Assembly: GCA_964361325.1 (NCBI GenBank) | Contig: CAYHZT010000002.1 | Coordinates: forward strand, 1 to 40,707 | Direction of reading: 5' to 3' | DNA length: 40,707 bases | Source: an uncultured Candidatus Saccharibacteria bacterium | Lineage (GTDB): Bacteria > Patescibacteriota > Minisyncoccia > UBA6257 > WO2-44-18 | Shown: piece after piece, positions 1-40,707 of the stretch | Numbering within the stretch: position 1 is the first letter of the stretch | Layout: the number at the start of each line of letters is the position of its first letter | Notes under the pieces: generated by a model | Seen by the model: only the letters and a program-made list of their open reading frames with translations | Told to the model about the DNA's origin: nothing | Databases searched by the model: none | Made by a program: the position numbers and the translations under genes

Positions 1-1174
1 AGTAATACTGCCGCAAAGTTTGCCAATAAGGCCGGAGCGCGCCGTCAAAACCGATTAACAATACCGGCTTGCCCAAAACGGCCGCATCAATGGCTAACGT
101 TGATGCAAATGCCACGACAACATCGCTGTGATACAACAAATCCGCCAAATGGGCATCTTCTTTAGGCGCTATGTCCGCTCCGGAAAAATGACGGCTATTA
201 GACGGCGTATCGATGGCGATTTTGCCGGGAATCGGTTTTATGTCGCCCAAATCCACCTTGCCCACTAAGTATGATCTTATTATCAACTGCGTATCATCTA
301 GCTTACTCAACTCTTTTATGACTTGCACGGATACGGGATTATGTTTCGCGTAAATATCGCTGGGCGGGGCAAAAAAAACGGTTTTCTTTTTGGGGTCAAG
401 GTTCATCCGTTTGAAAAATTCATCGCGGGGCGTTCTTAAGTCGGAAAGATAACGGTCGTAGTGAGGAATACCTGAAATAAAAATGTTTTCCGGATTAACA
501 TCGTTGTATTTAATTGCCTCTTCTTTAATTTTGGGCGTATGAACGATAAGTTTGTCGGGAATTATCCTGTTTAATCCGTGAGACGTTATGTTGTCCCAGG
601 AACGCACCATTCCGACAATAAAAATCCCAAAGTAACGAGCTTCGCGCATTACTTCAATATCGTGGTCATTAAAAACATCGGTGGCGAAAACTAAATCGGG
701 CTTGTATTTATCAAAACACTGCGCATATCGGTCTTTGGGCATCAATAGATAATCAAGGCGCCTTAATACAGAACGATAAACTCTCAAATTTCCCAATTTT
801 GCCAAAATCCAATGAATAAAAGTCTGAACATATCTGCCTTTTATTTTACGCTCCGCCAGTCGCATTACTCGCCATGAGTTGGTATCCGAAGAATGTAAAA
901 ATAACGAAAAAAACATCCTTTCCAGAAATGACCGCGAGGCGGTTTCCAGCTGGGTTCCTTCCGTGCTGAATCGGGTATTGACGAGTCGTAAACCCTCCAC
1001 AACGACATTGCCATTTTTGCCTCCAAAATACCGTTGTAAATCACCTTGTTTTTCAATAGGTGAAAGAATGACGATTCGCGCATCGGGCTGATTGGCTAAA
1101 ATTTCCAATATACTAGTTGAAAGAATGTTCCGAGCGCTTAATCCGGAAAAAGAAGTTATGAAAACGGTTCTCAT
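1..1174 (-). CDS. TagB/TagF-like (CDP-glycerol glycerophosphotransferase family) GT-B transferase; 3' end runs off the left edge; paralog of 8434..9780
   Basis: Absent from the ORF track because it has no stop inside the window. My translation from the ATG at 1174-1172 reads MRTVFITSFSGLSARNIL...MVRSWDNITSHGLNRIIPDK...GIPHYDRY...LADLLYHSDVVVAFASTLAIDAAVLGKPVLLIGFD, open down to position 2. It is roughly 45% identical by eye to the 8434..9801 protein and shares a 28-nt identical block (123-150 vs 8768-8795). The family call rests on the C-terminal GT-B pattern typical of Glyphos_transf proteins, without an HMM check. Confidence 0.6.
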   Translation of the reverse strand, partial: MRTVFITSFSGLSARNILSTSILEILANQPDARIVILSPIEKQGDLQRYFGGKNGNVVVEGLRLVNTRFSTEGTQLETASRSFLERMFFSLFLHSSDTNSWRVMRLAERKIKGRYVQTFIHWILAKLGNLRVYRSVLRRLDYLLMPKDRYAQCFDKYKPDLVFATDVFNDHDIEVMREARYFGIFIVGMVRSWDNITSHGLNRIIPDKLIVHTPKIKEEAIKYNDVNPENIFISGIPHYDRYLSDLRTPRDEFFKRMNLDPKKKTVFFAPPSDIYAKHNPVSVQVIKELSKLDDTQLIIRSYLVGKVDLGDIKPIPGKIAIDTPSNSRHFSGADIAPKEDAHLADLLYHSDVVVAFASTLAIDAAVLGKPVLLIGFDGALRPYWQTLRQYY

Positions 1175-1195
1175 ATGCCTTAATAAAACTTACTT

Positions 1196-1225
1196 TTGGC
1201 GTAAAAAGTTATACTATAATATAAT
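1196..1225 (+). promoter_or_regulatory. candidate sigma70-like promoter (TTGGCG-N18-TATAAT) in the divergent gap
   Basis: TTGGCG at 1196-1201 and TATAAT at 1220-1225, about 20 nt upstream of the ATG at 1246. Hexamer match only. Confidence 0.25.
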
Positions 1226-1245
1226 ATTGTGTACGACCCAAACTA

Positions 1246-1998
1246 ATGAAATATTACACCGCCGAAGAACTTAAAACCACTAACAAAGAGGGAGCTCACG
1301 ACATTCTCGACGAATGTGAAGGACATCTCGTGAAACTCAATTTCGGCATTGAGGTCTTCGAGGTCTGGCATAAAAAATTATTCAACGGCGATAAACAGGT
1401 AAAAATTCTGGACCTTGGAACCGGAAGCGGCGGGTTCGCGCGCCAATTGGCCGGGATAAACTGCGCCGGCAACCTTTACGGCACGGACATTGACGACTAT
1501 CGCAAAAATGAAATTAAGCCTCTTTATAAAGAATTCAAAGCGGCAGATTTGAGCTGGGATTCTCTTCCGTGGCCGGATAATACTTTTGATGTCGTAACCG
1601 CCTGGTGTATTCTACCGCATCTGGAAAATCCTTTTTATTGCGTCCGCGAGGTCAATAGGGTTCTGAAAAAAAACGGCGTTTTCATTTTCTCGGTGCCCCA
1701 CCTCGCCTCCAAATCCTCAACTGACTATTTCCAAAAAAACGGGAATTTCCCGCATTATCGCCAAACCAATAATCACATCTCTCTATTCCCTGAAGCGGTA
1801 GTCAAAAGCACTATTTTAAAAAACTTTGATTTAGTGGACACCGAATACGCCGTAAGACCGAAAAATTTTCAAAGAAGCATCAAAAATAAAATCCGGGCAG
1901 TGATTTATTCTCTGATTAACAAATATTGGCCAAGAGCCGGCAAAGCGTTGCGACACCGCTGGGCTTATGACGTTATTTATACGATCAGAAAAAAATAA
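1246..1998 (+). CDS. class I SAM-dependent methyltransferase (paralog set A)
   Basis: 250-aa ORF. Motif I is ILDLGTGSGGF and the post-motif is FDVVTAWCILPHLENP. It shares the N-terminal M-K-Y-Y-T-A-E-E-L-K and NNHISLFP motifs with 1998..2693 and 13029..13739. Confidence 0.85.
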   Translation: MKYYTAEELKTTNKEGAHDILDECEGHLVKLNFGIEVFEVWHKKLFNGDKQVKILDLGTGSGGFARQLAGINCAGNLYGTDIDDYRKNEIKPLYKEFKAADLSWDSLPWPDNTFDVVTAWCILPHLENPFYCVREVNRVLKKNGVFIFSVPHLASKSSTDYFQKNGNFPHYRQTNNHISLFPEAVVKSTILKNFDLVDTEYAVRPKNFQRSIKNKIRAVIYSLINKYWPRAGKALRHRWAYDVIYTIRKK

Positions 1999-2693
1999 TG
2001 GAATATTTTAGCACGGAAGAAACAAAAGGCAATAACGAAGCGCGCAAACGTTTGACGGCCTATGTTTCTCAATCCATTAAGCATAATTTCCCTCTTCAGG
2101 TACTCTCCCGATATCAACCCGACAAAAACGCGAAAATTTTAGATGCCGGAACGGCCAGCGGCGCCTTTCTTCAACAATTACACGAGGCCGGCTACGCCAA
2201 TCTGTATGGCGTGGACCTGGAAAATTATATGTCAGTCAAAATTCCGCTTAAAGATTTTAAAACGGCTGATTTCAACATAGACGCGCTTCCATTTGCCGAT
2301 AACAGCTTTGACGCAATCACGGCGTGGTGCGTAATCGCGCACTTGGAAAATCCCTATCATTTCGTAAGAGAGGCGCACAGAATTCTTAAAAAAGGAGGTT
2401 TATTAATTATGACACTGCCTCATATCGGATCGGCGTCAGAACGATTGTCTTTTCACAAAAATGGGGAATTTATCGCGTACAAGCCCAACAATAATCACAT
2501 AACCATTTGGACTTCATCGCTCGTAAAAAAGACAACGTCAAAATACTTTGATTTTTGGGGAGAGGAATATTTGTTGAAAAATAAAATTTTTAAAGGCCTC
2601 AAAGGAAAACTTCGAAAATGGTATTCCGAACGGAATCCGTCTATCGCCCGCAAGTGGGGCTCCAAAATCGCTTACGTTTTAAAAAATAAATAA
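1998..2693 (+). CDS. class I SAM-dependent methyltransferase (paralog set A)
   Basis: 231-aa ORF. Motifs ILDAGTASGAF, FDAITAWCVIAHLENP and NNHITIW. Its start overlaps the upstream stop (TAATG). Confidence 0.85.
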   Translation: MEYFSTEETKGNNEARKRLTAYVSQSIKHNFPLQVLSRYQPDKNAKILDAGTASGAFLQQLHEAGYANLYGVDLENYMSVKIPLKDFKTADFNIDALPFADNSFDAITAWCVIAHLENPYHFVREAHRILKKGGLLIMTLPHIGSASERLSFHKNGEFIAYKPNNNHITIWTSSLVKKTTSKYFDFWGEEYLLKNKIFKGLKGKLRKWYSERNPSIARKWGSKIAYVLKNK

Positions 2694-2715
2694 AAAGAAC
2701 CCAGTTAAGGGTTCT
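2681..2715 (-). terminator. intrinsic terminator at the end of the long minus-strand glycan operon (also sits between convergent genes)
   Basis: On the minus strand it reads AGAACCC-TTAACT-GGGTTCT followed by TTTTTATTTATTTTTT. The 7-bp stem is 2696-2702 / 2709-2715. The 5' arm includes the last codons and stop of the radical SAM gene. Confidence 0.6.
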
Positions 2716-4759
2716 GTTCGGTCAGTTCGGTAATAGTTCGGTAAATCTTACTGACATGAATCTTGCTCAAAATCCGGGAGATACCCGCAACGTCCCTGCC
2801 GTATACGCCAAGCGCGCCTTCAATAATTTTCTTTTGCTCATCGGTATGGGAAAAGGAAAATACTACGCCTTTTGACTTACTAAAGCTGTCGGGCAAAGAT
2901 TTGAAGTCCAGACTCTCCAACGCTTTAAGGTCATAATGGAAAGCGGCGGTAAAGATATGCGATGTGTTAAACAAATCAAATTTTCTCAATTCGCTGTATT
3001 GTCGCAGCTCTTTCAGGTAATCAGAATATTTTTCCAGCACCTCGGGTGATTTACTTTCTAGCAGCGCTTGGGAGCAATCGTACGCTACCCCGATAACTTC
3101 TTTAATCACATTGCGAAGAGTCAAGGCTTTATATCCAAAAATCAGGTTTTTGCCTAATTCTCCGGAAATGTATTTTTCTATCGTCTCGTTCTGCTTCACA
3201 AAACGCTCCAAATCTTCTCGGGAAGGCCATAGCTCATCACGCGTTTCTTCGTGAAATTGGCGATAGAGCTGTTTCAGCGCTTCGGGAAAAAGATGGCGCT
3301 GATTATGAATGTGCAGCAGCCAATCAAAAGCGGAAATATTAAAGAGATTCAAAAATTCAACCAGTTCGGACGCAACGCTGTCATTGTAAAAGATTTCCAC
3401 GGTGAGATGAAAAAGCCGACACTCCAAATAGTCCTCAAAAGACATATCTTTAGTGGCCACGCACACTTCCTCAATCTCTGCGCTCATCACCGGATCTTCG
3501 CCGCCAAATTGGTAAGTTCCAAAACAGCGCGGCAACACTCGATAACGGGCCAACATCTTATACTTATCGCGGTTGGCGGGGGATGTCATATCAGTGCCGG
3601 CCAGCAACATTAGCGTGTAAAGTCTGACCCAATTAAATTTTGCGTTCACCACGGCTTCAATTGTCTTGAAGTGAGTTTCTTTGCTTTCTCCCGGCAGAGG
3701 AATAATGATTTCGGAATAAGTGTTACTGCCCAATTCTTTGGCTTTGATGGCTAATTTCATCAGCTGGTCTGCTGAAATATTTTTCCTTTTAATGTTCTCC
3801 AACACGCTGTCTGTCAGCGACTGAACAGACCCGGCCAATCTCAATGCTTTATTCACGGTCTTCGCGACCCTCAAAACTCGCTCTCCTTGGTTCTTACCTG
3901 TGCTGGTGTGAAGATATTTGGGCCAACCATACTGTTTTTGCACCTTCGCAATCGCATTGGCAACTTCTTCGTCTTCTTTATACATTCCAAAATTTGAATC
4001 GGCGATATGCAAGTCAACAATATTTGGATGTTTTCGCTGAGCAATATAACAAAGTTCGTCGTAAATCACGGAAATCGAACGCCGACTCACTTTGTTGTAG
4101 TACAATTGACCTTCGATACAGAACGTACAGGAAAACGGACAACCGCGGCTTGCTTGAATAATCGGAACCAATTTATCATCAAAAAAATCATCCATTTCGC
4201 CGCTAAGATACGGCGACGGCACATCATCCAAATTTTTAATTCTATCGACAGTCGGGCCGGCAACAAATTTGCCATCCAAAAGATAATGACAGCCTGCCGG
4301 CCTTGCCAGCTTCACCGCATTAACTTCAAAATTGTGATCCGCCAAACATTGGAGGAGTTCAGAAAGCGCAATTTCGCCTTCTTTGTATACGCAAAAATCA
4401 ATCAGAGGATATTCCTCTAAAAACCGCTGCTGTTCTTGGGCGTCAGTAGGATAGTTGGGTCCGCCGGCGATCAAAATTAAACCGGGGTTCCTTTTTTTGA
4501 TGCGCGCGGCAATGTTATAGCTTAAATCCAAATTCCAGACGTAATTGCTAAGGCAAAGAATGTCGGGAACTTCATCCAGAACTGCCGAAATAAGCTTTTC
4601 CGGATATTTGAATATCTTGAACTGAAAAACAGACTGATTCCCAAATTTTGCTTTAGCATAAGTAACTAAGCCCCCAACCGCATAAGGTATGGTGTTAGAA
4701 GCAATGGTTTGCGATGTGTGAGTCAAGTCGCTTACGTAAACCTTGACAGTCATTTTCAC
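2705..4759 (-). CDS. B12-binding domain radical SAM protein (class B type) with a long C-terminal extension
   Basis: 684 aa. CxxxCxxC cluster motif in ASRGCPFSCTFC. The N-terminal Rossmann-like segment (ILCLSNYVWNL...LILIAGGPNYP) is typical of the cobalamin-binding domain. About 250 aa after the SAM core match no family I recognise. GAGGTG Shine-Dalgarno just upstream of the ATG. Confidence 0.85.
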   Translation of the reverse strand: MKMTVKVYVSDLTHTSQTIASNTIPYAVGGLVTYAKAKFGNQSVFQFKIFKYPEKLISAVLDEVPDILCLSNYVWNLDLSYNIAARIKKRNPGLILIAGGPNYPTDAQEQQRFLEEYPLIDFCVYKEGEIALSELLQCLADHNFEVNAVKLARPAGCHYLLDGKFVAGPTVDRIKNLDDVPSPYLSGEMDDFFDDKLVPIIQASRGCPFSCTFCIEGQLYYNKVSRRSISVIYDELCYIAQRKHPNIVDLHIADSNFGMYKEDEEVANAIAKVQKQYGWPKYLHTSTGKNQGERVLRVAKTVNKALRLAGSVQSLTDSVLENIKRKNISADQLMKLAIKAKELGSNTYSEIIIPLPGESKETHFKTIEAVVNAKFNWVRLYTLMLLAGTDMTSPANRDKYKMLARYRVLPRCFGTYQFGGEDPVMSAEIEEVCVATKDMSFEDYLECRLFHLTVEIFYNDSVASELVEFLNLFNISAFDWLLHIHNQRHLFPEALKQLYRQFHEETRDELWPSREDLERFVKQNETIEKYISGELGKNLIFGYKALTLRNVIKEVIGVAYDCSQALLESKSPEVLEKYSDYLKELRQYSELRKFDLFNTSHIFTAAFHYDLKALESLDFKSLPDSFSKSKGVVFSFSHTDEQKKIIEGALGVYGRDVAGISRILSKIHVSKIYRTITELTEQNP

Positions 4760-4835
4760 CTCGTTTCGGTTATATCAAAAAACTATGTCTATGATTACAT
4801 CTCGCTTGACTACAAGTCAAGAAAATCCGCGCAGC

Positions 4836-5744
4836 TTATTTTGATTTAAAAAAATTGTCGTATTCGCCCATTGAAAGCAGTAAATCGTCGTCGCTAAGCG
4901 ATACTCTTCGGCTATTGTATATAACTCCGTAACGGAAACCGGCACTCTTTAAAACGTCCAACGAATGGCTGTCACAATCCCCAAACGGATAAGAAAACGC
5001 CTCTACTTTGTCATTTATCATGCTTTCAACTATATCTTTTGCCCTTACGATATCCTCTTTTTGCTCTTTAGAAGTTAAAGATTTCAAAGAAGTATGATTA
5101 TAGCTATGAACGCCGATGCCCATCCCCGCTTTATGCATTTCTCTTAATTGCTCCGGTTGCATGAAAAATTTTTTACAAAACCCTTTTTCGTCTTTAATGA
5201 TTGTGCCGAACAAGGAATCCGCAAAGCCTTCTTTTACGCTCAATGGCAGTTCAGCAATGATTTGCTTGAGGTTGGCGGTAATAACGTCGTCTTTAAGTCG
5301 AAACTCGGTATTAATCCTATGATCCATTGGTACTTTAAAATTCGGGAATGAGGCACTGGATTTCTCGTTAATGTAGTTTTCCAAACTAATAGCAATTTTT
5401 TTGCCGTCCATTACTGAAAATACTACGTGCATCTTTATAGTAACCGGGGCTTTCCCGTCAAATACCGAAGCGATTGGGAAGAAAAATGCCGAAATACCGC
5501 GCGCTATTAAGTCAGGAAATGCGTTTTCGTAGTGATCCGTAATGCCGTCATCAAAAACAAGACTGCAATATTTTTCTATGTCTTTCTTTTCTCTTTTGAG
5601 CGCCACTAATTCTTCGAGACGTACAATTTGATAATTATTTTTTAGAAAATCCAAATGCCCCCGAAACGCGTCACGGCTGTATCCCGGCAGTTTAAAAGCG
5701 TCCTTTCCATTATCCCGTATATAGTGATAGTCGATTATTGGCAT
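4836..5744 (-). CDS. polysaccharide deacetylase (NodB homology domain) family protein
   Basis: 302 aa. NodB motifs VFDDGITDHY (Asp-Asp) and GVHSYNHTSL (His-x-x-x-His). Confidence 0.8.
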   Translation of the reverse strand: MPIIDYHYIRDNGKDAFKLPGYSRDAFRGHLDFLKNNYQIVRLEELVALKREKKDIEKYCSLVFDDGITDHYENAFPDLIARGISAFFFPIASVFDGKAPVTIKMHVVFSVMDGKKIAISLENYINEKSSASFPNFKVPMDHRINTEFRLKDDVITANLKQIIAELPLSVKEGFADSLFGTIIKDEKGFCKKFFMQPEQLREMHKAGMGIGVHSYNHTSLKSLTSKEQKEDIVRAKDIVESMINDKVEAFSYPFGDCDSHSLDVLKSAGFRYGVIYNSRRVSLSDDDLLLSMGEYDNFFKSK

Positions 5745-5767
5745 ATTCTCGTCGCGATATTGCGCAA

Positions 5768-6124
5768 CTACCCGCGAATTACTACATCCACCAGCACATT
5801 TTTCTCATCAACTACCGGAACAACATTAACTTCCCAATGTTCAAGAAAAAATTTTTCGGGATTCTTCAGGGTCTCGATATCCCGGCTGGATATAGTAATA
5901 GCGTTATAATTTAAAGCTTGGCTTACCGGCGTAGTCTGCATAACAGCTCCTTTCAATAGAGCTCGTCTTATCATTCCATCGGTAACAACGCCGACAACAT
6001 GCAGACTATCATCAACAACCACTGCCGAACCTCTGTGATTCGCGGTAATAACCTCCATCGCCTCCTTTAATGAGGAAGTGGCCTGAATTATATAACCGGA
6101 ATTTTTATCGTTTACTTGATTCAT
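5768..6124 (-). CDS. CBS-pair domain protein
   Basis: 118 aa. Two CBS-like halves (AVVVDDSLHVVGVVTDGMIRRALLKG and VVPVVDEKNVLVDVVIRG). No catalytic domain attached. Confidence 0.8.
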   Translation of the reverse strand: MNQVNDKNSGYIIQATSSLKEAMEVITANHRGSAVVVDDSLHVVGVVTDGMIRRALLKGAVMQTTPVSQALNYNAITISSRDIETLKNPEKFFLEHWEVNVVPVVDEKNVLVDVVIRG

Positions 6125-6130
6125 ATCAAT

Positions 6131-7294
6131 TTAATAGGTTAAGCGCTTTACTAATAATTTGTCATTAATCGTTGTTCTTGCCAAGATGTCCAAAATTCTC
6201 TTTGAGGATTTGCCGTCGCCATACAGACTCACGGCCTTATCGGCCTGTTTTTTAAAGGCCGGTGAAATAGCTCTCTGGATCGCTGATTTAATTTCAGCCG
6301 CGTTATGAGCGACGTTAATAACATTATCGCTCTGCACTCTTCCTTTTTGGCGATTGCCGATATTAACCACCGGGAGCTTGAAAAGCGGCGCCTCGATTAT
6401 TCCCGAAGACGAATTGCCAACCAGAACCGAAACCGCTTTCATCAAACCGGCGTAGTCGGCACGGGTAACGTTTTCAAAAACTTTCATCTTAGGAGTGCGG
6501 TATTTCAAGATAGTTGATCTGATTGTATTGCTACCGGCATCGGAATTATTCAAAATAACGACGGTTTGATAGCCCAATTCGGTTACGGCTTTCATCGTTT
6601 CGGTCATCTGCTTTTCGGCATGCTCGCATTCTTCCGTTACCGAGTGCTGAACCAATAAAATAGCCGGCTCGTTCTTTTTGATGCCATATTGTTTTTGTAT
6701 CTTCTCTTTTGGACTGATCAGGCCGGCAGTTAATTCATCCAACTGCGGCGCGCCAACGTTAAATACCCTGAACGGTTCCTCTCCCATTTTTAAGACTCTT
6801 TGAGTAGCGTCTTCATTGGAACTAAAATGAATATTGGCCAATTTTGTTATGGCATGCCTGATGACGCCATCGATATTCCCCGACAGTTCGCCGGCTTGAA
6901 TGTGAACTACGGGAATGTACATATGTGCGCCCACGATAGCCGCAATAAATTGCTCGCCGCGATCACCCGCAACCAATATAAAGTCGGGATTTATTCGTTC
7001 AATGACCGTGGGGAATTCCATCATGGCGATACCAAGAGACTTCACCATAGTCAACCGGCTATAACCGTCCAGAGTATTGTAAACAACCCCCCCGATTTTT
7101 AATCCGTCCTTTTTCATTTCTTCAATACTCAAACCGAATGTATTCAGAGGATGCATATTGCAAACCACCAATTCATAATCAAAATCCCTCCTCTTCTCAA
7201 TCTCCCTGATAATAGGACGGAAATAGCCGTACTCTCCTCGAGAACCGGCTATAATCAGTATTTTTTTTGGTTTTTTTGCTTTAAAAATAGGCAT
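6131..7294 (-). CDS. neuC: UDP-N-acetylglucosamine 2-epimerase (hydrolysing), NeuC family
   Basis: GDRGEQFIAAIVGAHMYIPVVHIQAGELSGNIDGVIRHAITKLANIHF and MGEEPFRVFNVGAPQLDEL match the NeuC signature. The track ORF starts at a GTG at 7324. I prefer the ATG at 7294 (MPIFKAKKPKKILIIAGSRGEYG), 12 nt after the neuB stop. Confidence 0.85.
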   Translation of the reverse strand: MPIFKAKKPKKILIIAGSRGEYGYFRPIIREIEKRRDFDYELVVCNMHPLNTFGLSIEEMKKDGLKIGGVVYNTLDGYSRLTMVKSLGIAMMEFPTVIERINPDFILVAGDRGEQFIAAIVGAHMYIPVVHIQAGELSGNIDGVIRHAITKLANIHFSSNEDATQRVLKMGEEPFRVFNVGAPQLDELTAGLISPKEKIQKQYGIKKNEPAILLVQHSVTEECEHAEKQMTETMKAVTELGYQTVVILNNSDAGSNTIRSTILKYRTPKMKVFENVTRADYAGLMKAVSVLVGNSSSGIIEAPLFKLPVVNIGNRQKGRVQSDNVINVAHNAAEIKSAIQRAISPAFKKQADKAVSLYGDGKSSKRILDILARTTINDKLLVKRLTY

Positions 7295-7305
7295 TGATAA
7301 TAACA

Positions 7306-8364
7306 CTACACTATATCCGACCACTGTAAAATCGTACTCTTGGGTAAATTACGTTTGGCTATTTTTCCTAAAATCTTAGCCGAATAAAGCGGATCAAGAT
7401 ATTTTGCCGGAATACCCCTGCCGGGACGAGCCGGTCGAACGTTATCCAAGGTAATTTTCTCGCCTGCCTTTATATTTCGGTCGGCGACCACGCTATGAAA
7501 GGCCCAATCTCTAACTACACGCTCCGCATCGGAAATTCCTTTTTCAGCTCTTAGGGCGGCCTCGATTTTTCTTACGCCATTAACCAAGTCTTTGAGCATT
7601 AGCGGCTCAAGAGAAATAAAATGGTCCGGCCCCTTTTGTTTGCGGGATAATGTAAAATGTTTTTCAACCGCCTTGGCCCCCAACGCAATAGCCGCGTAAG
7701 CGGTGTAATTATCCATTGTATGATCCGATTGGCCCGTCAAAACTCCGAATTCTTTTTGCATCTTTGGTATCAGCCCAAGATTTATATGCTCGTACTTTGG
7801 CGGGTATTCCGAAGTGCAATTCATGAGCATAAAATTAGATCCTTCGTCTTTGTGAATTCTTACCGTTTCGGCAATCTCTTTCCACGTGCTCATTCCGGTG
7901 GAAATGATTACCGGCTTTCCTGTTTTTGCGGAGATTTTGGCCAATTTTCTTTGCATCGGCAAATTAGTCAGTTCGCCGGAACCGGTCTTGAAACCTTTAA
8001 CGCCCAGTTCGTTTAAAACATCAACTGCCGCTGGACAAAAAGGAGTACAAAGATATTCAATGCCTAATTTCTCGCAATACTTCATTATTTCCTTATGCAT
8101 TTTAGGGGTAAAAAGATTGCGCTTTAAGATATTGTAAAGCGGCCCATCCCACATTTGGATTGAGCCCGGAACCATTTCCACATCCGGCAAATGGAGCTGG
8201 AATTTAGCGACGTCAGCGCCCGCCTTCTTTGCTTCTTGAACAAGCCTTTTGGCAGTCTTAAGACTGCCGTTGTGCGAATCGGCTATTTCAGCGATTATAA
8301 CCGCCGGTTTATTCTCTCCTATTTTTAGTTTTCCAAGCTTGATGTTTTTTATAATCTTAGCCAT
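7306..8364 (-). CDS. neuB: N-acetylneuraminate (nonulosonate) synthase, NeuB family with C-terminal SAF domain
   Basis: IIAEIADSHNGSLKTAKRLVQEAKKAGADVAKFQ and GQSDHT motifs. C-terminal SAF-like NIKAGEKITLDNVRPARPGRGI. The track start at 8385 is a TTG; the ATG at 8364 (MAKIIKNIKLG) is more likely. Confidence 0.85.
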   Translation of the reverse strand: MAKIIKNIKLGKLKIGENKPAVIIAEIADSHNGSLKTAKRLVQEAKKAGADVAKFQLHLPDVEMVPGSIQMWDGPLYNILKRNLFTPKMHKEIMKYCEKLGIEYLCTPFCPAAVDVLNELGVKGFKTGSGELTNLPMQRKLAKISAKTGKPVIISTGMSTWKEIAETVRIHKDEGSNFMLMNCTSEYPPKYEHINLGLIPKMQKEFGVLTGQSDHTMDNYTAYAAIALGAKAVEKHFTLSRKQKGPDHFISLEPLMLKDLVNGVRKIEAALRAEKGISDAERVVRDWAFHSVVADRNIKAGEKITLDNVRPARPGRGIPAKYLDPLYSAKILGKIAKRNLPKSTILQWSDIV

Positions 8365-8433
8365 AAACAAACCAATTTTTGCCAAGCTATCAACGTTAGT
8401 ATATTTATAACCAAAAATAAGCTAGGAACGTTT

Positions 8434-9780
8434 CTATCTATTCAGACACGACAAAATAGCGTCCACAAGCCTTTTACTGGACTTTCCATCTAATTTCCCG
8501 CAATAATTGTTAACGATATTTTTTCTTCCCTCTTCGTCTAGTTTGGGATTGGCAATATATTGACGGGTATAGTCAACGAGTTGGTTGAGATTCTCCGCTA
8601 ATCTCACTCCACCGGTTTCGCGGACTCTCTTTAAATACTCCATATCGTGAAACCGGCGCAAACTTTCATAATAAGGCTTAGACACTACATCAAAGCCGAT
8701 AAATATGGATGGCTTGTTAAAAACCGCCGCATCGATTGTCAGCGTGGAGATGTGGGATATCACCACGTCGCTGTGATACAACAAATCCGCCAAATACGCG
8801 TCCTTGTCCGTGACCGTTATGTCGGCATGAACAGGATCTCTAACTTTATCCGGAGCGTCTATTAAAATCTTATTGGGAATTGATTGGAGATCGCCTATGT
8901 TTGATTTTCCCATCATATGTAAACGCACCACTACTTGCAGATTTAGCGGTTCCAGCGCCTTTACGATCGCGGGAGCTATTGGGTCATAAGTGTAAGTCCT
9001 GATAGGAGGTGAAATTAGGACCATTTTCTTATTAGGGTCGAGGTTAAGTTTTTTGAATAATTCAGCTCGCGACGTACGCTGCTCGGTAACATAACGATCG
9101 TAGTGGGGAACCCCTACAACATAAATATCGTCGGGTTTTATGTCGCAATATTCTATTGCTTCATTCTTAATTACCGGGCTGTTAACCACTGTTTTGTCGG
9201 GAATAATCCGATTAAGCCCCTTACTATTAACGTTGTCCCACGATCGCACCATACCCAACACGAACACTCTGCGGGACCGCGCCTCTCTCATTAAATAAAT
9301 ATCCTGGTCACGAAATATGTCAGTTGAGAAAACGAGGTCCGGTTTGTATTTCTCAAAATATTCTTTGTAGAGGTTTTTTGGCTCAAACGTATAATCCAGC
9401 CATCGCACTAATTGCCTAAACGCTTTTAAATGCCCCAGTTTTGACAACAGCCACAAAAGGGCGGCGTGCACATATTTGCCCCTCCTCCAAAAGGTAGCCA
9501 ATTCCATGCGCCAGCAATGGACGTCGGACGAAAATGCAAATACTGTACCAAACAGCCTATCAAGTTTCGAATCTCCTCGCATACCGCCAATACCTTCCAC
9601 GATAATTTTATCGGACGGAAAGAGCTTTTTGTATAATTCTTTCTTTTCAGCGGGAAGGAAAATAACAATCCGTAAATTCGGTTCCTGATGGAAAATATCC
9701 AGCATACCCGACGACAAAAGATTGCGGCCGATAAAACCGTAAAAAGAAGTTATAAATATTGTTTTTTGTTGAGTTGGCAT
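8434..9780 (-). CDS. TagB/TagF-like (CDP-glycerol glycerophosphotransferase family) GT-B transferase
   Basis: Paralog of the partial gene at 1..1174. C-terminal LADLLYHSDVVISHISTLTIDAAVFNKPSIFIGFD. The track start (GTG at 9801) overlaps the flippase stop. The ATG at 9780 (MPTQQKTIFITSF) aligns with the paralog's start MRTVFITSF. Confidence 0.6.
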   Translation of the reverse strand: MPTQQKTIFITSFYGFIGRNLLSSGMLDIFHQEPNLRIVIFLPAEKKELYKKLFPSDKIIVEGIGGMRGDSKLDRLFGTVFAFSSDVHCWRMELATFWRRGKYVHAALLWLLSKLGHLKAFRQLVRWLDYTFEPKNLYKEYFEKYKPDLVFSTDIFRDQDIYLMREARSRRVFVLGMVRSWDNVNSKGLNRIIPDKTVVNSPVIKNEAIEYCDIKPDDIYVVGVPHYDRYVTEQRTSRAELFKKLNLDPNKKMVLISPPIRTYTYDPIAPAIVKALEPLNLQVVVRLHMMGKSNIGDLQSIPNKILIDAPDKVRDPVHADITVTDKDAYLADLLYHSDVVISHISTLTIDAAVFNKPSIFIGFDVVSKPYYESLRRFHDMEYLKRVRETGGVRLAENLNQLVDYTRQYIANPKLDEEGRKNIVNNYCGKLDGKSSKRLVDAILSCLNR

Positions 9781-9797
9781 AATTTTTTGAAAAAGTG

Positions 9798-11195
9798 TCA
9801 CGCGCGACCGCGGCCGAACTTTAATAAATTTAGAAAATGGGAGAATACTCTTGCAAGGAAATTTTTATCGAAATGGTCAAATTTTAAAAAATCTCTAACT
9901 TTTAGTTTAAACGAAGGATATTTTTTAACTAACCGAGTATAGAGAAACCAAAAACGCTCCACGTACCGTATCGTGTACACTAATCCTATTCCAGTCGCTC
10001 CAATTAGCGGCATAAAAATAGCCGAACCCGCAAAAAGAATTACCAGTTCGGGAAAAAGCCGTTTTGCCAGAATGCCATATTCTCGCAAAGCCCCCAAAGT
10101 TTTAAACACTACTTTCACCGCTCCGTAAATTGGAAGAACGACGGCCATAGCCAAAAATATCGGAATTGCGGGATAGTATTTCGGGAAAATAATCAGAATT
10201 GCTGGCGACACAACCAGAAAAGCCCCGACCAAAAATAGGCTGCCTATCCAAATAGTGTACTTAACCACTTTTTTAAAAATAAAACTTAATCCCCCTAAAT
10301 CATCGGCCTTTAGCGCTAAAATCGGCACGAGGGCAGTCATCGGTATAAGATCTTGAGCCAAATTAATAATTGTGTTGGCAAATGAATAAAAAGCGACGCC
10401 CTCCGTACCTACGAAAAATTTTACCAGCCACGGCGTAGCGTCATTTAACACTTCCTTTGAACTAAAAATCAATAAGACTCGAGGGCCTTGGGTTTTTACC
10501 ATTTTTATCATTAAATTTTCCGCGTGGGCCTTAATATTTCCAAATACCTTGGGATAGATTTTAACAAGCACTATTATAGTGAATATTAATGTGGCGACGG
10601 CTTCTGATAGAACATGGGCCATAATCACGTTTAAAATAGTGAGTTCGCCGGACCAGGTCAAAAATGACAACATGATGCCTAATTTCAAAAATTCCCCCAA
10701 CGCCGAAAGACCTCTTTGTGCGAAAGAAACTATTGAATCCAAAAATATCGACATAAGCGATTGGACAGCGTTGATTATAAGCAGGATACTGGCCCATCTA
10801 ATCAGCGGGATAATGTCCTTACCATAAAGATTGGCGATCAGATGAGCGCTTAAAAACACTACTACCGTCACGATAATACCTATACCTAATTTAAAAACGA
10901 CATTTTCCAGAAATAGTCTCTTCGCAAAATCCCGTTTGCCGACATTGAAGTAACGACGCATATCAATCGCCACTAAGCCATCAAAAAATTTCACGCTGAA
11001 ACCGCGTAAAATTGAAACAAACGACAAGATTAATTGGTAAAAACCGAAGCTGAAGATACTCAAAGCGCTGATAATCAGATAGGAATTAGCAAAAGTAAAA
11101 AGTTTGTCGAGGCCATCAAAAACACGCTTGCCAACTTCAGCCCTGACAACGTAATCAACAAGAGATTTTTTCTGATCTTTCGGGTCTAATATCAT
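9798..11195 (-). CDS. polysaccharide flippase-like multi-pass membrane protein (Wzx/MOP-type)
   Basis: 465 aa, almost entirely hydrophobic helices (12 or more by eye). It sits between neuA and a transferase. Its start overlaps the neuA stop (TGATG). Confidence 0.7.
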   Translation of the reverse strand: MILDPKDQKKSLVDYVVRAEVGKRVFDGLDKLFTFANSYLIISALSIFSFGFYQLILSFVSILRGFSVKFFDGLVAIDMRRYFNVGKRDFAKRLFLENVVFKLGIGIIVTVVVFLSAHLIANLYGKDIIPLIRWASILLIINAVQSLMSIFLDSIVSFAQRGLSALGEFLKLGIMLSFLTWSGELTILNVIMAHVLSEAVATLIFTIIVLVKIYPKVFGNIKAHAENLMIKMVKTQGPRVLLIFSSKEVLNDATPWLVKFFVGTEGVAFYSFANTIINLAQDLIPMTALVPILALKADDLGGLSFIFKKVVKYTIWIGSLFLVGAFLVVSPAILIIFPKYYPAIPIFLAMAVVLPIYGAVKVVFKTLGALREYGILAKRLFPELVILFAGSAIFMPLIGATGIGLVYTIRYVERFWFLYTRLVKKYPSFKLKVRDFLKFDHFDKNFLARVFSHFLNLLKFGRGRA

Positions 11196-11938
11196 CAGAT
11201 TTCTTTCTGCTCTTTTAACAACTGCTCCATTTTTACCAAATCTTTCGGCTCATCAATATCAACAACTATCGAAGGATTGATAATAACGCCACCTATAGGA
11301 CCGGCAAAAACTGCCTTAGTGCCACGCTTTATATTTTTAGTCCAAGTCACATCCACCGCTCCGTTGGCCCAGTAAACTTTAGGTAATTTTTGCCGGGGAA
11401 CGTCATTACCCCATTTCTTAAAATGAGCCGCGGGAACAAAATCCGGTAAAAGCGCCATCAATTCGGCAGTCTTCCCTTTCATTGTCCATGTACGATACGG
11501 ATGAGCGGGTGCCTGCGAAACCGTCCTAACCAAACTATACGAACTATTTTTAGTAAATTTAATAACTTTATCGATAAGATCGCCGGGGCGAAAAGGCGAC
11601 GTAGGGCGTAAAATAACGACGAGTTCCGGCCGCCAGCCGCGATGTTTTTCCAACCAATTTAGCGCGTGTTGTTGATATTCAACTTCCGCGGAGAATTTTC
11701 GAGCAGTGTGTTTTGGACGCAAGAACGGCACGTCAGCGCCGCATTGTTTCGCTATTTCAGCAATTTTCGGACTATCGGTAGAAACAATAAAGGCGTCTAG
11801 AAGCTTTGATTTTTTCGCCGCGCGGATTGTGTAATCAATAAGTGGTTTTCCGGCAACATTGGCAATGTTTTTTAATTTAATACTGGTTGACCCGCCGCGA
11901 GCCGGTATAATGCCGAGAACTTTTATATCCTTTTTCAT
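11195..11938 (-). CDS. neuA: acylneuraminate cytidylyltransferase (CMP-nonulosonate synthetase)
   Basis: VLGIIPARGGSTSIKLKNIANVAGKPLIDYTIRAA...IVSTDS and ILRPTSPFR match the CTP_transf_3 / NeuA signature. Confidence 0.85.
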   Translation of the reverse strand: MKKDIKVLGIIPARGGSTSIKLKNIANVAGKPLIDYTIRAAKKSKLLDAFIVSTDSPKIAEIAKQCGADVPFLRPKHTARKFSAEVEYQQHALNWLEKHRGWRPELVVILRPTSPFRPGDLIDKVIKFTKNSSYSLVRTVSQAPAHPYRTWTMKGKTAELMALLPDFVPAAHFKKWGNDVPRQKLPKVYWANGAVDVTWTKNIKRGTKAVFAGPIGGVIINPSIVVDIDEPKDLVKMEQLLKEQKEI

Positions 11939-11954
11939 ATGGTATGTACTATAA

Positions 11955-13019
11955 CTATTTTAACGCCCCCACGAGTTTCTCTATAAGCGTGTTGAGGTCG
12001 TGGCGGCCCAAAACGTATTCTCGCAAACGCGCTCCCATTTGTTGCTTTTCTTGATTTGACATAGCCAAAGCGACGCCAAGTGCCCGGGCTAAATCTTTCG
12101 CGTCCTTTTCTTGAAACCGCAGCGGTTCGGGCAAAATATCGGCAACGGCCTTGTTAGACGCAACTACCAACATCTCGCAGGCCATCGCTTCTATAATTGT
12201 TTTATCAAATGAGCCAGTTGGTGTCATATTGACGCAAATTTCATGGCTATTATAAAGTTCCGACGCTTTATGATTAGGTACCGCGTTTCGGAAAACTATT
12301 TTGCCTTTTTTAACGAGCGGTTCGGCGCGCGTTTTTAAAGAGGCGGCGTAAGCAACTTCGCTGTCCTTGCTCGGTTCGCCGGCAATAGTTAGCCTAAAAT
12401 CAACGACTTGAGTATCCAGCATTAATGCGGCATCAATAAGCACTTCAATAAATTTAATCGGGGAAAGTCGGCCAAGATACAAGATTGACTTGGGAAGTTT
12501 TTGAATCGCCGGCAATTTGCGAAAAAGGTTGGCGTCAATGCCAACCGGCATTTGTTTCGCTTTTTTGAAACGAGCGGCGAACGCGAAAGGAGAAGTGTGT
12601 AAAACCTTATCGGCAAGCGCGATGGCAACGCGCGCTCGCAAACCGCCCATCGGGTGGTTATACCAGAAAAATATTTTTTTACCGAGTAGCTTCCATAATT
12701 TTGCCCCCAAAATCATATATTCCGGATTCATATGCACCAACACCCTATCGTAATCTTTTCTAAGACGCCAAATGTACTTTAAAAAATTAATTGCGTAAAT
12801 TAATTTTTTAATAATTTTCAATTTCCAATTTCGAATTTCTAATTTTTCTTTTCCTAGAGAATAGACACGGACATTGTCGGGTAATTCCACCCTGCCGCGA
12901 TAAAGACAAATTACCGAGATTTTCTCAACGCGTTTTGCCAGTTCCTCAATCCACCGATGATACACGCCGAGGATGTCATCATCTTTATCTATTTTTTGGG
13001 TAATGAATAGTAAACGCAT
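11955..13019 (-). CDS. GT4-family (GT-B) glycosyltransferase
   Basis: 354 aa. C-terminal GSFDKTIIEAMACEMLVVASN (E-x7-E type motif). Contains an in-frame heptamer tract. Confidence 0.8.
   Translation of the reverse strand: MRLLFITQKIDKDDDILGVYHRWIEELAKRVEKISVICLYRGRVELPDNVRVYSLGKEKLEIRNWKLKIIKKLIYAINFLKYIWRLRKDYDRVLVHMNPEYMILGAKLWKLLGKKIFFWYNHPMGGLRARVAIALADKVLHTSPFAFAARFKKAKQMPVGIDANLFRKLPAIQKLPKSILYLGRLSPIKFIEVLIDAALMLDTQVVDFRLTIAGEPSKDSEVAYAASLKTRAEPLVKKGKIVFRNAVPNHKASELYNSHEICVNMTPTGSFDKTIIEAMACEMLVVASNKAVADILPEPLRFQEKDAKDLARALGVALAMSNQEKQQMGARLREYVLGRHDLNTLIEKLVGALK
12815..12842. repeat. degenerate heptanucleotide tract (TTTTCAA TTTCCAA TTTCGAA TTTCTAA) inside a GT4 gene
   Basis: Read directly. 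Encodes KLEIRNWKLKI in frame. Confidence 0.85.
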
Positions 13020-13028
13020 CTAGAGATT

Positions 13029-13739
13029 TTATTGTTTATGCGGCTGTTCTAATTTTTTTAAAACATAATAAACCCAAGTTCCAAACCATTTATTTTCGGG
13101 GAGACACCTGCTAATTCTATGTAGCCCTGGCAAAGCAATAGCGGCATGCGCATACCCCTCTTCCTTTAAGTCAAAATATCGTAAAAAAGTTTTTTCAAAA
13201 ATACCGTGAGGGAAAACACTAATATGATTATTTGTTTCGTTCCACTTTGGGAAAAGACCGCGTTTTAAGAACACTAACCGGGAAACTATATGAAAAACGT
13301 TAGGCATAGAAACGAATAGTTGGCCGCCCGGTTTTAGTATTCGCCATATTTCACGCATGGCGTGATGAGGGTTTTCAAGATGCTCAAACACTTCCCATGC
13401 CGTTACGGCATCGAAACTCCCGCTTTTCCAGGGAAAGTTTTCTGAATTTCCATCAAATACCCGAAAATCATTTAAAACTGACCGTATATCACCTGCCATA
13501 AAATTACCAATATCGCAGCCATAAAGTTGTGTATATCCAATTGAGCTTAATTCCTTTAGAAACCCCCCGGACCCCGTTCCGAAATCTAAAATTTTTGAAT
13601 CTTTGTTTTTAAGACTACGACAAAATATATCCACGCACTTTCCTTTCAGGGGCAATGGCCTAACGCTGGCTTGCGCGGCAAATCCCTTTTTTATTGCGTT
13701 TGTTTTCGTCTTCATTTCTTCGGGTGTGTAATACTCCAT
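13029..13739 (-). CDS. class I SAM-dependent methyltransferase (paralog set A)
   Basis: 236 aa. Motifs ILDFGTGSGGF, FDAVTAWEVFEHLENP and NNHISVFP. N-terminus is MEYYTPEEMK. Confidence 0.85.
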   Translation of the reverse strand: MEYYTPEEMKTKTNAIKKGFAAQASVRPLPLKGKCVDIFCRSLKNKDSKILDFGTGSGGFLKELSSIGYTQLYGCDIGNFMAGDIRSVLNDFRVFDGNSENFPWKSGSFDAVTAWEVFEHLENPHHAMREIWRILKPGGQLFVSMPNVFHIVSRLVFLKRGLFPKWNETNNHISVFPHGIFEKTFLRYFDLKEEGYAHAAIALPGLHRISRCLPENKWFGTWVYYVLKKLEQPHKQ

Positions 13740-13790
13740 TTTTGAGATACTAACAATAAAAATAATTAACTACAATAATAATCTGCGTTT

Positions 13791-14927
13791 CTATTGCCAT
13801 GAGATTTTAATTCTATCCAAGTACTCCTGTTTGGTAGGCCAACTCTGGAAAAATTTTTCCTGTGTATTTATAACTTTTGCGCGCTGATCGGGGTTTTTTA
13901 TCATCTCCGCTATCGTATATGATAGCGCCTTACGATCTCCCACCGGTACGGTCTTCCCAATAGCCACGCCGACATCGGTCATAATTACGGGCAAGCCGGC
14001 GGTCGCCGCCTCAACCACTCCCATCCCATAACCCTCATAATTGGAAGTACTCAAAAATAAATCGGCCGTCTTATAATAAGAAATCAAATCGTCGGTCCAG
14101 CTCTCAATTCTAATACTATCCCCTAATTCATAATTCTTGATTCTTGATTCAAGATTTTCACGCTCCGGCCCATTCCCCACTATAAGCAATAAAGGGGCCA
14201 TGATTCCCGACCCCTGATTCTTAATTCTGGCGAAAGCCCCTATAGCCAAGTCAATGTTTTTCTCCTTCGTCAATCGTGAAGCCATCAAAATTATAAAATC
14301 GTGGTTGGGATATTTTTTATGTAAGTCATTTCTAACGGGTGCGTTTCGTATTTTTTCCACATCAACAAAAATCGGCAAAACAGTAATCCGTGATTCTTTA
14401 TTCTTTATTCTTGATTCGAGCGATTCTTTTATCCGCTCGGAAACGACGCGAAGACAATCGGCCTTTTTGATGAGCCGTTTTGCCAGCAGAACGCGAAGTT
14501 TGTTTTTCAATGATTCGCGCCAAAAATATGGACTTAAAAAATCGGTGTGGATTTGTATTTGGAGGGGGATTTTAAATTTTTTCTTAAGCCAATAACCGAC
14601 TAGGCCAGTTTCAAATGGATCCTGGGTAGTTATAATACAATTCTCAATTTTCAATTTTAAATTTTCGATTATGGATTTACAAATTTTATAGGCATCAAAA
14701 AAATAAAGTGGCTTAAATTTTGTGTTTGTCGGATAAGCAAAAACATTTTTGGCAATTTGTAATTTGGCGCTTGTTTGAAAATTGGAAATTGGAAATTGGA
14801 AATTTCGTCTTGTAAAGACAACTATATGCAGTTCATCAACAAGACTGCTATATTCCGCCATTCTCTGGCGCACTGCCGAGTTTTCTTCAAAAATCTTTCC
14901 GTCAACGGAAAGCATTAATACCTTCAT
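13791..14927 (-). CDS. GT4-family glycosyltransferase
   Basis: 378 aa. Motifs YEGYGMGVVEAATAGLPVIMTDVG and IVGNGPERENLE. Carries four separate heptamer tracts. Confidence 0.8.
   Translation of the reverse strand: MKVLMLSVDGKIFEENSAVRQRMAEYSSLVDELHIVVFTRRNFQFPISNFQTSAKLQIAKNVFAYPTNTKFKPLYFFDAYKICKSIIENLKLKIENCIITTQDPFETGLVGYWLKKKFKIPLQIQIHTDFLSPYFWRESLKNKLRVLLAKRLIKKADCLRVVSERIKESLESRIKNKESRITVLPIFVDVEKIRNAPVRNDLHKKYPNHDFIILMASRLTKEKNIDLAIGAFARIKNQGSGIMAPLLLIVGNGPERENLESRIKNYELGDSIRIESWTDDLISYYKTADLFLSTSNYEGYGMGVVEAATAGLPVIMTDVGVAIGKTVPVGDRKALSYTIAEMIKNPDQRAKVINTQEKFFQSWPTKQEYLDRIKISWQ
14124..14151. repeat. heptamer tract TAATTCA TAATTCT TGATTCT TGATTCA
   Basis: Read directly. Encodes ESRIKNYELG. 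Homologous position and sequence to 15949-15976. Confidence 0.85.
14391..14418. repeat. heptamer tract TGATTCT TTATTCT TTATTCT TGATTCG
   Basis: Read directly. Encodes ESRIKNKESRI. Confidence 0.85.
14641..14668. repeat. heptamer tract TTCTCAA TTTTCAA TTTTAAA TTTTCGA
   Basis: Read directly. Encodes IENLKLKIEN. Confidence 0.85.
14779..14804. repeat. perfect (AAATTGG)x3 plus partial unit; reverse complement of the TTTCCAA unit
   Basis: 14779-14799 is three exact units. Encodes FQFPISNFQ, which is the opposite-orientation reading of the 16111-16138 tract. Confidence 0.9.
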
Positions 14928-15571
14928 TGTCGTTTTTCCAGCACAAAAAAATAATGGTAAGGATTTAAAACCGGGCTTAATTCCTTAACAATCCTAAAAT
15001 TGTCGCTCAAGATTTTCCGCACTTTCCGTAATGAGTATTTAGAAGCGTCTATTTCCCAGTAATGCTGGCCGGAGACTTTAATACCGCCAAACTTCATGGG
15101 CAAGCGCAATAAAACGCTAAGAAATGGCTTTTTAAACAAAGTACGAACGCCCGGAAAGCGAAAAACAAATTCAAAAAACGTAGATTTATAAGGCACGGAG
15201 ATAATGACGTGGCGTGAAGCAACTCTTTGAAACTCCAAAAGGGCTTTGGGGAAATCTTCAAATGGTATGTGCTCCAAAACCTCAAAAGCGGTTACCACGT
15301 CAAAACTATTATTCTTAAGCGGCAAAGAACGGACATCGGCCACGACATCCGGAGCGAGATTTTTATCAAAATCGCAAGTGGTTACGTTGTATCCAAGCTT
15401 CTTAAGATAATCAGAAAAAAAACCGTTGCCCTTTCCCACTTCCAAAATCTTGAAATTGGCATCGTTAGCTCGCGCAACTTCTTGCGTCAAATCAGCCTGA
15501 TAGAAATACGAAATAAAGCGGTTTAGGCTGTCGTAATCCTTCTGAAAGTAATGCTCTTTATTAACCTGCAT
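14924..15571 (-). CDS. class I SAM-dependent methyltransferase (distinct from paralog set A)
   Basis: 215 aa. Motifs ILEVGKGNGFFSDYL and FDVVTAFEVLEHIP. 4-nt overlap with the downstream GT and 1-nt overlap with the upstream GT. Confidence 0.8.
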   Translation of the reverse strand: MQVNKEHYFQKDYDSLNRFISYFYQADLTQEVARANDANFKILEVGKGNGFFSDYLKKLGYNVTTCDFDKNLAPDVVADVRSLPLKNNSFDVVTAFEVLEHIPFEDFPKALLEFQRVASRHVIISVPYKSTFFEFVFRFPGVRTLFKKPFLSVLLRLPMKFGGIKVSGQHYWEIDASKYSLRKVRKILSDNFRIVKELSPVLNPYHYFFVLEKRQ

Positions 15572-17865
15572 TATTTTTGAATCGCATCTTGATTAATTAA
15601 GCTTACCAAGTTATCAACGGTTCGGTCTATTGAGAACTGTTGGGATTTTTCTTGAGCGTTTTTCACGATCATTTTCCGAAATTCATCATTCTCCGAAATT
15701 TTTTTGATTGCCGCCAAAATTTGTTGCCGATTATTCGGCTCAACTAAAATTCCCTCTTTACCGTCCTCAATAATTTCCGCCAAATTGCCAATATTGGTCG
15801 TGATTACCGGAACGCCGGCATTCATCGCTTCTACAACCTGGAAAGAAAAACTCTCAAAAGCTGTGTTTAGCACAAAGATTGATGATTTTTCTAAATATTC
15901 CAACAATTGCTCTCTAGGCAAAGAGCCAATCAATAAAACTCGTTCCCCTAATTCATAATTCTTAATTCGTAATTCAAGGCTCTCGCGCTCCGGCCCGTCG
16001 CCGACAATAATCAGCTTCCAATCCGGCAGATCTTTCATAACGTCAATCAAAACATCAAAACCCTTCCACGGAACCAATCTGCCAGCCGAAAGAATTGTTT
16101 TCGGCTGGAATTTCCAATTTCCAATTTCCAATTTCCAATTCTCTAGTGGAATACCGTTGTAGATAGCCTTAACTTTCTCCGGATTTTTAATCCAGCCGCC
16201 AACTAATTTCTGGAAGTATTTACTGGGAGTAATCACCAAATCGGCTTTTCCAACAACAAATCTTTGAATTTTCCGCAGTAATTCTATTCGCCAGCCGTAT
16301 TTCTTTTTCTGAAAATCATCAATCGTGTCCTTTACGCCGAATCTTTGAACGGATTGCTCCCAAGCATAATCACCAGCCACGCGAATAAAAAATTTCTTAC
16401 GACGCAGACGGGCCGCGATAAGCACGGGCAGGCCGACGCTTACCGGGTCTTGAGCGTACATAAAATCACAATCTTTAGTCATCCGCCAGCACTTCCACAA
16501 ATAAGACAGGTGGCGAATGATTTTTGGCTTGGTTCTAAATTTAGTGAACGGCAAAACGCTAACCATAAAGCCGCGTTTCGGCAGTTCTTGCTCCATCAAA
16601 ACGGTGTAGGTTGCCGGCCCGCCGATATCCGGAGGATATATACCGGTTGCGATCAAAATTTTCCCATGCCTACCGGCAGGCAGGAATTTTAAATTTTCAA
16701 TTTTCAATTTTTGGAAAATAGCGTCTATTTTTTTGGAAATATTGTCCCAGGAATAATTTTCTCTAACTAATTTTTGACCGTTTTGAGCTATTCGCAATCG
16801 TAATTTTTCGTCATTCGCTAAAACGCTGATTTTTTCCACTAAATCTTGCGGGTCATCAACTTTCGTGAAAAGACCCGTTTCGCCGTCTTTCAAAAAATCG
16901 GGAATACCCCCAACGGAAGTGCCGATTACAGGCAAGCCGGCCGCCATTGCTTCTAAAAATGAATTGCCCAATCCTTCGGAACGCGATGGGCGAACGAAAA
17001 TATCCGCTTGAGCAAGGTACGCGGGAATTTTTTCCGGCTCAATATGACCCAGAAATTCAATTTCATTTTCAACTCCCAAATCTTTAGCCAGTTTTTTCAA
17101 ATTTGCTTCCTCGGGACCGCTGCCAAGAATTTGAATTATGAATTGTGAATTGTGAATTAAGGGTTTTAATAGAGCAACGGCCTGAATCAGAGTATCTATT
17201 CCGTTTTTATGCACTAAACGAGAGGTGGTGATTATAACTTTTTCGTTTTTTGATTCATTCTTAATTCTTAATTCTTTATTCTTAATTCTCGTCAAGTCAA
17301 CGCCATTCGGCACCACTTCAATCGGACAGTTCGCTCCATGCCTCCGTGCGAACTCCGCCAAATAATTACTGATGGCCTGAATATGGTCCGCTTTTTTGAA
17401 AATCAAACGCCAGAGCGGATAAAAAATTCCGACCCGCTTTAAAATATGGCCCTCGGAATCGCCTTCTTGCAGGGTTAAAAGAAACGGCACGGACGGATGC
17501 CGTAATTTGAATAGCAGAGCAGCGATGCCGCTGTAGGCGGCCATAACCGCCCAAATCACCTCAAGAGGTTTTTCTTTATGCAACTTTTCCGCTTTCCACC
17601 AAACTCTGAAAACATAAAAAAATTTTTCCAAGAAACGTCCGTAATAATTTTTGGAACTGCTTCCTCGGCCGACCCGGAATATTTCGCAATTTCCCAATCG
17701 TTCATGGGATGGCCAAGATCGGTCAAACCGATTAGTTAAAATAAAAAAATCTTGCCCGGGAATCCGATCGCTTATTTCTTTAACCGCCACTTCCGCTCCC
17801 CCGATAAAAGGGGAGTAGGCAAGACTAAAAATAGCTATTCTTTGAATATCTTTAACGGGACTCAT
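15571..17865 (-). CDS. tandem GT4-GT4 two-module glycosyltransferase
   Basis: 764 aa. Module 1 ends ...NYSWDNISKKIDAIFQKL and has SEGLGNSFLEAMAAGLPVIGTSVGGIPD. Module 2 starts KILIATGIYPPDIGGPATY and has FESFSFQVVEAMNAGVPVITTNIGNLAE. The linker is repeat-derived (see 16667-16714). Confidence 0.85.
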   Translation of the reverse strand: MSPVKDIQRIAIFSLAYSPFIGGAEVAVKEISDRIPGQDFFILTNRFDRSWPSHERLGNCEIFRVGRGSSSKNYYGRFLEKFFYVFRVWWKAEKLHKEKPLEVIWAVMAAYSGIAALLFKLRHPSVPFLLTLQEGDSEGHILKRVGIFYPLWRLIFKKADHIQAISNYLAEFARRHGANCPIEVVPNGVDLTRIKNKELRIKNESKNEKVIITTSRLVHKNGIDTLIQAVALLKPLIHNSQFIIQILGSGPEEANLKKLAKDLGVENEIEFLGHIEPEKIPAYLAQADIFVRPSRSEGLGNSFLEAMAAGLPVIGTSVGGIPDFLKDGETGLFTKVDDPQDLVEKISVLANDEKLRLRIAQNGQKLVRENYSWDNISKKIDAIFQKLKIENLKFLPAGRHGKILIATGIYPPDIGGPATYTVLMEQELPKRGFMVSVLPFTKFRTKPKIIRHLSYLWKCWRMTKDCDFMYAQDPVSVGLPVLIAARLRRKKFFIRVAGDYAWEQSVQRFGVKDTIDDFQKKKYGWRIELLRKIQRFVVGKADLVITPSKYFQKLVGGWIKNPEKVKAIYNGIPLENWKLEIGNWKFQPKTILSAGRLVPWKGFDVLIDVMKDLPDWKLIIVGDGPERESLELRIKNYELGERVLLIGSLPREQLLEYLEKSSIFVLNTAFESFSFQVVEAMNAGVPVITTNIGNLAEIIEDGKEGILVEPNNRQQILAAIKKISENDEFRKMIVKNAQEKSQQFSIDRTVDNLVSLINQDAIQK
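15949..15976. repeat. heptamer tract (TAATTCN)x4
   Basis: TAATTCA TAATTCT TAATTCG TAATTCA. Encodes LELRIKNYELG. Confidence 0.9.
16082..16138. repeat. 10-bp-stem hairpin (CCAGCCGAAA / TTTCGGCTGG) immediately followed by perfect (TTTCCAA)x4
   Basis: Inverted repeat at 16082-16091 / 16099-16108. Four exact heptamers at 16111-16138. Encodes NWKLEIGNWKFQPKTILSAG. Confidence 0.9.
16667..16714. repeat. imperfect 16-bp GC palindrome (TGCCTACCGGCAGGCA) plus heptamer tract TTTTAAA TTTTCAA TTTTCAA TTTTTGG forming the inter-module linker
   Basis: Read directly. Encodes KLKIENLKFLPAGRHG, exactly between the two GT4 modules. Confidence 0.85.
17133..17160. repeat. heptamer tract GAATTAT GAATTGT GAATTGT GAATTAA (reverse orientation of the TTAATTC family)
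   Basis: Read directly. Encodes IHNSQFIIQ. Confidence 0.85.
17261..17288. repeat. heptamer tract TTAATTC TTAATTC TTTATTC TTAATTC
   Basis: Read directly. Encodes RIKNKELRIKN. Confidence 0.9.
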
Positions 17866-18946
17866 AAATCTTTTCCGTTTCTTGGACCATTCTTGAAAGC
17901 GTAAGTTTTTCGTTCAAGAATTGCTTCGCGACCACGGCAAACTTTTTTGCTTCTTCGGGATTCTCTAAATAATATTTGATAGCCCGGGCAATTTCTTCCG
18001 GCTCGCGAGGCGGCATTACCAATCCGCGATTTTGGACGATTTCGGTCATCCCCCCGATTCGGGTTACGACAAGCGGCACCTCGGCGGCCATAGCCTCCAG
18101 CATCGTGTAGGGAAGCCCTTCTTTAATGGAGGTCAAAAGAAAAATATCAAACGCCTTAAGATACGGCGCAGCCGGAGCCAGTTGTTCCACGATTAAGCAG
18201 CGGTTCTCCAAACTAAGTTTTTTAATTTTGGCTTTCAGTTTTGGCAGTTCGTAACCGGAACCGATAACAATAAAAAGCGCGTTGGGAAGCAACGCCGCCG
18301 CCTCCAAAAGAGTTTCGTAATCTTTTTCCGCTACAAGGCGACCGATAGAGCCGATCCAAGTTTTTTTATCGTCAATTTGCGCACAAGTTAATTTTCCCAA
18401 AATGCGGCGAGCCTCCATTTTCCCCATAAAATTAATAGGCGCGATGCCGTTATATATAGTTACTAATTTCTCTCTGGGGGCGATATTATACCGCACCGCC
18501 AATTGAAAATCATAATCGGAAACTGAAATTATAGAGTCTTGAAAACGAGCCGCTATCTTGTGAAGCAAAATATAAAAACGCTTCCGCAGCCAACTTAATT
18601 TATTGTCGGGATTAAAAACCCAGCCATGCGCGGTAAAAATCACTCGGGGCACTCCGGCAAGTTTTGCCGCGATTGAGCCGATGACTCCGGCCTTGGAACT
18701 ATTCAAATGCACAATGTCCGGCTTTTCGCGGCGAAAAATCAAAACAAACTCTATAAGAGCCAGAATATCGTTAATAAATAAAAAATGCGGGTGGATTGAA
18801 TTAGAGAGAAACCGGACGCCTTTTTCACCGCCAGTCAGTATACCGGCCTGAAATTTCAATGGGTCTAAACCTTCCGCCAATTCACGCACGTACTTTTGAG
18901 CGCCGCCAATGTCGTCTTTAGTAATTACAAAAAGAATCTTTTGCAT
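17852..18946 (-). CDS. GT4-family glycosyltransferase (first gene of the block)
   Basis: 364 aa. Motifs KEGLPYTMLEAMAAEVPLVVTRIGGMTE and N-terminal KILFVITKDDIGGAQ. 14-nt overlap with the next gene. Confidence 0.8.
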   Translation of the reverse strand: MQKILFVITKDDIGGAQKYVRELAEGLDPLKFQAGILTGGEKGVRFLSNSIHPHFLFINDILALIEFVLIFRREKPDIVHLNSSKAGVIGSIAAKLAGVPRVIFTAHGWVFNPDNKLSWLRKRFYILLHKIAARFQDSIISVSDYDFQLAVRYNIAPREKLVTIYNGIAPINFMGKMEARRILGKLTCAQIDDKKTWIGSIGRLVAEKDYETLLEAAALLPNALFIVIGSGYELPKLKAKIKKLSLENRCLIVEQLAPAAPYLKAFDIFLLTSIKEGLPYTMLEAMAAEVPLVVTRIGGMTEIVQNRGLVMPPREPEEIARAIKYYLENPEEAKKFAVVAKQFLNEKLTLSRMVQETEKIYESR

Positions 18947-18960
18947 GTTTCATGGTTCGA

Positions 18961-19035
18961 TGCGACTCACCATAAATAGTTCGGTGTGACTCGCTATAAA
19001 TAGTTCGGTGAGCTCACTATAGTATAGAACTCGGC
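18961..19035. repeat. 24-bp tandem direct repeat, two good copies plus one degenerate copy, just upstream of the glycan operon
   Basis: GCGACTCACCATAAATAGTTCGGT (18961-18984) and GTGACTCGCTATAAATAGTTCGGT (18985-19008) match at 21/24. They are followed by the related GAGCTCACTATAGTATAGAACTCGGCT. Confidence 0.85.
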
Positions 19036-19051
19036 TATGCAAAATATAGTT

Positions 19052-19771
19052 TTAATTTGCGCTTAGCGCTTTAATTTCTTCACGAAAAGCCTGTTTTTGA
19101 TCCGCATTGATGTCCGGAATGCTTATTAGCTGGGAAAAGTATTTTATCGCGTTTTCCTTGTCGGCGGTTTGACGCGACTCGCCATAAACAGACTTATAAT
19201 AATACGCCAGCTGAATAATAAGATTAGGATTATTGGGAATTTCTTTCAATCCTTGCAACAAAACGTCGTCAGTAAGGTCGGATTTAGCCGTGTAAAAATC
19301 CCGATAAAACTCCGCCAAACCGAGATAGATATATTCATCGCTCGGTCCATAATCGAGCGCCTTCAAATAATATTCTTCGGCCTTGGGATAATCGCGCAAA
19401 TAAGAACCGTAAAGATTGGCAAGATTGTAATATACCAACGGCTCTTCCGGATTTATAGTTTTTGCGTACTCGTAAACGGCAACCGCACCATTGTAGTTAT
19501 TAAAAAATTTCTTTAATTGCCCAATCTCCATCCAGAAATTCCAATTTTTCGGATCTGTTTTGAGCTGAACGGCCAGTTCGTGAAGCCGATTTTTGTTTTT
19601 CTCAATTGCTTCTGGCGGGAAATTTTTGATAGCGGGATCATTGCCGATTTCTTCTATCGGCTCGCCGCGGTAGTCGCCTATCTGCACTTCTTTTGTTTTT
19701 AAGGAAAACCAAACTACGACGCCGATTATTAATAATGCCAAGGGGATAATAAAAATTAGGGGTTTTTTCAT
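19052..19771 (-). CDS. membrane-anchored TPR-repeat protein
   Basis: 239 aa. N-terminal hydrophobic helix (LIFIIPLALLIIGVVVWF) followed by TPR-like repeats (AVAVYEYAKTINPEEPLVYYNLANLY..YPKAEEYYLKALDYGP). Confidence 0.75.
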   Translation of the reverse strand: MKKPLIFIIPLALLIIGVVVWFSLKTKEVQIGDYRGEPIEEIGNDPAIKNFPPEAIEKNKNRLHELAVQLKTDPKNWNFWMEIGQLKKFFNNYNGAVAVYEYAKTINPEEPLVYYNLANLYGSYLRDYPKAEEYYLKALDYGPSDEYIYLGLAEFYRDFYTAKSDLTDDVLLQGLKEIPNNPNLIIQLAYYYKSVYGESRQTADKENAIKYFSQLISIPDINADQKQAFREEIKALSAN

Positions 19772-19808
19772 CCCGTTTATAATACAGCGAATTTTTCATA
19801 AAAACAAT

Positions 19809-19833
19809 CCGCCCCGACATAGAGTCGGGGCGG
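19809..19833 (-). terminator. strong GC hairpin downstream of the S-layer-like gene
   Basis: CCGCCCCGAC-ATAGA-GTCGGGGCGG, a 10-bp perfect stem. On the minus strand it is followed by ATTGTTTTTATG. It lies 38 nt after the stop at 19871. Confidence 0.6.
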
Positions 19834-19870
19834 AAAGTTTCTACTGTAATAAAGTCCTCAAGAAACTTTA

Positions 19871-22800
19871 TTATAGCGTCAGAGTTTCGGTGTCGCCAAC
19901 ATCAGAGTTGGACAATCCCGGAATCATGAAACCGTTCATCCAGTCGTAGTCAGCCACATCCTGCGTGGTGTTTGTGGAATTACCGGACCAAATGAATTGA
20001 TCGTCATCCCACGCATCCACGTTGGAAGCGGTTGTGGCAAAGACGTAGCGACCGGTATTCCAGTTATCACCTTGACTAGTGTAATCCAGAGGATCGCCAT
20101 CAACGTCATCGCTAGCGATGTCATTCAGACCCGCCAAAGTAGCATCACCGTTCATCTTCACCGCGATAGAAGGCGTAGAAGAAGCGCCGGTAACATCACC
20201 TTTCAGAACGAAGTAGCGAGTTTCACCAGCGGGAACCCTAATGGCTTCCTGTGTTGAACCCTGCGCACTGTCGGTCGGGTTGAAGAAGACGTCAAAGTCC
20301 ATATCCGGATCGGCTTGGTTGACTATATCAGCATTATCGGTTGACGTTGCCGTCGGAGCAATATCCCCCGCGTTGCCAGTCATAATACCAAACCCACCCG
20401 CGTTCAAAAGACCTGAATTGTCCCAAGAACCACAAGAAGGCTGACTAAAGCTAGAATCGGAGTAGCAATAGAGCTTGAGGTTGGTAACCATGAAGTCGTT
20501 GTTAAACGTCGGATCTACGACACCGCCATCTACAGAGTCAGGCAATTCAACAACGCTGGAAGTGTTCGTGGCAATATTGAAGCCAAACTTATACAAGCCT
20601 ACGCCGTTAGTGCCTGCTGGGGCGCTAACTTTAAACTTGTACAAAGCATTGCCTGTCGTATTGCTGAACTTCTGGCTGGCCAAAGCTAGTTTGGTAACAG
20701 TCGGAACTGCTCTAGCGATGCGAGCGCCATTGGTCGCGGAATCAGATCCGCCCGAACCAACCGCCACACCGGATGACATACCAACGCCTACAGCGCCTCT
20801 CTGGCAGCTTGTGTTAACGCCGCCGGCGCAGTTACTGGAACTGCTGGCATCGTAGTTAACCAAGACCAAGTGGCCTGGGCGCGCTGGGCCGCTGATATAA
20901 ATACCAGCGATATCAGCCTTAACAGTCAATAATTTCTGACTGTTTTTCGCCACAATAACGGCGCTAGAAAGATTCAGAGTAGCGGTAGCGTAATCAGTCG
21001 ATGAGAACACCGCTTCACCTACTTTCGTAGAACCATCCCAAACAGTGACCTTAGAAACATCGGATGGGCTGTTTGAAGCCATCGTGGCTGACGAAAGTGT
21101 CGAGGTAGCCATTTGGAGACCGATTTTGTCAATGCGAATGTCTTCGTTTGTAGCATTGAACCTGAATACGGCCAATGTATTGTCGGCAGATCCCGCTTGC
21201 GCCCATTTTAGAGACGGGCTTGAAGGATCAGTAGCATAGGCAAGTGTGCCGCTGCTAACAACCGCAATACTTCGTCCAGCATCCGTTCCGGAAATAGAAT
21301 CAGAGCCGTCAACAGTCTGGCCGGATGTTACGCCCGTTGCGTTGAGCGAAGCGTCCACATCGGTTACGCCAAATTGCCAAGTGCCGCTTCCGTTAGCGCC
21401 GGAAACGATATTGCACTTCATATCCAACTGCATAATCGTTCCTTTAGCGATTATTAAGCTGGAATCTAAGCTGAATGTCTTTTCAACTCCTCCAGCCGCA
21501 TCGCTATTGGAAGGATTAACAATGTTGCTGCCGGTGTTTAGAACGGTAGCGCCTTTGTACAATTGGCAATTAGTCAGGTCATCAGCCGTATTAGATGAAC
21601 TGGCTGTCAGTACTAATTTAAGGCTGTTAACCCTAATGTCTTCGCCAGAGCCGCTGGCATCCAACACGTAGGTTGTAAACCAATAATTACTGACGCCCGC
21701 GACAACCGTTTGACCGGTCGTGCTGGCATTGTTTTGGGTTTCAGGAGTCAAGCTGACAGTCAAAGCAGCTGCTTTGGCAGTCATTGTGCTCATTGTTACC
21801 GCGCTGGCAGGGCTCGGAGTAATAGTTACTCCAGAGGTTACACCGCGAACAGTGGCCCAATCGGTACTCGGAGTAGTGGAAGCAGTGATCGTGTGATTGC
21901 TTAATACGTCCGTTCCAATTTTACCTTTCAGGGTGTAAATCGTTCTGCCTGGTTTGAAGGTTACTGTGTCGGTGAACCGGACGACATTAGCGGTAGCGGC
22001 AACGCCGTCAACCGGACCAGCCACTACTACGCCGTCTTCACGGACCAAAGTAATGTTGGTGATGTCGTCTGTGTCAACTGAAGCGCCGGCAGTTTTAACG
22101 ATGCTCATATCAAAGTTCATAGAAGCAACAGTGATATCTTCACCCTTAACATCAACTAACAAACCGCCTAACGGCTGGTTGGAAAGGTTAACGGCGATGT
22201 TTTGAGCACCAACGGACGGAGCGTTTTGAGCAGTGATCGTGCCGGCATTGATAAAGACCTGAGTGGCATCATAACGAGGTTCCGCGTCTTGGAACTCACT
22301 GTCATCATCGTTGTCGGCAGTAAGTTCAGTCGCGGACGGCAATAAGTCATAGCCATAAGTCAGACCCTTAACCTGTAAATCGGCATAGCGATATAGATCA
22401 AAGTCAACTGTGCGTGCTGAACCGCCAGTAATGTCACCCTTAATGTACAACTCTTTGTTTAAACCCTTGTCGATCTGAAGGCCAGCGCCAAAATTGGCGG
22501 TGAAATATTTACCATCAGAGCTGACAGTGGTGTCATAAGTTGTGCCATCCAAGATAACTTTAACGTTAGCAAGGTCAGTAACGCTAGCTGAACCGGATTG
22601 GTTGAACTGAACGGACTTCACTAAAACATTTTCGTTAGTACCCGCGGTCAGTCTCAAGCCGCTGAAGATATAACCTGTGGTGCCAATTTCTTGTGTTAAA
22701 CCGGAACCTGGGTCATATGATCCTTTAGCAAGAGTCAATGAACCGATAGCCAACGTGCTGTTTACGGTGTGAGTCGCGCCAACCAAAGGATAAGCGGCAT

Positions 22801-23686
22801 TAATCGCCGCGCTTCCTTCTACTTCAGCGCCAACTAAGCTCAAAGCAACCAACTGGCCATTGTAGGCGTCTTGGTTGTTATCGGAATCACCAGCGATGGT
22901 GATAGTTCTCGTCTGTCCAGCCTTCACGACAAACTTTTCAGTAAGTCGAAGGCGATGGTCAGAGCTGAAAGTCTTAGCTGTACCAAAGCGGATTCCGTTG
23001 TCGTCCAAAGGAATTACTCCATTGAAAGCGGCATCGGAGCCTTGTCCCGTTCTTTCAACAATTAAAGCTTTAACAGTGACATCACCGTCAGATGATGCTG
23101 TGAATTTTAATTTCGTGAAAGCTCGGCTGGCGAAAGATTCGCCGAATAGGCCGGAAGATGGTTGATCAGACGCCAATGAGATAGTTAATCCAGAACCGCC
23201 AACTACGGGGCCTGGAACTGGCGCTGGAGAAGATCCTGCGGCAAGCACGGAATATTTTGCGCGAGATTTCGCGCCGAAATAACCGGCTGCTGGAGAAACT
23301 CCATTTGCGGCTTGCCATTTAGCAACGGCTGCGGCAGTCAATGAACCGAAATATTCGGTTTCACTTCCCGCTGAACCGACTCCACTCGCTGCAATTTTAG
23401 ATCCGCCAGCTCCGTTGAGGTACTGCTGTAAGCACTTAACTGCGCTGCCTTTTACACCAACGGTGAGGTCGTTAGAGAAAGTGCATGCGGTTGAAGAGCC
23501 ACCAGCTGAACCCAATTGGGCTTGCAGGGCAGCGATCTGGGCTAACAAGGCATTGATCTGGGTCTGCAAATCGGTCGTTGATTGCGCGTTAGCGACAACC
23601 GGGACCAACGTAGCGGCACCAGAAAGCCATACAACGGTCGTTGCTGAAAGCAAAACCGAAGTGATTTTCTTTGTTATTTTTCCCAT
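19871..23686 (-). CDS. large secreted surface (S-layer-like) protein: signal peptide, coiled-coil, peptidoglycan-binding domain, six beta-rich modules
   Basis: 1271 aa. Signal-like N-terminus ending in VVANA-QS, then the heptad segment DLQTQINALLAQIAALQAQL. A PG_binding_1-like segment follows (GVKGSAVKCLQQYLNG...EYFGSLTAAAVAKWQAANGVSPAAGYFG). After that, six recurrences of an (E/G)DI-x-V..L-type strand and a K-x-G....L.(I/V)KGD(I/V)-x-G-type strand. Rich in A/G/S/T/V and visibly higher in GC than its neighbours. Confidence 0.8.
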   Translation of the reverse strand: MGKITKKITSVLLSATTVVWLSGAATLVPVVANAQSTTDLQTQINALLAQIAALQAQLGSAGGSSTACTFSNDLTVGVKGSAVKCLQQYLNGAGGSKIAASGVGSAGSETEYFGSLTAAAVAKWQAANGVSPAAGYFGAKSRAKYSVLAAGSSPAPVPGPVVGGSGLTISLASDQPSSGLFGESFASRAFTKLKFTASSDGDVTVKALIVERTGQGSDAAFNGVIPLDDNGIRFGTAKTFSSDHRLRLTEKFVVKAGQTRTITIAGDSDNNQDAYNGQLVALSLVGAEVEGSAAINAAYPLVGATHTVNSTLAIGSLTLAKGSYDPGSGLTQEIGTTGYIFSGLRLTAGTNENVLVKSVQFNQSGSASVTDLANVKVILDGTTYDTTVSSDGKYFTANFGAGLQIDKGLNKELYIKGDITGGSARTVDFDLYRYADLQVKGLTYGYDLLPSATELTADNDDDSEFQDAEPRYDATQVFINAGTITAQNAPSVGAQNIAVNLSNQPLGGLLVDVKGEDITVASMNFDMSIVKTAGASVDTDDITNITLVREDGVVVAGPVDGVAATANVVRFTDTVTFKPGRTIYTLKGKIGTDVLSNHTITASTTPSTDWATVRGVTSGVTITPSPASAVTMSTMTAKAAALTVSLTPETQNNASTTGQTVVAGVSNYWFTTYVLDASGSGEDIRVNSLKLVLTASSSNTADDLTNCQLYKGATVLNTGSNIVNPSNSDAAGGVEKTFSLDSSLIIAKGTIMQLDMKCNIVSGANGSGTWQFGVTDVDASLNATGVTSGQTVDGSDSISGTDAGRSIAVVSSGTLAYATDPSSPSLKWAQAGSADNTLAVFRFNATNEDIRIDKIGLQMATSTLSSATMASNSPSDVSKVTVWDGSTKVGEAVFSSTDYATATLNLSSAVIVAKNSQKLLTVKADIAGIYISGPARPGHLVLVNYDASSSSNCAGGVNTSCQRGAVGVGMSSGVAVGSGGSDSATNGARIARAVPTVTKLALASQKFSNTTGNALYKFKVSAPAGTNGVGLYKFGFNIATNTSSVVELPDSVDGGVVDPTFNNDFMVTNLKLYCYSDSSFSQPSCGSWDNSGLLNAGGFGIMTGNAGDIAPTATSTDNADIVNQADPDMDFDVFFNPTDSAQGSTQEAIRVPAGETRYFVLKGDVTGASSTPSIAVKMNGDATLAGLNDIASDDVDGDPLDYTSQGDNWNTGRYVFATTASNVDAWDDDQFIWSGNSTNTTQDVADYDWMNGFMIPGLSNSDVGDTETLTL

Positions 23687-23844
23687 AAATTTTGTAATGT
23701 TTATTTTTATTGTTTACTTAGTAATTTTAATTAATTGCCCCCATCATTCTCTTACACTCGTGTGATAGAGAATCGACCTAGACAGAAAGCCAACCTTGAT
23801 TTCTATGTTCGATAGTGAGGGGGGTCTTTTATATCGTGAGGGAT

Positions 23845-23871
23845 AAAAAAACTCTCCCAATACTAGGGGAG
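23845..23871 (-). terminator. weak candidate terminator for the regulator gene inside the 282-nt gap
   Basis: On the minus strand it reads CTCCC-(8 nt)-GGGAG followed by AG and T7. The stem is only 5 bp. Confidence 0.3.
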
Positions 23872-23968
23872 GGCTGAATATAAACTAATCTCATGACTCA
23901 GCCTCACCCGAAGTCACTACATAGTTTATAACGAGGTAGGTTATTTTTTATTACGCCTAGCTTCCTTA

Positions 23969-24619
23969 TTACGCCTTAAGAGCGTAATAGCTTCCAGGGC
24001 CGCCACTGCCTATCCGCTCTAAAATACCCTGGTTGCATAGCCTCTGTAAGTCATAGCGCATAGTCCTTTCGCTTACTTCAGGGAATGCGGCAAGTAGGTC
24101 CTTAAGTTGGGTTTGCCGATTATCCGTTTGCCGAATTTTTTCTAAAATTGCCGATTGCCGAATTGTGCCATTAATACCGTTATTACCGTTGCCGGTTTCT
24201 GCCGCATTATCTTGCCGAGTCTGAGAGGAGTTTGCCTGCCCAACATTTGCGGTTGCCGAATCATTGCCGGACCAACTATCGCTAGAAATGACCGCTGGCG
24301 GTTTGGAAAACATTTCGCCAAAATTCGGCATTTCTCCTAAACCAACTAATTGCCGCATTGCCGCATTCAGCGTCTCCACCTCTCCGGTGATGATCTTGGC
24401 GTTCACCGGTTCTATTTCGTATATGTTTTTACCCAGGTTTATTAAAAGCTCTAAGCTAGCGGAGGTCCTAAGCGCGCTTTCAAAACTTTGCCCGGCCACA
24501 TCTTCCAGGAGCTGAAAAGCCATTCGCTCAATTCTTTGCCGCAAATCTTGCCGGCGAATGTACGCGGCAACTCTAATTAATGCATAACTAATTTCCTGAA
24601 CCTTCTGATTAACAAACAT
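23969..24619 (-). CDS. putative transcriptional regulator with C-terminal DeoR-type winged-helix domain
   Basis: 216 aa. The C-terminus LKDLLAAFPEVSERTMRYDLQRLCNQGILERIG resembles a DeoR-like wHTH. The N-terminus is helical. The middle is a low-complexity N/G/Q/S linker. Confidence 0.5.
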   Translation of the reverse strand: MFVNQKVQEISYALIRVAAYIRRQDLRQRIERMAFQLLEDVAGQSFESALRTSASLELLINLGKNIYEIEPVNAKIITGEVETLNAAMRQLVGLGEMPNFGEMFSKPPAVISSDSWSGNDSATANVGQANSSQTRQDNAAETGNGNNGINGTIRQSAILEKIRQTDNRQTQLKDLLAAFPEVSERTMRYDLQRLCNQGILERIGSGGPGSYYALKA

Positions 24620-24645
24620 TAAGAATTAATTTAAACTACCAGTAT

Positions 24646-25476
24646 ATGAAAGTCAATCCCGTTACAATTGCCGTATTGCCGGTTGCCGGTTTAGGAACCC
24701 GGGTAATGCCGCTAACGCTTCATCAACCGAAAGCAATGATCGGCATTGTTGATCGGCCAATGATTCACTATGTTATAGACGAAATTGTGGCGGCGGGAAT
24801 TCGCCATATTATAATCGTCGCCCAACCCAATCAACCGGAATTTAAAAAATACCTTGATTTTCTCAAAACCGATCCGGAATGGAAAAAGCTTAAGATAAAA
24901 ATTAATTTTGCCATCCAAAAAAATCCATGGGGCAACGGCGACGCGATATTTGCCGCCAGAAAATACTTGAAAGGTAAGCCGTTTCTAGTCTGTTTCAGCG
25001 ATGATTTATTAGTAGAGAAAAGGCCTCCTATGAAAACGTTGCTCGACTTATTTAGAAAAACCGGCTCTCCTACCTTAGTATTGGAATCGGTTCCTAAAAA
25101 AATAGTTTCACGCTACGGGGTAGTGGCATATCCAAAATCGGCAGCGGGCAAGACCCTAATACCGATTACCGATGTGGTAGAAAAGCCGAGACCATCTGAA
25201 GCGCCGTCAAACCTTACTATTATAGGAAGGTACGTGCTGACGCCCGCTATCTTAGATGAGCTGGGTAAGCTTTACCCTTATCGGGGCCGTGAAATCGGCA
25301 TTGCCGACGCGTTAAAGCACTATATATATGTAGGCGGCTTGGTTTACGGGTGGCGCTTTAAGGGAAAAAGGTTTGACGCCGGTTCTATGATCGGGCTTCT
25401 GCAGGCCCAGACTTATTTCGGTCTCCGCCATAAAAAGCTAGGCAAGGCATTCCGGCAATATCTCGACAAAAATTAA
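24646..25476 (+). CDS. galU: UTP--glucose-1-phosphate uridylyltransferase
   Basis: Motifs AVLPVAGLGTRVMPLTLHQPKAM, VEKPRPSEAPSNLTIIGRYVLTP and FDAGSMIG. Confidence 0.85.
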   Translation: MKVNPVTIAVLPVAGLGTRVMPLTLHQPKAMIGIVDRPMIHYVIDEIVAAGIRHIIIVAQPNQPEFKKYLDFLKTDPEWKKLKIKINFAIQKNPWGNGDAIFAARKYLKGKPFLVCFSDDLLVEKRPPMKTLLDLFRKTGSPTLVLESVPKKIVSRYGVVAYPKSAAGKTLIPITDVVEKPRPSEAPSNLTIIGRYVLTPAILDELGKLYPYRGREIGIADALKHYIYVGGLVYGWRFKGKRFDAGSMIGLLQAQTYFGLRHKKLGKAFRQYLDKN

Positions 25477-26159
25477 AGACCCCAACGGGAAGTAGCGAAA
25501 ATCAAAAGAGCCAATAAAACAAAAATAGTCACGTCAATTAAAATTCGCCGGCGGGGAAGATGACCGGAAAGTTGATATTCGGCTAAATCCAAAATAATAA
25601 AATAGGCGAGCAGTCCAAGATTGGCGGCGTTTACAAAACCAATCGGTAAAAGACCAATCACCCAAATGCTTTGCGCCATCAAAAAAGCGAGTAGCCAAGC
25701 CGTTAAACGATTTTTAAACGACTCTTTTAATAAAAATAGGAACGCGCAGAAAACAACCAAGAGCTTAATTAAGAAAAATTCCTGATTGTAGTAAAAAAAC
25801 AAAAGCAGGGACATATGCACTAACGCCAAATTTAAAAACCGGTGCCAGCCGGCTCGTTTTATCACGACAAGGTCCTTGATGCCTAAAATCAGATAAAACA
25901 AGAACGCGAAATATATAATCAAAAACAGGGAATAATCCCATCTGTTCACGGTTTGCAAAGCAAGTAAAGAAACAATCAGAAGAACCGATAACGGGCGGAT
26001 AAGTTCGATGGTCCTAAAAAGCGGGATCGCGTAAAGCAAAACGGCCAACAACACAAAAAGCACCGCCGGCAAAAAGCTCAAACCGGCGCCAAACGCGACG
26101 GCTTTAAGAGCTAACAGTAATTGAGGACTTTTCAAAACTGATTTTAACTTTGTCACCAT
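25473..26159 (-). CDS. hypothetical multi-pass membrane protein
   Basis: 228 aa, about 6-7 hydrophobic helices, no recognisable family. The annotated start overlaps the clpB end by 56 nt, so the true start may be further downstream. Confidence 0.6.
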   Translation of the reverse strand: MVTKLKSVLKSPQLLLALKAVAFGAGLSFLPAVLFVLLAVLLYAIPLFRTIELIRPLSVLLIVSLLALQTVNRWDYSLFLIIYFAFLFYLILGIKDLVVIKRAGWHRFLNLALVHMSLLLFFYYNQEFFLIKLLVVFCAFLFLLKESFKNRLTAWLLAFLMAQSIWVIGLLPIGFVNAANLGLLAYFIILDLAEYQLSGHLPRRRILIDVTIFVLLALLIFATSRWGL

Positions 26160-28719
26160 CTTTTATATCGCCGCCTATAATTTTATCAGCCAATTTGTCT
26201 AAAATGGCTTTTTGAATCAAGCGCCGGATCGGCCTGGCGCCATATTCGGGGTCAAAACCATTATCTACAATGTATTTCTTGGCTGCCGGATCAATATTGA
26301 TTTTAATATTGCGCCCCTTTAACTTCTCCTTGACCAAGTCAAGTTGCAAATCAACAATTTTTTCTATTTCTTTTTTGCGAAGCGTATTAAACACGACGAT
26401 TTCATCTACCCGGTTCAAAAATTCCGGCTTAAAGGTACGCTTCAAGGATTCCATGATTCTTTCTTTCAAATCAGCTTCTCTGGCTTCCATTTGATTGTCG
26501 TCAGAAACAAATCCCAGTTTGGACATTTCTTTGAAATACTGGCTGCCAACGTTGGAAGTCATAATAATAATGGCGTTTCTGAAGTTGACCAATTTACCCT
26601 TGCCGTCGGTCAGCCTGCCGTTGTCCAAAATCTGCAGCAAGATATTAAACACTTCGGGATGGGCTTTTTCGATTTCATCAAATAAAATCAAACTATAAGG
26701 ACGATGCCTGATAATTTCGGTCAGTTGGCCGCCGTCTTCAAAACCGACATAGCCCGGCGGCGAACCAATCAGCCGAGCGACAGAATGTTTTTCCATATAT
26801 TCGGACATATCAATACGGACAATTGCCTTTTCGTCATTGAACATAAACTCCGCCAACGTACGAGCCAATTCTGTTTTACCTACGCCGGTCGGACCCAAAA
26901 ACATAAACGAACCAAGCGGCCGATTCTCATCCGCAAGGCCGGCCCTGGCTCGCCGCAACGAATTAGCGACCGCGCCTGTGGCTTCACTTTGGCCGATTAC
27001 TCTCTGCCCAAGCGTTTCTTCAATCCGGGTTAGCTTTTTTACTTCGGACTCCAACATTCGGCTGACTGGAATGCCCGTCCAACGGGAAACCACCGCCGCA
27101 ATATCTTCGGGATCCACCGACTCTTTGATGAAACCGCCCGACTTGGCATTTTTTTTCTCGAAGTTTTTGTAATCTTTCTCGGCTTGCGGCAAAGTGCCGT
27201 AAATTATTTTTGCCACTCCTTCCAAATTTCCTTCCCGTTCGGCTACTTCCGCCTGGCGTTTGAGGTCGTCTATTTTTTTACGAAGATTGTGCAGATTTTC
27301 CAAGGCAAGTTTTTCTCCACGCCAAGAAGCGGACAAATCCTCGTCTTTTGCTTTAAGTTTTTCAATTGAATCTTTAAGAACTTTAAGACGCGCTTTGTTG
27401 CCGGGCGAAGAATCCCTGCCGATCGCGGAACGCTCTATTTCGTTGCGAGTAATTTCACGGCGTGCTTTATCTATTTCTGTTGGCAAACTCTCCGTTTCCA
27501 AACGACGAGCCGCCGCCGCCTCATCAATTAAATCTACGGCCTTATCGGGAAGAAAACGATCGCTGATATAGCGTGCCGAAAGATTTACGGCGGTAATAAT
27601 CGCTTCGTCGCTAATGCGCAAACCGTGGTGCATTTCATATTTTTCTTTAAGTCCGCGCAGAATTAGAACCGCGTCCTCTACGCTGGGCTCCTCAACCATA
27701 ATAGGCTGAAAACGGCGCTCCAAAGCCGCGTCTTTTTCTATATGACGCTGGTATTCCCGGGTAGTGGTGGCGCCGATGGCGTGGAGTTCGCCGCGAGCCA
27801 ATGGCGGCTTGAGAAGATTGGAGGCGTCAATGGCACCCTCGGCGGCGCCAGCGCCGACAATCATATGAATTTCATCAATAAATAAAATCAGACGACCCGC
27901 GGCATTTTGAATTTCTTTTACAAAAGCCTTAAGACGATCTTCGAACTCGCCGCGAAATTTAGTGCCAGCAATCAACGAACCGAGATCCAGCATGATTATT
28001 TCTTTATCTTTTAATGTTTCGGGGACGTCGCCGGAAATAATTCTTTGAGCCAATCCCTCAACGATTGCGGTTTTGCCCACGCCGGGTTCTCCGATTAAAA
28101 CCGGGTTGTTTTTGGTGCGACGGCTCAAGACCTGAATCAAACGATGTAGTTCTTCACTGCGGCCGATAACCGGATCCAGCTTACCTTCGCGCGCCCGATC
28201 AGTAAGATTGATGGCGTATTTTTCCAAAACTTGAAATTTACTCTCCGGGCTTTCATCGGTTACCCGCGCAGAGCCGCGCAATTGCGCCAATGCCCGAAAG
28301 GCCATATCGCGTTTCAGTCCGAATTTTTCCAATATTTTTTGCGCCGAGGAATTGAATTCTAAAATACCGAGAAGCAAGTGCTCGCAGGAAATATACTCAT
28401 CTTTTTGAGAAATGGCGATTTTGCCGGCCTTATCCAAAACCTGCATTAACTCCGGCGAAAGATAAAGCTGGCCGATATTGGAAGAAGTCGTGAAAATTTT
28501 AGGCATTTTTTTCAACTCTTCCTCAATCTCTCTGTATAAAACGTCTAAATTGACGCCAGCTTTGACTAGCATGGGACGAACCAACGATTGCTCGTCGCCG
28601 ATTAAAGCAAAAAGAAGGTGAATAATTTTAAATTCACCGTGATTTCGCTGGGCGGCAAGTTCTTGAGCGTTTTGGATCGCTTCTTGCGCCCTGATTGTGA
28701 AACGGTTGAAATTAGGCAT
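26104..28719 (-). CDS. clpB: ATP-dependent chaperone ClpB
   Basis: 871 aa. Two AAA+ modules (GEPGVGKT and GPTGVGKT) with a long coiled-coil middle domain between them and a Clp N-domain. Confidence 0.95.
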
Positions 28720-28744
28720 TTTCTACTGACAGATTAACACGAAA

Positions 28745-30100
28745 TTAACGGTTTTTCAAGCACTTTTTAATGCTGGCAATCGCCGAGTCAATTTCTTTAT
28801 TCGTAGTCGGACGGCCAAAACTAAAACGCAAACTTCCCGAAGCGCGCGCCGGCGTAAAACCCAGCGCTTCCAATACATAAGACGCTTTATTCACTCTTGT
28901 GGCGCAAGCGGCGCCGGGTGAAACGGCCACTCCTCCAACTAAATCAAACTTAATCAGTAATTCTTGCGCCTTTCGTCCGGAAAAATAAATGTTGAGATTA
29001 TTCGGCAAGCGATTTCGCAACGATCCATTCAGCGCAACCGATTTTGAACCTAGAGTTTTTTGAAGCAACTGCCAAAAATAGTTTCGTAATTTTTCCATTC
29101 TGGCCGATTCGGACTTTCTCGCCTCGTCGGCAAGCTCTACCGCTTTGGCAAAACCGACAATATACGGAACGTTTTCCGTACCGGAGCGTAAGCCGTTTTC
29201 CTGATCGCCACCGGTCATAATTGGTTTAACTAATTGTAAATCCGAAATTCGAGTATCGAAATTCGAAACGTTTTTGAATTTTGAACTTTGAACTTGTTTC
29301 GGATTTCGTGCTTCGTGCTTTGAATTTCTCACATAGAGCGCGCCTATTCCCTTGGGGCCATAGATTTTGTGAGCCGAGAGCGTCATTAAATCAACGCCCA
29401 ATCCGCCAGGTGGCGGATTCACGTTACAATCCAAATACTGAAAGGCCTGGACGGCGTCGGTATGCAGAAGCGGATAAGCCGCTTCAAAATCCGAAATTCG
29501 AATATCGAAATTCGAAACTGTTTTTGATTTTGAATTTTGAATTTGTTTCGGATTTCGTGCTTCGTGCTTCGAATTTTTGAAATTGCGAATAATATTAGCG
29601 ATTTCCCGAATCGGTTGAATTGCGCCAATTTCATTATTCGCGTAAATAATAGAAACCAATATCGTCTGATCGTTTAACGCCGTTTTAAATTTTTTTAAGT
29701 CCATCAGTCCGTCTTTGGAAACGGGAATGTAAATAACCTCTACGCCATCTTTTTCCAGATCGCGGCAGGTTTCCAAAACCGATTCGTGTTCAATCGCGGT
29801 TGTTATGATCCTGGGTTTCTTAATTCTTAATTCCTGATTCATAATTCCCTTAACCGAGCCCCTCAAAGCGAGATTATTCGCCTCTGTAGCCGAACCGGTA
29901 AAAATAATCTCCCGATAATCGGCGCCAATAGAATGAGCAATTGTTTGGCGTGAAACAAAAACCGCCCTTGACGCCTCCTGGCCGAAACGATGAAGCGAAT
30001 TAGGGTTGGCAAAAATTTTAGTAAAATACGGCGACATTGCCGCCATTACTTTAGAATCAATCGGCGTTGAAGCGGCATAATCGAAATAAATAGGCTTCAT
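28745..30100 (-). CDS. cysteine desulfurase (NifS/IscS class) carrying three in-frame repeat insertions
   Basis: PLP-lysine context SAHKIYGPKG, plus GGDQENGLRSGTEN and the active-site loop SPGAACAT. At 451 aa it is about 60-70 aa longer than usual because of the repeat-encoded segments. Confidence 0.9.
   Translation of the reverse strand: MKPIYFDYAASTPIDSKVMAAMSPYFTKIFANPNSLHRFGQEASRAVFVSRQTIAHSIGADYREIIFTGSATEANNLALRGSVKGIMNQELRIKKPRIITTAIEHESVLETCRDLEKDGVEVIYIPVSKDGLMDLKKFKTALNDQTILVSIIYANNEIGAIQPIREIANIIRNFKNSKHEARNPKQIQNSKSKTVSNFDIRISDFEAAYPLLHTDAVQAFQYLDCNVNPPPGGLGVDLMTLSAHKIYGPKGIGALYVRNSKHEARNPKQVQSSKFKNVSNFDTRISDLQLVKPIMTGGDQENGLRSGTENVPYIVGFAKAVELADEARKSESARMEKLRNYFWQLLQKTLGSKSVALNGSLRNRLPNNLNIYFSGRKAQELLIKFDLVGGVAVSPGAACATRVNKASYVLEALGFTPARASGSLRFSFGRPTTNKEIDSAIASIKKCLKNR
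29238..29328. repeat. ~91-nt heptamer-periodic hairpin element, copy A, in-frame in the cysteine desulfurase
   Basis: AAATCCG AAATTCG AGTATCG AAATTCG ... TCGTGCT TCGTGCT TTGAATT. Internal 10-bp inverted repeat AAATCCGAAA (29238-29247) / TTTCGGATTT (29297-29306). About 92% identical to copy B by eye. Encodes RNSKHEARNPKQVQSSKFKNVSNFDTRISDL. Confidence 0.9.
29487..29577. repeat. ~91-nt heptamer-periodic hairpin element, copy B, in-frame in the cysteine desulfurase
   Basis: Same element 249 nt (83 codons) from copy A, in the same orientation and phase. Inverted repeat at 29487-29496 / 29546-29555. Encodes KNSKHEARNPKQIQNSKSKTVSNFDIRISDF. Confidence 0.9.
29819..29846. repeat. heptamer tract TTAATTC TTAATTC CTGATTC ATAATTC inside the cysteine desulfurase
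   Basis: Read directly. Encodes MNQELRIKK. Same family as the tracts in the GT4 genes. Confidence 0.85.
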
Positions 30101-30157
30101 AGTGTTGTTTTATACTAAACCTTGACCAAGCTTAATAAAAGATGTAGTTTATTGGCA

Positions 30158-30640
30158 ATGTCAGATTTTTTCAATAGCTCTCTGGGGTTAAAAATGAGCG
30201 CCGAACAGGTTGGGCGGGAAATTGTTAACTTTATGAAAGCCGATTCTCAAAAAGAATATAAAATAACCATTGGCACCGATTCGCTTAGAACTCACGATAA
30301 TCTCGCCGATTTCGTAACTGCCATCGTGGTTCATCGGGTTGGCAACGGTGGCCGGTATTTTTGGCGGCGTATTGATAATTCGGAAAAATATCATACTCTG
30401 CGCGATCGCATAACCCACGAAGTATTGATTTCTTTGGAAGCCGCAAAAGAATTTTTGAACGAATTAAAACAACTTGAAGCGCCGAAATTTGATTTTGAAA
30501 TTCATATTGATATTGGTGAAAACGGCGCCTCTAAAGTTATGATCCAGGAGTTGGTAGGAATGATCCGCGCCAATAATTTTGAGGTAAGGACCAAGCCCGA
30601 CAGCTACGCCGCTTCCAACGTAGCCGATCGTCACGTCTAA
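30158..30640 (+). CDS. RNase H-like YkuK/DUF458 family protein
   Basis: YKITIGTDS...DFVTAIVVHRVGNGGRYF pattern typical of DUF458. The track start at 30122 is a TTG; the ATG at 30158 (MSDFF) is preferred. Confidence 0.65.
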   Translation: MSDFFNSSLGLKMSAEQVGREIVNFMKADSQKEYKITIGTDSLRTHDNLADFVTAIVVHRVGNGGRYFWRRIDNSEKYHTLRDRITHEVLISLEAAKEFLNELKQLEAPKFDFEIHIDIGENGASKVMIQELVGMIRANNFEVRTKPDSYAASNVADRHV

Positions 30641-30654
30641 ACTATAATTTAAAA

Positions 30655-31218
30655 ATGGATAAGCTTGTTATTGATATAGAAACGAAAAATACTTTTGCCG
30701 ATGTTGGCGGGCAAGAATATGTTAAAAAGTTGGACGCCTCTTTCGTCGGCGTTTATTCATACAATAAAGACGCTTATTTTTCTTTTTTCGAAAATCAATT
30801 CGGCGAACTTAATGAACTTTTAAAAAAGGCTGGTTTGATAATCGGATTCAGTATCAATCGCTTTGACATCCCGGTTTTGGAAAAGTACGTCAATTTTGAC
30901 ATCTGGTCTATTCCCCGCCTGGATCTTTTGGAAGAAGTAGAAATTGGCTTGGGCAGTCGTATCAGTCTGGATATTCTGGCCAAAACCAATCTCGGCATCG
31001 GAAAAACTCACCACGGCCTTGAGGCAATTAAATTTTATCGGGAAGGTAATTTCGAAGAGCTAAAAAGTTATTGCTTAAATGACGTTAAAATCACCAAAGA
31101 GCTTTATGAAATGGCTAAAAAACAGAGGCACCTAATGGTGCCTCATCGCCAGACCGGCGAATTGCTGAAAGTAGTAATGAACTGGCAAGAAGTTGATTTG
31201 CCGGCTACTTTATTTTAA
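30655..31218 (+). CDS. RNase H-fold DEDD-type 3'-5' exonuclease-like protein (YprB-like)
   Basis: 187 aa. Motifs LVIDIET (ExoI-like D-x-E), GFSINRFDIPVL and YCLNDVKITKELY. Confidence 0.6.
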   Translation: MDKLVIDIETKNTFADVGGQEYVKKLDASFVGVYSYNKDAYFSFFENQFGELNELLKKAGLIIGFSINRFDIPVLEKYVNFDIWSIPRLDLLEEVEIGLGSRISLDILAKTNLGIGKTHHGLEAIKFYREGNFEELKSYCLNDVKITKELYEMAKKQRHLMVPHRQTGELLKVVMNWQEVDLPATLF

Positions 31219-31454
31219 TTGTCGCGTTCGTGATGTTCTGATTCGTCGTCGCAGTGATTGCGATGTTCGCACCTGTCTGAATCCTTATCGTGTTTCCTGC
31301 AGCGCTTTTTGTCTTTATCTTTATCCTTGTCGTCGGAATCGGGGTTTTGAATTTGCTCATTATTAATCGTAACAGAATTCGAATGATGGTTATGACGGCA
31401 GCCAAGAAAAAAAACTCCAACGAACATCAAAATCAGAAAGAGGACGTGGCGCAT
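31215..31454 (-). CDS. small His/Asp/Lys/Cys-rich secreted or lipid-anchored protein
   Basis: 79 aa. The hydrophobic N-terminus ends FFLGC (lipobox-like). The remainder is HNHH...DSDDKDKDKDKKRCRKHDKDSDRCEHRNHCDDESEHHERDN. A canonical GGAGG lies 4 nt upstream of the ATG (ACAGGAGGCAGTATG). No homolog recognised. Confidence 0.55.
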   Translation of the reverse strand: MRHVLFLILMFVGVFFLGCRHNHHSNSVTINNEQIQNPDSDDKDKDKDKKRCRKHDKDSDRCEHRNHCDDESEHHERDN

Positions 31455-31478
31455 ACTGCCTCCTGTGAAGTGCCGTGA

Positions 31479-32402
31479 TTATTTTACCAGATTTTTTGTG
31501 ATTTGTCGCAAGTGTTCGTTCAAAACCGATTCTTTTTTGGCTTCAATATTCAGACGAAGCAAATTTTCGGTATTGGAAGACCGTAAACTGAACCACCACT
31601 CGCCGGACGGCGAGTTAAATTCCATTTTAAGTCCGTCTAATTCCGAAATTGTTTTTGATTTCTTCGCGTAAAGGGATTTAATTTTCTTTAAAGCCGCCGT
31701 TTTATCTTTGATGGAAAAATTGATTTCACCTGATTGGAAATATTTCGGAAGCCGATCAATCCAAGCGGCAATATTCTCCGGCAACGCATTAATGAGATGG
31801 ATTGCGCCCAGAATTCCAGAATCCCAGTACGCCGATCCGCTTTTGGCCGAAAACCCTTTAAATTTAAAGTAGTAGTGTCCGGATTGTTCCGCTCCAAAGT
31901 CCGCTTGTTTTTCGGACATCAGTTTTTTGATGAAATAGTGTCCGACACGCGAATCTAAAGCTGATTTTTTGTCGGCAGCCAGCGCTTCACGAATTAAATA
32001 ACCCGATCGCGCGTCCAGTGTTACCGGACCTGAAAAATTTTTAGAAATCAGAACGGCCGCAACATCGGGGTTTATTTCCCGGCCTAAGTTATCCATAAAA
32101 AAAACACGGTCGCCATCGGCGTCCAAAATAACTCCCAAATCCGCGCGATGGCGTAAAACAGCCTCTTTTAATTCCCTCAAAGCGTCTTTGGCCATTGGAT
32201 TCGGCCCGTGAGCCGGAAAATTTCCGTCCGGTTTGCCGTTGATGATTATCAATTCTAGATTTTCCCTGGCCGGGCAGGCAATTTTCAATTTAGAAAGAAT
32301 TAATCCCGCTGTCCCGTTTGAGCAATCAAATACTACGCACAGTGGCCTTTTTGGTTTTAAGAATTTTTTCAAAAAATCCGCGTAAAGATTTATATAATCC
32401 AT
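31479..32402 (-). CDS. phosphomannomutase/phosphoglucomutase, C-terminal fragment (domains II-IV)
   Basis: 307 aa. Motifs FDCSNGTAG, DADGDR and GAEQSGHYYF. It starts inside the A6 run that ends the N-terminal fragment. Confidence 0.8.
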   Translation of the reverse strand: MDYINLYADFLKKFLKPKRPLCVVFDCSNGTAGLILSKLKIACPARENLELIIINGKPDGNFPAHGPNPMAKDALRELKEAVLRHRADLGVILDADGDRVFFMDNLGREINPDVAAVLISKNFSGPVTLDARSGYLIREALAADKKSALDSRVGHYFIKKLMSEKQADFGAEQSGHYYFKFKGFSAKSGSAYWDSGILGAIHLINALPENIAAWIDRLPKYFQSGEINFSIKDKTAALKKIKSLYAKKSKTISELDGLKMEFNSPSGEWWFSLRSSNTENLLRLNIEAKKESVLNEHLRQITKNLVK

Positions 32403-32788
32403 TTTTTAATTTCTTCCCCGCTGATGGGCGCCGCTTTTTTTCCGACAATTTTAAGACCGTTGAATTCTTTGGGATTATGAGAGGCGGTTACCATGATCCC
32501 GCCCACAGCTTTTAACTTGTTGACCAAAAAATAAAGCATCGGAGTGGTGGTAGGACCCACCACAATAATTTCTAATTTCGATCCGCCAGCTGGCGGACTA
32601 ATTTTCAATGATTGAAGGGCTGATTTGTAAAGCGCTGGTGAACTTAAACGGGCGTCGTGAGCAACGACAATCCTTCCCTTACCAAAATGTTTAGCTAGGA
32701 CTGCGATAATTTCTGACACCGCATTTTCATTTATTTCCTCGGGATATTTGCCGCGAATGTCGTAGGCTTTAAATATGGTGGGGTTCAT
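32390..32788 (-). CDS. phosphomannomutase/phosphoglucomutase, N-terminal fragment (domain I with catalytic Ser)
   Basis: MNPTIFKAYDIRGKYP start and the phosphoserine loop GGIMVTASHNPKEFNGLKI. The track start at 32797 adds MCG. Ends 13 nt after the start of the C-terminal fragment, in another frame. Confidence 0.8.
   Translation of the reverse strand: MNPTIFKAYDIRGKYPEEINENAVSEIIAVLAKHFGKGRIVVAHDARLSSPALYKSALQSLKISPPAGGSKLEIIVVGPTTTPMLYFLVNKLKAVGGIMVTASHNPKEFNGLKIVGKKAAPISGEEIKKWII
32567..32612. repeat. AT-rich heptamers flanking a perfect 16-bp palindrome (TCCGCCAGCTGGCGGA) inside PMM/PGM domain I
   Basis: AATTTCT AATTTCG at 32567-32580, palindrome at 32582-32597, then CTAATTTTCAATGAT. Encodes LKISPPAGGSKLEI. 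Confidence 0.85.
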
Positions 32789-32876
32789 CCCGCACATAAC
32801 AAAGAGTGCGTTATTAGCGCAATCCTTGCATAAATTTGCCTATGCCCGACGACCTGCTCTTTGTTATGTGCGGGAT
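32787..32876. promoter_or_regulatory. perfect 20-bp inverted repeat with a 50-nt spacer covering the PMM/PGM translation start
   Basis: ATCCCGCACATAACAAAGAG (32787-32806) and its exact reverse complement (32857-32876). In the minus-strand RNA the 3' arm ends in the AU of the PMM AUG. Confidence 0.7.
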
Positions 32877-32888
32877 TCATACTATTAT
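32861..32888 (+). promoter_or_regulatory. candidate sigma70-like promoter for ftsK (TTGTTA-N16-TATTAT)
   Basis: Hexamers at 32861-32866 and 32883-32888, 28 nt upstream of the ATG at 32916. The -35 lies in the right arm of the inverted repeat. Hexamer match only. Confidence 0.3.
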
Positions 32889-32915
32889 TAATAATCATAG
32901 TGGGTATTTCGCCTC

Positions 32916-34964
32916 ATGTCTAAAAAAGAACGTCCGCATCAGCCAAAAATCCATTCGGAAACTAAAAATAGCCTAATAGCGGTTCTTCTCGCTGGTATTG
33001 CCGTCATTTTGGTGCTTGCCGCCGTTGACAAGGCCGGGCCAGTCGGCCGTTTCGTTTATCTTATCCTGCAAAATCTTTTTGGCTGGGGATATTATCTTTT
33101 GCCTACAATAGCGGCCTTAATCGCTTTTTTATTCTTAGTTGCCCGGCAAAAAGTTTTTGTCACCACCAGCTTCCTCGGCGCCGCTTTATTTATTGTATCG
33201 GGTTTGGGCTTGATTGATATTCTTTTTGAAAATAAAGGAGGGTTTTTAGGTCGGATAGTGGGTTTATTGGAAATACCATTCGGCTATACCGCTTCTATTA
33301 TAATAAGTGTGGTTTTATTAATTGCCGCTGTTTTAATAACATTTAACGCTTCAATTAAATTCAAAAAAGTAGAAACGGAAAAATCGGCGGATCCGGCTAA
33401 AGAGGTTTTGGAAAAAGAACCGGAAGAGGCGGTAATTGCCGAACCTGAGCTACCGGTCACAAATCCCGCAGCCGCGATAAAAACGGACAAAATAAAAATT
33501 GCGGATGGTTTTCCAATGCCGCCGGCGCGCAAGTCTCCCGCTCGAATTAAAACTTATCCCAATTACGTCACGCCACCGCTGACGCTTTTAAAAACATCTG
33601 TAGAGAAACCGACTTCCGGCGATTTGAGGGCCAACGCCAATATTATTAAAAGAACTTTGGACAGCTTCGGCATCGCGGTAGAAATGGGCGAGATAAACAT
33701 CGGACCAAAAGTCACTCGCTACACGTTAAAGCCGGCCGAAGGCGTAAAGATCAGTAAAATTTTAACGCTTAATCAGGACCTGTCCTTAGCGTTGGCCGCT
33801 CATCCTATCAGAATTGAAGCGCCGATTCCCGGAAAATCTCTGGTGGGAATAGAGGTGCCGAATAAATCGGCGGCAGTCGTCCGTCTTGGCAGTTTAATGG
33901 CATATCCGGAATTTAAAGAGTCGGGGCCGCTCGCTTTTATTTTGGGACGCGGCGTCAGCGGCGAACCTATCATGGCCGATTTGGAAAAAATGCCCCATCT
34001 TATGGTTGCCGGCAGTACCGGCAGCGGAAAAAGCGTTTCTATTCATGCCCTTCTGGTTTCTTTGTTGTATAAAAATTCGCCCGACACTTTGCGCTTGGCG
34101 CTTATCGATCCTAAACGAGTGGAGCTTTCAATTTACGGCGGAGTGCCGCATCTTATCAGCCCCGTAATCATTGACGGGAAAAAAGCCGTTGGCCTTTTCC
34201 GCTGGGCAATCAAAGAAATGGAACGCCGATACGAGATACTACTGGAGGCCGGCGCCCGCGACATCGGCTCCTACAATCAAAAAAGCGAAACTGCGTTGCC
34301 TTTTATAGTATTGGTGGTAGATGAATTGGCCGATCTGATGGCCGCCTACGGCCGAGAAATAGAAAGCTCGGTTGTCCGCCTTGCTCAGATGGCGCGCGCC
34401 ACGGGAATCCATCTTGTGGTTTCTACTCAGCGCCCGTCAGTGGAAGTCATCACCGGACTAATCAAGGCTAATATCACCGCGCGCATCGCTCTCCAAGTCG
34501 CGAGCCAAGTGGATTCCAGAACGATTTTAGACATGGCCGGCGCCGAAAAACTTCTCGGCGGCGGAGATATGCTCTTTATTTCCTCGGATTTTTCCAAACC
34601 AAAAAGAATTCAGGGCGCTTATATTTCCGAGGAGGAAATTCGCAGCGTTGCGGAATTTATTGAAAAAAATAATGATACCGTTGAAGAATATTCTTTTAGC
34701 GGCGAAGCGGGAAATAACGCGGGTGGGTTCGCGGGTGATTTGGATGGCGACGAAACCGATGATGAACTTTTTCAGGATGCGGTCCGGGTAGTTACGGAAT
34801 CTAAAAAAGCCTCAGCGTCCCTTCTTCAAAGACGTTTATCAATCGGTTACGCAAGAGCCGCTCGTTTATTGGATATTATGGAGGAAAAAGGGATTATTGG
34901 CCCGGGAGACGGCGCTAAGCCCAGAGAGGTATTTATTAATCAGGAGAATAGTGATATAAATTAG
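32916..34964 (+). CDS. ftsK: DNA translocase FtsK/SpoIIIE
   Basis: 682 aa. N-terminal membrane helices, Walker A VAGSTGSGKS, Walker B VVDELADLM, and a C-terminal gamma wHTH (ASASLLQRRLSIGYARAARLLDIMEEKGIIG). Confidence 0.95.
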   Translation: MSKKERPHQPKIHSETKNSLIAVLLAGIAVILVLAAVDKAGPVGRFVYLILQNLFGWGYYLLPTIAALIAFLFLVARQKVFVTTSFLGAALFIVSGLGLIDILFENKGGFLGRIVGLLEIPFGYTASIIISVVLLIAAVLITFNASIKFKKVETEKSADPAKEVLEKEPEEAVIAEPELPVTNPAAAIKTDKIKIADGFPMPPARKSPARIKTYPNYVTPPLTLLKTSVEKPTSGDLRANANIIKRTLDSFGIAVEMGEINIGPKVTRYTLKPAEGVKISKILTLNQDLSLALAAHPIRIEAPIPGKSLVGIEVPNKSAAVVRLGSLMAYPEFKESGPLAFILGRGVSGEPIMADLEKMPHLMVAGSTGSGKSVSIHALLVSLLYKNSPDTLRLALIDPKRVELSIYGGVPHLISPVIIDGKKAVGLFRWAIKEMERRYEILLEAGARDIGSYNQKSETALPFIVLVVDELADLMAAYGREIESSVVRLAQMARATGIHLVVSTQRPSVEVITGLIKANITARIALQVASQVDSRTILDMAGAEKLLGGGDMLFISSDFSKPKRIQGAYISEEEIRSVAEFIEKNNDTVEEYSFSGEAGNNAGGFAGDLDGDETDDELFQDAVRVVTESKKASASLLQRRLSIGYARAARLLDIMEEKGIIGPGDGAKPREVFINQENSDIN

Positions 34965-34966
34965 GC

Positions 34967-35602
34967 GTGGAAAATAAGCCTATTAAAGATTTTATTTTCG
35001 AGCGCTTGGAGGCCAAGAGCCTTACTCTGGATAAAGCCGCGACATTGACCGGCATTTCCAAGCATTTCCTGGAAGCAATACTTAAAAGCGAATGGAAAAA
35101 ATTACCGGCTGCCCCCTACCTTTGCGGCTATTTTAAAAAATTAGAGCAAGTCCTTGATGTGGAAGCGGGGTACTTGTGGAAAAAATTCCAAGAAGAAAGC
35201 GATTTTCGAACTTCCGGGCCGGCCGACCGCTTACCGGAAAACCGTTTTGCCATCAAAGCCGGAAATCGGTTATGGCTCTTGCCAACACTGGTTATTGCCG
35301 CTTCTATGATTTATGTTTTTGTTAGCTCCGGGAGGGTTGCCGGCGTGCCCGATCTTGCAATTACCAATCCGCTTGAGGCAACCCTTATCGTCAATAATCC
35401 CCTATTCGTTTTAGAGGGAAGCGCGGATCCGGTTGATAAACTTTTTATTAATGGCGAGGAAGTATACGTTGACAAAAATGGTAAATTCCAGGAAAATTAC
35501 AACTTGCAATCCGGATTGAATACATTTGAATTTATGGCAAAGAAATTTTTAGGAAAAGAAACGAAAGTGGTTAGACAAATAATTTATCAAGAGGAAAAAT
35601 AA
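34967..35602 (+). CDS. RodZ-like HTH membrane protein
   Basis: GTG start. HTH LTLDKAATLTGISKHFLEAIL followed by LPAAPYLCGYFKKLEQVLDV (RodZ-like pattern), a single TM (LWLLPTLVIAASMIYVFV) and an extracytoplasmic beta-rich tail. Confidence 0.6.
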   Translation: MENKPIKDFIFERLEAKSLTLDKAATLTGISKHFLEAILKSEWKKLPAAPYLCGYFKKLEQVLDVEAGYLWKKFQEESDFRTSGPADRLPENRFAIKAGNRLWLLPTLVIAASMIYVFVSSGRVAGVPDLAITNPLEATLIVNNPLFVLEGSADPVDKLFINGEEVYVDKNGKFQENYNLQSGLNTFEFMAKKFLGKETKVVRQIIYQEEK

Positions 35603-35611
35603 TCAATAAAA

Positions 35612-36616
35612 ATGACGAATAAAGATATACCGGAAAAAAAAGACACCGAGAAAGAGTTACAAGGACTGCTGGAAACTTTGCAGAGCAAGTTTGGCGAAGG
35701 AGCCATTATGAAGCTCGGCGACGCCAAGCGGGTTAACGTTGACGTAATTCCAACGGGTTCTTTTTCGTTGGATTTGGCATTGGGGGTAGGCGGATTACCC
35801 AAAGGCAGAATCGTAGAAATTTACGGACCGGAATCTTCCGGCAAAACTACGTTAGCGCTCAACGTTGTCGCGCAAGCCCAGGCTAAAGGAGGTAAGGCCG
35901 CTTTTATAGATGCCGAGCACGCTCTGGATCCGGAGTATGCCGCAAGACTTGGAGTAAAAATAAAAGAACTTTTGATTTCACAGCCGGATAACGGAGAAGA
36001 AGCGCTCAATATTTTGGAAAGTTTGGTGCGTTCGGGAATAATTGATGTGGTGGTAGTGGATTCCGTTGCGGCGTTGACTCCGAAAGCGGAAATAGAAGGG
36101 GAGATGGGCGCTCAATTCATCGGATTGCAGGCCAGATTAATGTCTCAAGCATTACGCAAACTGACTGCCATTACCGCTAAGTCCAATACTCTTGTCATTT
36201 TTATTAACCAATTGCGAGAGAAGATTGGTATTATGTTCGGCAATCCTGAAGTTACTCCCGGCGGACGGGCGCTTAAATTTTATTGCTCCGTAAGAATCGA
36301 TGTGCGGCGAGAAGCGCAAATTAAAAAAGGCGATGTCGTCGTTGGCAATCGAGTCCGCGCTAAAGTTGCCAAAAATAAAGTCGCTCCTCCGTTTAAACTG
36401 GCCGAATTTGACATTATGTATGGAGAGGGGCTTTCTTATGAATCCGATGTTGCGAATTCCGCGTTGAAGTATGGAGTTATTACAAAGGCAGGCGCTAGTT
36501 ACAGTTTTGAGGGTGAGAAATTAGGCGTTGGCATAGAAACAGTTAAAGCCAGACTGGCCGAGGATAAAAAACTTATTCGCGCTATAGAAAAAAAGATATA
36601 TGACGTCGCGAAATAG
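35612..36616 (+). CDS. recA: recombinase RecA
   Basis: 334 aa. Motifs [29 protein letters not shown] and VVVDSVAAL. Confidence 0.97.
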
Positions 36617-37241
36617 GTGGATTGTTAATTTTTGCCGCGGTTTTTTTGTAGCTGCTATTTTTTACGTACTCTATAACGGAATATTTACGGACGATTATAA
36701 TTATTTTTCTCCGGCCGGCTGGGGAAGTTTTTGGATCGGGCAATTTCTTACCATCGCTACGCTCTGGGCCATCTTAGAAAGCTCCCATTGGTATTTTAAA
36801 CAAACGCGCTTTGGCCATTTGCCGGCCGTCTTTTGGGCTTTAGGAACTGCTTTTGGCGGCATTGATTTCGGCGCTGGTACTTTTTCTCTCTTTGAAATAC
36901 AAAGTTTTGACAAAGTAGTTCATTTTTCTACCGGGATTTTAGGCGCGGTGCTCTTTTTAAATCTAGTAAGGGTAGTTTCTAAATTTTATCACTATAATAC
37001 GCCTAGAATCGTTGCTTATTATATTGCCCTGACCAGCGTTAATATTTTCGGAATAGTTTACGAGATTGCCGAACTGATCGGTGATCGCTACTACGGCGCT
37101 CATAATGTCACTGGGCCATTTGATACCACCGAGGATATCCTCGTCAATAATATCGGCATCGTTTTAATCCTAATATCCGATTTTGTAATTTCTAGAATAA
37201 GAAGGCGGCGCTCCTCCGAGCAGATTAAACAAGCATTCTAA
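36600..37241 (+). CDS. integral membrane protein (possibly DUF2238/YjdF-like)
   Basis: 213 aa, about 6 helices. The [21 protein letters not shown] and [12 protein letters not shown] motifs resemble DUF2238. The family call is tentative. Confidence 0.55.
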
Positions 37242-38181
37242 CGATCTCGGCGATTTTTTCCGGGTCATGACGGATCAGGCCGTGCCGACGAAGAAGGTTC
37301 AAGGCAATTGGCATAGGCGAGGGACGAAAATTTTTGAGGTCCGGCTCAACGACCTCCGCTCTTTCTTTAGAATACGGCCGAAAACGCATTGCGGTTGGCT
37401 TTGTTTTGTTTACTATTACGTAATTCAAAATATTTTTGCCGAGATACTCTTCTATTGTCCGCAAAAAATCCGACGCCTGAAAACCGTTTGTCTCTCCAAA
37501 TTTAGTCATTAAATTAATGAAGTAGATTTTTTTTGCGCGGCTTTTTTTCAACAGCTCCTTCATTCCTTTGACCATAAAATTTGGAATTAAGCTGGTAAAT
37601 AAATCCCCGGGACCGATAATAATTCCGTCAGCCTCTAAGATTGCTGTTTTAACCGCCGGATTAATAGGAACCTCCGGCTTAAGATATACTTTTTTTATCT
37701 TTATATTGCCGTCGTGTTTGGGAATATCAATATTAGCCTCCCCTTTGATAATACTGCCATTTTCTAACTCCGCTATCAGTGAAGTTTTTTTCAGAGTTAC
37801 CGGCAAAACTCGGCCGCGCACCGAAAGAAGCTTTCCAGTCTCCTCTACGGCTCGATCGAAACTGCCCGTAATACGCTCTAAAGCGGTTATCATCAGATTA
37901 CCGAAGCTATGACCGGATAGCCCGCCGCCTTCAGCGAAACGATAATTGAAAAGCTGAGACAACATTTTATTGTCGGAAGCCGAAAGGGCAATTAGCGCCC
38001 GACGAATATCGCCGGGGGGCAAAATTCCGAATTCTTCGCGTAAGATCCCGGTAGAACCGCCATCATCAGCCATGGTAACAATAGCCGTTAAGTCAGAAAA
38101 ATATTTTTTCAAACCCGAAAGAACCGTAAATACGCCCGTACCTCCGCCGATAACCACGACTTTTTTGTCAGCGTTTTTCAT
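37225..38181 (-). CDS. yvcK: YvcK/CofD-family (UPF0052, gluconeogenesis factor-like) protein
   Basis: Motifs VVVIGGGTGVFTVLSGLKKY and LTAIVTMADDGGSTGILREEFGILPPGDIRRALIALS. I prefer the ATG at 38181 (MKNADKK), 2 nt after the upstream stop. The track start at 38238 would overlap the PLD gene. Confidence 0.85.
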   Translation of the reverse strand: MKNADKKVVVIGGGTGVFTVLSGLKKYFSDLTAIVTMADDGGSTGILREEFGILPPGDIRRALIALSASDNKMLSQLFNYRFAEGGGLSGHSFGNLMITALERITGSFDRAVEETGKLLSVRGRVLPVTLKKTSLIAELENGSIIKGEANIDIPKHDGNIKIKKVYLKPEVPINPAVKTAILEADGIIIGPGDLFTSLIPNFMVKGMKELLKKSRAKKIYFINLMTKFGETNGFQASDFLRTIEEYLGKNILNYVIVNKTKPTAMRFRPYSKERAEVVEPDLKNFRPSPMPIALNLLRRHGLIRHDPEKIAEIVRMLV

Positions 38182-38183
38182 TT

Positions 38184-39227
38184 TTACAATATTGGCTGGA
38201 TAATTCTGATAAAGAATCCCAAAAAATAGTAGTACCAACGCATTGGCGCGCTAGGACTGAAAGGAACGGCTGATTTCTTCCAATGCTGTAAAATAGTTCT
38301 AAGATCTCCTACCATATCCTTACGTTTGAAACTAATACTTGCTTCCAAATTAAAATCAAAACTTTGAGCGTCAATGTTATTGGAACCAACCAACCCCTCG
38401 CGATCGTCAATTAGTAAAACCTTGGCGTGATTCATTTCCGGAATAAATAACGTTGTTAGAATATCTTTTAAGCTGTCGGCAAAAACTCGGTGAGCTATAT
38501 TGGCTATAAACATATCAGTCTTTTCCGGCACGATTACTTCAATCTTAACACCACGGCTAGCAGCTGCCCGCAAAGATCTGATCAACCAGCGATGCGGCAC
38601 AAAGTAAGGCGTAACAATTGTGATGCTTTTCCGGGCTTCAGCGCATTTCTTTTTATAATAGTATCGCAAAACCGACTTTCCTTTTACGGGCCAGTTTTCA
38701 ATAAACCAAGACTTCGCCTTATATAACCCAGCCCGCGCCTTAGGAAGTTTCCGCTTTCTTAGATTTAAAATTACGGCGTCTCGCCCGCCAGCAATACTAT
38801 AAACTCTGCTAAAAGACCTCAAAAGACTGCGCACTAATCTTCCGGTCAGGCGAATATGCAAATCCAACCAATCAGCGTATTCGCCTCGCACATTCACCCC
38901 GCCGATATAAGAAACTAATTCGTCAATAATTAAAATCTTTCTGTGCGAGCGGTACAGCCAGCGATTAAAAAAAAGCACTTCGGCGCCAGCCTCTTCAAAT
39001 TCTTTCCTATTGATTGAACCGAACCAAAGATCACCAACGCGATCAATTATGATTTTAACCCTAACGCCTTGGCGCGCCCTTTCTTTAAGCACTTCAAAAA
39101 AAATGTGAGTGGATGAATCGTCGGTTAAAATAAAACTCTCCAGATATATACAGTGTTTCGCCTCCCTGATGTCCTGGAGCATTGCTGTCCAGGCTTTTTC
39201 GGAAGTCGTATAAAACTTGTACTTCAT
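38184..39227 (-). CDS. phospholipase D / cardiolipin synthase-like protein with two HKD motifs
   Basis: SHRKILIIDELVSYIGGVNV and NHAKVLLIDDREGLVGSNNID. No N-terminal transmembrane helices are visible. Confidence 0.8.
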   Translation of the reverse strand: MKYKFYTTSEKAWTAMLQDIREAKHCIYLESFILTDDSSTHIFFEVLKERARQGVRVKIIIDRVGDLWFGSINRKEFEEAGAEVLFFNRWLYRSHRKILIIDELVSYIGGVNVRGEYADWLDLHIRLTGRLVRSLLRSFSRVYSIAGGRDAVILNLRKRKLPKARAGLYKAKSWFIENWPVKGKSVLRYYYKKKCAEARKSITIVTPYFVPHRWLIRSLRAAASRGVKIEVIVPEKTDMFIANIAHRVFADSLKDILTTLFIPEMNHAKVLLIDDREGLVGSNNIDAQSFDFNLEASISFKRKDMVGDLRTILQHWKKSAVPFSPSAPMRWYYYFLGFFIRIIQPIL

Positions 39228-40588
39228 TTCTGTTTTTTAATTTCTTCGTTAAGTTCTCGTATTCTATCCTTAATCATCGCGGCCCGATGATACTCTTCGG
39301 CTTTTGCCGCCAAATGCATCTGTTCTTCCAACGTAGTAATCATCTGCCGATATTCTTCTTTGGTAATAAAGAGATGTTCTTTTTCTTCTAAACGCTCCCG
39401 CACCTCCTCATCTTCTTGCCGGGAAATCGCATCCACCAAGCCGCTTCGCTGCCAATCTAAGGCGGTGTAAATAATGCCGCGGTACAATTCTTCGGCCTTA
39501 TTTTTTTCTTGAGCGGTGGAAGCGGCAGCTTCTAAAATAACTTGTTTGAGCTCATAAGCGCCGCGTTCAATCATTTCTAGACTCCACCACGGACGGGCAG
39601 AAGCCCACCAATACTGGTCGGAATGAAGAGCCGCGTCCAACAAGTTGCGGTTTTTTTCATTGACGGGCGCGCGATTACCCGCCGCGATAGCGATATCAGT
39701 CAATTCCCATTGTTTTTGCTGTATCGGGTTATCGCTCTTATTCCAACGAGAAAAAGGCGTATTATTTTTGATATCAGTTTTAGTAACCGCCCAAGTAGAC
39801 TCTCTTGGTTCGATTTCTTCCGTTTTAGTAAACTTGTTGAGTAAATCCCCGATTGCCACTGACTGTATTTTTTTCTCATTTAATAAATCGAAGAGAAGTA
39901 ATTCCAGACCGGGCCGATGATGCCCAAAAGTCTCGCCATCCATCGCAGTCACTACATATTCGCTTTTTTCCAAGCGCGGACCCAAATAACGCAACATAGT
40001 AGGAACGGTGCCGACTTGCGCAGATAAAATAGTAAAAGAAAGGTTTCTCTCTCTGAAAAAAACGGAGAAATTTTCCAAACCCTTTATTTTATATAAAGTG
40101 TCCGGCGAATATTTTTTGCCCGACGGAAAACCGAGCTCGTCAATAACTATCCATTTATAGCCAAGTCGCGCGGCAACCGCGGCTACTTTATAAGAATAAG
40201 CCATTTCAGGGCTGAAAAACCCTTGCTGGCCATTAGGAGAACGCCATAAATTTCCGAAATATTTATTAAGAATTGTTTCATTTAAAAGTATCTGCCGTTC
40301 AATTTCACTTTCCGGCAATAACGGCAAGAAAGCGTGAAACTTGGCGCTACCGGTTAATTCCAGCGAGCCGTTTTGCAAAAGTTTTTTGATGTTTTCCAAG
40401 ACATCCCCGCCACCATACTTGTCTAAAAGCTCGCATAAAATACCATTGATGTTAAGCGTCAATCGCGCATTTTTTATTTTTAAAATACCGGAGAATAGTT
40501 TGCGATAACATTCATCGGTTATTCTTTTGACCCAAATTTCTTTCTGGGTCGGCGGCTGATAAATGTGGAGAAAATTAGCCCAGTACAT
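39224..40588 (-). CDS. glycoside hydrolase family 57 protein with C-terminal UVR-like motif
   Basis: N-terminal FLHIYQPP and AMDGETFGHH (GH57-type). The C-terminal EEQMHLAAKAEEYHRAAMIKDRIRELN resembles the UvrB/UvrC (UVR) motif. ATGA overlap with the PLD gene. Confidence 0.75.
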   Translation of the reverse strand: MYWANFLHIYQPPTQKEIWVKRITDECYRKLFSGILKIKNARLTLNINGILCELLDKYGGGDVLENIKKLLQNGSLELTGSAKFHAFLPLLPESEIERQILLNETILNKYFGNLWRSPNGQQGFFSPEMAYSYKVAAVAARLGYKWIVIDELGFPSGKKYSPDTLYKIKGLENFSVFFRERNLSFTILSAQVGTVPTMLRYLGPRLEKSEYVVTAMDGETFGHHRPGLELLLFDLLNEKKIQSVAIGDLLNKFTKTEEIEPRESTWAVTKTDIKNNTPFSRWNKSDNPIQQKQWELTDIAIAAGNRAPVNEKNRNLLDAALHSDQYWWASARPWWSLEMIERGAYELKQVILEAAASTAQEKNKAEELYRGIIYTALDWQRSGLVDAISRQEDEEVRERLEEKEHLFITKEEYRQMITTLEEQMHLAAKAEEYHRAAMIKDRIRELNEEIKKQK

Positions 40589-40590
40589 TC

Positions 40591-40707
40591 TTACTTACTT
40601 TCAGAATCGTCGACAAATGATTTTGCTGTCAAAAACACTTTTACGTACTCATCCGCCGACTTTTTCCAAGAAAAACTTTTCGCGGCGGCCATCTCTTTGC
40701 GTGAAAT
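40591..40707 (-). CDS. C-terminal end of a glycosyltransferase (glycogen-synthase/GT4-5-like); 5' part is beyond the right edge
   Basis: My translation is ISRKEMAAAKSFSWKKSADEYVKVFLTAKSFVDDSESK-stop. The FSW...A..Y ending is typical of GT-B glycogen/sugar synthases. Only 38 codons are visible. Confidence 0.45.
   Translation of the reverse strand: MSRKEMAAAKSFSWKKSADEYVKVFLTAKSFVDDSESK

Follow-up and report, generated by a model that had tools for sequence, protein, structure and literature searches.

Bacteria of the Candidate Phyla Radiation (CPR) are presumed to spend their lives attached to the cells of a host; to our knowledge, their surface chemistry is almost unknown. The stretch of DNA that we analyzed (40.7 kb, hereafter the window) contains a long run of glycan genes and raises the question of what sugar chain such a cell would make, how the chain would be tailored, and where it would be sent. 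We consider it probable that the run is an island for cell-surface glycan synthesis in a Parcubacteria (CPR) bacterium, a tiny inhabitant of groundwater. The island lies downstream of a gene that encodes a large, secreted, peptidoglycan-binding surface protein, and most of it would be transcribed as a single long operon on the minus strand; the most likely product is a methylated surface sugar chain that carries a sialic-acid-type sugar.

Organization of the locus and a predicted route to a CMP-activated sugar

The initial annotation described 14 co-directional, packed or overlapping genes, and our ORF check recovers the same 14 minus-strand ORFs at the same coordinates (2705–18946): neighbors overlap by 1–14 nt at 17852/17865, 15571, 14924/14927, 11195, and 9798/9801, and all of the remaining intergenic gaps are <80 nt. 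The block encodes NeuC, NeuB with a SAF domain, a CMP-sugar synthetase, five GT4 modules, and two SAM methyltransferases, as well as a NodB-type deacetylase, a CBS pair, and a B12-radical SAM enzyme; the last three had been named before and match PF01522, PF00571, and PF02310 plus PF04055, respectively. A promoter-like site (19043–19016) lies ahead of the first gene (17852–18946). At the 3′ end of the block, the hairpin that had been proposed to close it is present (2696–2715; 2686–2715 with its T-run, minus strand), with the radical SAM stop codon inside the loop; however, terminator-like sites across the region are no more common than in shuffled sequences (25 observed, 25.4 expected), so the hairpin alone is weak evidence. 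Nor does the locus end at 2705, as had been assumed: a further minus-strand gene (2–1174) continues past the left end of the window, which cuts the glycan locus. Beyond the corresponding edge, relatives encode a second NeuB (locus L009) or an AsnB-like amidotransferase (locus L089).

The gene for the surface protein (19871–23686, minus strand) encodes 1271 residues, rich in Ser, Thr, and Gly, with a signal peptide and a PG_binding_1 domain (PF01471), and is followed by a strong terminator-like hairpin (19808–19834). A surface location is in keeping with the signal peptide and the Ser/Thr-rich, beta-type sequence. PG_binding_1 is the only domain found; the protein has no known domain for S-layer anchoring or lattice formation (SLH and others). 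Between this gene and the glycan genes is a gene for a membrane-anchored TPR protein (19052–19771, minus strand; TPR models, N-terminal transmembrane segment). This architecture, that is, surface protein, TPR protein, and glycan island, recurs in two related loci, L090 and L091, with the TPR protein in the same position in both; the surface protein has an ortholog in L090 and one in the same position in L091 (51% identical).

The family models bear out the earlier identification of NeuC, NeuB, and NeuA, all encoded on the minus strand. NeuC (6131–7294) matches PF02350 (252.7 bits) and passes the equivalog model for hydrolyzing UDP-GlcNAc 2-epimerases (TIGR03568, 407.4 bits; cutoff 235.9), with just 92 bits for the nonhydrolyzing wecB model. 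NeuB (7306–8364) contains the synthase domain (PF03102, 236.1 bits) and SAF (PF08666, 40.3 bits); its SDH and EKH metal/PEP motifs line up with those of the Neisseria meningitidis enzyme (NmNeuB), to which it is ∼36% identical. NeuA (11195–11938) matches PF02348 (79.1 bits), lacks an esterase domain, and is the sole cytidylyltransferase in the window; its top PDB matches are CMP-Neu5Ac synthetases (87–73 bits; KdsB, ≤31 bits). By homology, NeuC would hydrolyze and epimerize UDP-GlcNAc to ManNAc, NeuB would join ManNAc and PEP into a nonulosonic acid (NulO) of the Neu5Ac type, and NeuA would activate the NulO with CTP. A stand-alone CBS-pair protein (5768–6124, minus strand, 118 aa, PF00571) is encoded 6 nt downstream of NeuC; it is closest to the CBS portion of KpsF/GutQ (52.7 bits), and the NeuB-NeuC-CBS triad is kept in L004, L005, L007, L009, L010, L011, and L089. 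The CBS protein, coupled to NeuC, may sense nucleotides and thereby regulate entry into the pathway.

Proposed transfer and tailoring of the glycan

Five GT4 modules are encoded on the minus strand by four genes: 11955–13019 (Glyco_trans_1_4 and Glycos_transf_1), 13791–14927 (Glycos_transf_1, 101 bits), 15571–17865, and the first gene of the block, 17852–18946 (Glycos_transf_1, 108 bits). The third of these is a double enzyme with two complete modules, that is, each GT4 model matches twice (305.8 bits), and its orthologs are of 769 aa in L090 and 739 aa in L091. A multi-spanning membrane protein (9798–11195, minus strand; ∼10 hydrophobic segments) has no Pfam match itself; its ortholog in L091 (39% identical) reaches PF13440 (30.2 bits; gathering score 23), and we assign the protein as a probable Wzx/MOP-type flippase. 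In the pathway that we propose, the GT4 modules would assemble a lipid-linked oligosaccharide on the cytoplasmic side, and the Wzx-like protein would flip the product outwards, where it would be destined for the adjacent surface protein or the wall. No priming transferase, polymerase, ligase/oligosaccharyltransferase, or LCP enzyme is encoded within the 40.7 kb window. This membrane protein and the TagB-like product of the adjacent gene (8434–9801) had both been left without an identity in the initial annotation.

Which enzyme would add the CMP-activated sugar? The statement that no recognized sialyltransferase is present is literally true, that is, no ORF in the window has a Pfam or NCBIfam match to GT38, GT42, GT52, GT80, or GT100; however, it passes over two TagB/TagF-like GT-B enzymes that are the obvious candidates for NulO transfer. 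The complete one (8434–9801, minus strand) matches PF04464 (Glyphos_transf, 56.7 bits; gathering score 22.1). Its paralog, the partial gene 2–1174 that runs off the left end, is 46% identical over 391 aa, scores slightly under the gathering score (20.7 bits), and is represented in L089 and L009 by full-length orthologs (465 aa). In Tannerella, TagB-like members of the BFO_1060 family are genetically required for the addition of Pse/Leg to the S-layer O-glycan. Both proteins of the window score well below the cutoff of 200 for the model of that family (NCBIfam NF046086; 60.6 bits for 8434–9801 and 51.0 bits for 2–1174) and appear weakly related to it, so we treat the likeness as a resemblance only. 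The sialyltransferase HP motif is absent from 8434–9801, and DEEG at residues 422–425 is not kept across the family alignment. The AF2 model of 8434–9801 (pLDDT 89.9) has a GT-B fold with a helical insertion in the N-domain; Foldseek returns only generic GT-B matches, with TagF and TarL among the structural neighbors, and the sequence similarity to the solved TagF/TarL is marginal.

The most serious alternative, which we regard as possible although not favored, is that the TagB-like pair are polyol-phosphate transferases that make a teichoic-acid-like element and that another enzyme adds the NulO, or that the NulO has another target, e.g., pili. The Pfam family is that of the CDP-glycerol glycerophosphotransferases, TagF and TarL are among the structural neighbors, and sialyltransferase motifs are lacking; the closest TagB-like ortholog, in L090, sits at the equivalent place, and neither NeuB nor a cytidylyltransferase is encoded within 10 kb of it; and in L005 a TagD-like cytidylyltransferase (PF01467) adjoins one TagB-like gene. 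However, the window contains no TagD-like (PF01467), TarI/TarJ-type, or CDP-polyol gene, and NeuA is its only cytidylyltransferase; a TagB-like homolog in L005 is located directly after NeuB-NeuC-CBS; and NulO addition in Tannerella depends on TagB-like proteins. GT4 enzymes are retaining and use UDP/GDP-sugars, and they are not known to accept CMP-sugars. We prefer transfer of the CMP-activated sugar by one or both of the TagB-like paralogs, which would act as CMP-nonulosonate transferases.

Tailoring would be extensive. The four SAM methyltransferases that had been described as interleaved with the pathway are all class I, but only two are inside the minus-strand block (MT_c, 13029–13739, Methyltransf_23/11; MT_d, 14924–15571, Methyltransf_11); MT_a (1246–1998) and MT_b (1998–2693; both Methyltransf_11/23) are on the plus strand. 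MT_a, MT_b, and MT_c are paralogs that share N-terminal and NNHI motifs, and MT_a has a counterpart at the equivalent position in both L009 and L089; MT_d is weakly similar to the sugar O-methyltransferase MftM (50 bits, under the cutoff of 200). The NodB-type polysaccharide deacetylase (4836–5744, minus strand; PF01522, Polysacc_deac_1, 83.4 bits) has no signal peptide, transmembrane, or hydrophobic segment, and we predict that it is cytoplasmic; its homologs adjoin NulO genes in L005, L091, L061, L121, and L130. Together with the radical SAM enzyme, these proteins would modify the sugar or the glycan.

We consider the radical SAM family to be the most interesting lead of the locus. The enzyme (2705–4759, minus strand) is a cobalamin-dependent, TokK/CysS/KedN5-like putative C-methyltransferase (PF02310, 35.6 bits; PF04055, 47.9 bits) with a CxxxCxxC motif (CPFSCTFC at residue 207; C207/C211/C214) and a C-terminal extension of ∼280 aa. 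Its matches in the PDB include TokK (168 bits) and CysS (119 bits), and it scores 182.7 bits with the KedN5 family model (cutoff 700). Of 23 distant metagenome loci that encode the family, 11 have it adjacent to NeuB, NeuC, or NeuA; a full-length homolog on an Azospirillum plasmid belongs to a cluster for glycan tailoring that lacks NulO genes. A speculative reading, to which we would give perhaps one chance in a few, is that this enzyme, possibly with the NodB deacetylase, is a NulO-tailoring enzyme conserved across phyla that C-methylates the sugar or its N-acyl group (e.g., acetyl to propionyl or isobutyryl). If so, its products would be C-alkylated sialic-acid-like sugars, a class not yet described; in any case, recurrence of the family in NulO operons of unrelated bacteria points to an undescribed sugar modification, and cultivable sources of homologs allow an in vitro test.

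Probable identity of the nonulosonic acid and identity of the source organism

The Neu-type reading of the sugar is supported by phylogeny and genome context. In a neighbor-joining tree of 95 sequences (a pattern-limited sample with one biochemically characterized enzyme, in which the LegI/PseI references are set by gene context only), NeuB joins the N. meningitidis Neu5Ac synthase (PDB 1XUU) in one clade with bootstrap 100/100, and synthases with Leg-type or Pse-type neighbor genes form other clades; the NeuC tree is congruent. Every member of the NeuB/NmNeuB clade lacks DegT, PglD, PtmE, and PseG neighbors and has NeuC-type neighbors only, and none of the seven loci of the NeuB-NeuC-CBS clade encodes DegT or PglD within 10 kb. 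As had been stated earlier, the window contains no 4,6-dehydratase, DegT aminotransferase, or PglD/PseH hexapeptide acetyltransferase; this holds for all 40.7 kb. Among solved structures, NeuB is closest to NmNeuB (203 bits; PseI, 145 bits; SpsE, 143 bits).

NeuB is nonetheless of a divergent clade as judged from its scores, which are under the equivalog cutoffs both for N-acetylneuraminate synthase (TIGR03569; 293.9 vs 399.65 bits) and for PseI (244.7 vs 340.25 bits). NeuA, likewise, matches only one equivalog model, that for PseF, and does so under its cutoff (128.5 vs 205.7 bits); thus, the exact sugar is not established. It is unlikely, in our judgment, that the sugar is legionaminic-type (5,7-diamino) or otherwise non-Neu, in which case the genes for the dehydratase, aminotransferase, and acetyltransferase would lie in another part of the genome or immediately beyond the left edge of the window. 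Besides the NeuB and NeuA scores, this alternative draws on the top solved match of NeuC, the Acinetobacter baumannii legionaminic-pathway epimerase (GDP/UDP-diNAcBac hydrolyzing 2-epimerase, 202 bits, vs 178 bits for human GNE), on the occurrence of the radical SAM family elsewhere mostly in Leg-type contexts, and on the amidotransferase or second NeuB past the window edge in relatives. Against it are the placement of NeuB apart from the Leg-context and Pse-context synthases and the lack of pathway-specific genes in the window and, for DegT and PglD, within 10 kb in the seven loci of its clade; a Neu5Ac-type NulO remains the preferred assignment.

The assignment to a CPR-like genome holds. 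The contig also encodes RecA, which shares 96% identity with its counterpart from Parcubacteria GW2011_GWA2_47_8b and 96–95% with proteins from Parcubacteria, Giovannonibacteria, and Harrisonbacteria MAGs, and every named top match is CPR; gene order is shared with the GW2011_GWA2_47_8b MAG (L009) and with L089; and tetranucleotide usage is uniform, with a correlation between the glycan and housekeeping halves (0.968) as high as that inside each half. NeuB homologs that are ∼71% identical occur in a Nitrospirae MAG, which indicates that the NulO module moves between phyla and might suggest a chimeric or mis-binned contig with a glycan locus from a conventional bacterium, but the RecA match and the uniform tetranucleotide usage lead us to reject this very improbable explanation, as do the physical linkage of RecA, FtsK, ClpB, and others to the glycan genes, the presence of the locus in a Parcubacteria MAG that was binned independently and comes from a different continent, and the assembly of the same population from three further runs of the 0.1 µm fraction of Hainich groundwater.

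The locus itself is genuine and has good support; it is also of a known kind that is common in its lineage. NeuB homologs 58–73% identical are common in Patescibacteria MAGs, the architecture recurs in relatives, and CPR genes for sialic acid had already been noted in 2016, so the description of the locus as notable for a minimal organism was overstated. Its value is as a tangible genetic plan that is conserved among relatives, in which a glycan island comes after the surface protein gene and contains an acidic-sugar module that can be exchanged. That module is Neu-type, Kdn/Kdo-like, or for a formylated amino sugar in different relatives, a variation that resembles serotype variation. A heavily methylated sialic-acid-type coat could affect host attachment, phage recognition, and behavior in groundwater.

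Comparison with known systems

The locus uses the same three enzyme families as the CMP-Neu5Ac pathway of Escherichia coli K1 and N. meningitidis (NeuC/SiaA, NeuB/SiaC, NeuA/SiaB) and, like it, lacks sugar-phosphate or diamino-sugar steps. In contrast to those systems, there is no GT38 polysialyltransferase, there are no Kps export genes, NeuA has no esterase domain, NeuC is coupled to a free-standing CBS protein, and the pathway forms part of a Wzx-type locus for a heteroglycan predicted to be heavily methylated.

The general protein O-glycosylation locus of Tannerella forsythia (Tanf_01245, TFUB4_00887; BFO_1060 family) likewise pairs a NulO pathway with TagB-like GT-B transferases, methyltransferases, and a flippase, and its glycan is bound for an abundant surface (S-layer) protein, a likeness to the destination proposed here. 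However, the BFO_1060 scores are low (60.6 and 51 vs 200), the HP and D/E-D/E-G motifs are not kept, the sugar here is probably Neu-type instead of Pse/Leg, and the organism is a monoderm-like CPR bacterium whose surface protein uses PG_binding_1. The TagB/TagF/TarL transferases of wall teichoic acid, which transfer glycerol phosphate or ribitol phosphate, share PF04464, the GT-B fold, and a cytidine-nucleotide donor with the TagB-like pair, which differs in its marginal similarity to the solved enzymes, its N-domain helical insertion, and a window without CDP-polyol synthesis genes.

The radical SAM enzyme has in common with TokK/ThnK, CysS, and KedN5 a B12-binding domain and a CxxxCxxC radical SAM core, and, among solved structures, its top matches are iterative sp3-carbon methylases. 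Those enzymes act in antibiotic pathways, whereas this family, with its distinct C-terminal extension and a score well under the KedN5 cutoff, is found in glycan/NulO loci. Finally, the PtmE-type CBS-nucleotidyltransferase of the Campylobacter legionaminic pathway also ties a CBS pair to NulO biosynthesis, and PtmE-like genes are frequent in Leg-context loci; the CBS pair described here is instead a separate protein without a catalytic domain, always directly downstream of NeuC and in a Neu-type context.

Gene block and host genome

Our listing of ORFs in the window places 14 consecutive genes on the minus strand, extending from 18946 to 2705, and we identified their products with Pfam and NCBIfam models. 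In the order of transcription, the block encodes a GT4 enzyme (17852-18946), a double GT4 enzyme (15571-17865), a methyltransferase (14924-15571), a second GT4 enzyme (13791-14927), a second methyltransferase (13029-13739), a GT4-like enzyme (11955-13019), the CMP-sugar synthetase NeuA (11195-11938), a multi-spanning membrane protein without a Pfam match (9798-11195), a Glyphos_transf/TagB-like enzyme (8434-9801), NeuB with its SAF domain (7306-8364), NeuC (6131-7294), a CBS pair (5768-6124), a NodB deacetylase (4836-5744), and, as the last gene, a B12-binding radical SAM enzyme (2705-4759). Genes overlap by 1-14 nt at 17852/17865, 15571, 14924/14927, 11195, and 9798/9801, and the remaining gaps are shorter than 80 nt. 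The block coordinates and family calls of the initial annotation were thus correct. The locus as a whole, however, exceeds the 14-gene block: further left lie two plus-strand methyltransferases (1246-1998 and 1998-2693) and a minus-strand TagB-like gene (2-1174), the last of which is cut by the window edge. A hairpin and T-run lie past the last block gene (2696-2715); comparable sites are equally common in shuffled sequence. Scanning the window against Rfam and for tRNAs gave no matches, and the 40.7 kb contain neither a priming transferase nor a polymerase, a ligase, or an oligosaccharyltransferase. Three of the four methyltransferases (1246-2693 and 13029-13739) are paralogs with common N-terminal M(E/K)YYT(P/A)EE-type and NNHI(S/T) motifs; this suggests a lineage-specific expansion of one putative sugar methyltransferase.

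The contig fits the CPR, a point that the initial annotation had left for checking. RecA (35612-36616) is 96% identical to that of Parcubacteria group bacterium GW2011_GWA2_47_8b and 95% identical to proteins from Giovannonibacteria and Harrisonbacteria MAGs, and the named top matches are all from CPR. The GW2011_GWA2_47_8b MAG (locus L009) has the same gene order as the window, with a NeuB that is 81% identical, and tetranucleotide usage in the glycan and housekeeping halves correlates at 0.968, a value as high as those within each half; a chimeric join or a mis-binned contig is therefore very unlikely. Identical copies of window genes were assembled from Hainich groundwater filtered at 0.1 µm; the matching contigs end within the range of the window and give no extension to the left.

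Two other genes in the window depart from their usual form. The phosphomannomutase/phosphoglucosamine-mutase-like gene (31479-32797, minus strand) is present as two overlapping ORFs, one encoding domain I (32390-32797) and the other domains II-IV (31479-32402); the break occurs at the A-run attaaaaaatgg and reflects a frameshift or, alternatively, a sequencing error in the homopolymer. The NifS/IscS-type cysteine desulfurase (28745-30100; 451 aa) is approximately 50-70 aa longer than usual, and the models match it in two or three separate stretches, indicating a predicted internal insertion.

Identity of the nonulosonic acid

NeuC scores 407 bits against the NCBIfam hydrolysing-epimerase equivalog (cutoff, 236); NeuB (294 bits; cutoff, 400) and NeuA (128 bits on the PseF model; cutoff, 206) do not reach the equivalog level and so belong to a divergent clade. 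Among solved structures, the best match for NeuB is the Neu5Ac synthase from N. meningitidis (203 bits, with 145 for PseI and 143 for SpsE); the best structural match for NeuC is an epimerase from the legionaminic acid pathway.

We fetched 80 genomic loci that encode NeuB relatives (among the pattern matches listed), clustered the flanking ORFs, and labeled the synthases as Neu, Leg, or Pse (Neu5Ac-, legionaminic-, or pseudaminic-type) according to the neighboring genes; the large flanking families, by Pfam, are SDR dehydratases, DegT, PglD, PtmE-type CBS-nucleotidyltransferases, GFO/IDH/MocA, and PseG. The initial annotation had proposed a Neu-type pathway, and the phylogeny agrees: in a neighbor-joining tree of 95 sequences (a simple method applied to a pattern-limited sample), the clade containing the window NeuB includes N. 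meningitidis NeuB with a bootstrap of 100/100, and the synthases with Leg-type or Pse-type neighbors form clades apart from it. The other loci of this clade encode NeuC and lack DegT, PglD, PtmE, and PseG; the NeuC tree is congruent with the NeuB tree. The 40.7-kb window encodes no dehydratase, no DegT aminotransferase, and no hexapeptide acetyltransferase. The placement of NeuB together with the lack of diamino-sugar genes in the window favors a Neu5Ac-type sugar, which is the best supported reading of these sequences; the legionaminic-pathway match of NeuC and the left flank, which lies outside the window, qualify it.

Related loci continue past the ortholog of the left-end gene of the window. 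In L009, a second NeuB paralog follows (9266-10198); in L089, another close relative, an AsnB-like amidotransferase follows (9982-11703) that could provide an acetamidino group. The contig P0099/L174, in which a NeuB fragment is fused to MraY-like sequence, was set aside as an apparent chimera or decayed locus.

Conserved layout and candidate transferases

Two Parcubacteria-type contigs (L090 and L091) share a gene order in which a PG_binding_1 protein is followed by a TPR protein, GT4 genes that include a double GT4, a flippase, a TagB-like gene, and, finally, a variable module. In the window, this module is NeuC, NeuB, and NeuA; in L090, it is a dehydratase, a formyltransferase, and DegT; in L091 (12064-18055), it is a NeuB-like synthase without SAF, split SIS domains, a HAD phosphatase, and a cytidylyltransferase, a set predicted to constitute a Kdn/Kdo-like route. 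The L091 interval also carries a short-chain dehydrogenase and a polysaccharide pyruvyl transferase.

The PG_binding_1 proteins of L090 and L091 are approximately 1260-1270 aa long, and that of L091 is 51% identical to the window protein encoded at 19871-23686. The window protein combines a signal peptide with a short coiled segment, PG_binding_1, and a long Ser/Thr/Gly-rich region; it is plausibly a glycosylated surface protein. The initial annotation called its gene S-layer-like; nothing in this analysis shows S-layer formation. The composition of the gene differs from that of the rest of the contig (GC of approximately 0.50 vs 0.42; tetranucleotide correlation of 0.59-0.64 vs 0.97), probably as a result of its Ser/Thr/Gly/Ala-rich sequence.

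The membrane protein encoded at 9798-11195 has approximately 10 hydrophobic segments and shares 39% identity with an ortholog scoring above the Polysacc_synt_3 threshold; from the Pfam match of this one ortholog, it is probably a Wzx-type flippase. An HMM built from three orthologs failed to reach the annotated Wzx proteins in other loci, and a sequence search of solved structures returned nothing useful.

The TagB-like enzymes encoded at 8434-9801 and 2-1174, which the initial annotation had missed, are paralogs (46% identity) in the TagB/TagF family. The former exceeds the gathering score of PF04464 (56.7 bits), and both weakly match the NCBIfam BFO_1060 family (60.6 and 51 bits, respectively; cutoff, 200). 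The namesakes of this family are the TagB-like proteins of Tannerella forsythia, the deletion of which yields an S-layer O-glycan without its terminal pseudaminic or legionaminic acid. That the TagB-like pair transfer the nonulosonic acid is the leading but unproven idea. In its favor, NeuA is the sole cytidylyltransferase in the window, and a TagB-like homolog directly follows NeuB-NeuC-CBS in locus L005; against it, the L090 ortholog, found at this conserved place in the layout, has neither NeuB nor a cytidylyltransferase within 10 kb, and L005 also encodes a TagD-like protein. The AlphaFold (AF2) model of the 8434-9801 protein is a GT-B fold (pLDDT 89.9). In the Foldseek search, its neighbors are generic GT-B proteins (2-epimerases, MshA, TagF, and TarL). 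None of the top 50 is a sialyltransferase, and the fold therefore does not identify the donor. The HP motif of sialyltransferases is missing, and the sequence search of solved structures yielded nothing useful (TarL at E = 0.018). A division of TagB-like proteins into "core" and "module-linked" types was abandoned because paralog and ortholog identities give no separation.

The triad, the radical SAM family, and known loci

Loci of CPR, Nitrospirae, and Omnitrophota conserve NeuB-NeuC-CBS as a triad in which the CBS gene lies directly 3' of NeuC. That the CBS pair acts in regulation is inference only. Outside the CPR, NeuB identity is approximately 71% in L007 (JGI 3300025317, a Nitrospirae-type contig with two NeuB-NeuC pairs) and approximately 53% in L011 (Omnitrophota). 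The L007 value is similar to those between CPR, which suggests that the triad module may have moved laterally among groundwater bacteria. Sulfotransferases adjoin the triad in L005 (6361-9071) and L007 (14097-18762), and L007 encodes PAPS synthesis (ATP sulfurylase and APS kinase in fusion with a pyruvate kinase domain), hinting that these relatives may have sulfated glycans. L005 (16096-17970) and L006 also encode a 624 aa fusion of NeuB with AP_endonuc_2 (a xylose-isomerase-like TIM barrel); in L005, it adjoins a GFO/IDH/MocA oxidoreductase and a second cytidylyltransferase, and this cluster would be an uncharacterised second ulosonic acid route.

The radical SAM enzyme (2705-4759) scores best against TokK (168 bits) and CysS (119 bits), which are iterative C-methylases. 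An alignment of five homologs, used to scan metagenome contigs, gave 80 loci among the matches listed. NeuB, NeuC, or NeuA homologs occur in 11 of the 23 loci that have a full-length-type match (at least 350 bits) and span at least 9 kb, and in 2 of 21 more distant radical SAM loci; these counts are samples drawn from genome and metagenome scans capped at 600 pattern matches, not a census. In the full-length-type group, radical SAM and nonulosonic acid genes are usually direct neighbors (the former between NeuB and NeuC in L107, L111, and L130), and the contexts are mostly Leg-type; the link recurs in a Chloroflexota genome and a Yanofskybacteria genome. The only match from a cultured organism, among those listed, is a full-length homolog (40.6% identity) on an Azospirillum oryzae plasmid (NZ_CP054615.1, 218967-244967); the cluster contains three more radical SAM proteins, two carbamoyltransferases, GNAT, methyltransferases, and an SGNH hydrolase, and no nonulosonic acid genes. 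This glycan-tailoring cluster rules out an exclusive association, so the family is glycan-associated but not strictly specific for nonulosonic acids; A. oryzae could be a tractable source for its study.

We found no literature that ties radical SAM enzymes to nonulosonic, legionaminic, or pseudaminic acid and no relevant paper that joins nonulosonic acid with Patescibacteria or Parcubacteria; a large phylogeny of nonulosonic acid synthases does not mention CPR, and sialic acid genes were noted in Peregrinibacteria in 2016. The locus is real and coherent, and homology annotates it well. For CPR, it is not as unusual as the initial annotation implied: NeuB relatives occur in many CPR MAGs (the best 120 are 57-91% identical, the named ones including Patescibacteria, Paceibacterota, and Kaiserbacteria MAGs), and the TagB-like family is mostly CPR. 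Judged by its gene content, the locus is of a known kind, a predicted surface glycan locus of the Wzx type that includes a Neu-type branch for nonulosonic acid; beyond routine annotation, the comparison adds the conserved layout, the NeuC-coupled CBS protein, and a radical SAM family inside nonulosonic acid operons.

Follow-up and report, generated by a model that had tools for sequence, protein, structure and literature searches.

Can ten 7-base tandem repeats, read through as protein within three glycosyltransferase (GT) genes of a groundwater CPR bacterium, switch these genes on and off, or are they simply tolerated there? A sequence-only reading of the locus proposed that the tracts are contingency loci, and mentioned as an alternative that they are repeats tolerated in loops. 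Here, we examine the tracts themselves, their counterparts in related genomes and the known repeat systems that they resemble.

Heptanucleotide arrays of the window

All ten tracts are real. In the window, i.e., the whole stretch of 40,707 nucleotides that was analysed, they have the coordinates and units first given for them and lie within three minus-strand genes with Pfam GT4-type domains (A, B and C; Table 1), which belong to a nonulosonic-acid/glycan cluster. Each tract amounts to 3.6–4.9 copies, including four perfect TTTCCAA units at 16111–16138 (TRF: 16109–16140, 4.6 copies, 100% match) and three perfect AAATTGG units at 14779–14799. The repeat peptides quoted in the sequence-only reading are likewise correct on translation, with periods of 7 residues (NWKLEIG, ELRIKNY, KLKIENL), and so are its statements that a TTTCCAA array is open in all six frames and that a perfect TTAATTC array contains TAA on either strand. 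Period-7 runs of at least 21 nt number 13 in the window, against a mean of 0.21 and a maximum of 2 in 100 dinucleotide-preserving shuffles; the same criterion returns 0–1 runs at periods 4–6, and a first version of the scan gave 0–1 runs for the other periods across 4–12. Period 7 is thus the sole enriched period in the window.

The count of ten is nevertheless too low, as a fourth gene had been overlooked. It encodes an IscS/NifS-like cysteine desulfurase that carries ~32, 28 and 5 extra residues in an alignment with PDB structures. Two of the insertions are composite blocks of ~90 nt each, ~85% identical to one another at two non-homologous positions of the gene, while the third, a 31-nt array, adds merely 5 residues net, which implies that native sequence was partly overwritten by arrays. 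As for the RNA level, pairing in the mRNA of two oppositely oriented arrays (17133–17160 and 17261–17288) was considered and rejected (fold z-score −1.25, not significant), and the heptamer arrays form no significant hairpin in the fold test.

Table 1. Repeat-bearing genes of the window and the arrays found in them.
Feature	Coordinates	Strand	Peptide, residues	Domain or position
Gene A, GT4-type glycosyltransferase, 354 aa, 1 tract	11955..13019	-		Pfam Glycos_transf_1 / Glyco_trans_1_4
Array AATTTCC-type (+ strand), 4.7 units	12812..12847	-	EKLEIRNWKLKII, A aa 58-70	Insert at GT4 profile column ~58
Gene B, GT4 glycosyltransferase, 378 aa, 4 tracts	13791..14927	-		Pfam
Array TAATTCN/TGATTCT	14124..14156	-	NLESRIKNYEL, B aa 258-268	Helix after GNGPE, commonest hot spot
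Array ATTCTTT	14389..14418	-	LESRIKNKESR, B aa 170-180	Profile columns 156-165
Array CAATTTT	14637..14666	-	ENLKLKIENC, B aa 88-97	Profile column ~79
Array, opposite orientation (AAATTGG on + strand)	14774..14806	-	RNFQFPISNFQT, B aa 41-52	Net insertion of ~10 residues (30 nt) vs array-free orthologues
Gene C, two fused GT4 units, 764 aa, 5 tracts	15571..17865	-		Pfam, two stretches
Array TAATTCN	15947..15976	-	LELRIKNYELG, C aa 630-640	Surface helix H627-636 after GDGPE; length unchanged vs other GT4s
Perfect array (AATTTCC)4.6	16106..16143	-	ENWKLEIGNWKFQ, C aa 575-587	N-C domain linker, second GT unit; pLDDT ~70 (AF2)
Array AATTTTC	16684..16713	-	QKLKIENLKF, C aa 385-394	Linker joining the two GT units; pLDDT down to 45 (AF2)
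Array, opposite orientation (GAATTRT on + strand)	17130..17161	-	PLIHNSQFIIQI, C aa 235-246	Loop and beginning of strand E242-248 (AF2 model)
Array ATTCTTA	17253..17289	-	RIKNKELRIKNES, C aa 193-205	N-C domain linker, first GT unit; pLDDT 66-69 (AF2); unit whose in-frame reading would give TAA is changed
IscS/NifS-like cysteine desulfurase, 451 aa, three repeat-derived insertions	28745..30100	-		Pfam Aminotran_5
In-frame composite insert, copy 1: sub-arrays TCGAAAT-type, TTTGAAC, TTCGTGC	29238..29320	-		
In-frame composite insert, copy 2: three heptamer sub-arrays	29483..29571	-		
Array TTCTTAA	29817..29847	-	GIMNQELRIKK, aa 85-95	

Distribution among related genomes

The window was compared with 80 related Paceibacteria loci, all as consensus contigs. 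In 1.55 Mb of sequence, arrays of at least 3.5 copies number 77 at period 7, against at most 7 for any other period. Their distribution is strongly biased towards one protein family: GT4 ORFs hold 67 of 75 arrays, other ORFs one and intergenic regions seven. Counted by gene, arrays are borne by 34 of the 90 GT4 genes but by only 1 of the 274 other genes (OR 166). Arrays of ~4–5 units, built from many different units, recur across the related loci, with one to five internal arrays per array-bearing gene and lengths in GT genes of 21–35 nt (mostly ~27–34 nt) plus a single array of 45 nt. Heptamer arrays are shared clade-wide by some Paceibacteria (CPR) and do not set this genome apart, and our literature search found no description of such arrays in CPR/Patescibacteria.

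Several simple explanations of this distribution were rejected. The arrays are not GT-exclusive everywhere: an unbiased metagenome scan for the pattern (AATTNNN)4AATT detected true in-frame arrays in LeuRS, an IleRS-like gene, MurD, UvrC, TrmD and PurH, and 0 of its 32 long ORFs were GT4-like. Since these housekeeping genes lie on other metagenome contigs, the GT4 restriction is specific to the Paceibacteria clade sampled. Nor are GT genes a general sink for short repeats, GC-rich hairpins being merely 1.8-fold denser in GT ORFs than in others, and the intergenic arrays do not look like relics of broken GT genes, tblastn around them finding no GT similarity. Finally, the idea that the reading frame sets a copy number of n = 1 mod 3 had fitted both the 28–34 nt mode and the rare arrays of ~7 units, but arrays outside ORFs have the same 32–34 nt mode, which means that the frame does not explain the length of ~4–5 units; the idea is further weakened by one array that is a net 30-nt insertion.

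Location in the GT4 fold

When array midpoints are placed on the GT4 profile, 20 of the 56 arrays in GT genes fall in the helix that follows the GDGP motif (columns 236–250), 11 in the segment connecting the N and C domains and 4 in the one that joins the two fused GT units. At the helix, the main hot spot, the array takes the place of the native sequence and the length stays the same. In the AF2 model of gene C (mean pLDDT 88), four of the five tracts are in loops or linkers of lower confidence (pLDDT 45–75) and the fifth is in a surface helix. The arrays occupy permissive segments of the fold, i.e., the Rossmann-domain linker, the fused-unit linker, a few loops and the surface helix after GDGP, and the alternative of tolerated repeats, only mentioned in the sequence-only reading, is the one that comes nearer to the evidence.

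Search for on and off states

According to the contingency hypothesis, low-rate slipped-strand gain or loss of one heptamer would switch a surface-glycan GT off or on, with bet-hedging (e.g., against phages) as the proposed benefit in small-genome CPR cells with few regulators. Its premise holds: these are non-triplet simple sequence repeats (SSRs) in surface-glycan GT genes, the window tracts pass the threshold commonly applied in silico to nominate phase-variable loci (PhasomeIt, at least three repeats for 6–9-mers; PMC5953494), and a more than 100-fold restriction to GT4 genes is a signal of the type from which contingency loci are predicted. All comparative tests of switching nevertheless go against it. 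Across the GT genes of the window and the 80 related loci, no frameshift was found in any of the 56 arrays or of the 34 GT genes that carry them. Copy number in orthologues, the comparison that had been named beforehand as able to refute switching, is fixed near 4–5 units: the tracts are identical in nine strain variants of one orthologue, with no unit gained or lost, there are no ±7 residue variants in ten clusters of at least 90% identity, and 5 tracts are free of indels in two additional assemblies of the population to which the window belongs. Among the truncated members examined (the N-terminally truncated L083 and L084 being left out), three candidate OFF alleles were discarded: L082 is interrupted at the linker by a gap in the scaffold (N10), the short ORF of L066 is due to an in-frame stop elsewhere and L085 is an error-rich long-read contig. 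Altogether, alleles differing in unit number, with ON and OFF forms, were not found among the consensus contigs compared.

In neuO of E. coli K1 (phage CUS-3), a proven heptamer switch, an (AAGACTC)n array in the 5′ coding region is translated through, so that the reading frame is set by the unit number modulo 3; the number of repeats ranges from 3 to 53 and differs among strains as well as within them, and the OFF state is found in 65.6% of 64 genomes (PMC13001214). The arrays studied here resemble neuO in being heptanucleotide tandem repeats in the ORF of a surface-glycan-modifying enzyme, with a 7-residue periodic translation, but instead of a single 5′ array of widely variable copy number they form 1–5 tracts of ~4–5 units per gene at conserved internal structural positions, with no OFF or unit variants in the contigs compared. 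The contingency loci of Haemophilus, Neisseria and Campylobacter include tetranucleotide tracts in LOS glycosyltransferase genes and heptamers at hmw1A/2A (PMC2651432, PMC5953494, PMC8262952). They too are SSRs with a non-triplet unit, found mainly in genes for surface structures of bacteria with small genomes. Their tracts are long, strain-variable and often out of frame, whereas our arrays are short, constant in unit number and in frame without exception. On this evidence, we regard on/off switching by these arrays as unlikely.

Turnover of the units and replacement between strains

Down to 45% identity, orthologues carry heptamer-derived peptides at the same columns but built from different units (e.g., LELRIKNYEL, LKFKIENLKL, LQLLITNYQL and LKSQISNLKL at shared columns), many of the arrays being perfect. 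The unit thus changes between orthologues while each single array stays internally homogeneous, a combination that implies continuing slippage-type events and, in this respect, is in favour of contingency loci. The arrays stay as perfect as the frame permits. For 14 of the 56, the unit would yield a stop codon in one phase, and the arrays inspected for this (the window array at 17253–17289; AAATTTA in L004 and L011) deviate from their consensus at that phase.

Between strains, a tract segment of ~70 nt can be wholly swapped while its flanks are 100% identical in DNA. In one strain pair, the differing block spans from the N–C linker to the helix hot spot. Moreover, GC-rich palindromes enter the same sites as the arrays, twice in the middle of an array. 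The visible outcome is strain-level hypervariability of array segments, not on/off switching.

Possible origins of the arrays

As the same kind of repeat is found at the same positions in relatives, always in frame, the arrays look tolerated and self-renewing rather than switches. The explanation that we favour, although tentatively, is that they are in-frame microsatellites of heptamers that homogenise themselves, are tolerated where the GT4 fold is permissive and have perhaps spread within the family by gene conversion. Each array would be homogenised, and its unit turned over, by replication slippage with a bias towards heptamers, by conversion of short tracts or by both (concerted evolution), selection removing only frameshifts, in-frame stop codons and intolerable residues in an otherwise nearly neutral process. 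Spread between GT4 paralogues might make use of the conserved motifs bordering the hot spots; this would account for the near-absence of arrays in other families. In 5 of 6 genomes, the stretch comprising GDGPE and the array is the closest nucleotide match between paralogues (72–82%, versus 43–45% overall), and the array stretch of gene B at the helix shares 82% of its nucleotides with its counterpart in gene C, the two genes being 41% identical overall. The proposed conversion between paralogues is based on this local similarity, but the similarity includes a conserved motif, and paralogues do not share units at the helix hot spot significantly more often than in permutations (p = 0.55). Further objections apply to the explanation as a whole. 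Neutral tolerance alone does not predict a more than 100-fold restriction to one family, since the other proteins of the loci also have loops and linkers, and single-unit slips of a 7-nt repeat in an ORF would traverse frameshifted states, i.e., phase variation.

A related possibility, which we consider doubtful, combines propagation between GT4 paralogues by gene conversion with a function: the arrays would vary the surface-glycan enzymes of CPR bacteria, either as hypervariable cassettes or as contingency switches acting at a low rate. If true, it would be the first contingency-type mechanism described in the CPR radiation, and it would show in nature how a non-triplet repeat evolves in concert while the reading frame constrains it.

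Alternatively, the arrays could be selfish copy-and-paste mini-repeats, ready-made arrays or blocks being inserted at permissive coding sites and persisting as nearly harmless. This would fit the two composite blocks of the IscS/NifS-like gene, the net gain of ~10 residues at B aa 41–52, the ~70-nt replacement between identical flanks and the palindromes that target the same sites, as well as the presence of the same unit families, in either orientation, at sites of one genome that are not homologous, where units differing by at most one base make up 27% of within-locus pairs and 12% of pairs between loci (p ~0.05). Genome-specific unit families were rejected, the evidence for them being borderline at these positions and absent at the helix hot spot. 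Against selfish insertion, the arrays have no conserved flanks or termini, the main hot spot shows replacement of a helix without change in length, the 31-nt IscS array partly overwrites native sequence, the units are very diverse and no candidate mobilising enzyme was seen. Such an origin is improbable.

That the arrays are ~30 bp homology patches for shuffling GT4 domains or fused units among paralogues or strains, thereby diversifying glycans, would agree with hot spots in both kinds of domain linker, with the block differing in the strain pair, with a close relative in which the fused gene is split in two at the inter-unit linker (P0166/P0167) and with a contig that switches to unrelated sequence just past a linker tract (P0137; real or a misassembly), but it is very unlikely, as the commonest hot spot is within the C domain and not at a boundary, the strain pair has its right-hand breakpoint away from any shared array, recombination between tandem repeats would often be out of register and no crossover was found where two parents share an array.

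Comparison with known repeat systems

That heptamers are in excess among the SSRs of bacteria has been documented before (Mrazek, Guo & Shah 2007, as cited in PMC4692102), and a slippage bias tied to the polymerase footprint has been proposed for it (PMC4692102). Described cases include the cyanobacterial STRR, the GGGAATC-type repeats of Xanthomonas and Nostoc, and TAACTGA in Beggiatoa (PMC4692102, PMC4679880). Our arrays share with them the specific excess of period 7 over neighbouring periods. However, the described repeats mostly lie between genes, and a single unit dominates in each genome, unlike in the present arrays, which are coding, in frame, built from many units and restricted to fixed positions of the GT4 fold, most lying inside GT4 ORFs and not in intergenic regions as in the Xanthomonas and Nostoc type.

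Within coding sequence, there is a likeness to the Rickettsia palindromic elements, which Ogata and colleagues reportedly described in 2000 as in-frame selfish repeats in protein genes. These elements are dispersed copies of ~100–150 bp with a conserved palindromic sequence. In-frame repeats at permissive surface sites of otherwise conserved proteins are found here as well, judging from the AF2 model, the solved IscS and array-free orthologues, and the description fits the IscS composite inserts best. Single heptamer arrays, by contrast, lack a conserved sequence, conserved ends and a significant hairpin; sequence shared at unrelated sites is present for the two IscS blocks and absent for single arrays.

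Finally, the tandem repeats of Borg elements create disordered protein regions and, according to the abstract, are pervasive across the mobile element (PMC9879509). As described there, they are likewise perfect, fast-evolving tandem repeats in ORFs that add low-complexity segments; set against that abstract description, the arrays studied here have a 7-nt unit, are read in all three phases and are confined to GT4 genes.

Implications

The bacterial heptamer excess has been known since 2007 without explanation. Because the arrays are inside genes, selection on reading frame and stop codons exposes the dynamics of the repeats, which makes them a tractable system for the homogenisation of non-triplet repeats, for the question of why period 7 is favoured and for glycan variation by repeat instability in uncultured CPR bacteria. 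In practice, the rule by which a non-triplet SSR in a GT gene is taken as phase-variable would over-call these genomes, and heptamer arrays can break or gap metagenome assemblies.

Heptamer arrays in the window

The sequence-only reading had described ten heptanucleotide tandem tracts, whose positions and repeat units were confirmed in the sequence, as were three perfect AAATTGG units at 14779-14799, within the tract 14775-14804, and the perfect tract at 16111-16138, part of an (AATTTCC)4.6 array without mismatches (16109-16140); the peptides it quoted and its remarks on stop codons are also correct. All ten lie in three minus-strand glycosyltransferase (GT) genes, A, B and C, within a glycan cluster featuring NeuB, UDP-GlcNAc 2-epimerase, a cytidylyltransferase and a glycerophosphotransferase. 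Gene D, a fourth GT4 gene on this strand, and the two methyltransferase genes between the tract-bearing GT genes are devoid of heptamer arrays. Over the window, period-7 runs of at least 21 nt number 13, against a mean of 0.21 (maximum 2) in 100 dinucleotide-preserving shuffles, and the same criterion returns 0–1 runs for periods 4–6: period 7 is specific among the repeat runs of the window.

A fourth repeat-bearing gene, missed by that reading, encodes an IscS/NifS-like cysteine desulfurase. Its two composite inserts, located at separate positions of the gene, are 85% identical to each other, and, relative to solved IscS structures, its repeat-derived segments are three in-frame insertions (of about 5, 28 and 32 residues) that are missing in the solved homologues.

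The window originates from a Hainich groundwater metagenome and its closest relatives are Parcubacteria/Paceibacteria MAGs. Like the window's own run, assemblies ERZ1292623 and ERZ1292643 belong to the Hainich H51 0.1 µm samples. Two further features were observed. On the minus strand, the GT operon has a leader with three direct repeats of ~24 nt (18955-19021). They are flanked by a promoter-like site (19043-19016) and the gene D start codon (18946) and could be a regulatory element. The phosphoglucomutase/phosphomannomutase gene (31479-32797) consists of two overlapping ORFs, for domain I (32390-32797) and domains II–IV (31479-32402), which could be a genuine split or stem from a frameshift or sequencing error.

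Location of tract-bearing genes, arrays, palindromes and array hot spots (L-numbers are related loci or contigs)
Feature	Position	Strand	Remarks
Gene A	11955-13019	minus	Pfam GT4-type domains
Gene B	13791-14927	minus	Pfam GT4-type domains
Gene C	15571-17865	minus	Pfam GT4-type domains; two GT4 units fused
Gene D	17852-18946	minus	GT4
Methyltransferase genes	13029-13739, 14924-15571
IscS/NifS-like gene	28745-30100
Composite insert	29238-29320		~90 nt, three heptamer sub-arrays; IscS/NifS-like gene
Composite insert	29483-29571		~90 nt, three heptamer sub-arrays; IscS/NifS-like gene
Heptamer array	29817-29847		IscS/NifS-like gene
GC-rich palindromes	window ~16668-16685; L206 nt ~1875 of gene; L004 ~12778-12791
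Hot spots	GT4 profile columns ~42, ~79, ~103
Hot spot	GT4 profile columns 156-165
Hot spot	GT4 profile columns 177-197		linker after NGVD
Hot spot	GT4 profile columns 219-231
Hot spot	GT4 profile columns 236-250		helix after GDGP; 20/56 arrays
Hot spot			linker joining fused GT units
~32-nt AATT-core arrays	contigs L087, L088, L119, L121, L139, L157		housekeeping genes; groundwater and environmental

Distribution of the arrays

Gene C, a double GT4, has hundreds of orthologues. When 35 of them are aligned, the variable columns are the five tract positions, and orthologues down to 45% identity carry different heptamer-looking peptides at the corresponding sites (e.g., LELRIKNYEL, LKFKIENLKL, LQLLITNYQL and LESRIKNLEL after GDGPE). 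In one close relative, a member of the same cluster at ≥90% identity, the fused gene appears as two genes, broken at the inter-unit linker (proteins P0166/P0167 vs. P0052).

TRF (at least 3.5 copies and 80% match), run on 1.55 Mb from GTDB genomes that comprised 80 orthologous loci and their 10-kb flanks, found 77 period-7 arrays and no more than seven of any other single period; periods 6 and 9, whose arrays would leave the frame unchanged, stay within that limit too. Perfect arrays are frequent and units highly diverse (AATTACC, AAATCTC, AAACCCT, ACTACTC, ACCTCCG, AAGCGAC and others). GT4-like ORFs (412 kb) hold 67 of the 75 non-overlapping arrays, seven are intergenic, and the only one in non-GT4 ORFs (994 kb) is the IscS array of the window. 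Counted per gene in the 21 array-holding sources, arrays occur in 34/90 GT4 genes vs. 1/274 others (odds ratio 166, p = 2.5e-22). Orthologous arrays, although related, enter this count as if they were independent; even so, the contrast is too large for a sampling effect. The only long arrays seen are two adjacent perfect ones, (TGCTAGG)11.1 and (TAGGTAG)9.7, outside any ORF in an intergenic region of locus L033 (1336-1476).

A metagenome scan with the pattern (AATTNNN)4AATT yielded 94 matches, nearly all true heptamer arrays, mostly of 32–34 nt, in and outside ORFs. Some are in frame within housekeeping genes (LeuRS, an IleRS-like gene, MurD, UvrC, TrmD and PurH), and none of the 32 long ORFs among the matches is GT4-like. 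The array type is therefore general, its length mode is independent of reading frame, and GT4 restriction is a property of the Paceibacteria clade sampled. The heptamer-tract observation is both confirmed and extended. In the portions of the literature consulted, an excess of heptameric SSRs in bacteria is already recorded, unexplained and mostly intergenic (PMC4692102 citing Mrazek 2007; PMC4679880), whereas the arrays of this clade sit in GT4 ORFs (67/75); they are a new form of these known SSRs. Our literature search for such arrays in CPR returned nothing.

Place in the GT4 fold

Placed on a profile built from single-domain GT4s, the arrays concentrate at few hot spots. Gene C was modelled with AlphaFold2 at a mean pLDDT of 88; four of the five tracts fall in loops or linkers (block pLDDT 45–75) and the fifth forms the surface helix H627-636. 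Where the hot spot is the helix, the array takes the place of the usual helix at unchanged length, and one of its reading phases preserves the hydrophobic pattern (N-[YL]-[KE]-L-x-[IV]-x); loop arrays are net insertions, such as ~10 residues at aa 41-52 of B. The tracts therefore occupy permissive segments, as predicted by the alternative of the sequence-only reading, i.e., repeats tolerated in loops.

Comparative tests of phase variation

The main proposal of that reading, that the tracts may be phase-variation (contingency) loci, is only partly supported. The location in GT genes stands, and the tracts exceed the usual in-silico cut-off for phase-variable SSRs (≥3 units for 6–9-mers; PMC5953494), but the variation expected of such loci was not seen among the consensus sequences compared, and frame, copy-number and strain comparisons all speak against switching. 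None of the 56 GT-gene arrays is frameshifted: all lie in full-length ORFs with the stop codon at the expected distance. Array length is 21–35 nt (mode 27–34 nt), with one exception of 45 nt, and in 82 sequences grouped into ten clusters at ≥90% identity no full-length members differ by 7 residues. One orthologue is represented by nine distinct strain variants, all with identical tract segments; two further assemblies of the window's population show no indel in five tracts, and a third contig covers 78% of protein C, with 100% identity. In contrast, the proven heptamer switch neuO has between 3 and 53 units, and 65.6% of 64 genomes carry it in the OFF state (PMC13001214). Low-rate phase variation would fit the GT enrichment and the slippage that the arrays imply, but every comparative test opposes it, and we consider it unlikely.

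Several candidates were rejected: the short ORF of L066 as a switched-off allele (it is cut by an in-frame stop outside the array), the truncated long-contig members L082 and L085 as OFF alleles (scaffold gap and error-rich assembly, respectively), and intergenic arrays as parts of broken GT genes (no GT similarity around them by tblastn). Two more members, L083/L084, are truncated at the N-terminus.

Turnover and origin of the arrays

Single arrays are homogeneous inside and their units differ from orthologue to orthologue. Repeated without change, the consensus units of 14 of the 56 arrays would run into a stop codon in one phase out of three; in the arrays inspected for this (window 17253-17289; AAATTTA in L004 and L011), the consensus is broken at the stop-giving phase. 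Our favoured, tentative account is that the arrays are in-frame heptamer microsatellites, which slippage or short-tract conversion would keep homogeneous, under selection for an intact frame, freedom from stops and residues that the protein tolerates. Family restriction may result from spread between GT4 paralogues via the conserved motifs flanking the hot spots. At the nucleotide level, paralogues resemble each other most in a 20-codon GDGPE-plus-array segment (72–82% vs. 43–45% overall), which itself contains the conserved GDGPE motif; this holds in the window, L002, L003, L004 and L020, not in L011, and unit sharing among paralogues is not significant.

Between strains, change consists in the replacement of whole segments. 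In two gene C orthologues from different samples (L206 and L207), a linker segment of ~70 nt is entirely different between flanks with 100% DNA identity (~900 nt on one side, ~500 nt on the other), one allele being two GGAAATT units, the palindrome CCGCCAGCTGGCGG and two more GGAAATT units, the other a 17-nt repeat. Such replacement alleles, like the duplicated IscS composite blocks, would suit selfish mini-repeats spreading by copy-and-paste, but the arrays lack conserved ends and overwrite a helix without changing its length, which makes this origin rather improbable. That the arrays are recombination linkers serving module shuffling is very doubtful indeed. Three features go unexplained: the specificity for GT4 genes, a length fixed at ~4–5 units, and tract segments that are rewritten although their flanks stay identical.

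L206 and L207 also differ in a second block, which extends from the N-C linker as far as the helix following GDGP. GC-rich palindromes insert at the array sites as well, with an enrichment in GT genes of just 1.8-fold. CCTACCGGCAGGCAGG and CCGCCAGCTGGCGG are translated in frame into LPAGRHG, ARQLAD or ACLPVGK, and in orthologues such palindromes are inserted at these variable positions, in two cases interrupting a heptamer array midway. In a third strain (L082, ~3880), an N10 scaffold gap falls at the corresponding linker of the first GT unit (after NGV), and the contig encoding protein P0137 passes into unrelated sequence at a heptamer-tract linker, which suggests that these linkers break or chimerise metagenome assemblies.

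What the first reader, a model, noticed from the sequence alone, without database searches (positions are those of the whole stretch)
29238..29846. Selfish-looking ~91-nt hairpin elements inserted twice in-frame around the PLP-lysine of an essential cysteine desulfurase (plus a third heptamer tract)
Seen: copies at 29238-29328 and 29487-29577 are about 92% identical and exactly 249 nt apart, in the same orientation and phase. Each is built from about 13 heptamers (AAATCCG AAATTCG ... TCGTGCT TCGTGCT) and contains a 10-bp inverted repeat AAATCCGAAA/TTTCGGATTT. The same CCGAAA/TTTCGG core forms the hairpin next to the heptamers at 16082-16108 in a glycosyltransferase. The two copies encode KNSKHEARNPKQIQNSKSKTVSNFDIRISDF and RNSKHEARNPKQVQSSKFKNVSNFDTRISDL on either side of SAHKIYGPKG. 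The element is also open on the opposite strand (track ORF 29281..29580). From memory of IscS/NifS sequences, about a dozen residues separate ALYVR from the GGG(Q/H)E motif. Here there are 38, and about 30 extra residues precede HTDAVQA. A third tract (29819-29846, MNQELRIKK) lies near the N-terminus. Established: Rickettsia palindromic elements are the known precedent for repeats that insert in-frame into protein-coding genes. Inference: an analogous, apparently undescribed family operates in this lineage, and it links the GT tracts, the PMM palindrome and these elements.
Basis: partly seen in the sequence, partly recalled or inferred. Interest (0 to 1): 0.75.

Follow-up and report, generated by a model that had tools for sequence, protein, structure and literature searches.

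The report
Hairpin repeats translated inside cysteine desulfurase
Two copies of a 91-base hairpin-forming repeat sit in frame inside the cysteine desulfurase gene of a tiny groundwater (CPR) bacterium and are read as two floppy 30-residue loops; the same repeat family is scattered between genes in many unrelated bacterial phyla, and in CPR bacteria it also sits inside other housekeeping enzymes.

Summary
Window 29238-29328 and 29487-29577 are 93% identical, 249 nt apart, and in the same orientation and frame. They lie inside a 451-aa IscS/NifS-type gene (28745-30100, minus strand). Each adds about 30 residues that are absent from every solved IscS/NifS/NFS1 structure and are low-confidence in an AlphaFold model.

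The copies belong to a large family of imperfect palindromes built from heptamers. A 21-mer from the left arm hit the 120-locus limit among species genomes from about ten phyla, and most of those copies are intergenic. In low-GC CPR genomes the family is also in frame in LeuRS, TsaE, RNase HII, a GT4 glycosyltransferase, a PIF1 helicase and three IscS loops.

The arm is conserved as DNA. It is 94% identical to relatives, against 77-78% for the host gene (56-57% at third codon positions). The copies have no stop codon in any of the three coding-strand frames, and only the most hydrophilic orientation and frame is seen in IscS.

Close relatives carry three different states at one insertion site. 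I found no transposase, no target duplication, no Rfam family and no paper describing it.

It works like Rickettsia palindromic elements but is not a member of that family. The proposed links to the glycosyltransferase hairpin and the PMM palindrome are not supported.

The parts
28745..30100 (-). Host gene: 451-aa class-V aminotransferase, an IscS/NifS-type cysteine desulfurase. The PLP-lysine K245 (codon 29366-29368) and the catalytic Cys399 are intact.
   Evidence: invariant columns. The AlphaFold core matches IscS/NFS1 structures with target-normalised TM-scores of 0.84-0.91.
29487..29577 (-). Element copy B, at insertion site 2 (after IIRNF[K/R], before YPLLHTDAVQ). It is translated as NSKHEARNPKQIQNSKSKTVSNFDIRISD, residues 176-204.
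   Evidence: It aligns to no PDB homologue. pLDDT is below 50 at residues 183-203. All three minus-strand frames are open.
29238..29328 (-). Element copy A, at insertion site 3 (after ALYVR, before LQLVKPIMTGGDQE). It is translated as NSKHEARNPKQVQSSKFKNVSNFDTRISD, residues 259-287.
   Evidence: pLDDT is below 50 at residues 262-288. All three minus-strand frames are open.
29270..29328 (-). Left arm of copy A, read on the minus strand: AAATTCAAAGCACGAAGCACGAAATCCGAAACAAGTTCAAAGTTCAAAATTCAAAAAC. It contains the cross-phylum 21-mer GAAGCACGAAATCCGAAACAA. The matching arm of copy B is 29519-29577.
   Evidence: A 36-nt core of the arm is 94% identical to relatives, against 77-78% for the host gene.
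29238..29269 (-). Right arm of copy A, read on the minus strand: GTTTCGAATTTCGATACTCGAATTTCGGATTT. It pairs with the left arm. The matching arm of copy B is 29487-29518. It is shorter than in full-length family members, because the inner part of the arm is missing.
   Evidence: folds; family consensus; short form found in 25 metagenome loci.
29400..29419 (-). A 20-nt near-perfect palindrome, AATCCGCCAGGTGGCGGATT, lying between the two copies. It encodes NPPPGG, a 4-residue insertion seen only in the window protein among the 30 aligned orthologues. Its ends, AATCCG/CGGATT, resemble the element termini.
   Evidence: Its relation to the family is only an inference.
29817..29847 (-). Separate heptamer tract (TTCTTAA)x4.4 encoding MNQELRIKK at insertion site 1. 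It belongs to a different repeat family (ELRIKN) that also occurs at 15949-15976 and 17257-17289.

Best explanation
The two segments are copies of a non-autonomous palindromic repeat element. It is about 90-190 nt long, its arms are built from CGAAAnn-type heptamers, and its centre is variable. It normally lies between genes as a DNA/RNA hairpin.

Shown:
- The copies sit in two loops of the cysteine desulfurase, one on each side of the strand that carries the PLP-lysine.
- They are in frame and free of stop codons.
- They encode strongly hydrophilic segments that the structure model predicts with low confidence, while the catalytic residues and core fold are intact.

Inferred:
- The copies are transcribed and translated with the gene as passenger loops. 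They are tolerated rather than useful to the enzyme.
- Tolerance has two sources. The heptamer arms avoid stop codons in most frames. Selection then keeps only insertions whose orientation and frame give a hydrophilic peptide in a surface loop.
- Copies within one genome are homogenised or replaced by recombination or gene conversion with other copies. This would explain why the two copies resemble each other more than same-site copies in other genomes, and why close relatives carry different elements at the same site.

Unresolved: how new copies arise. I found no transposase, no target-site duplication and no REP-type transposase partner. Microhomology of the element end (AGAAATTC...) with AAATT-rich target codons suggests recombination or template switching rather than cut-and-paste, but that was not tested.
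For: Repeat and insertion status.

Presence or absence among 120 Parcubacteria orthologues. Loop lengths are 9-61 aa at site 2 and 8-52 aa at site 3, and some orthologues have empty sites.

DNA-level conservation. A 36-nt core of the left arm is 94% identical to L124 and L121, with 92% identity at third codon positions. The host gene is 77-78% identical, with 56-57% at third positions.

The same family lies between genes in many phyla (at or above the 120-locus limit). 91 of 129 hits have a matching right arm. Arm GC is 0.38 whatever the host GC, which ranges from 0.35 to 0.69.

In-frame copies in other genes, confirmed with Pfam: LeuRS, TsaE, IscS site 1, GT4, PIF1, RNase HII and DUF2298.

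Stop avoidance. The window copies are open in 3-4 of 6 frames, against 0.6 in shuffles. The 89 full elements average 1.87 open frames, against 0.25.

Frame and orientation filter. In the IscS orthologues there are 36 matches in the NSKHEARNPKQ frame, 3 in the other same-strand frames and none in the opposite orientation. The frame in use has the lowest GRAVY, about -1.5.

The inserts have low pLDDT while the core is above 90, and the fold matches IscS/NFS1.

My reading of the alignment is that about five of the six substitution events between the two copies change the amino acid.

Within-genome identity of the two copies is 0.80, equal to or above the best same-site copy from any other genome.

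Three different states occur at site 3 in near-identical relatives.

An independent assembly carries both copies.
Against: - Only two copies lie in 40.7 kb, and both are in one gene. Activity in this genome is therefore not shown.
- Insertions of the same type at the same two sites in orthologues only 55-75% identical could also mean old, vertically inherited insertions.
- I found no empty site in a near-identical strain for this family. No precise insertion event, target duplication or mobilising enzyme has been seen.
- Retention in the mRNA and in the protein is inferred from frame and stop avoidance. It has not been observed.
- All cross-phylum hits are MAGs, so wrong binning of individual contigs cannot be excluded.
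Confidence: 0.7

Rival explanations
1. There is no transposition. The tracts arise and spread by local processes only: slippage of heptamer units at AAATT-rich codons, hairpin-templated copying, and gene conversion between loops of the same gene. On this view the two copies are an old feature of Parcubacteria IscS kept similar by concerted evolution.
For: - The copies have heptamer periodicity, and period-7 tracts are strongly enriched in the window.
- All IscS insertions, at three sites, use the same frame.
- Both window insertions start right after an R/K-N codon pair.
- No target-site duplication and no transposase were found.
- The two copies cluster by genome rather than by site.
Against: Independent slippage cannot produce arms of 21-50 nt that are identical in unrelated genes such as LeuRS, TsaE and RNase HII, and in intergenic DNA of other phyla with 60-69% GC. 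Close relatives carry unrelated element families at the same site.
Confidence: 0.15
2. The hairpin is a functional cis-acting nucleic-acid signal, such as a terminator or stabiliser, a protein-binding site or an RNase target. Selection keeps it conserved across phyla. Inside iscS it would regulate mRNA stability or translation around the active-site region.
For: - The arms are conserved whatever the host GC content.
- Intergenic copies are scarce between divergent genes: 4 of 51 classified, against 14 convergent and 33 tandem.
- The folds are significantly more stable than shuffles.
Against: - There is no clear strand asymmetry in wobble-type mismatches, with 363 on one strand and 293 on the other, so no RNA strand is favoured.
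- 38 of 129 hits show no right arm within 260 nt, so are presumably half elements that cannot fold.
- No Rfam family matches.
- The stems are AT-rich and are not followed by a U-run of the terminator type.
- The sites are empty in many orthologues.
Confidence: 0.1
3. The segments are an old lineage-specific protein feature, for example a docking loop for a partner protein, conserved because the peptide itself matters.
For: Similar peptides occur at the same two loops in many Parcubacteria orthologues. The peptide is always read in the same hydrophilic frame.
Against: - Third codon positions of the arm are conserved (92%) far above those of the host gene (56-57%).
- The same DNA occurs between genes and in other reading frames in other proteins, for example as RSTKSET in LeuRS, GT4 and TsaE.
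- Many orthologues lack the segments, or carry unrelated repeats at those sites.
- Most differences between the two copies change the amino acid (my reading).
- The segments are predicted with low confidence.
Confidence: 0.04
4. The segments are intervening sequences removed from the RNA or the protein, or they are an assembly artefact.
For: The hairpins could in principle be recognised by an RNA-processing enzyme. Repeats can also be mis-assembled.
Against: - Every coding copy keeps the reading frame and lacks stop codons. A spliced element would not need either property.
- A 31-aa peptide has no room for intein blocks.
- No intron family matches in Rfam.
- An independent assembly differing by 3 mismatches carries both copies, and orthologues from many samples show the same layout.
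Confidence: 0.02

Closest known systems
Rickettsia palindromic elements (RPEs; Ogata et al. 2000, Science 290:347, as summarised in PMC10969869)
   Same: - Both are short palindromic repeats found between genes and in frame inside unrelated housekeeping genes.
- Both are translated as an extra peptide compatible with the fold and function of the host protein.
- Both occur as several families side by side.
   Different: - The host lineages are unrelated: CPR and many free-living phyla, against Rickettsia.
- The arms are built from heptamers.
- The family spans many phyla, whereas RPE families are confined to one genus.
- Sequence relatedness to RPE-1 to RPE-10 was not tested.
REP/REPIN elements mobilised by RAYT (REP-associated tyrosine transposase)
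   Same: - Both have two inverted conserved arms around a less conserved spacer, which forms a long hairpin.
- Both have half elements (singlets).
- Neither shows target duplications.
- Both lie mostly downstream of genes.
   Different: - No RAYT gene is flanked by these elements. The Y1-like genes seen in 4 of 120 loci carry their own, different inverted repeats.
- The arms are about 50-60 nt rather than 20-35 nt.
- Many copies are intragenic.
Bacterial MITEs with in-frame intragenic copies (ERIC, BOX, Correia and others; reviewed in PMC10969869)
   Same: Both have terminal inverted repeats, small size, no coding capacity of their own, and occasional in-frame fusions with host ORFs.
   Different: No target-site duplication was detected. 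No parent insertion sequence with the same ends was found. The family has a far wider taxonomic range than any named MITE family.
Simple-sequence contingency loci (phase-variable repeats in glycosyltransferase genes)
   Same: Both involve short units that are not a multiple of three, lying inside surface-polysaccharide genes. This applies to the GT tracts in the window.
   Different: The 91-nt elements are degenerate heptamers (70-94% matches within tracts) arranged as a palindrome, not a uniform array. The GT tracts have only about 4-5 units. No length variation was examined.

Membership tests
Rickettsia palindromic elements (RPE) | Palindromic repeat of about 100-150 bp that can fold as a hairpin | tested here: met
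   The window copies are 91 nt and full family members are 100-240 nt. Fold z-scores range from -2 to -4.4.
Rickettsia palindromic elements (RPE) | In-frame insertion into unrelated protein-coding genes, with the host reading frame and catalytic residues preserved | tested here: met
   IscS at three sites, LeuRS at two sites, TsaE, RNase HII, GT4, PIF1 and DUF2298. The invariant catalytic residues are kept.
Rickettsia palindromic elements (RPE) | Insertions lie in surface regions compatible with the fold | tested here: met
   The inserts fall between secondary-structure elements and have pLDDT below 50, while the core is above 90. The fold matches IscS/NFS1. This is evidence from a model only.
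Rickettsia palindromic elements (RPE) | Sequence homology to RPE-1 to RPE-10, and occurrence in Rickettsiales | not tested
The hosts here are CPR and other phyla, so membership is not claimed.
Rickettsia palindromic elements (RPE) | Many copies per genome, both coding and intergenic | tested here: inconclusive
   Only two copies lie in the 40.7-kb window, and the full source genome is not available. Other genomes hold many copies: at least 11 loci come from one Tepidisphaeraceae MAG.
REP/REPIN-RAYT | A cognate RAYT (Y1 transposase) gene flanked by the repeats | tested here: not met
   Clustering all ORFs from the 120 loci found a Y1-like gene in 4 loci. Those genes are flanked by different inverted repeats, not by this element.
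REP/REPIN-RAYT | Inverted pair of conserved repeats with a variable spacer, plus singlets | tested here: met
   91 of 129 hits have both arms and 38 show only the left arm. The centres vary and track host GC.
MITE | Terminal inverted repeats | tested here: met
   The ends are AAATCCGAAA...TTTCGGATTT.
MITE | Target-site duplication flanking the element | tested here: not met
   89 of 91 full elements have no direct repeat of 2 nt or more at the computed ends. The ends are fuzzy because of the heptamer periodicity, so this is a weak negative.
MITE | A related autonomous insertion sequence with the same ends | tested here: not met
   No recurrent transposase was found within 8 kb in the 120 loci. 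Whole genomes were not searched.
Intein or self-splicing intron | Conserved splicing blocks or a ribozyme structure, and removal from the product | tested here: not met
   The peptide is only 31 aa. No Rfam intron family matched. Removal itself cannot be tested here.
Curated RNA families (Rfam 15) | A score at or above a family's gathering threshold | tested here: not met
   The window region gave only chance-level matches (E of 0.85 or higher). Sixteen loci holding full elements gave only tRNAs and one DUF3800-V RNA match, none of them called at the elements.

The most novel reading that the evidence does not exclude
The two iscS inserts are the visible tip of a single, apparently undescribed hairpin repeat family whose roughly 50-nt AT-rich arms are kept nearly identical across about ten bacterial phyla with 35-69% GC. 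That would imply either frequent exchange between phyla (for example between CPR or Omnitrophota episymbionts and their hosts) or a shared, still unknown host factor or mobilising activity that reads the heptamer arms. In CPR bacteria this family, together with sister heptamer families, would be a major and ongoing source of loop insertions in essential enzymes.
Probability: 0.3. Interest if true: 0.85.

Novelty: new variant of a known kind. Interest (0 to 1): 0.66.

Why it matters
Only a few cases are known of selfish or neutral repeats being read through as part of essential proteins. Rickettsia is the textbook example. This finding shows the same phenomenon in the Candidate Phyla Radiation, whose proteins are known almost only from metagenomes.

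There are three practical consequences:
- Many unexplained length differences and low-complexity loops in CPR proteins, and many short "hypothetical proteins", may be repeat-derived.
- Loop hot spots with rapid turnover mark places where enzymes tolerate insertions.
- A repeat family conserved as DNA across many phyla is unusual. It offers a handle on horizontal exchange, or on an unknown factor that recognises hairpins.

Tried and rejected
The concatenated query gave only six short ORFs.
- Rfam gave no family for the window region or for full elements.
- GenBank phage and PLSDB plasmid BLAST with a full element gave no match, although the low-complexity filter may have masked it. IMG/VR gave only 3 exact hits, so a viral vector is not indicated.
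- RAYT/Y1 transposase partner: rejected, because those genes have their own unrelated inverted repeats.
- Target-site duplications: none found.
- Strand-specific RNA selection tested through wobble asymmetry: weak and not decisive.
- Link to the PMM palindrome and to the GT 16082-16108 hairpin: rejected on sequence grounds.
- Literature. Four full-text searches failed or timed out. Five completed keyword searches found nothing on such elements in CPR. This is absence of evidence in a limited library only.
- One profile hit, P0136, is a false positive: a phage tail fibre with GGFDTRIS repeats.
Full report
**1. What is there**

The window region 28745-30100 (minus strand) encodes a 451-aa class-V aminotransferase. 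It matches Pfam Aminotran_5 at 6.5e-62. Its closest solved relatives are IscS, NFS1 and NifS cysteine desulfurases, at 1e-77 to 1e-67. Inside it, 29238-29328 and 29487-29577 form a direct repeat 249 nt apart. The two copies are 93.4% identical over 91 nt, with two compensating single-base indels (blastn-short E = 1.5e-29).

Each copy has the 10-nt terminal inverted repeat AAATCCGAAA/TTTCGGATTT, consists of degenerate heptamers, and folds better than shuffled sequence. RNA-fold z-scores are -3.4 and -3.5 on the plus strand and -1.0 and -4.4 on the minus strand. DNA-fold z-scores range from -2.0 to -3.5.

In the HMMER alignments to PDB chains, query residues 173-210 and 260-290 have no counterpart. 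Both copies are therefore insertions of about 30 residues, one on each side of the SAHK(245)IYGPKG strand that carries the PLP-lysine.

An independent Hainich groundwater contig (L152) is 99.94% identical to window 29143-33759 and holds both copies. The layout is therefore not an assembly artefact.

The third tract (29817-29847, MNQELRIKK) is a different heptamer array. It adds only about 7 residues relative to the shortest orthologues.

**2. The orthologues**

The 120 best database relatives are Parcubacteria/Patescibacteria cysteine desulfurases of 350-505 aa. When aligned, they show at least five loops of very variable length. Site 1 spans 8-62 aa, site 2 spans 9-61 aa and site 3 spans 8-52 aa.

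Sites 2 and 3 carry NSKHEARNPKQIQ...VSNFDIRISD-type peptides in some orthologues and are short, or empty, in others such as P0037, P0043, P0047 and P0094. Other orthologues hold unrelated repeat-like peptides at these sites. Examples are IQKIQIHSNNSNGNSD, NWKLKIKN, KSQIPNNKQISNSN..GAWDL and HPERQRRI..PQND; TNNES.TNKRIRKFATNSLFAD occurs at sites 2 and 5.

Where both sites carry the hairpin family, the two copies in one protein resemble each other as much as, or more than, the best same-site copy from any other genome. Within-genome identity is 0.80 for the window, 0.87 for P0034, 0.70 for P0046 and 0.67 for P0063.

I aligned the DNA of three close relatives whose flanks are nearly identical to one another (L121, L122, L124). 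At site 3 they show three different states:
- the hairpin element with a nested 21-nt GC-rich mini-palindrome;
- a different element, which also occupies site 1 of the same gene;
- the hairpin element together with loss of the adjacent GGDQENGLR coding stretch.

These loops are therefore hot spots with rapid turnover.

**3. DNA conservation, not protein conservation**

Between the window and L124 or L121, a 36-nt core of the left arm is 94% identical, with 92% identity at third codon positions. The host gene outside the elements is 77-78% identical, with 56-57% at third positions.

By my reading of the alignment, about five of the six substitution events between the two window copies change the amino acid.

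**4. A very wide family**

The 21-mer GAAGCACGAAATCCGAAACAA comes from the left arm as read on the minus strand. The hosts are MAGs of:
- Planctomycetota
- Desulfobacterota
- Patescibacteria (Saccharibacteria, Roizmanbacteria, Parcubacteria)
- Omnitrophota
- Aminicenantes and other Acidobacteriota
- Nitrospirota and Nitrospinota
- Hydrogenedentes
- Verrucomicrobiota (Chthoniobacter) and Victivallales
- a few Proteobacteria and one Actinomycetota bin

The hits include chromosome-level assemblies. At least 11 loci come from a single Tepidisphaeraceae MAG.

Around the 21-mer the loci share a common plan. A left arm of about 56 nt is followed by a variable centre and then by a right arm that is its imperfect reverse complement. 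Of the 129 hits, 91 have the right arm within 260 nt. The other 38 show no right arm within that distance and are probably half elements.

The arms have GC 0.38 +/- 0.05, while the host loci range from 0.35 to 0.69. Most copies are intergenic. Among classifiable sites, 33 lie between tandem genes, 14 between convergent genes and 4 between divergent genes.

The negative results were as follows:
- No Rfam family matches.
- GenBank phages and plasmids give no BLAST match.
- IMG/VR holds only three exact hits.
- No target-site duplication is seen.
- No recurrent transposase lies nearby. The few Y1-type genes have their own, different inverted repeats.

**5. In-frame copies in other proteins**

The following in-frame copies occur in low-GC CPR contigs and protein clusters, with the host domains confirmed by Pfam:
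- the leucyl-tRNA synthetase editing domain (L105) and catalytic core (P0131)
- TsaE (L141)
- RNase HII (P0128)
- a GT4 glycosyltransferase (L097)
- a PIF1-type helicase (L053)
- a DUF2298 membrane protein (P0209)
- site 1 of another IscS (L133)

I searched a profile of the two window peptides against 1.84 billion representative proteins. It found 120 hits at E <= 0.001. About 100 are ORFs of 36-130 aa, most likely gene calls over intergenic copies. About ten are real proteins with the match in the middle.

**6. Why coding insertions are tolerated**

The window copies have no stop codon in any of the three coding-strand frames. That makes 3-4 of 6 frames open, against 0.6 expected from shuffles. 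The 89 full elements from other genomes average 1.87 open frames, against 0.25.

In the 120 IscS orthologues the element appears 36 times in the NSKHEARNPKQ frame, 3 times in the two other same-strand frames and never in the opposite orientation. The frame in use is the most hydrophilic of the six translations, with GRAVY of about -1.5. LeuRS, GT4 and TsaE use the second most hydrophilic frame, RSTKSET.

The AlphaFold model (mean pLDDT 77.8) has pLDDT below 50 at residues 183-203 and 262-288. The core is mostly above 90 and superposes on IscS/NFS1 structures with target-normalised TM-scores of 0.84-0.91. All invariant catalytic residues are present.

**7. Interpretation**

Best explanation (confidence 0.7): the two copies are members of a palindromic repeat family. 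They are carried in frame and translated as disordered, hydrophilic passenger loops in two permissive loops of the enzyme. They are kept similar to each other by exchange with other copies.

Shown:
- the segments are repeats, and they are insertions;
- conservation is at the DNA level;
- intergenic and coding copies exist elsewhere;
- the copies avoid stop codons and show a frame bias;
- the sites are hot spots with turnover.

Inferred:
- the copies are translated;
- they are neutral to the enzyme;
- copies are homogenised by recombination.

Unknown: the mechanism of spread.

The main rival (0.15) is local slippage plus gene conversion without any mobile step. It accounts for the heptamers, the constant frame and the absence of target duplications. 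It does not account for identical arms in unrelated genes and phyla. A cis-regulatory hairpin (0.10), a functional protein loop (0.04), and splicing or an artefact (0.02) fit the data worse.

**8. Comparison with known systems**

The elements work like Rickettsia palindromic elements (PMC10969869, citing Ogata et al. 2000). I do not file them as RPEs, because homology was not tested and the hosts are unrelated. They are not REP/RAYT elements, because no partner gene was found. They are not classical MITEs, because there is no target duplication and no parent insertion sequence.

The traits that set them apart are the heptamer-built arms that avoid stop codons, the spread across many phyla, and the coexistence of several such families at the same protein loops.

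**9.

The PMM palindrome is a perfect 20-nt inverted repeat (32787-32806 / 32857-32876) with an unrelated sequence. The 16082-16108 hairpin lies in conserved GT coding sequence and is not detected by the family profile. These two links are not supported.

A looser link does hold. Period-7 tracts are about 20-fold enriched in the window, with 18 TRF rows against 0.77 in shuffles. The tract at 17257-17289 (RIKNKELRIKNE) fills the same loop of the GT that holds a half hairpin element in the orthologue L097.

**10. Verdict**

It is a new variant of a known kind. The interest score is 0.66, mainly for the cross-phylum DNA conservation and the extent of in-frame colonisation of CPR housekeeping genes.

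Caveats:
- All comparative data come from MAGs.
- Translation of the inserts has not been observed.
- The literature check was limited by the search tool.

Noticed in passing
window 31479-32797 (junction at 32390-32402); L122 7200-8636 (insert about 7652-7760): The phosphomannomutase/PGM gene is split into two overlapping ORFs at the boundary of domains I and II, in both the window and its relative L122. At exactly that junction L122 also carries an extra insertion of about 110 nt with the inverted repeat CCCGTTAGAAGTGG...CCACTTCTAACGGG.
   Followed up: partly
window 32787-32806 and 32857-32876: A perfect 20-nt inverted repeat, ATCCCGCACATAACAAAGAG / CTCTTTGTTATGTGCGGGAT, with a 50-nt spacer. 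It overlaps the start of the PMM gene, in the divergent region before ftsK. Its sequence is unrelated to the hairpin family.
   Followed up: partly
window 12813-17289 (TRF rows at 12813, 14393, 14638, 14775, 15949, 16109, 16685, 17127, 17257): Nine period-7 tandem tracts lie within the minus-strand gene cluster at 11955-17865, whose 15571-17865 gene was translated and reads as a two-domain GT4-type glycosyltransferase. Examples are (GGAAATT)x4.6 encoding ENWKLEIGNWKF and (GAATTAA)-type tracts encoding ELRIKN. The window has 18 period-7 rows, against 0.77 in shuffles. Whether copy number varies between strains (phase variation) was not examined.
   Followed up: partly
L121 2259-2430 versus L124 1283-1367; proteins P0020 and P0023 at site 2: A 21-nt GC-rich mini-palindrome, CCCGCCTGTCCGGCAGGCAGG (peptide PRLSGRQA or PACRQAW), is present or absent among near-identical strains. 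It occurs once nested inside the hairpin element and once in the site-2 loop. This looks like a recent in-frame insertion polymorphism of a second, much smaller element family.
   Followed up: partly
L124 525-1796 (P0021); also P0022 and P0024-P0026: Several contigs from different sources encode an IscS allele in which the conserved PIxTGGxQExGLR motif next to site 3 is missing and the right arm of the element joins directly to SGTENV. This may be an inactivated allele, or a variant that is tolerated.
   Followed up: no
window 29400-29419: A near-perfect 20-nt palindrome, AATCCGCCAGGTGGCGGATT, encodes NPPPGG. This 4-residue insertion is found only in the window protein among the 30 aligned orthologues. 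Its ends resemble the termini of the hairpin element.
   Followed up: no
L003, L014, L026 (Saccharibacteria loci), centres of the elements: Some full elements carry other small GC-rich palindromes nested in their variable centre, for example GTCGTCCCCGCGAAGGCGGGGAAC...CCCGCTTTCGCGGGAATGAC. This suggests that elements insert into one another.
   Followed up: no
window 18955-19021: An intergenic 24-nt tandem repeat of 2.8 copies with consensus GTTCGGTGAGACTCACTATAAATA.
   Followed up: no
L141 2108-2635 and L140 (Hainich H51 assembly, the same sample as L152): Contigs from the same groundwater sample, with GC (0.39-0.43) and coverage similar to the window's own contig, carry the short form of the element. 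One copy is in frame in TsaE and one is intergenic. They may come from the same or a sister genome.
   Followed up: no
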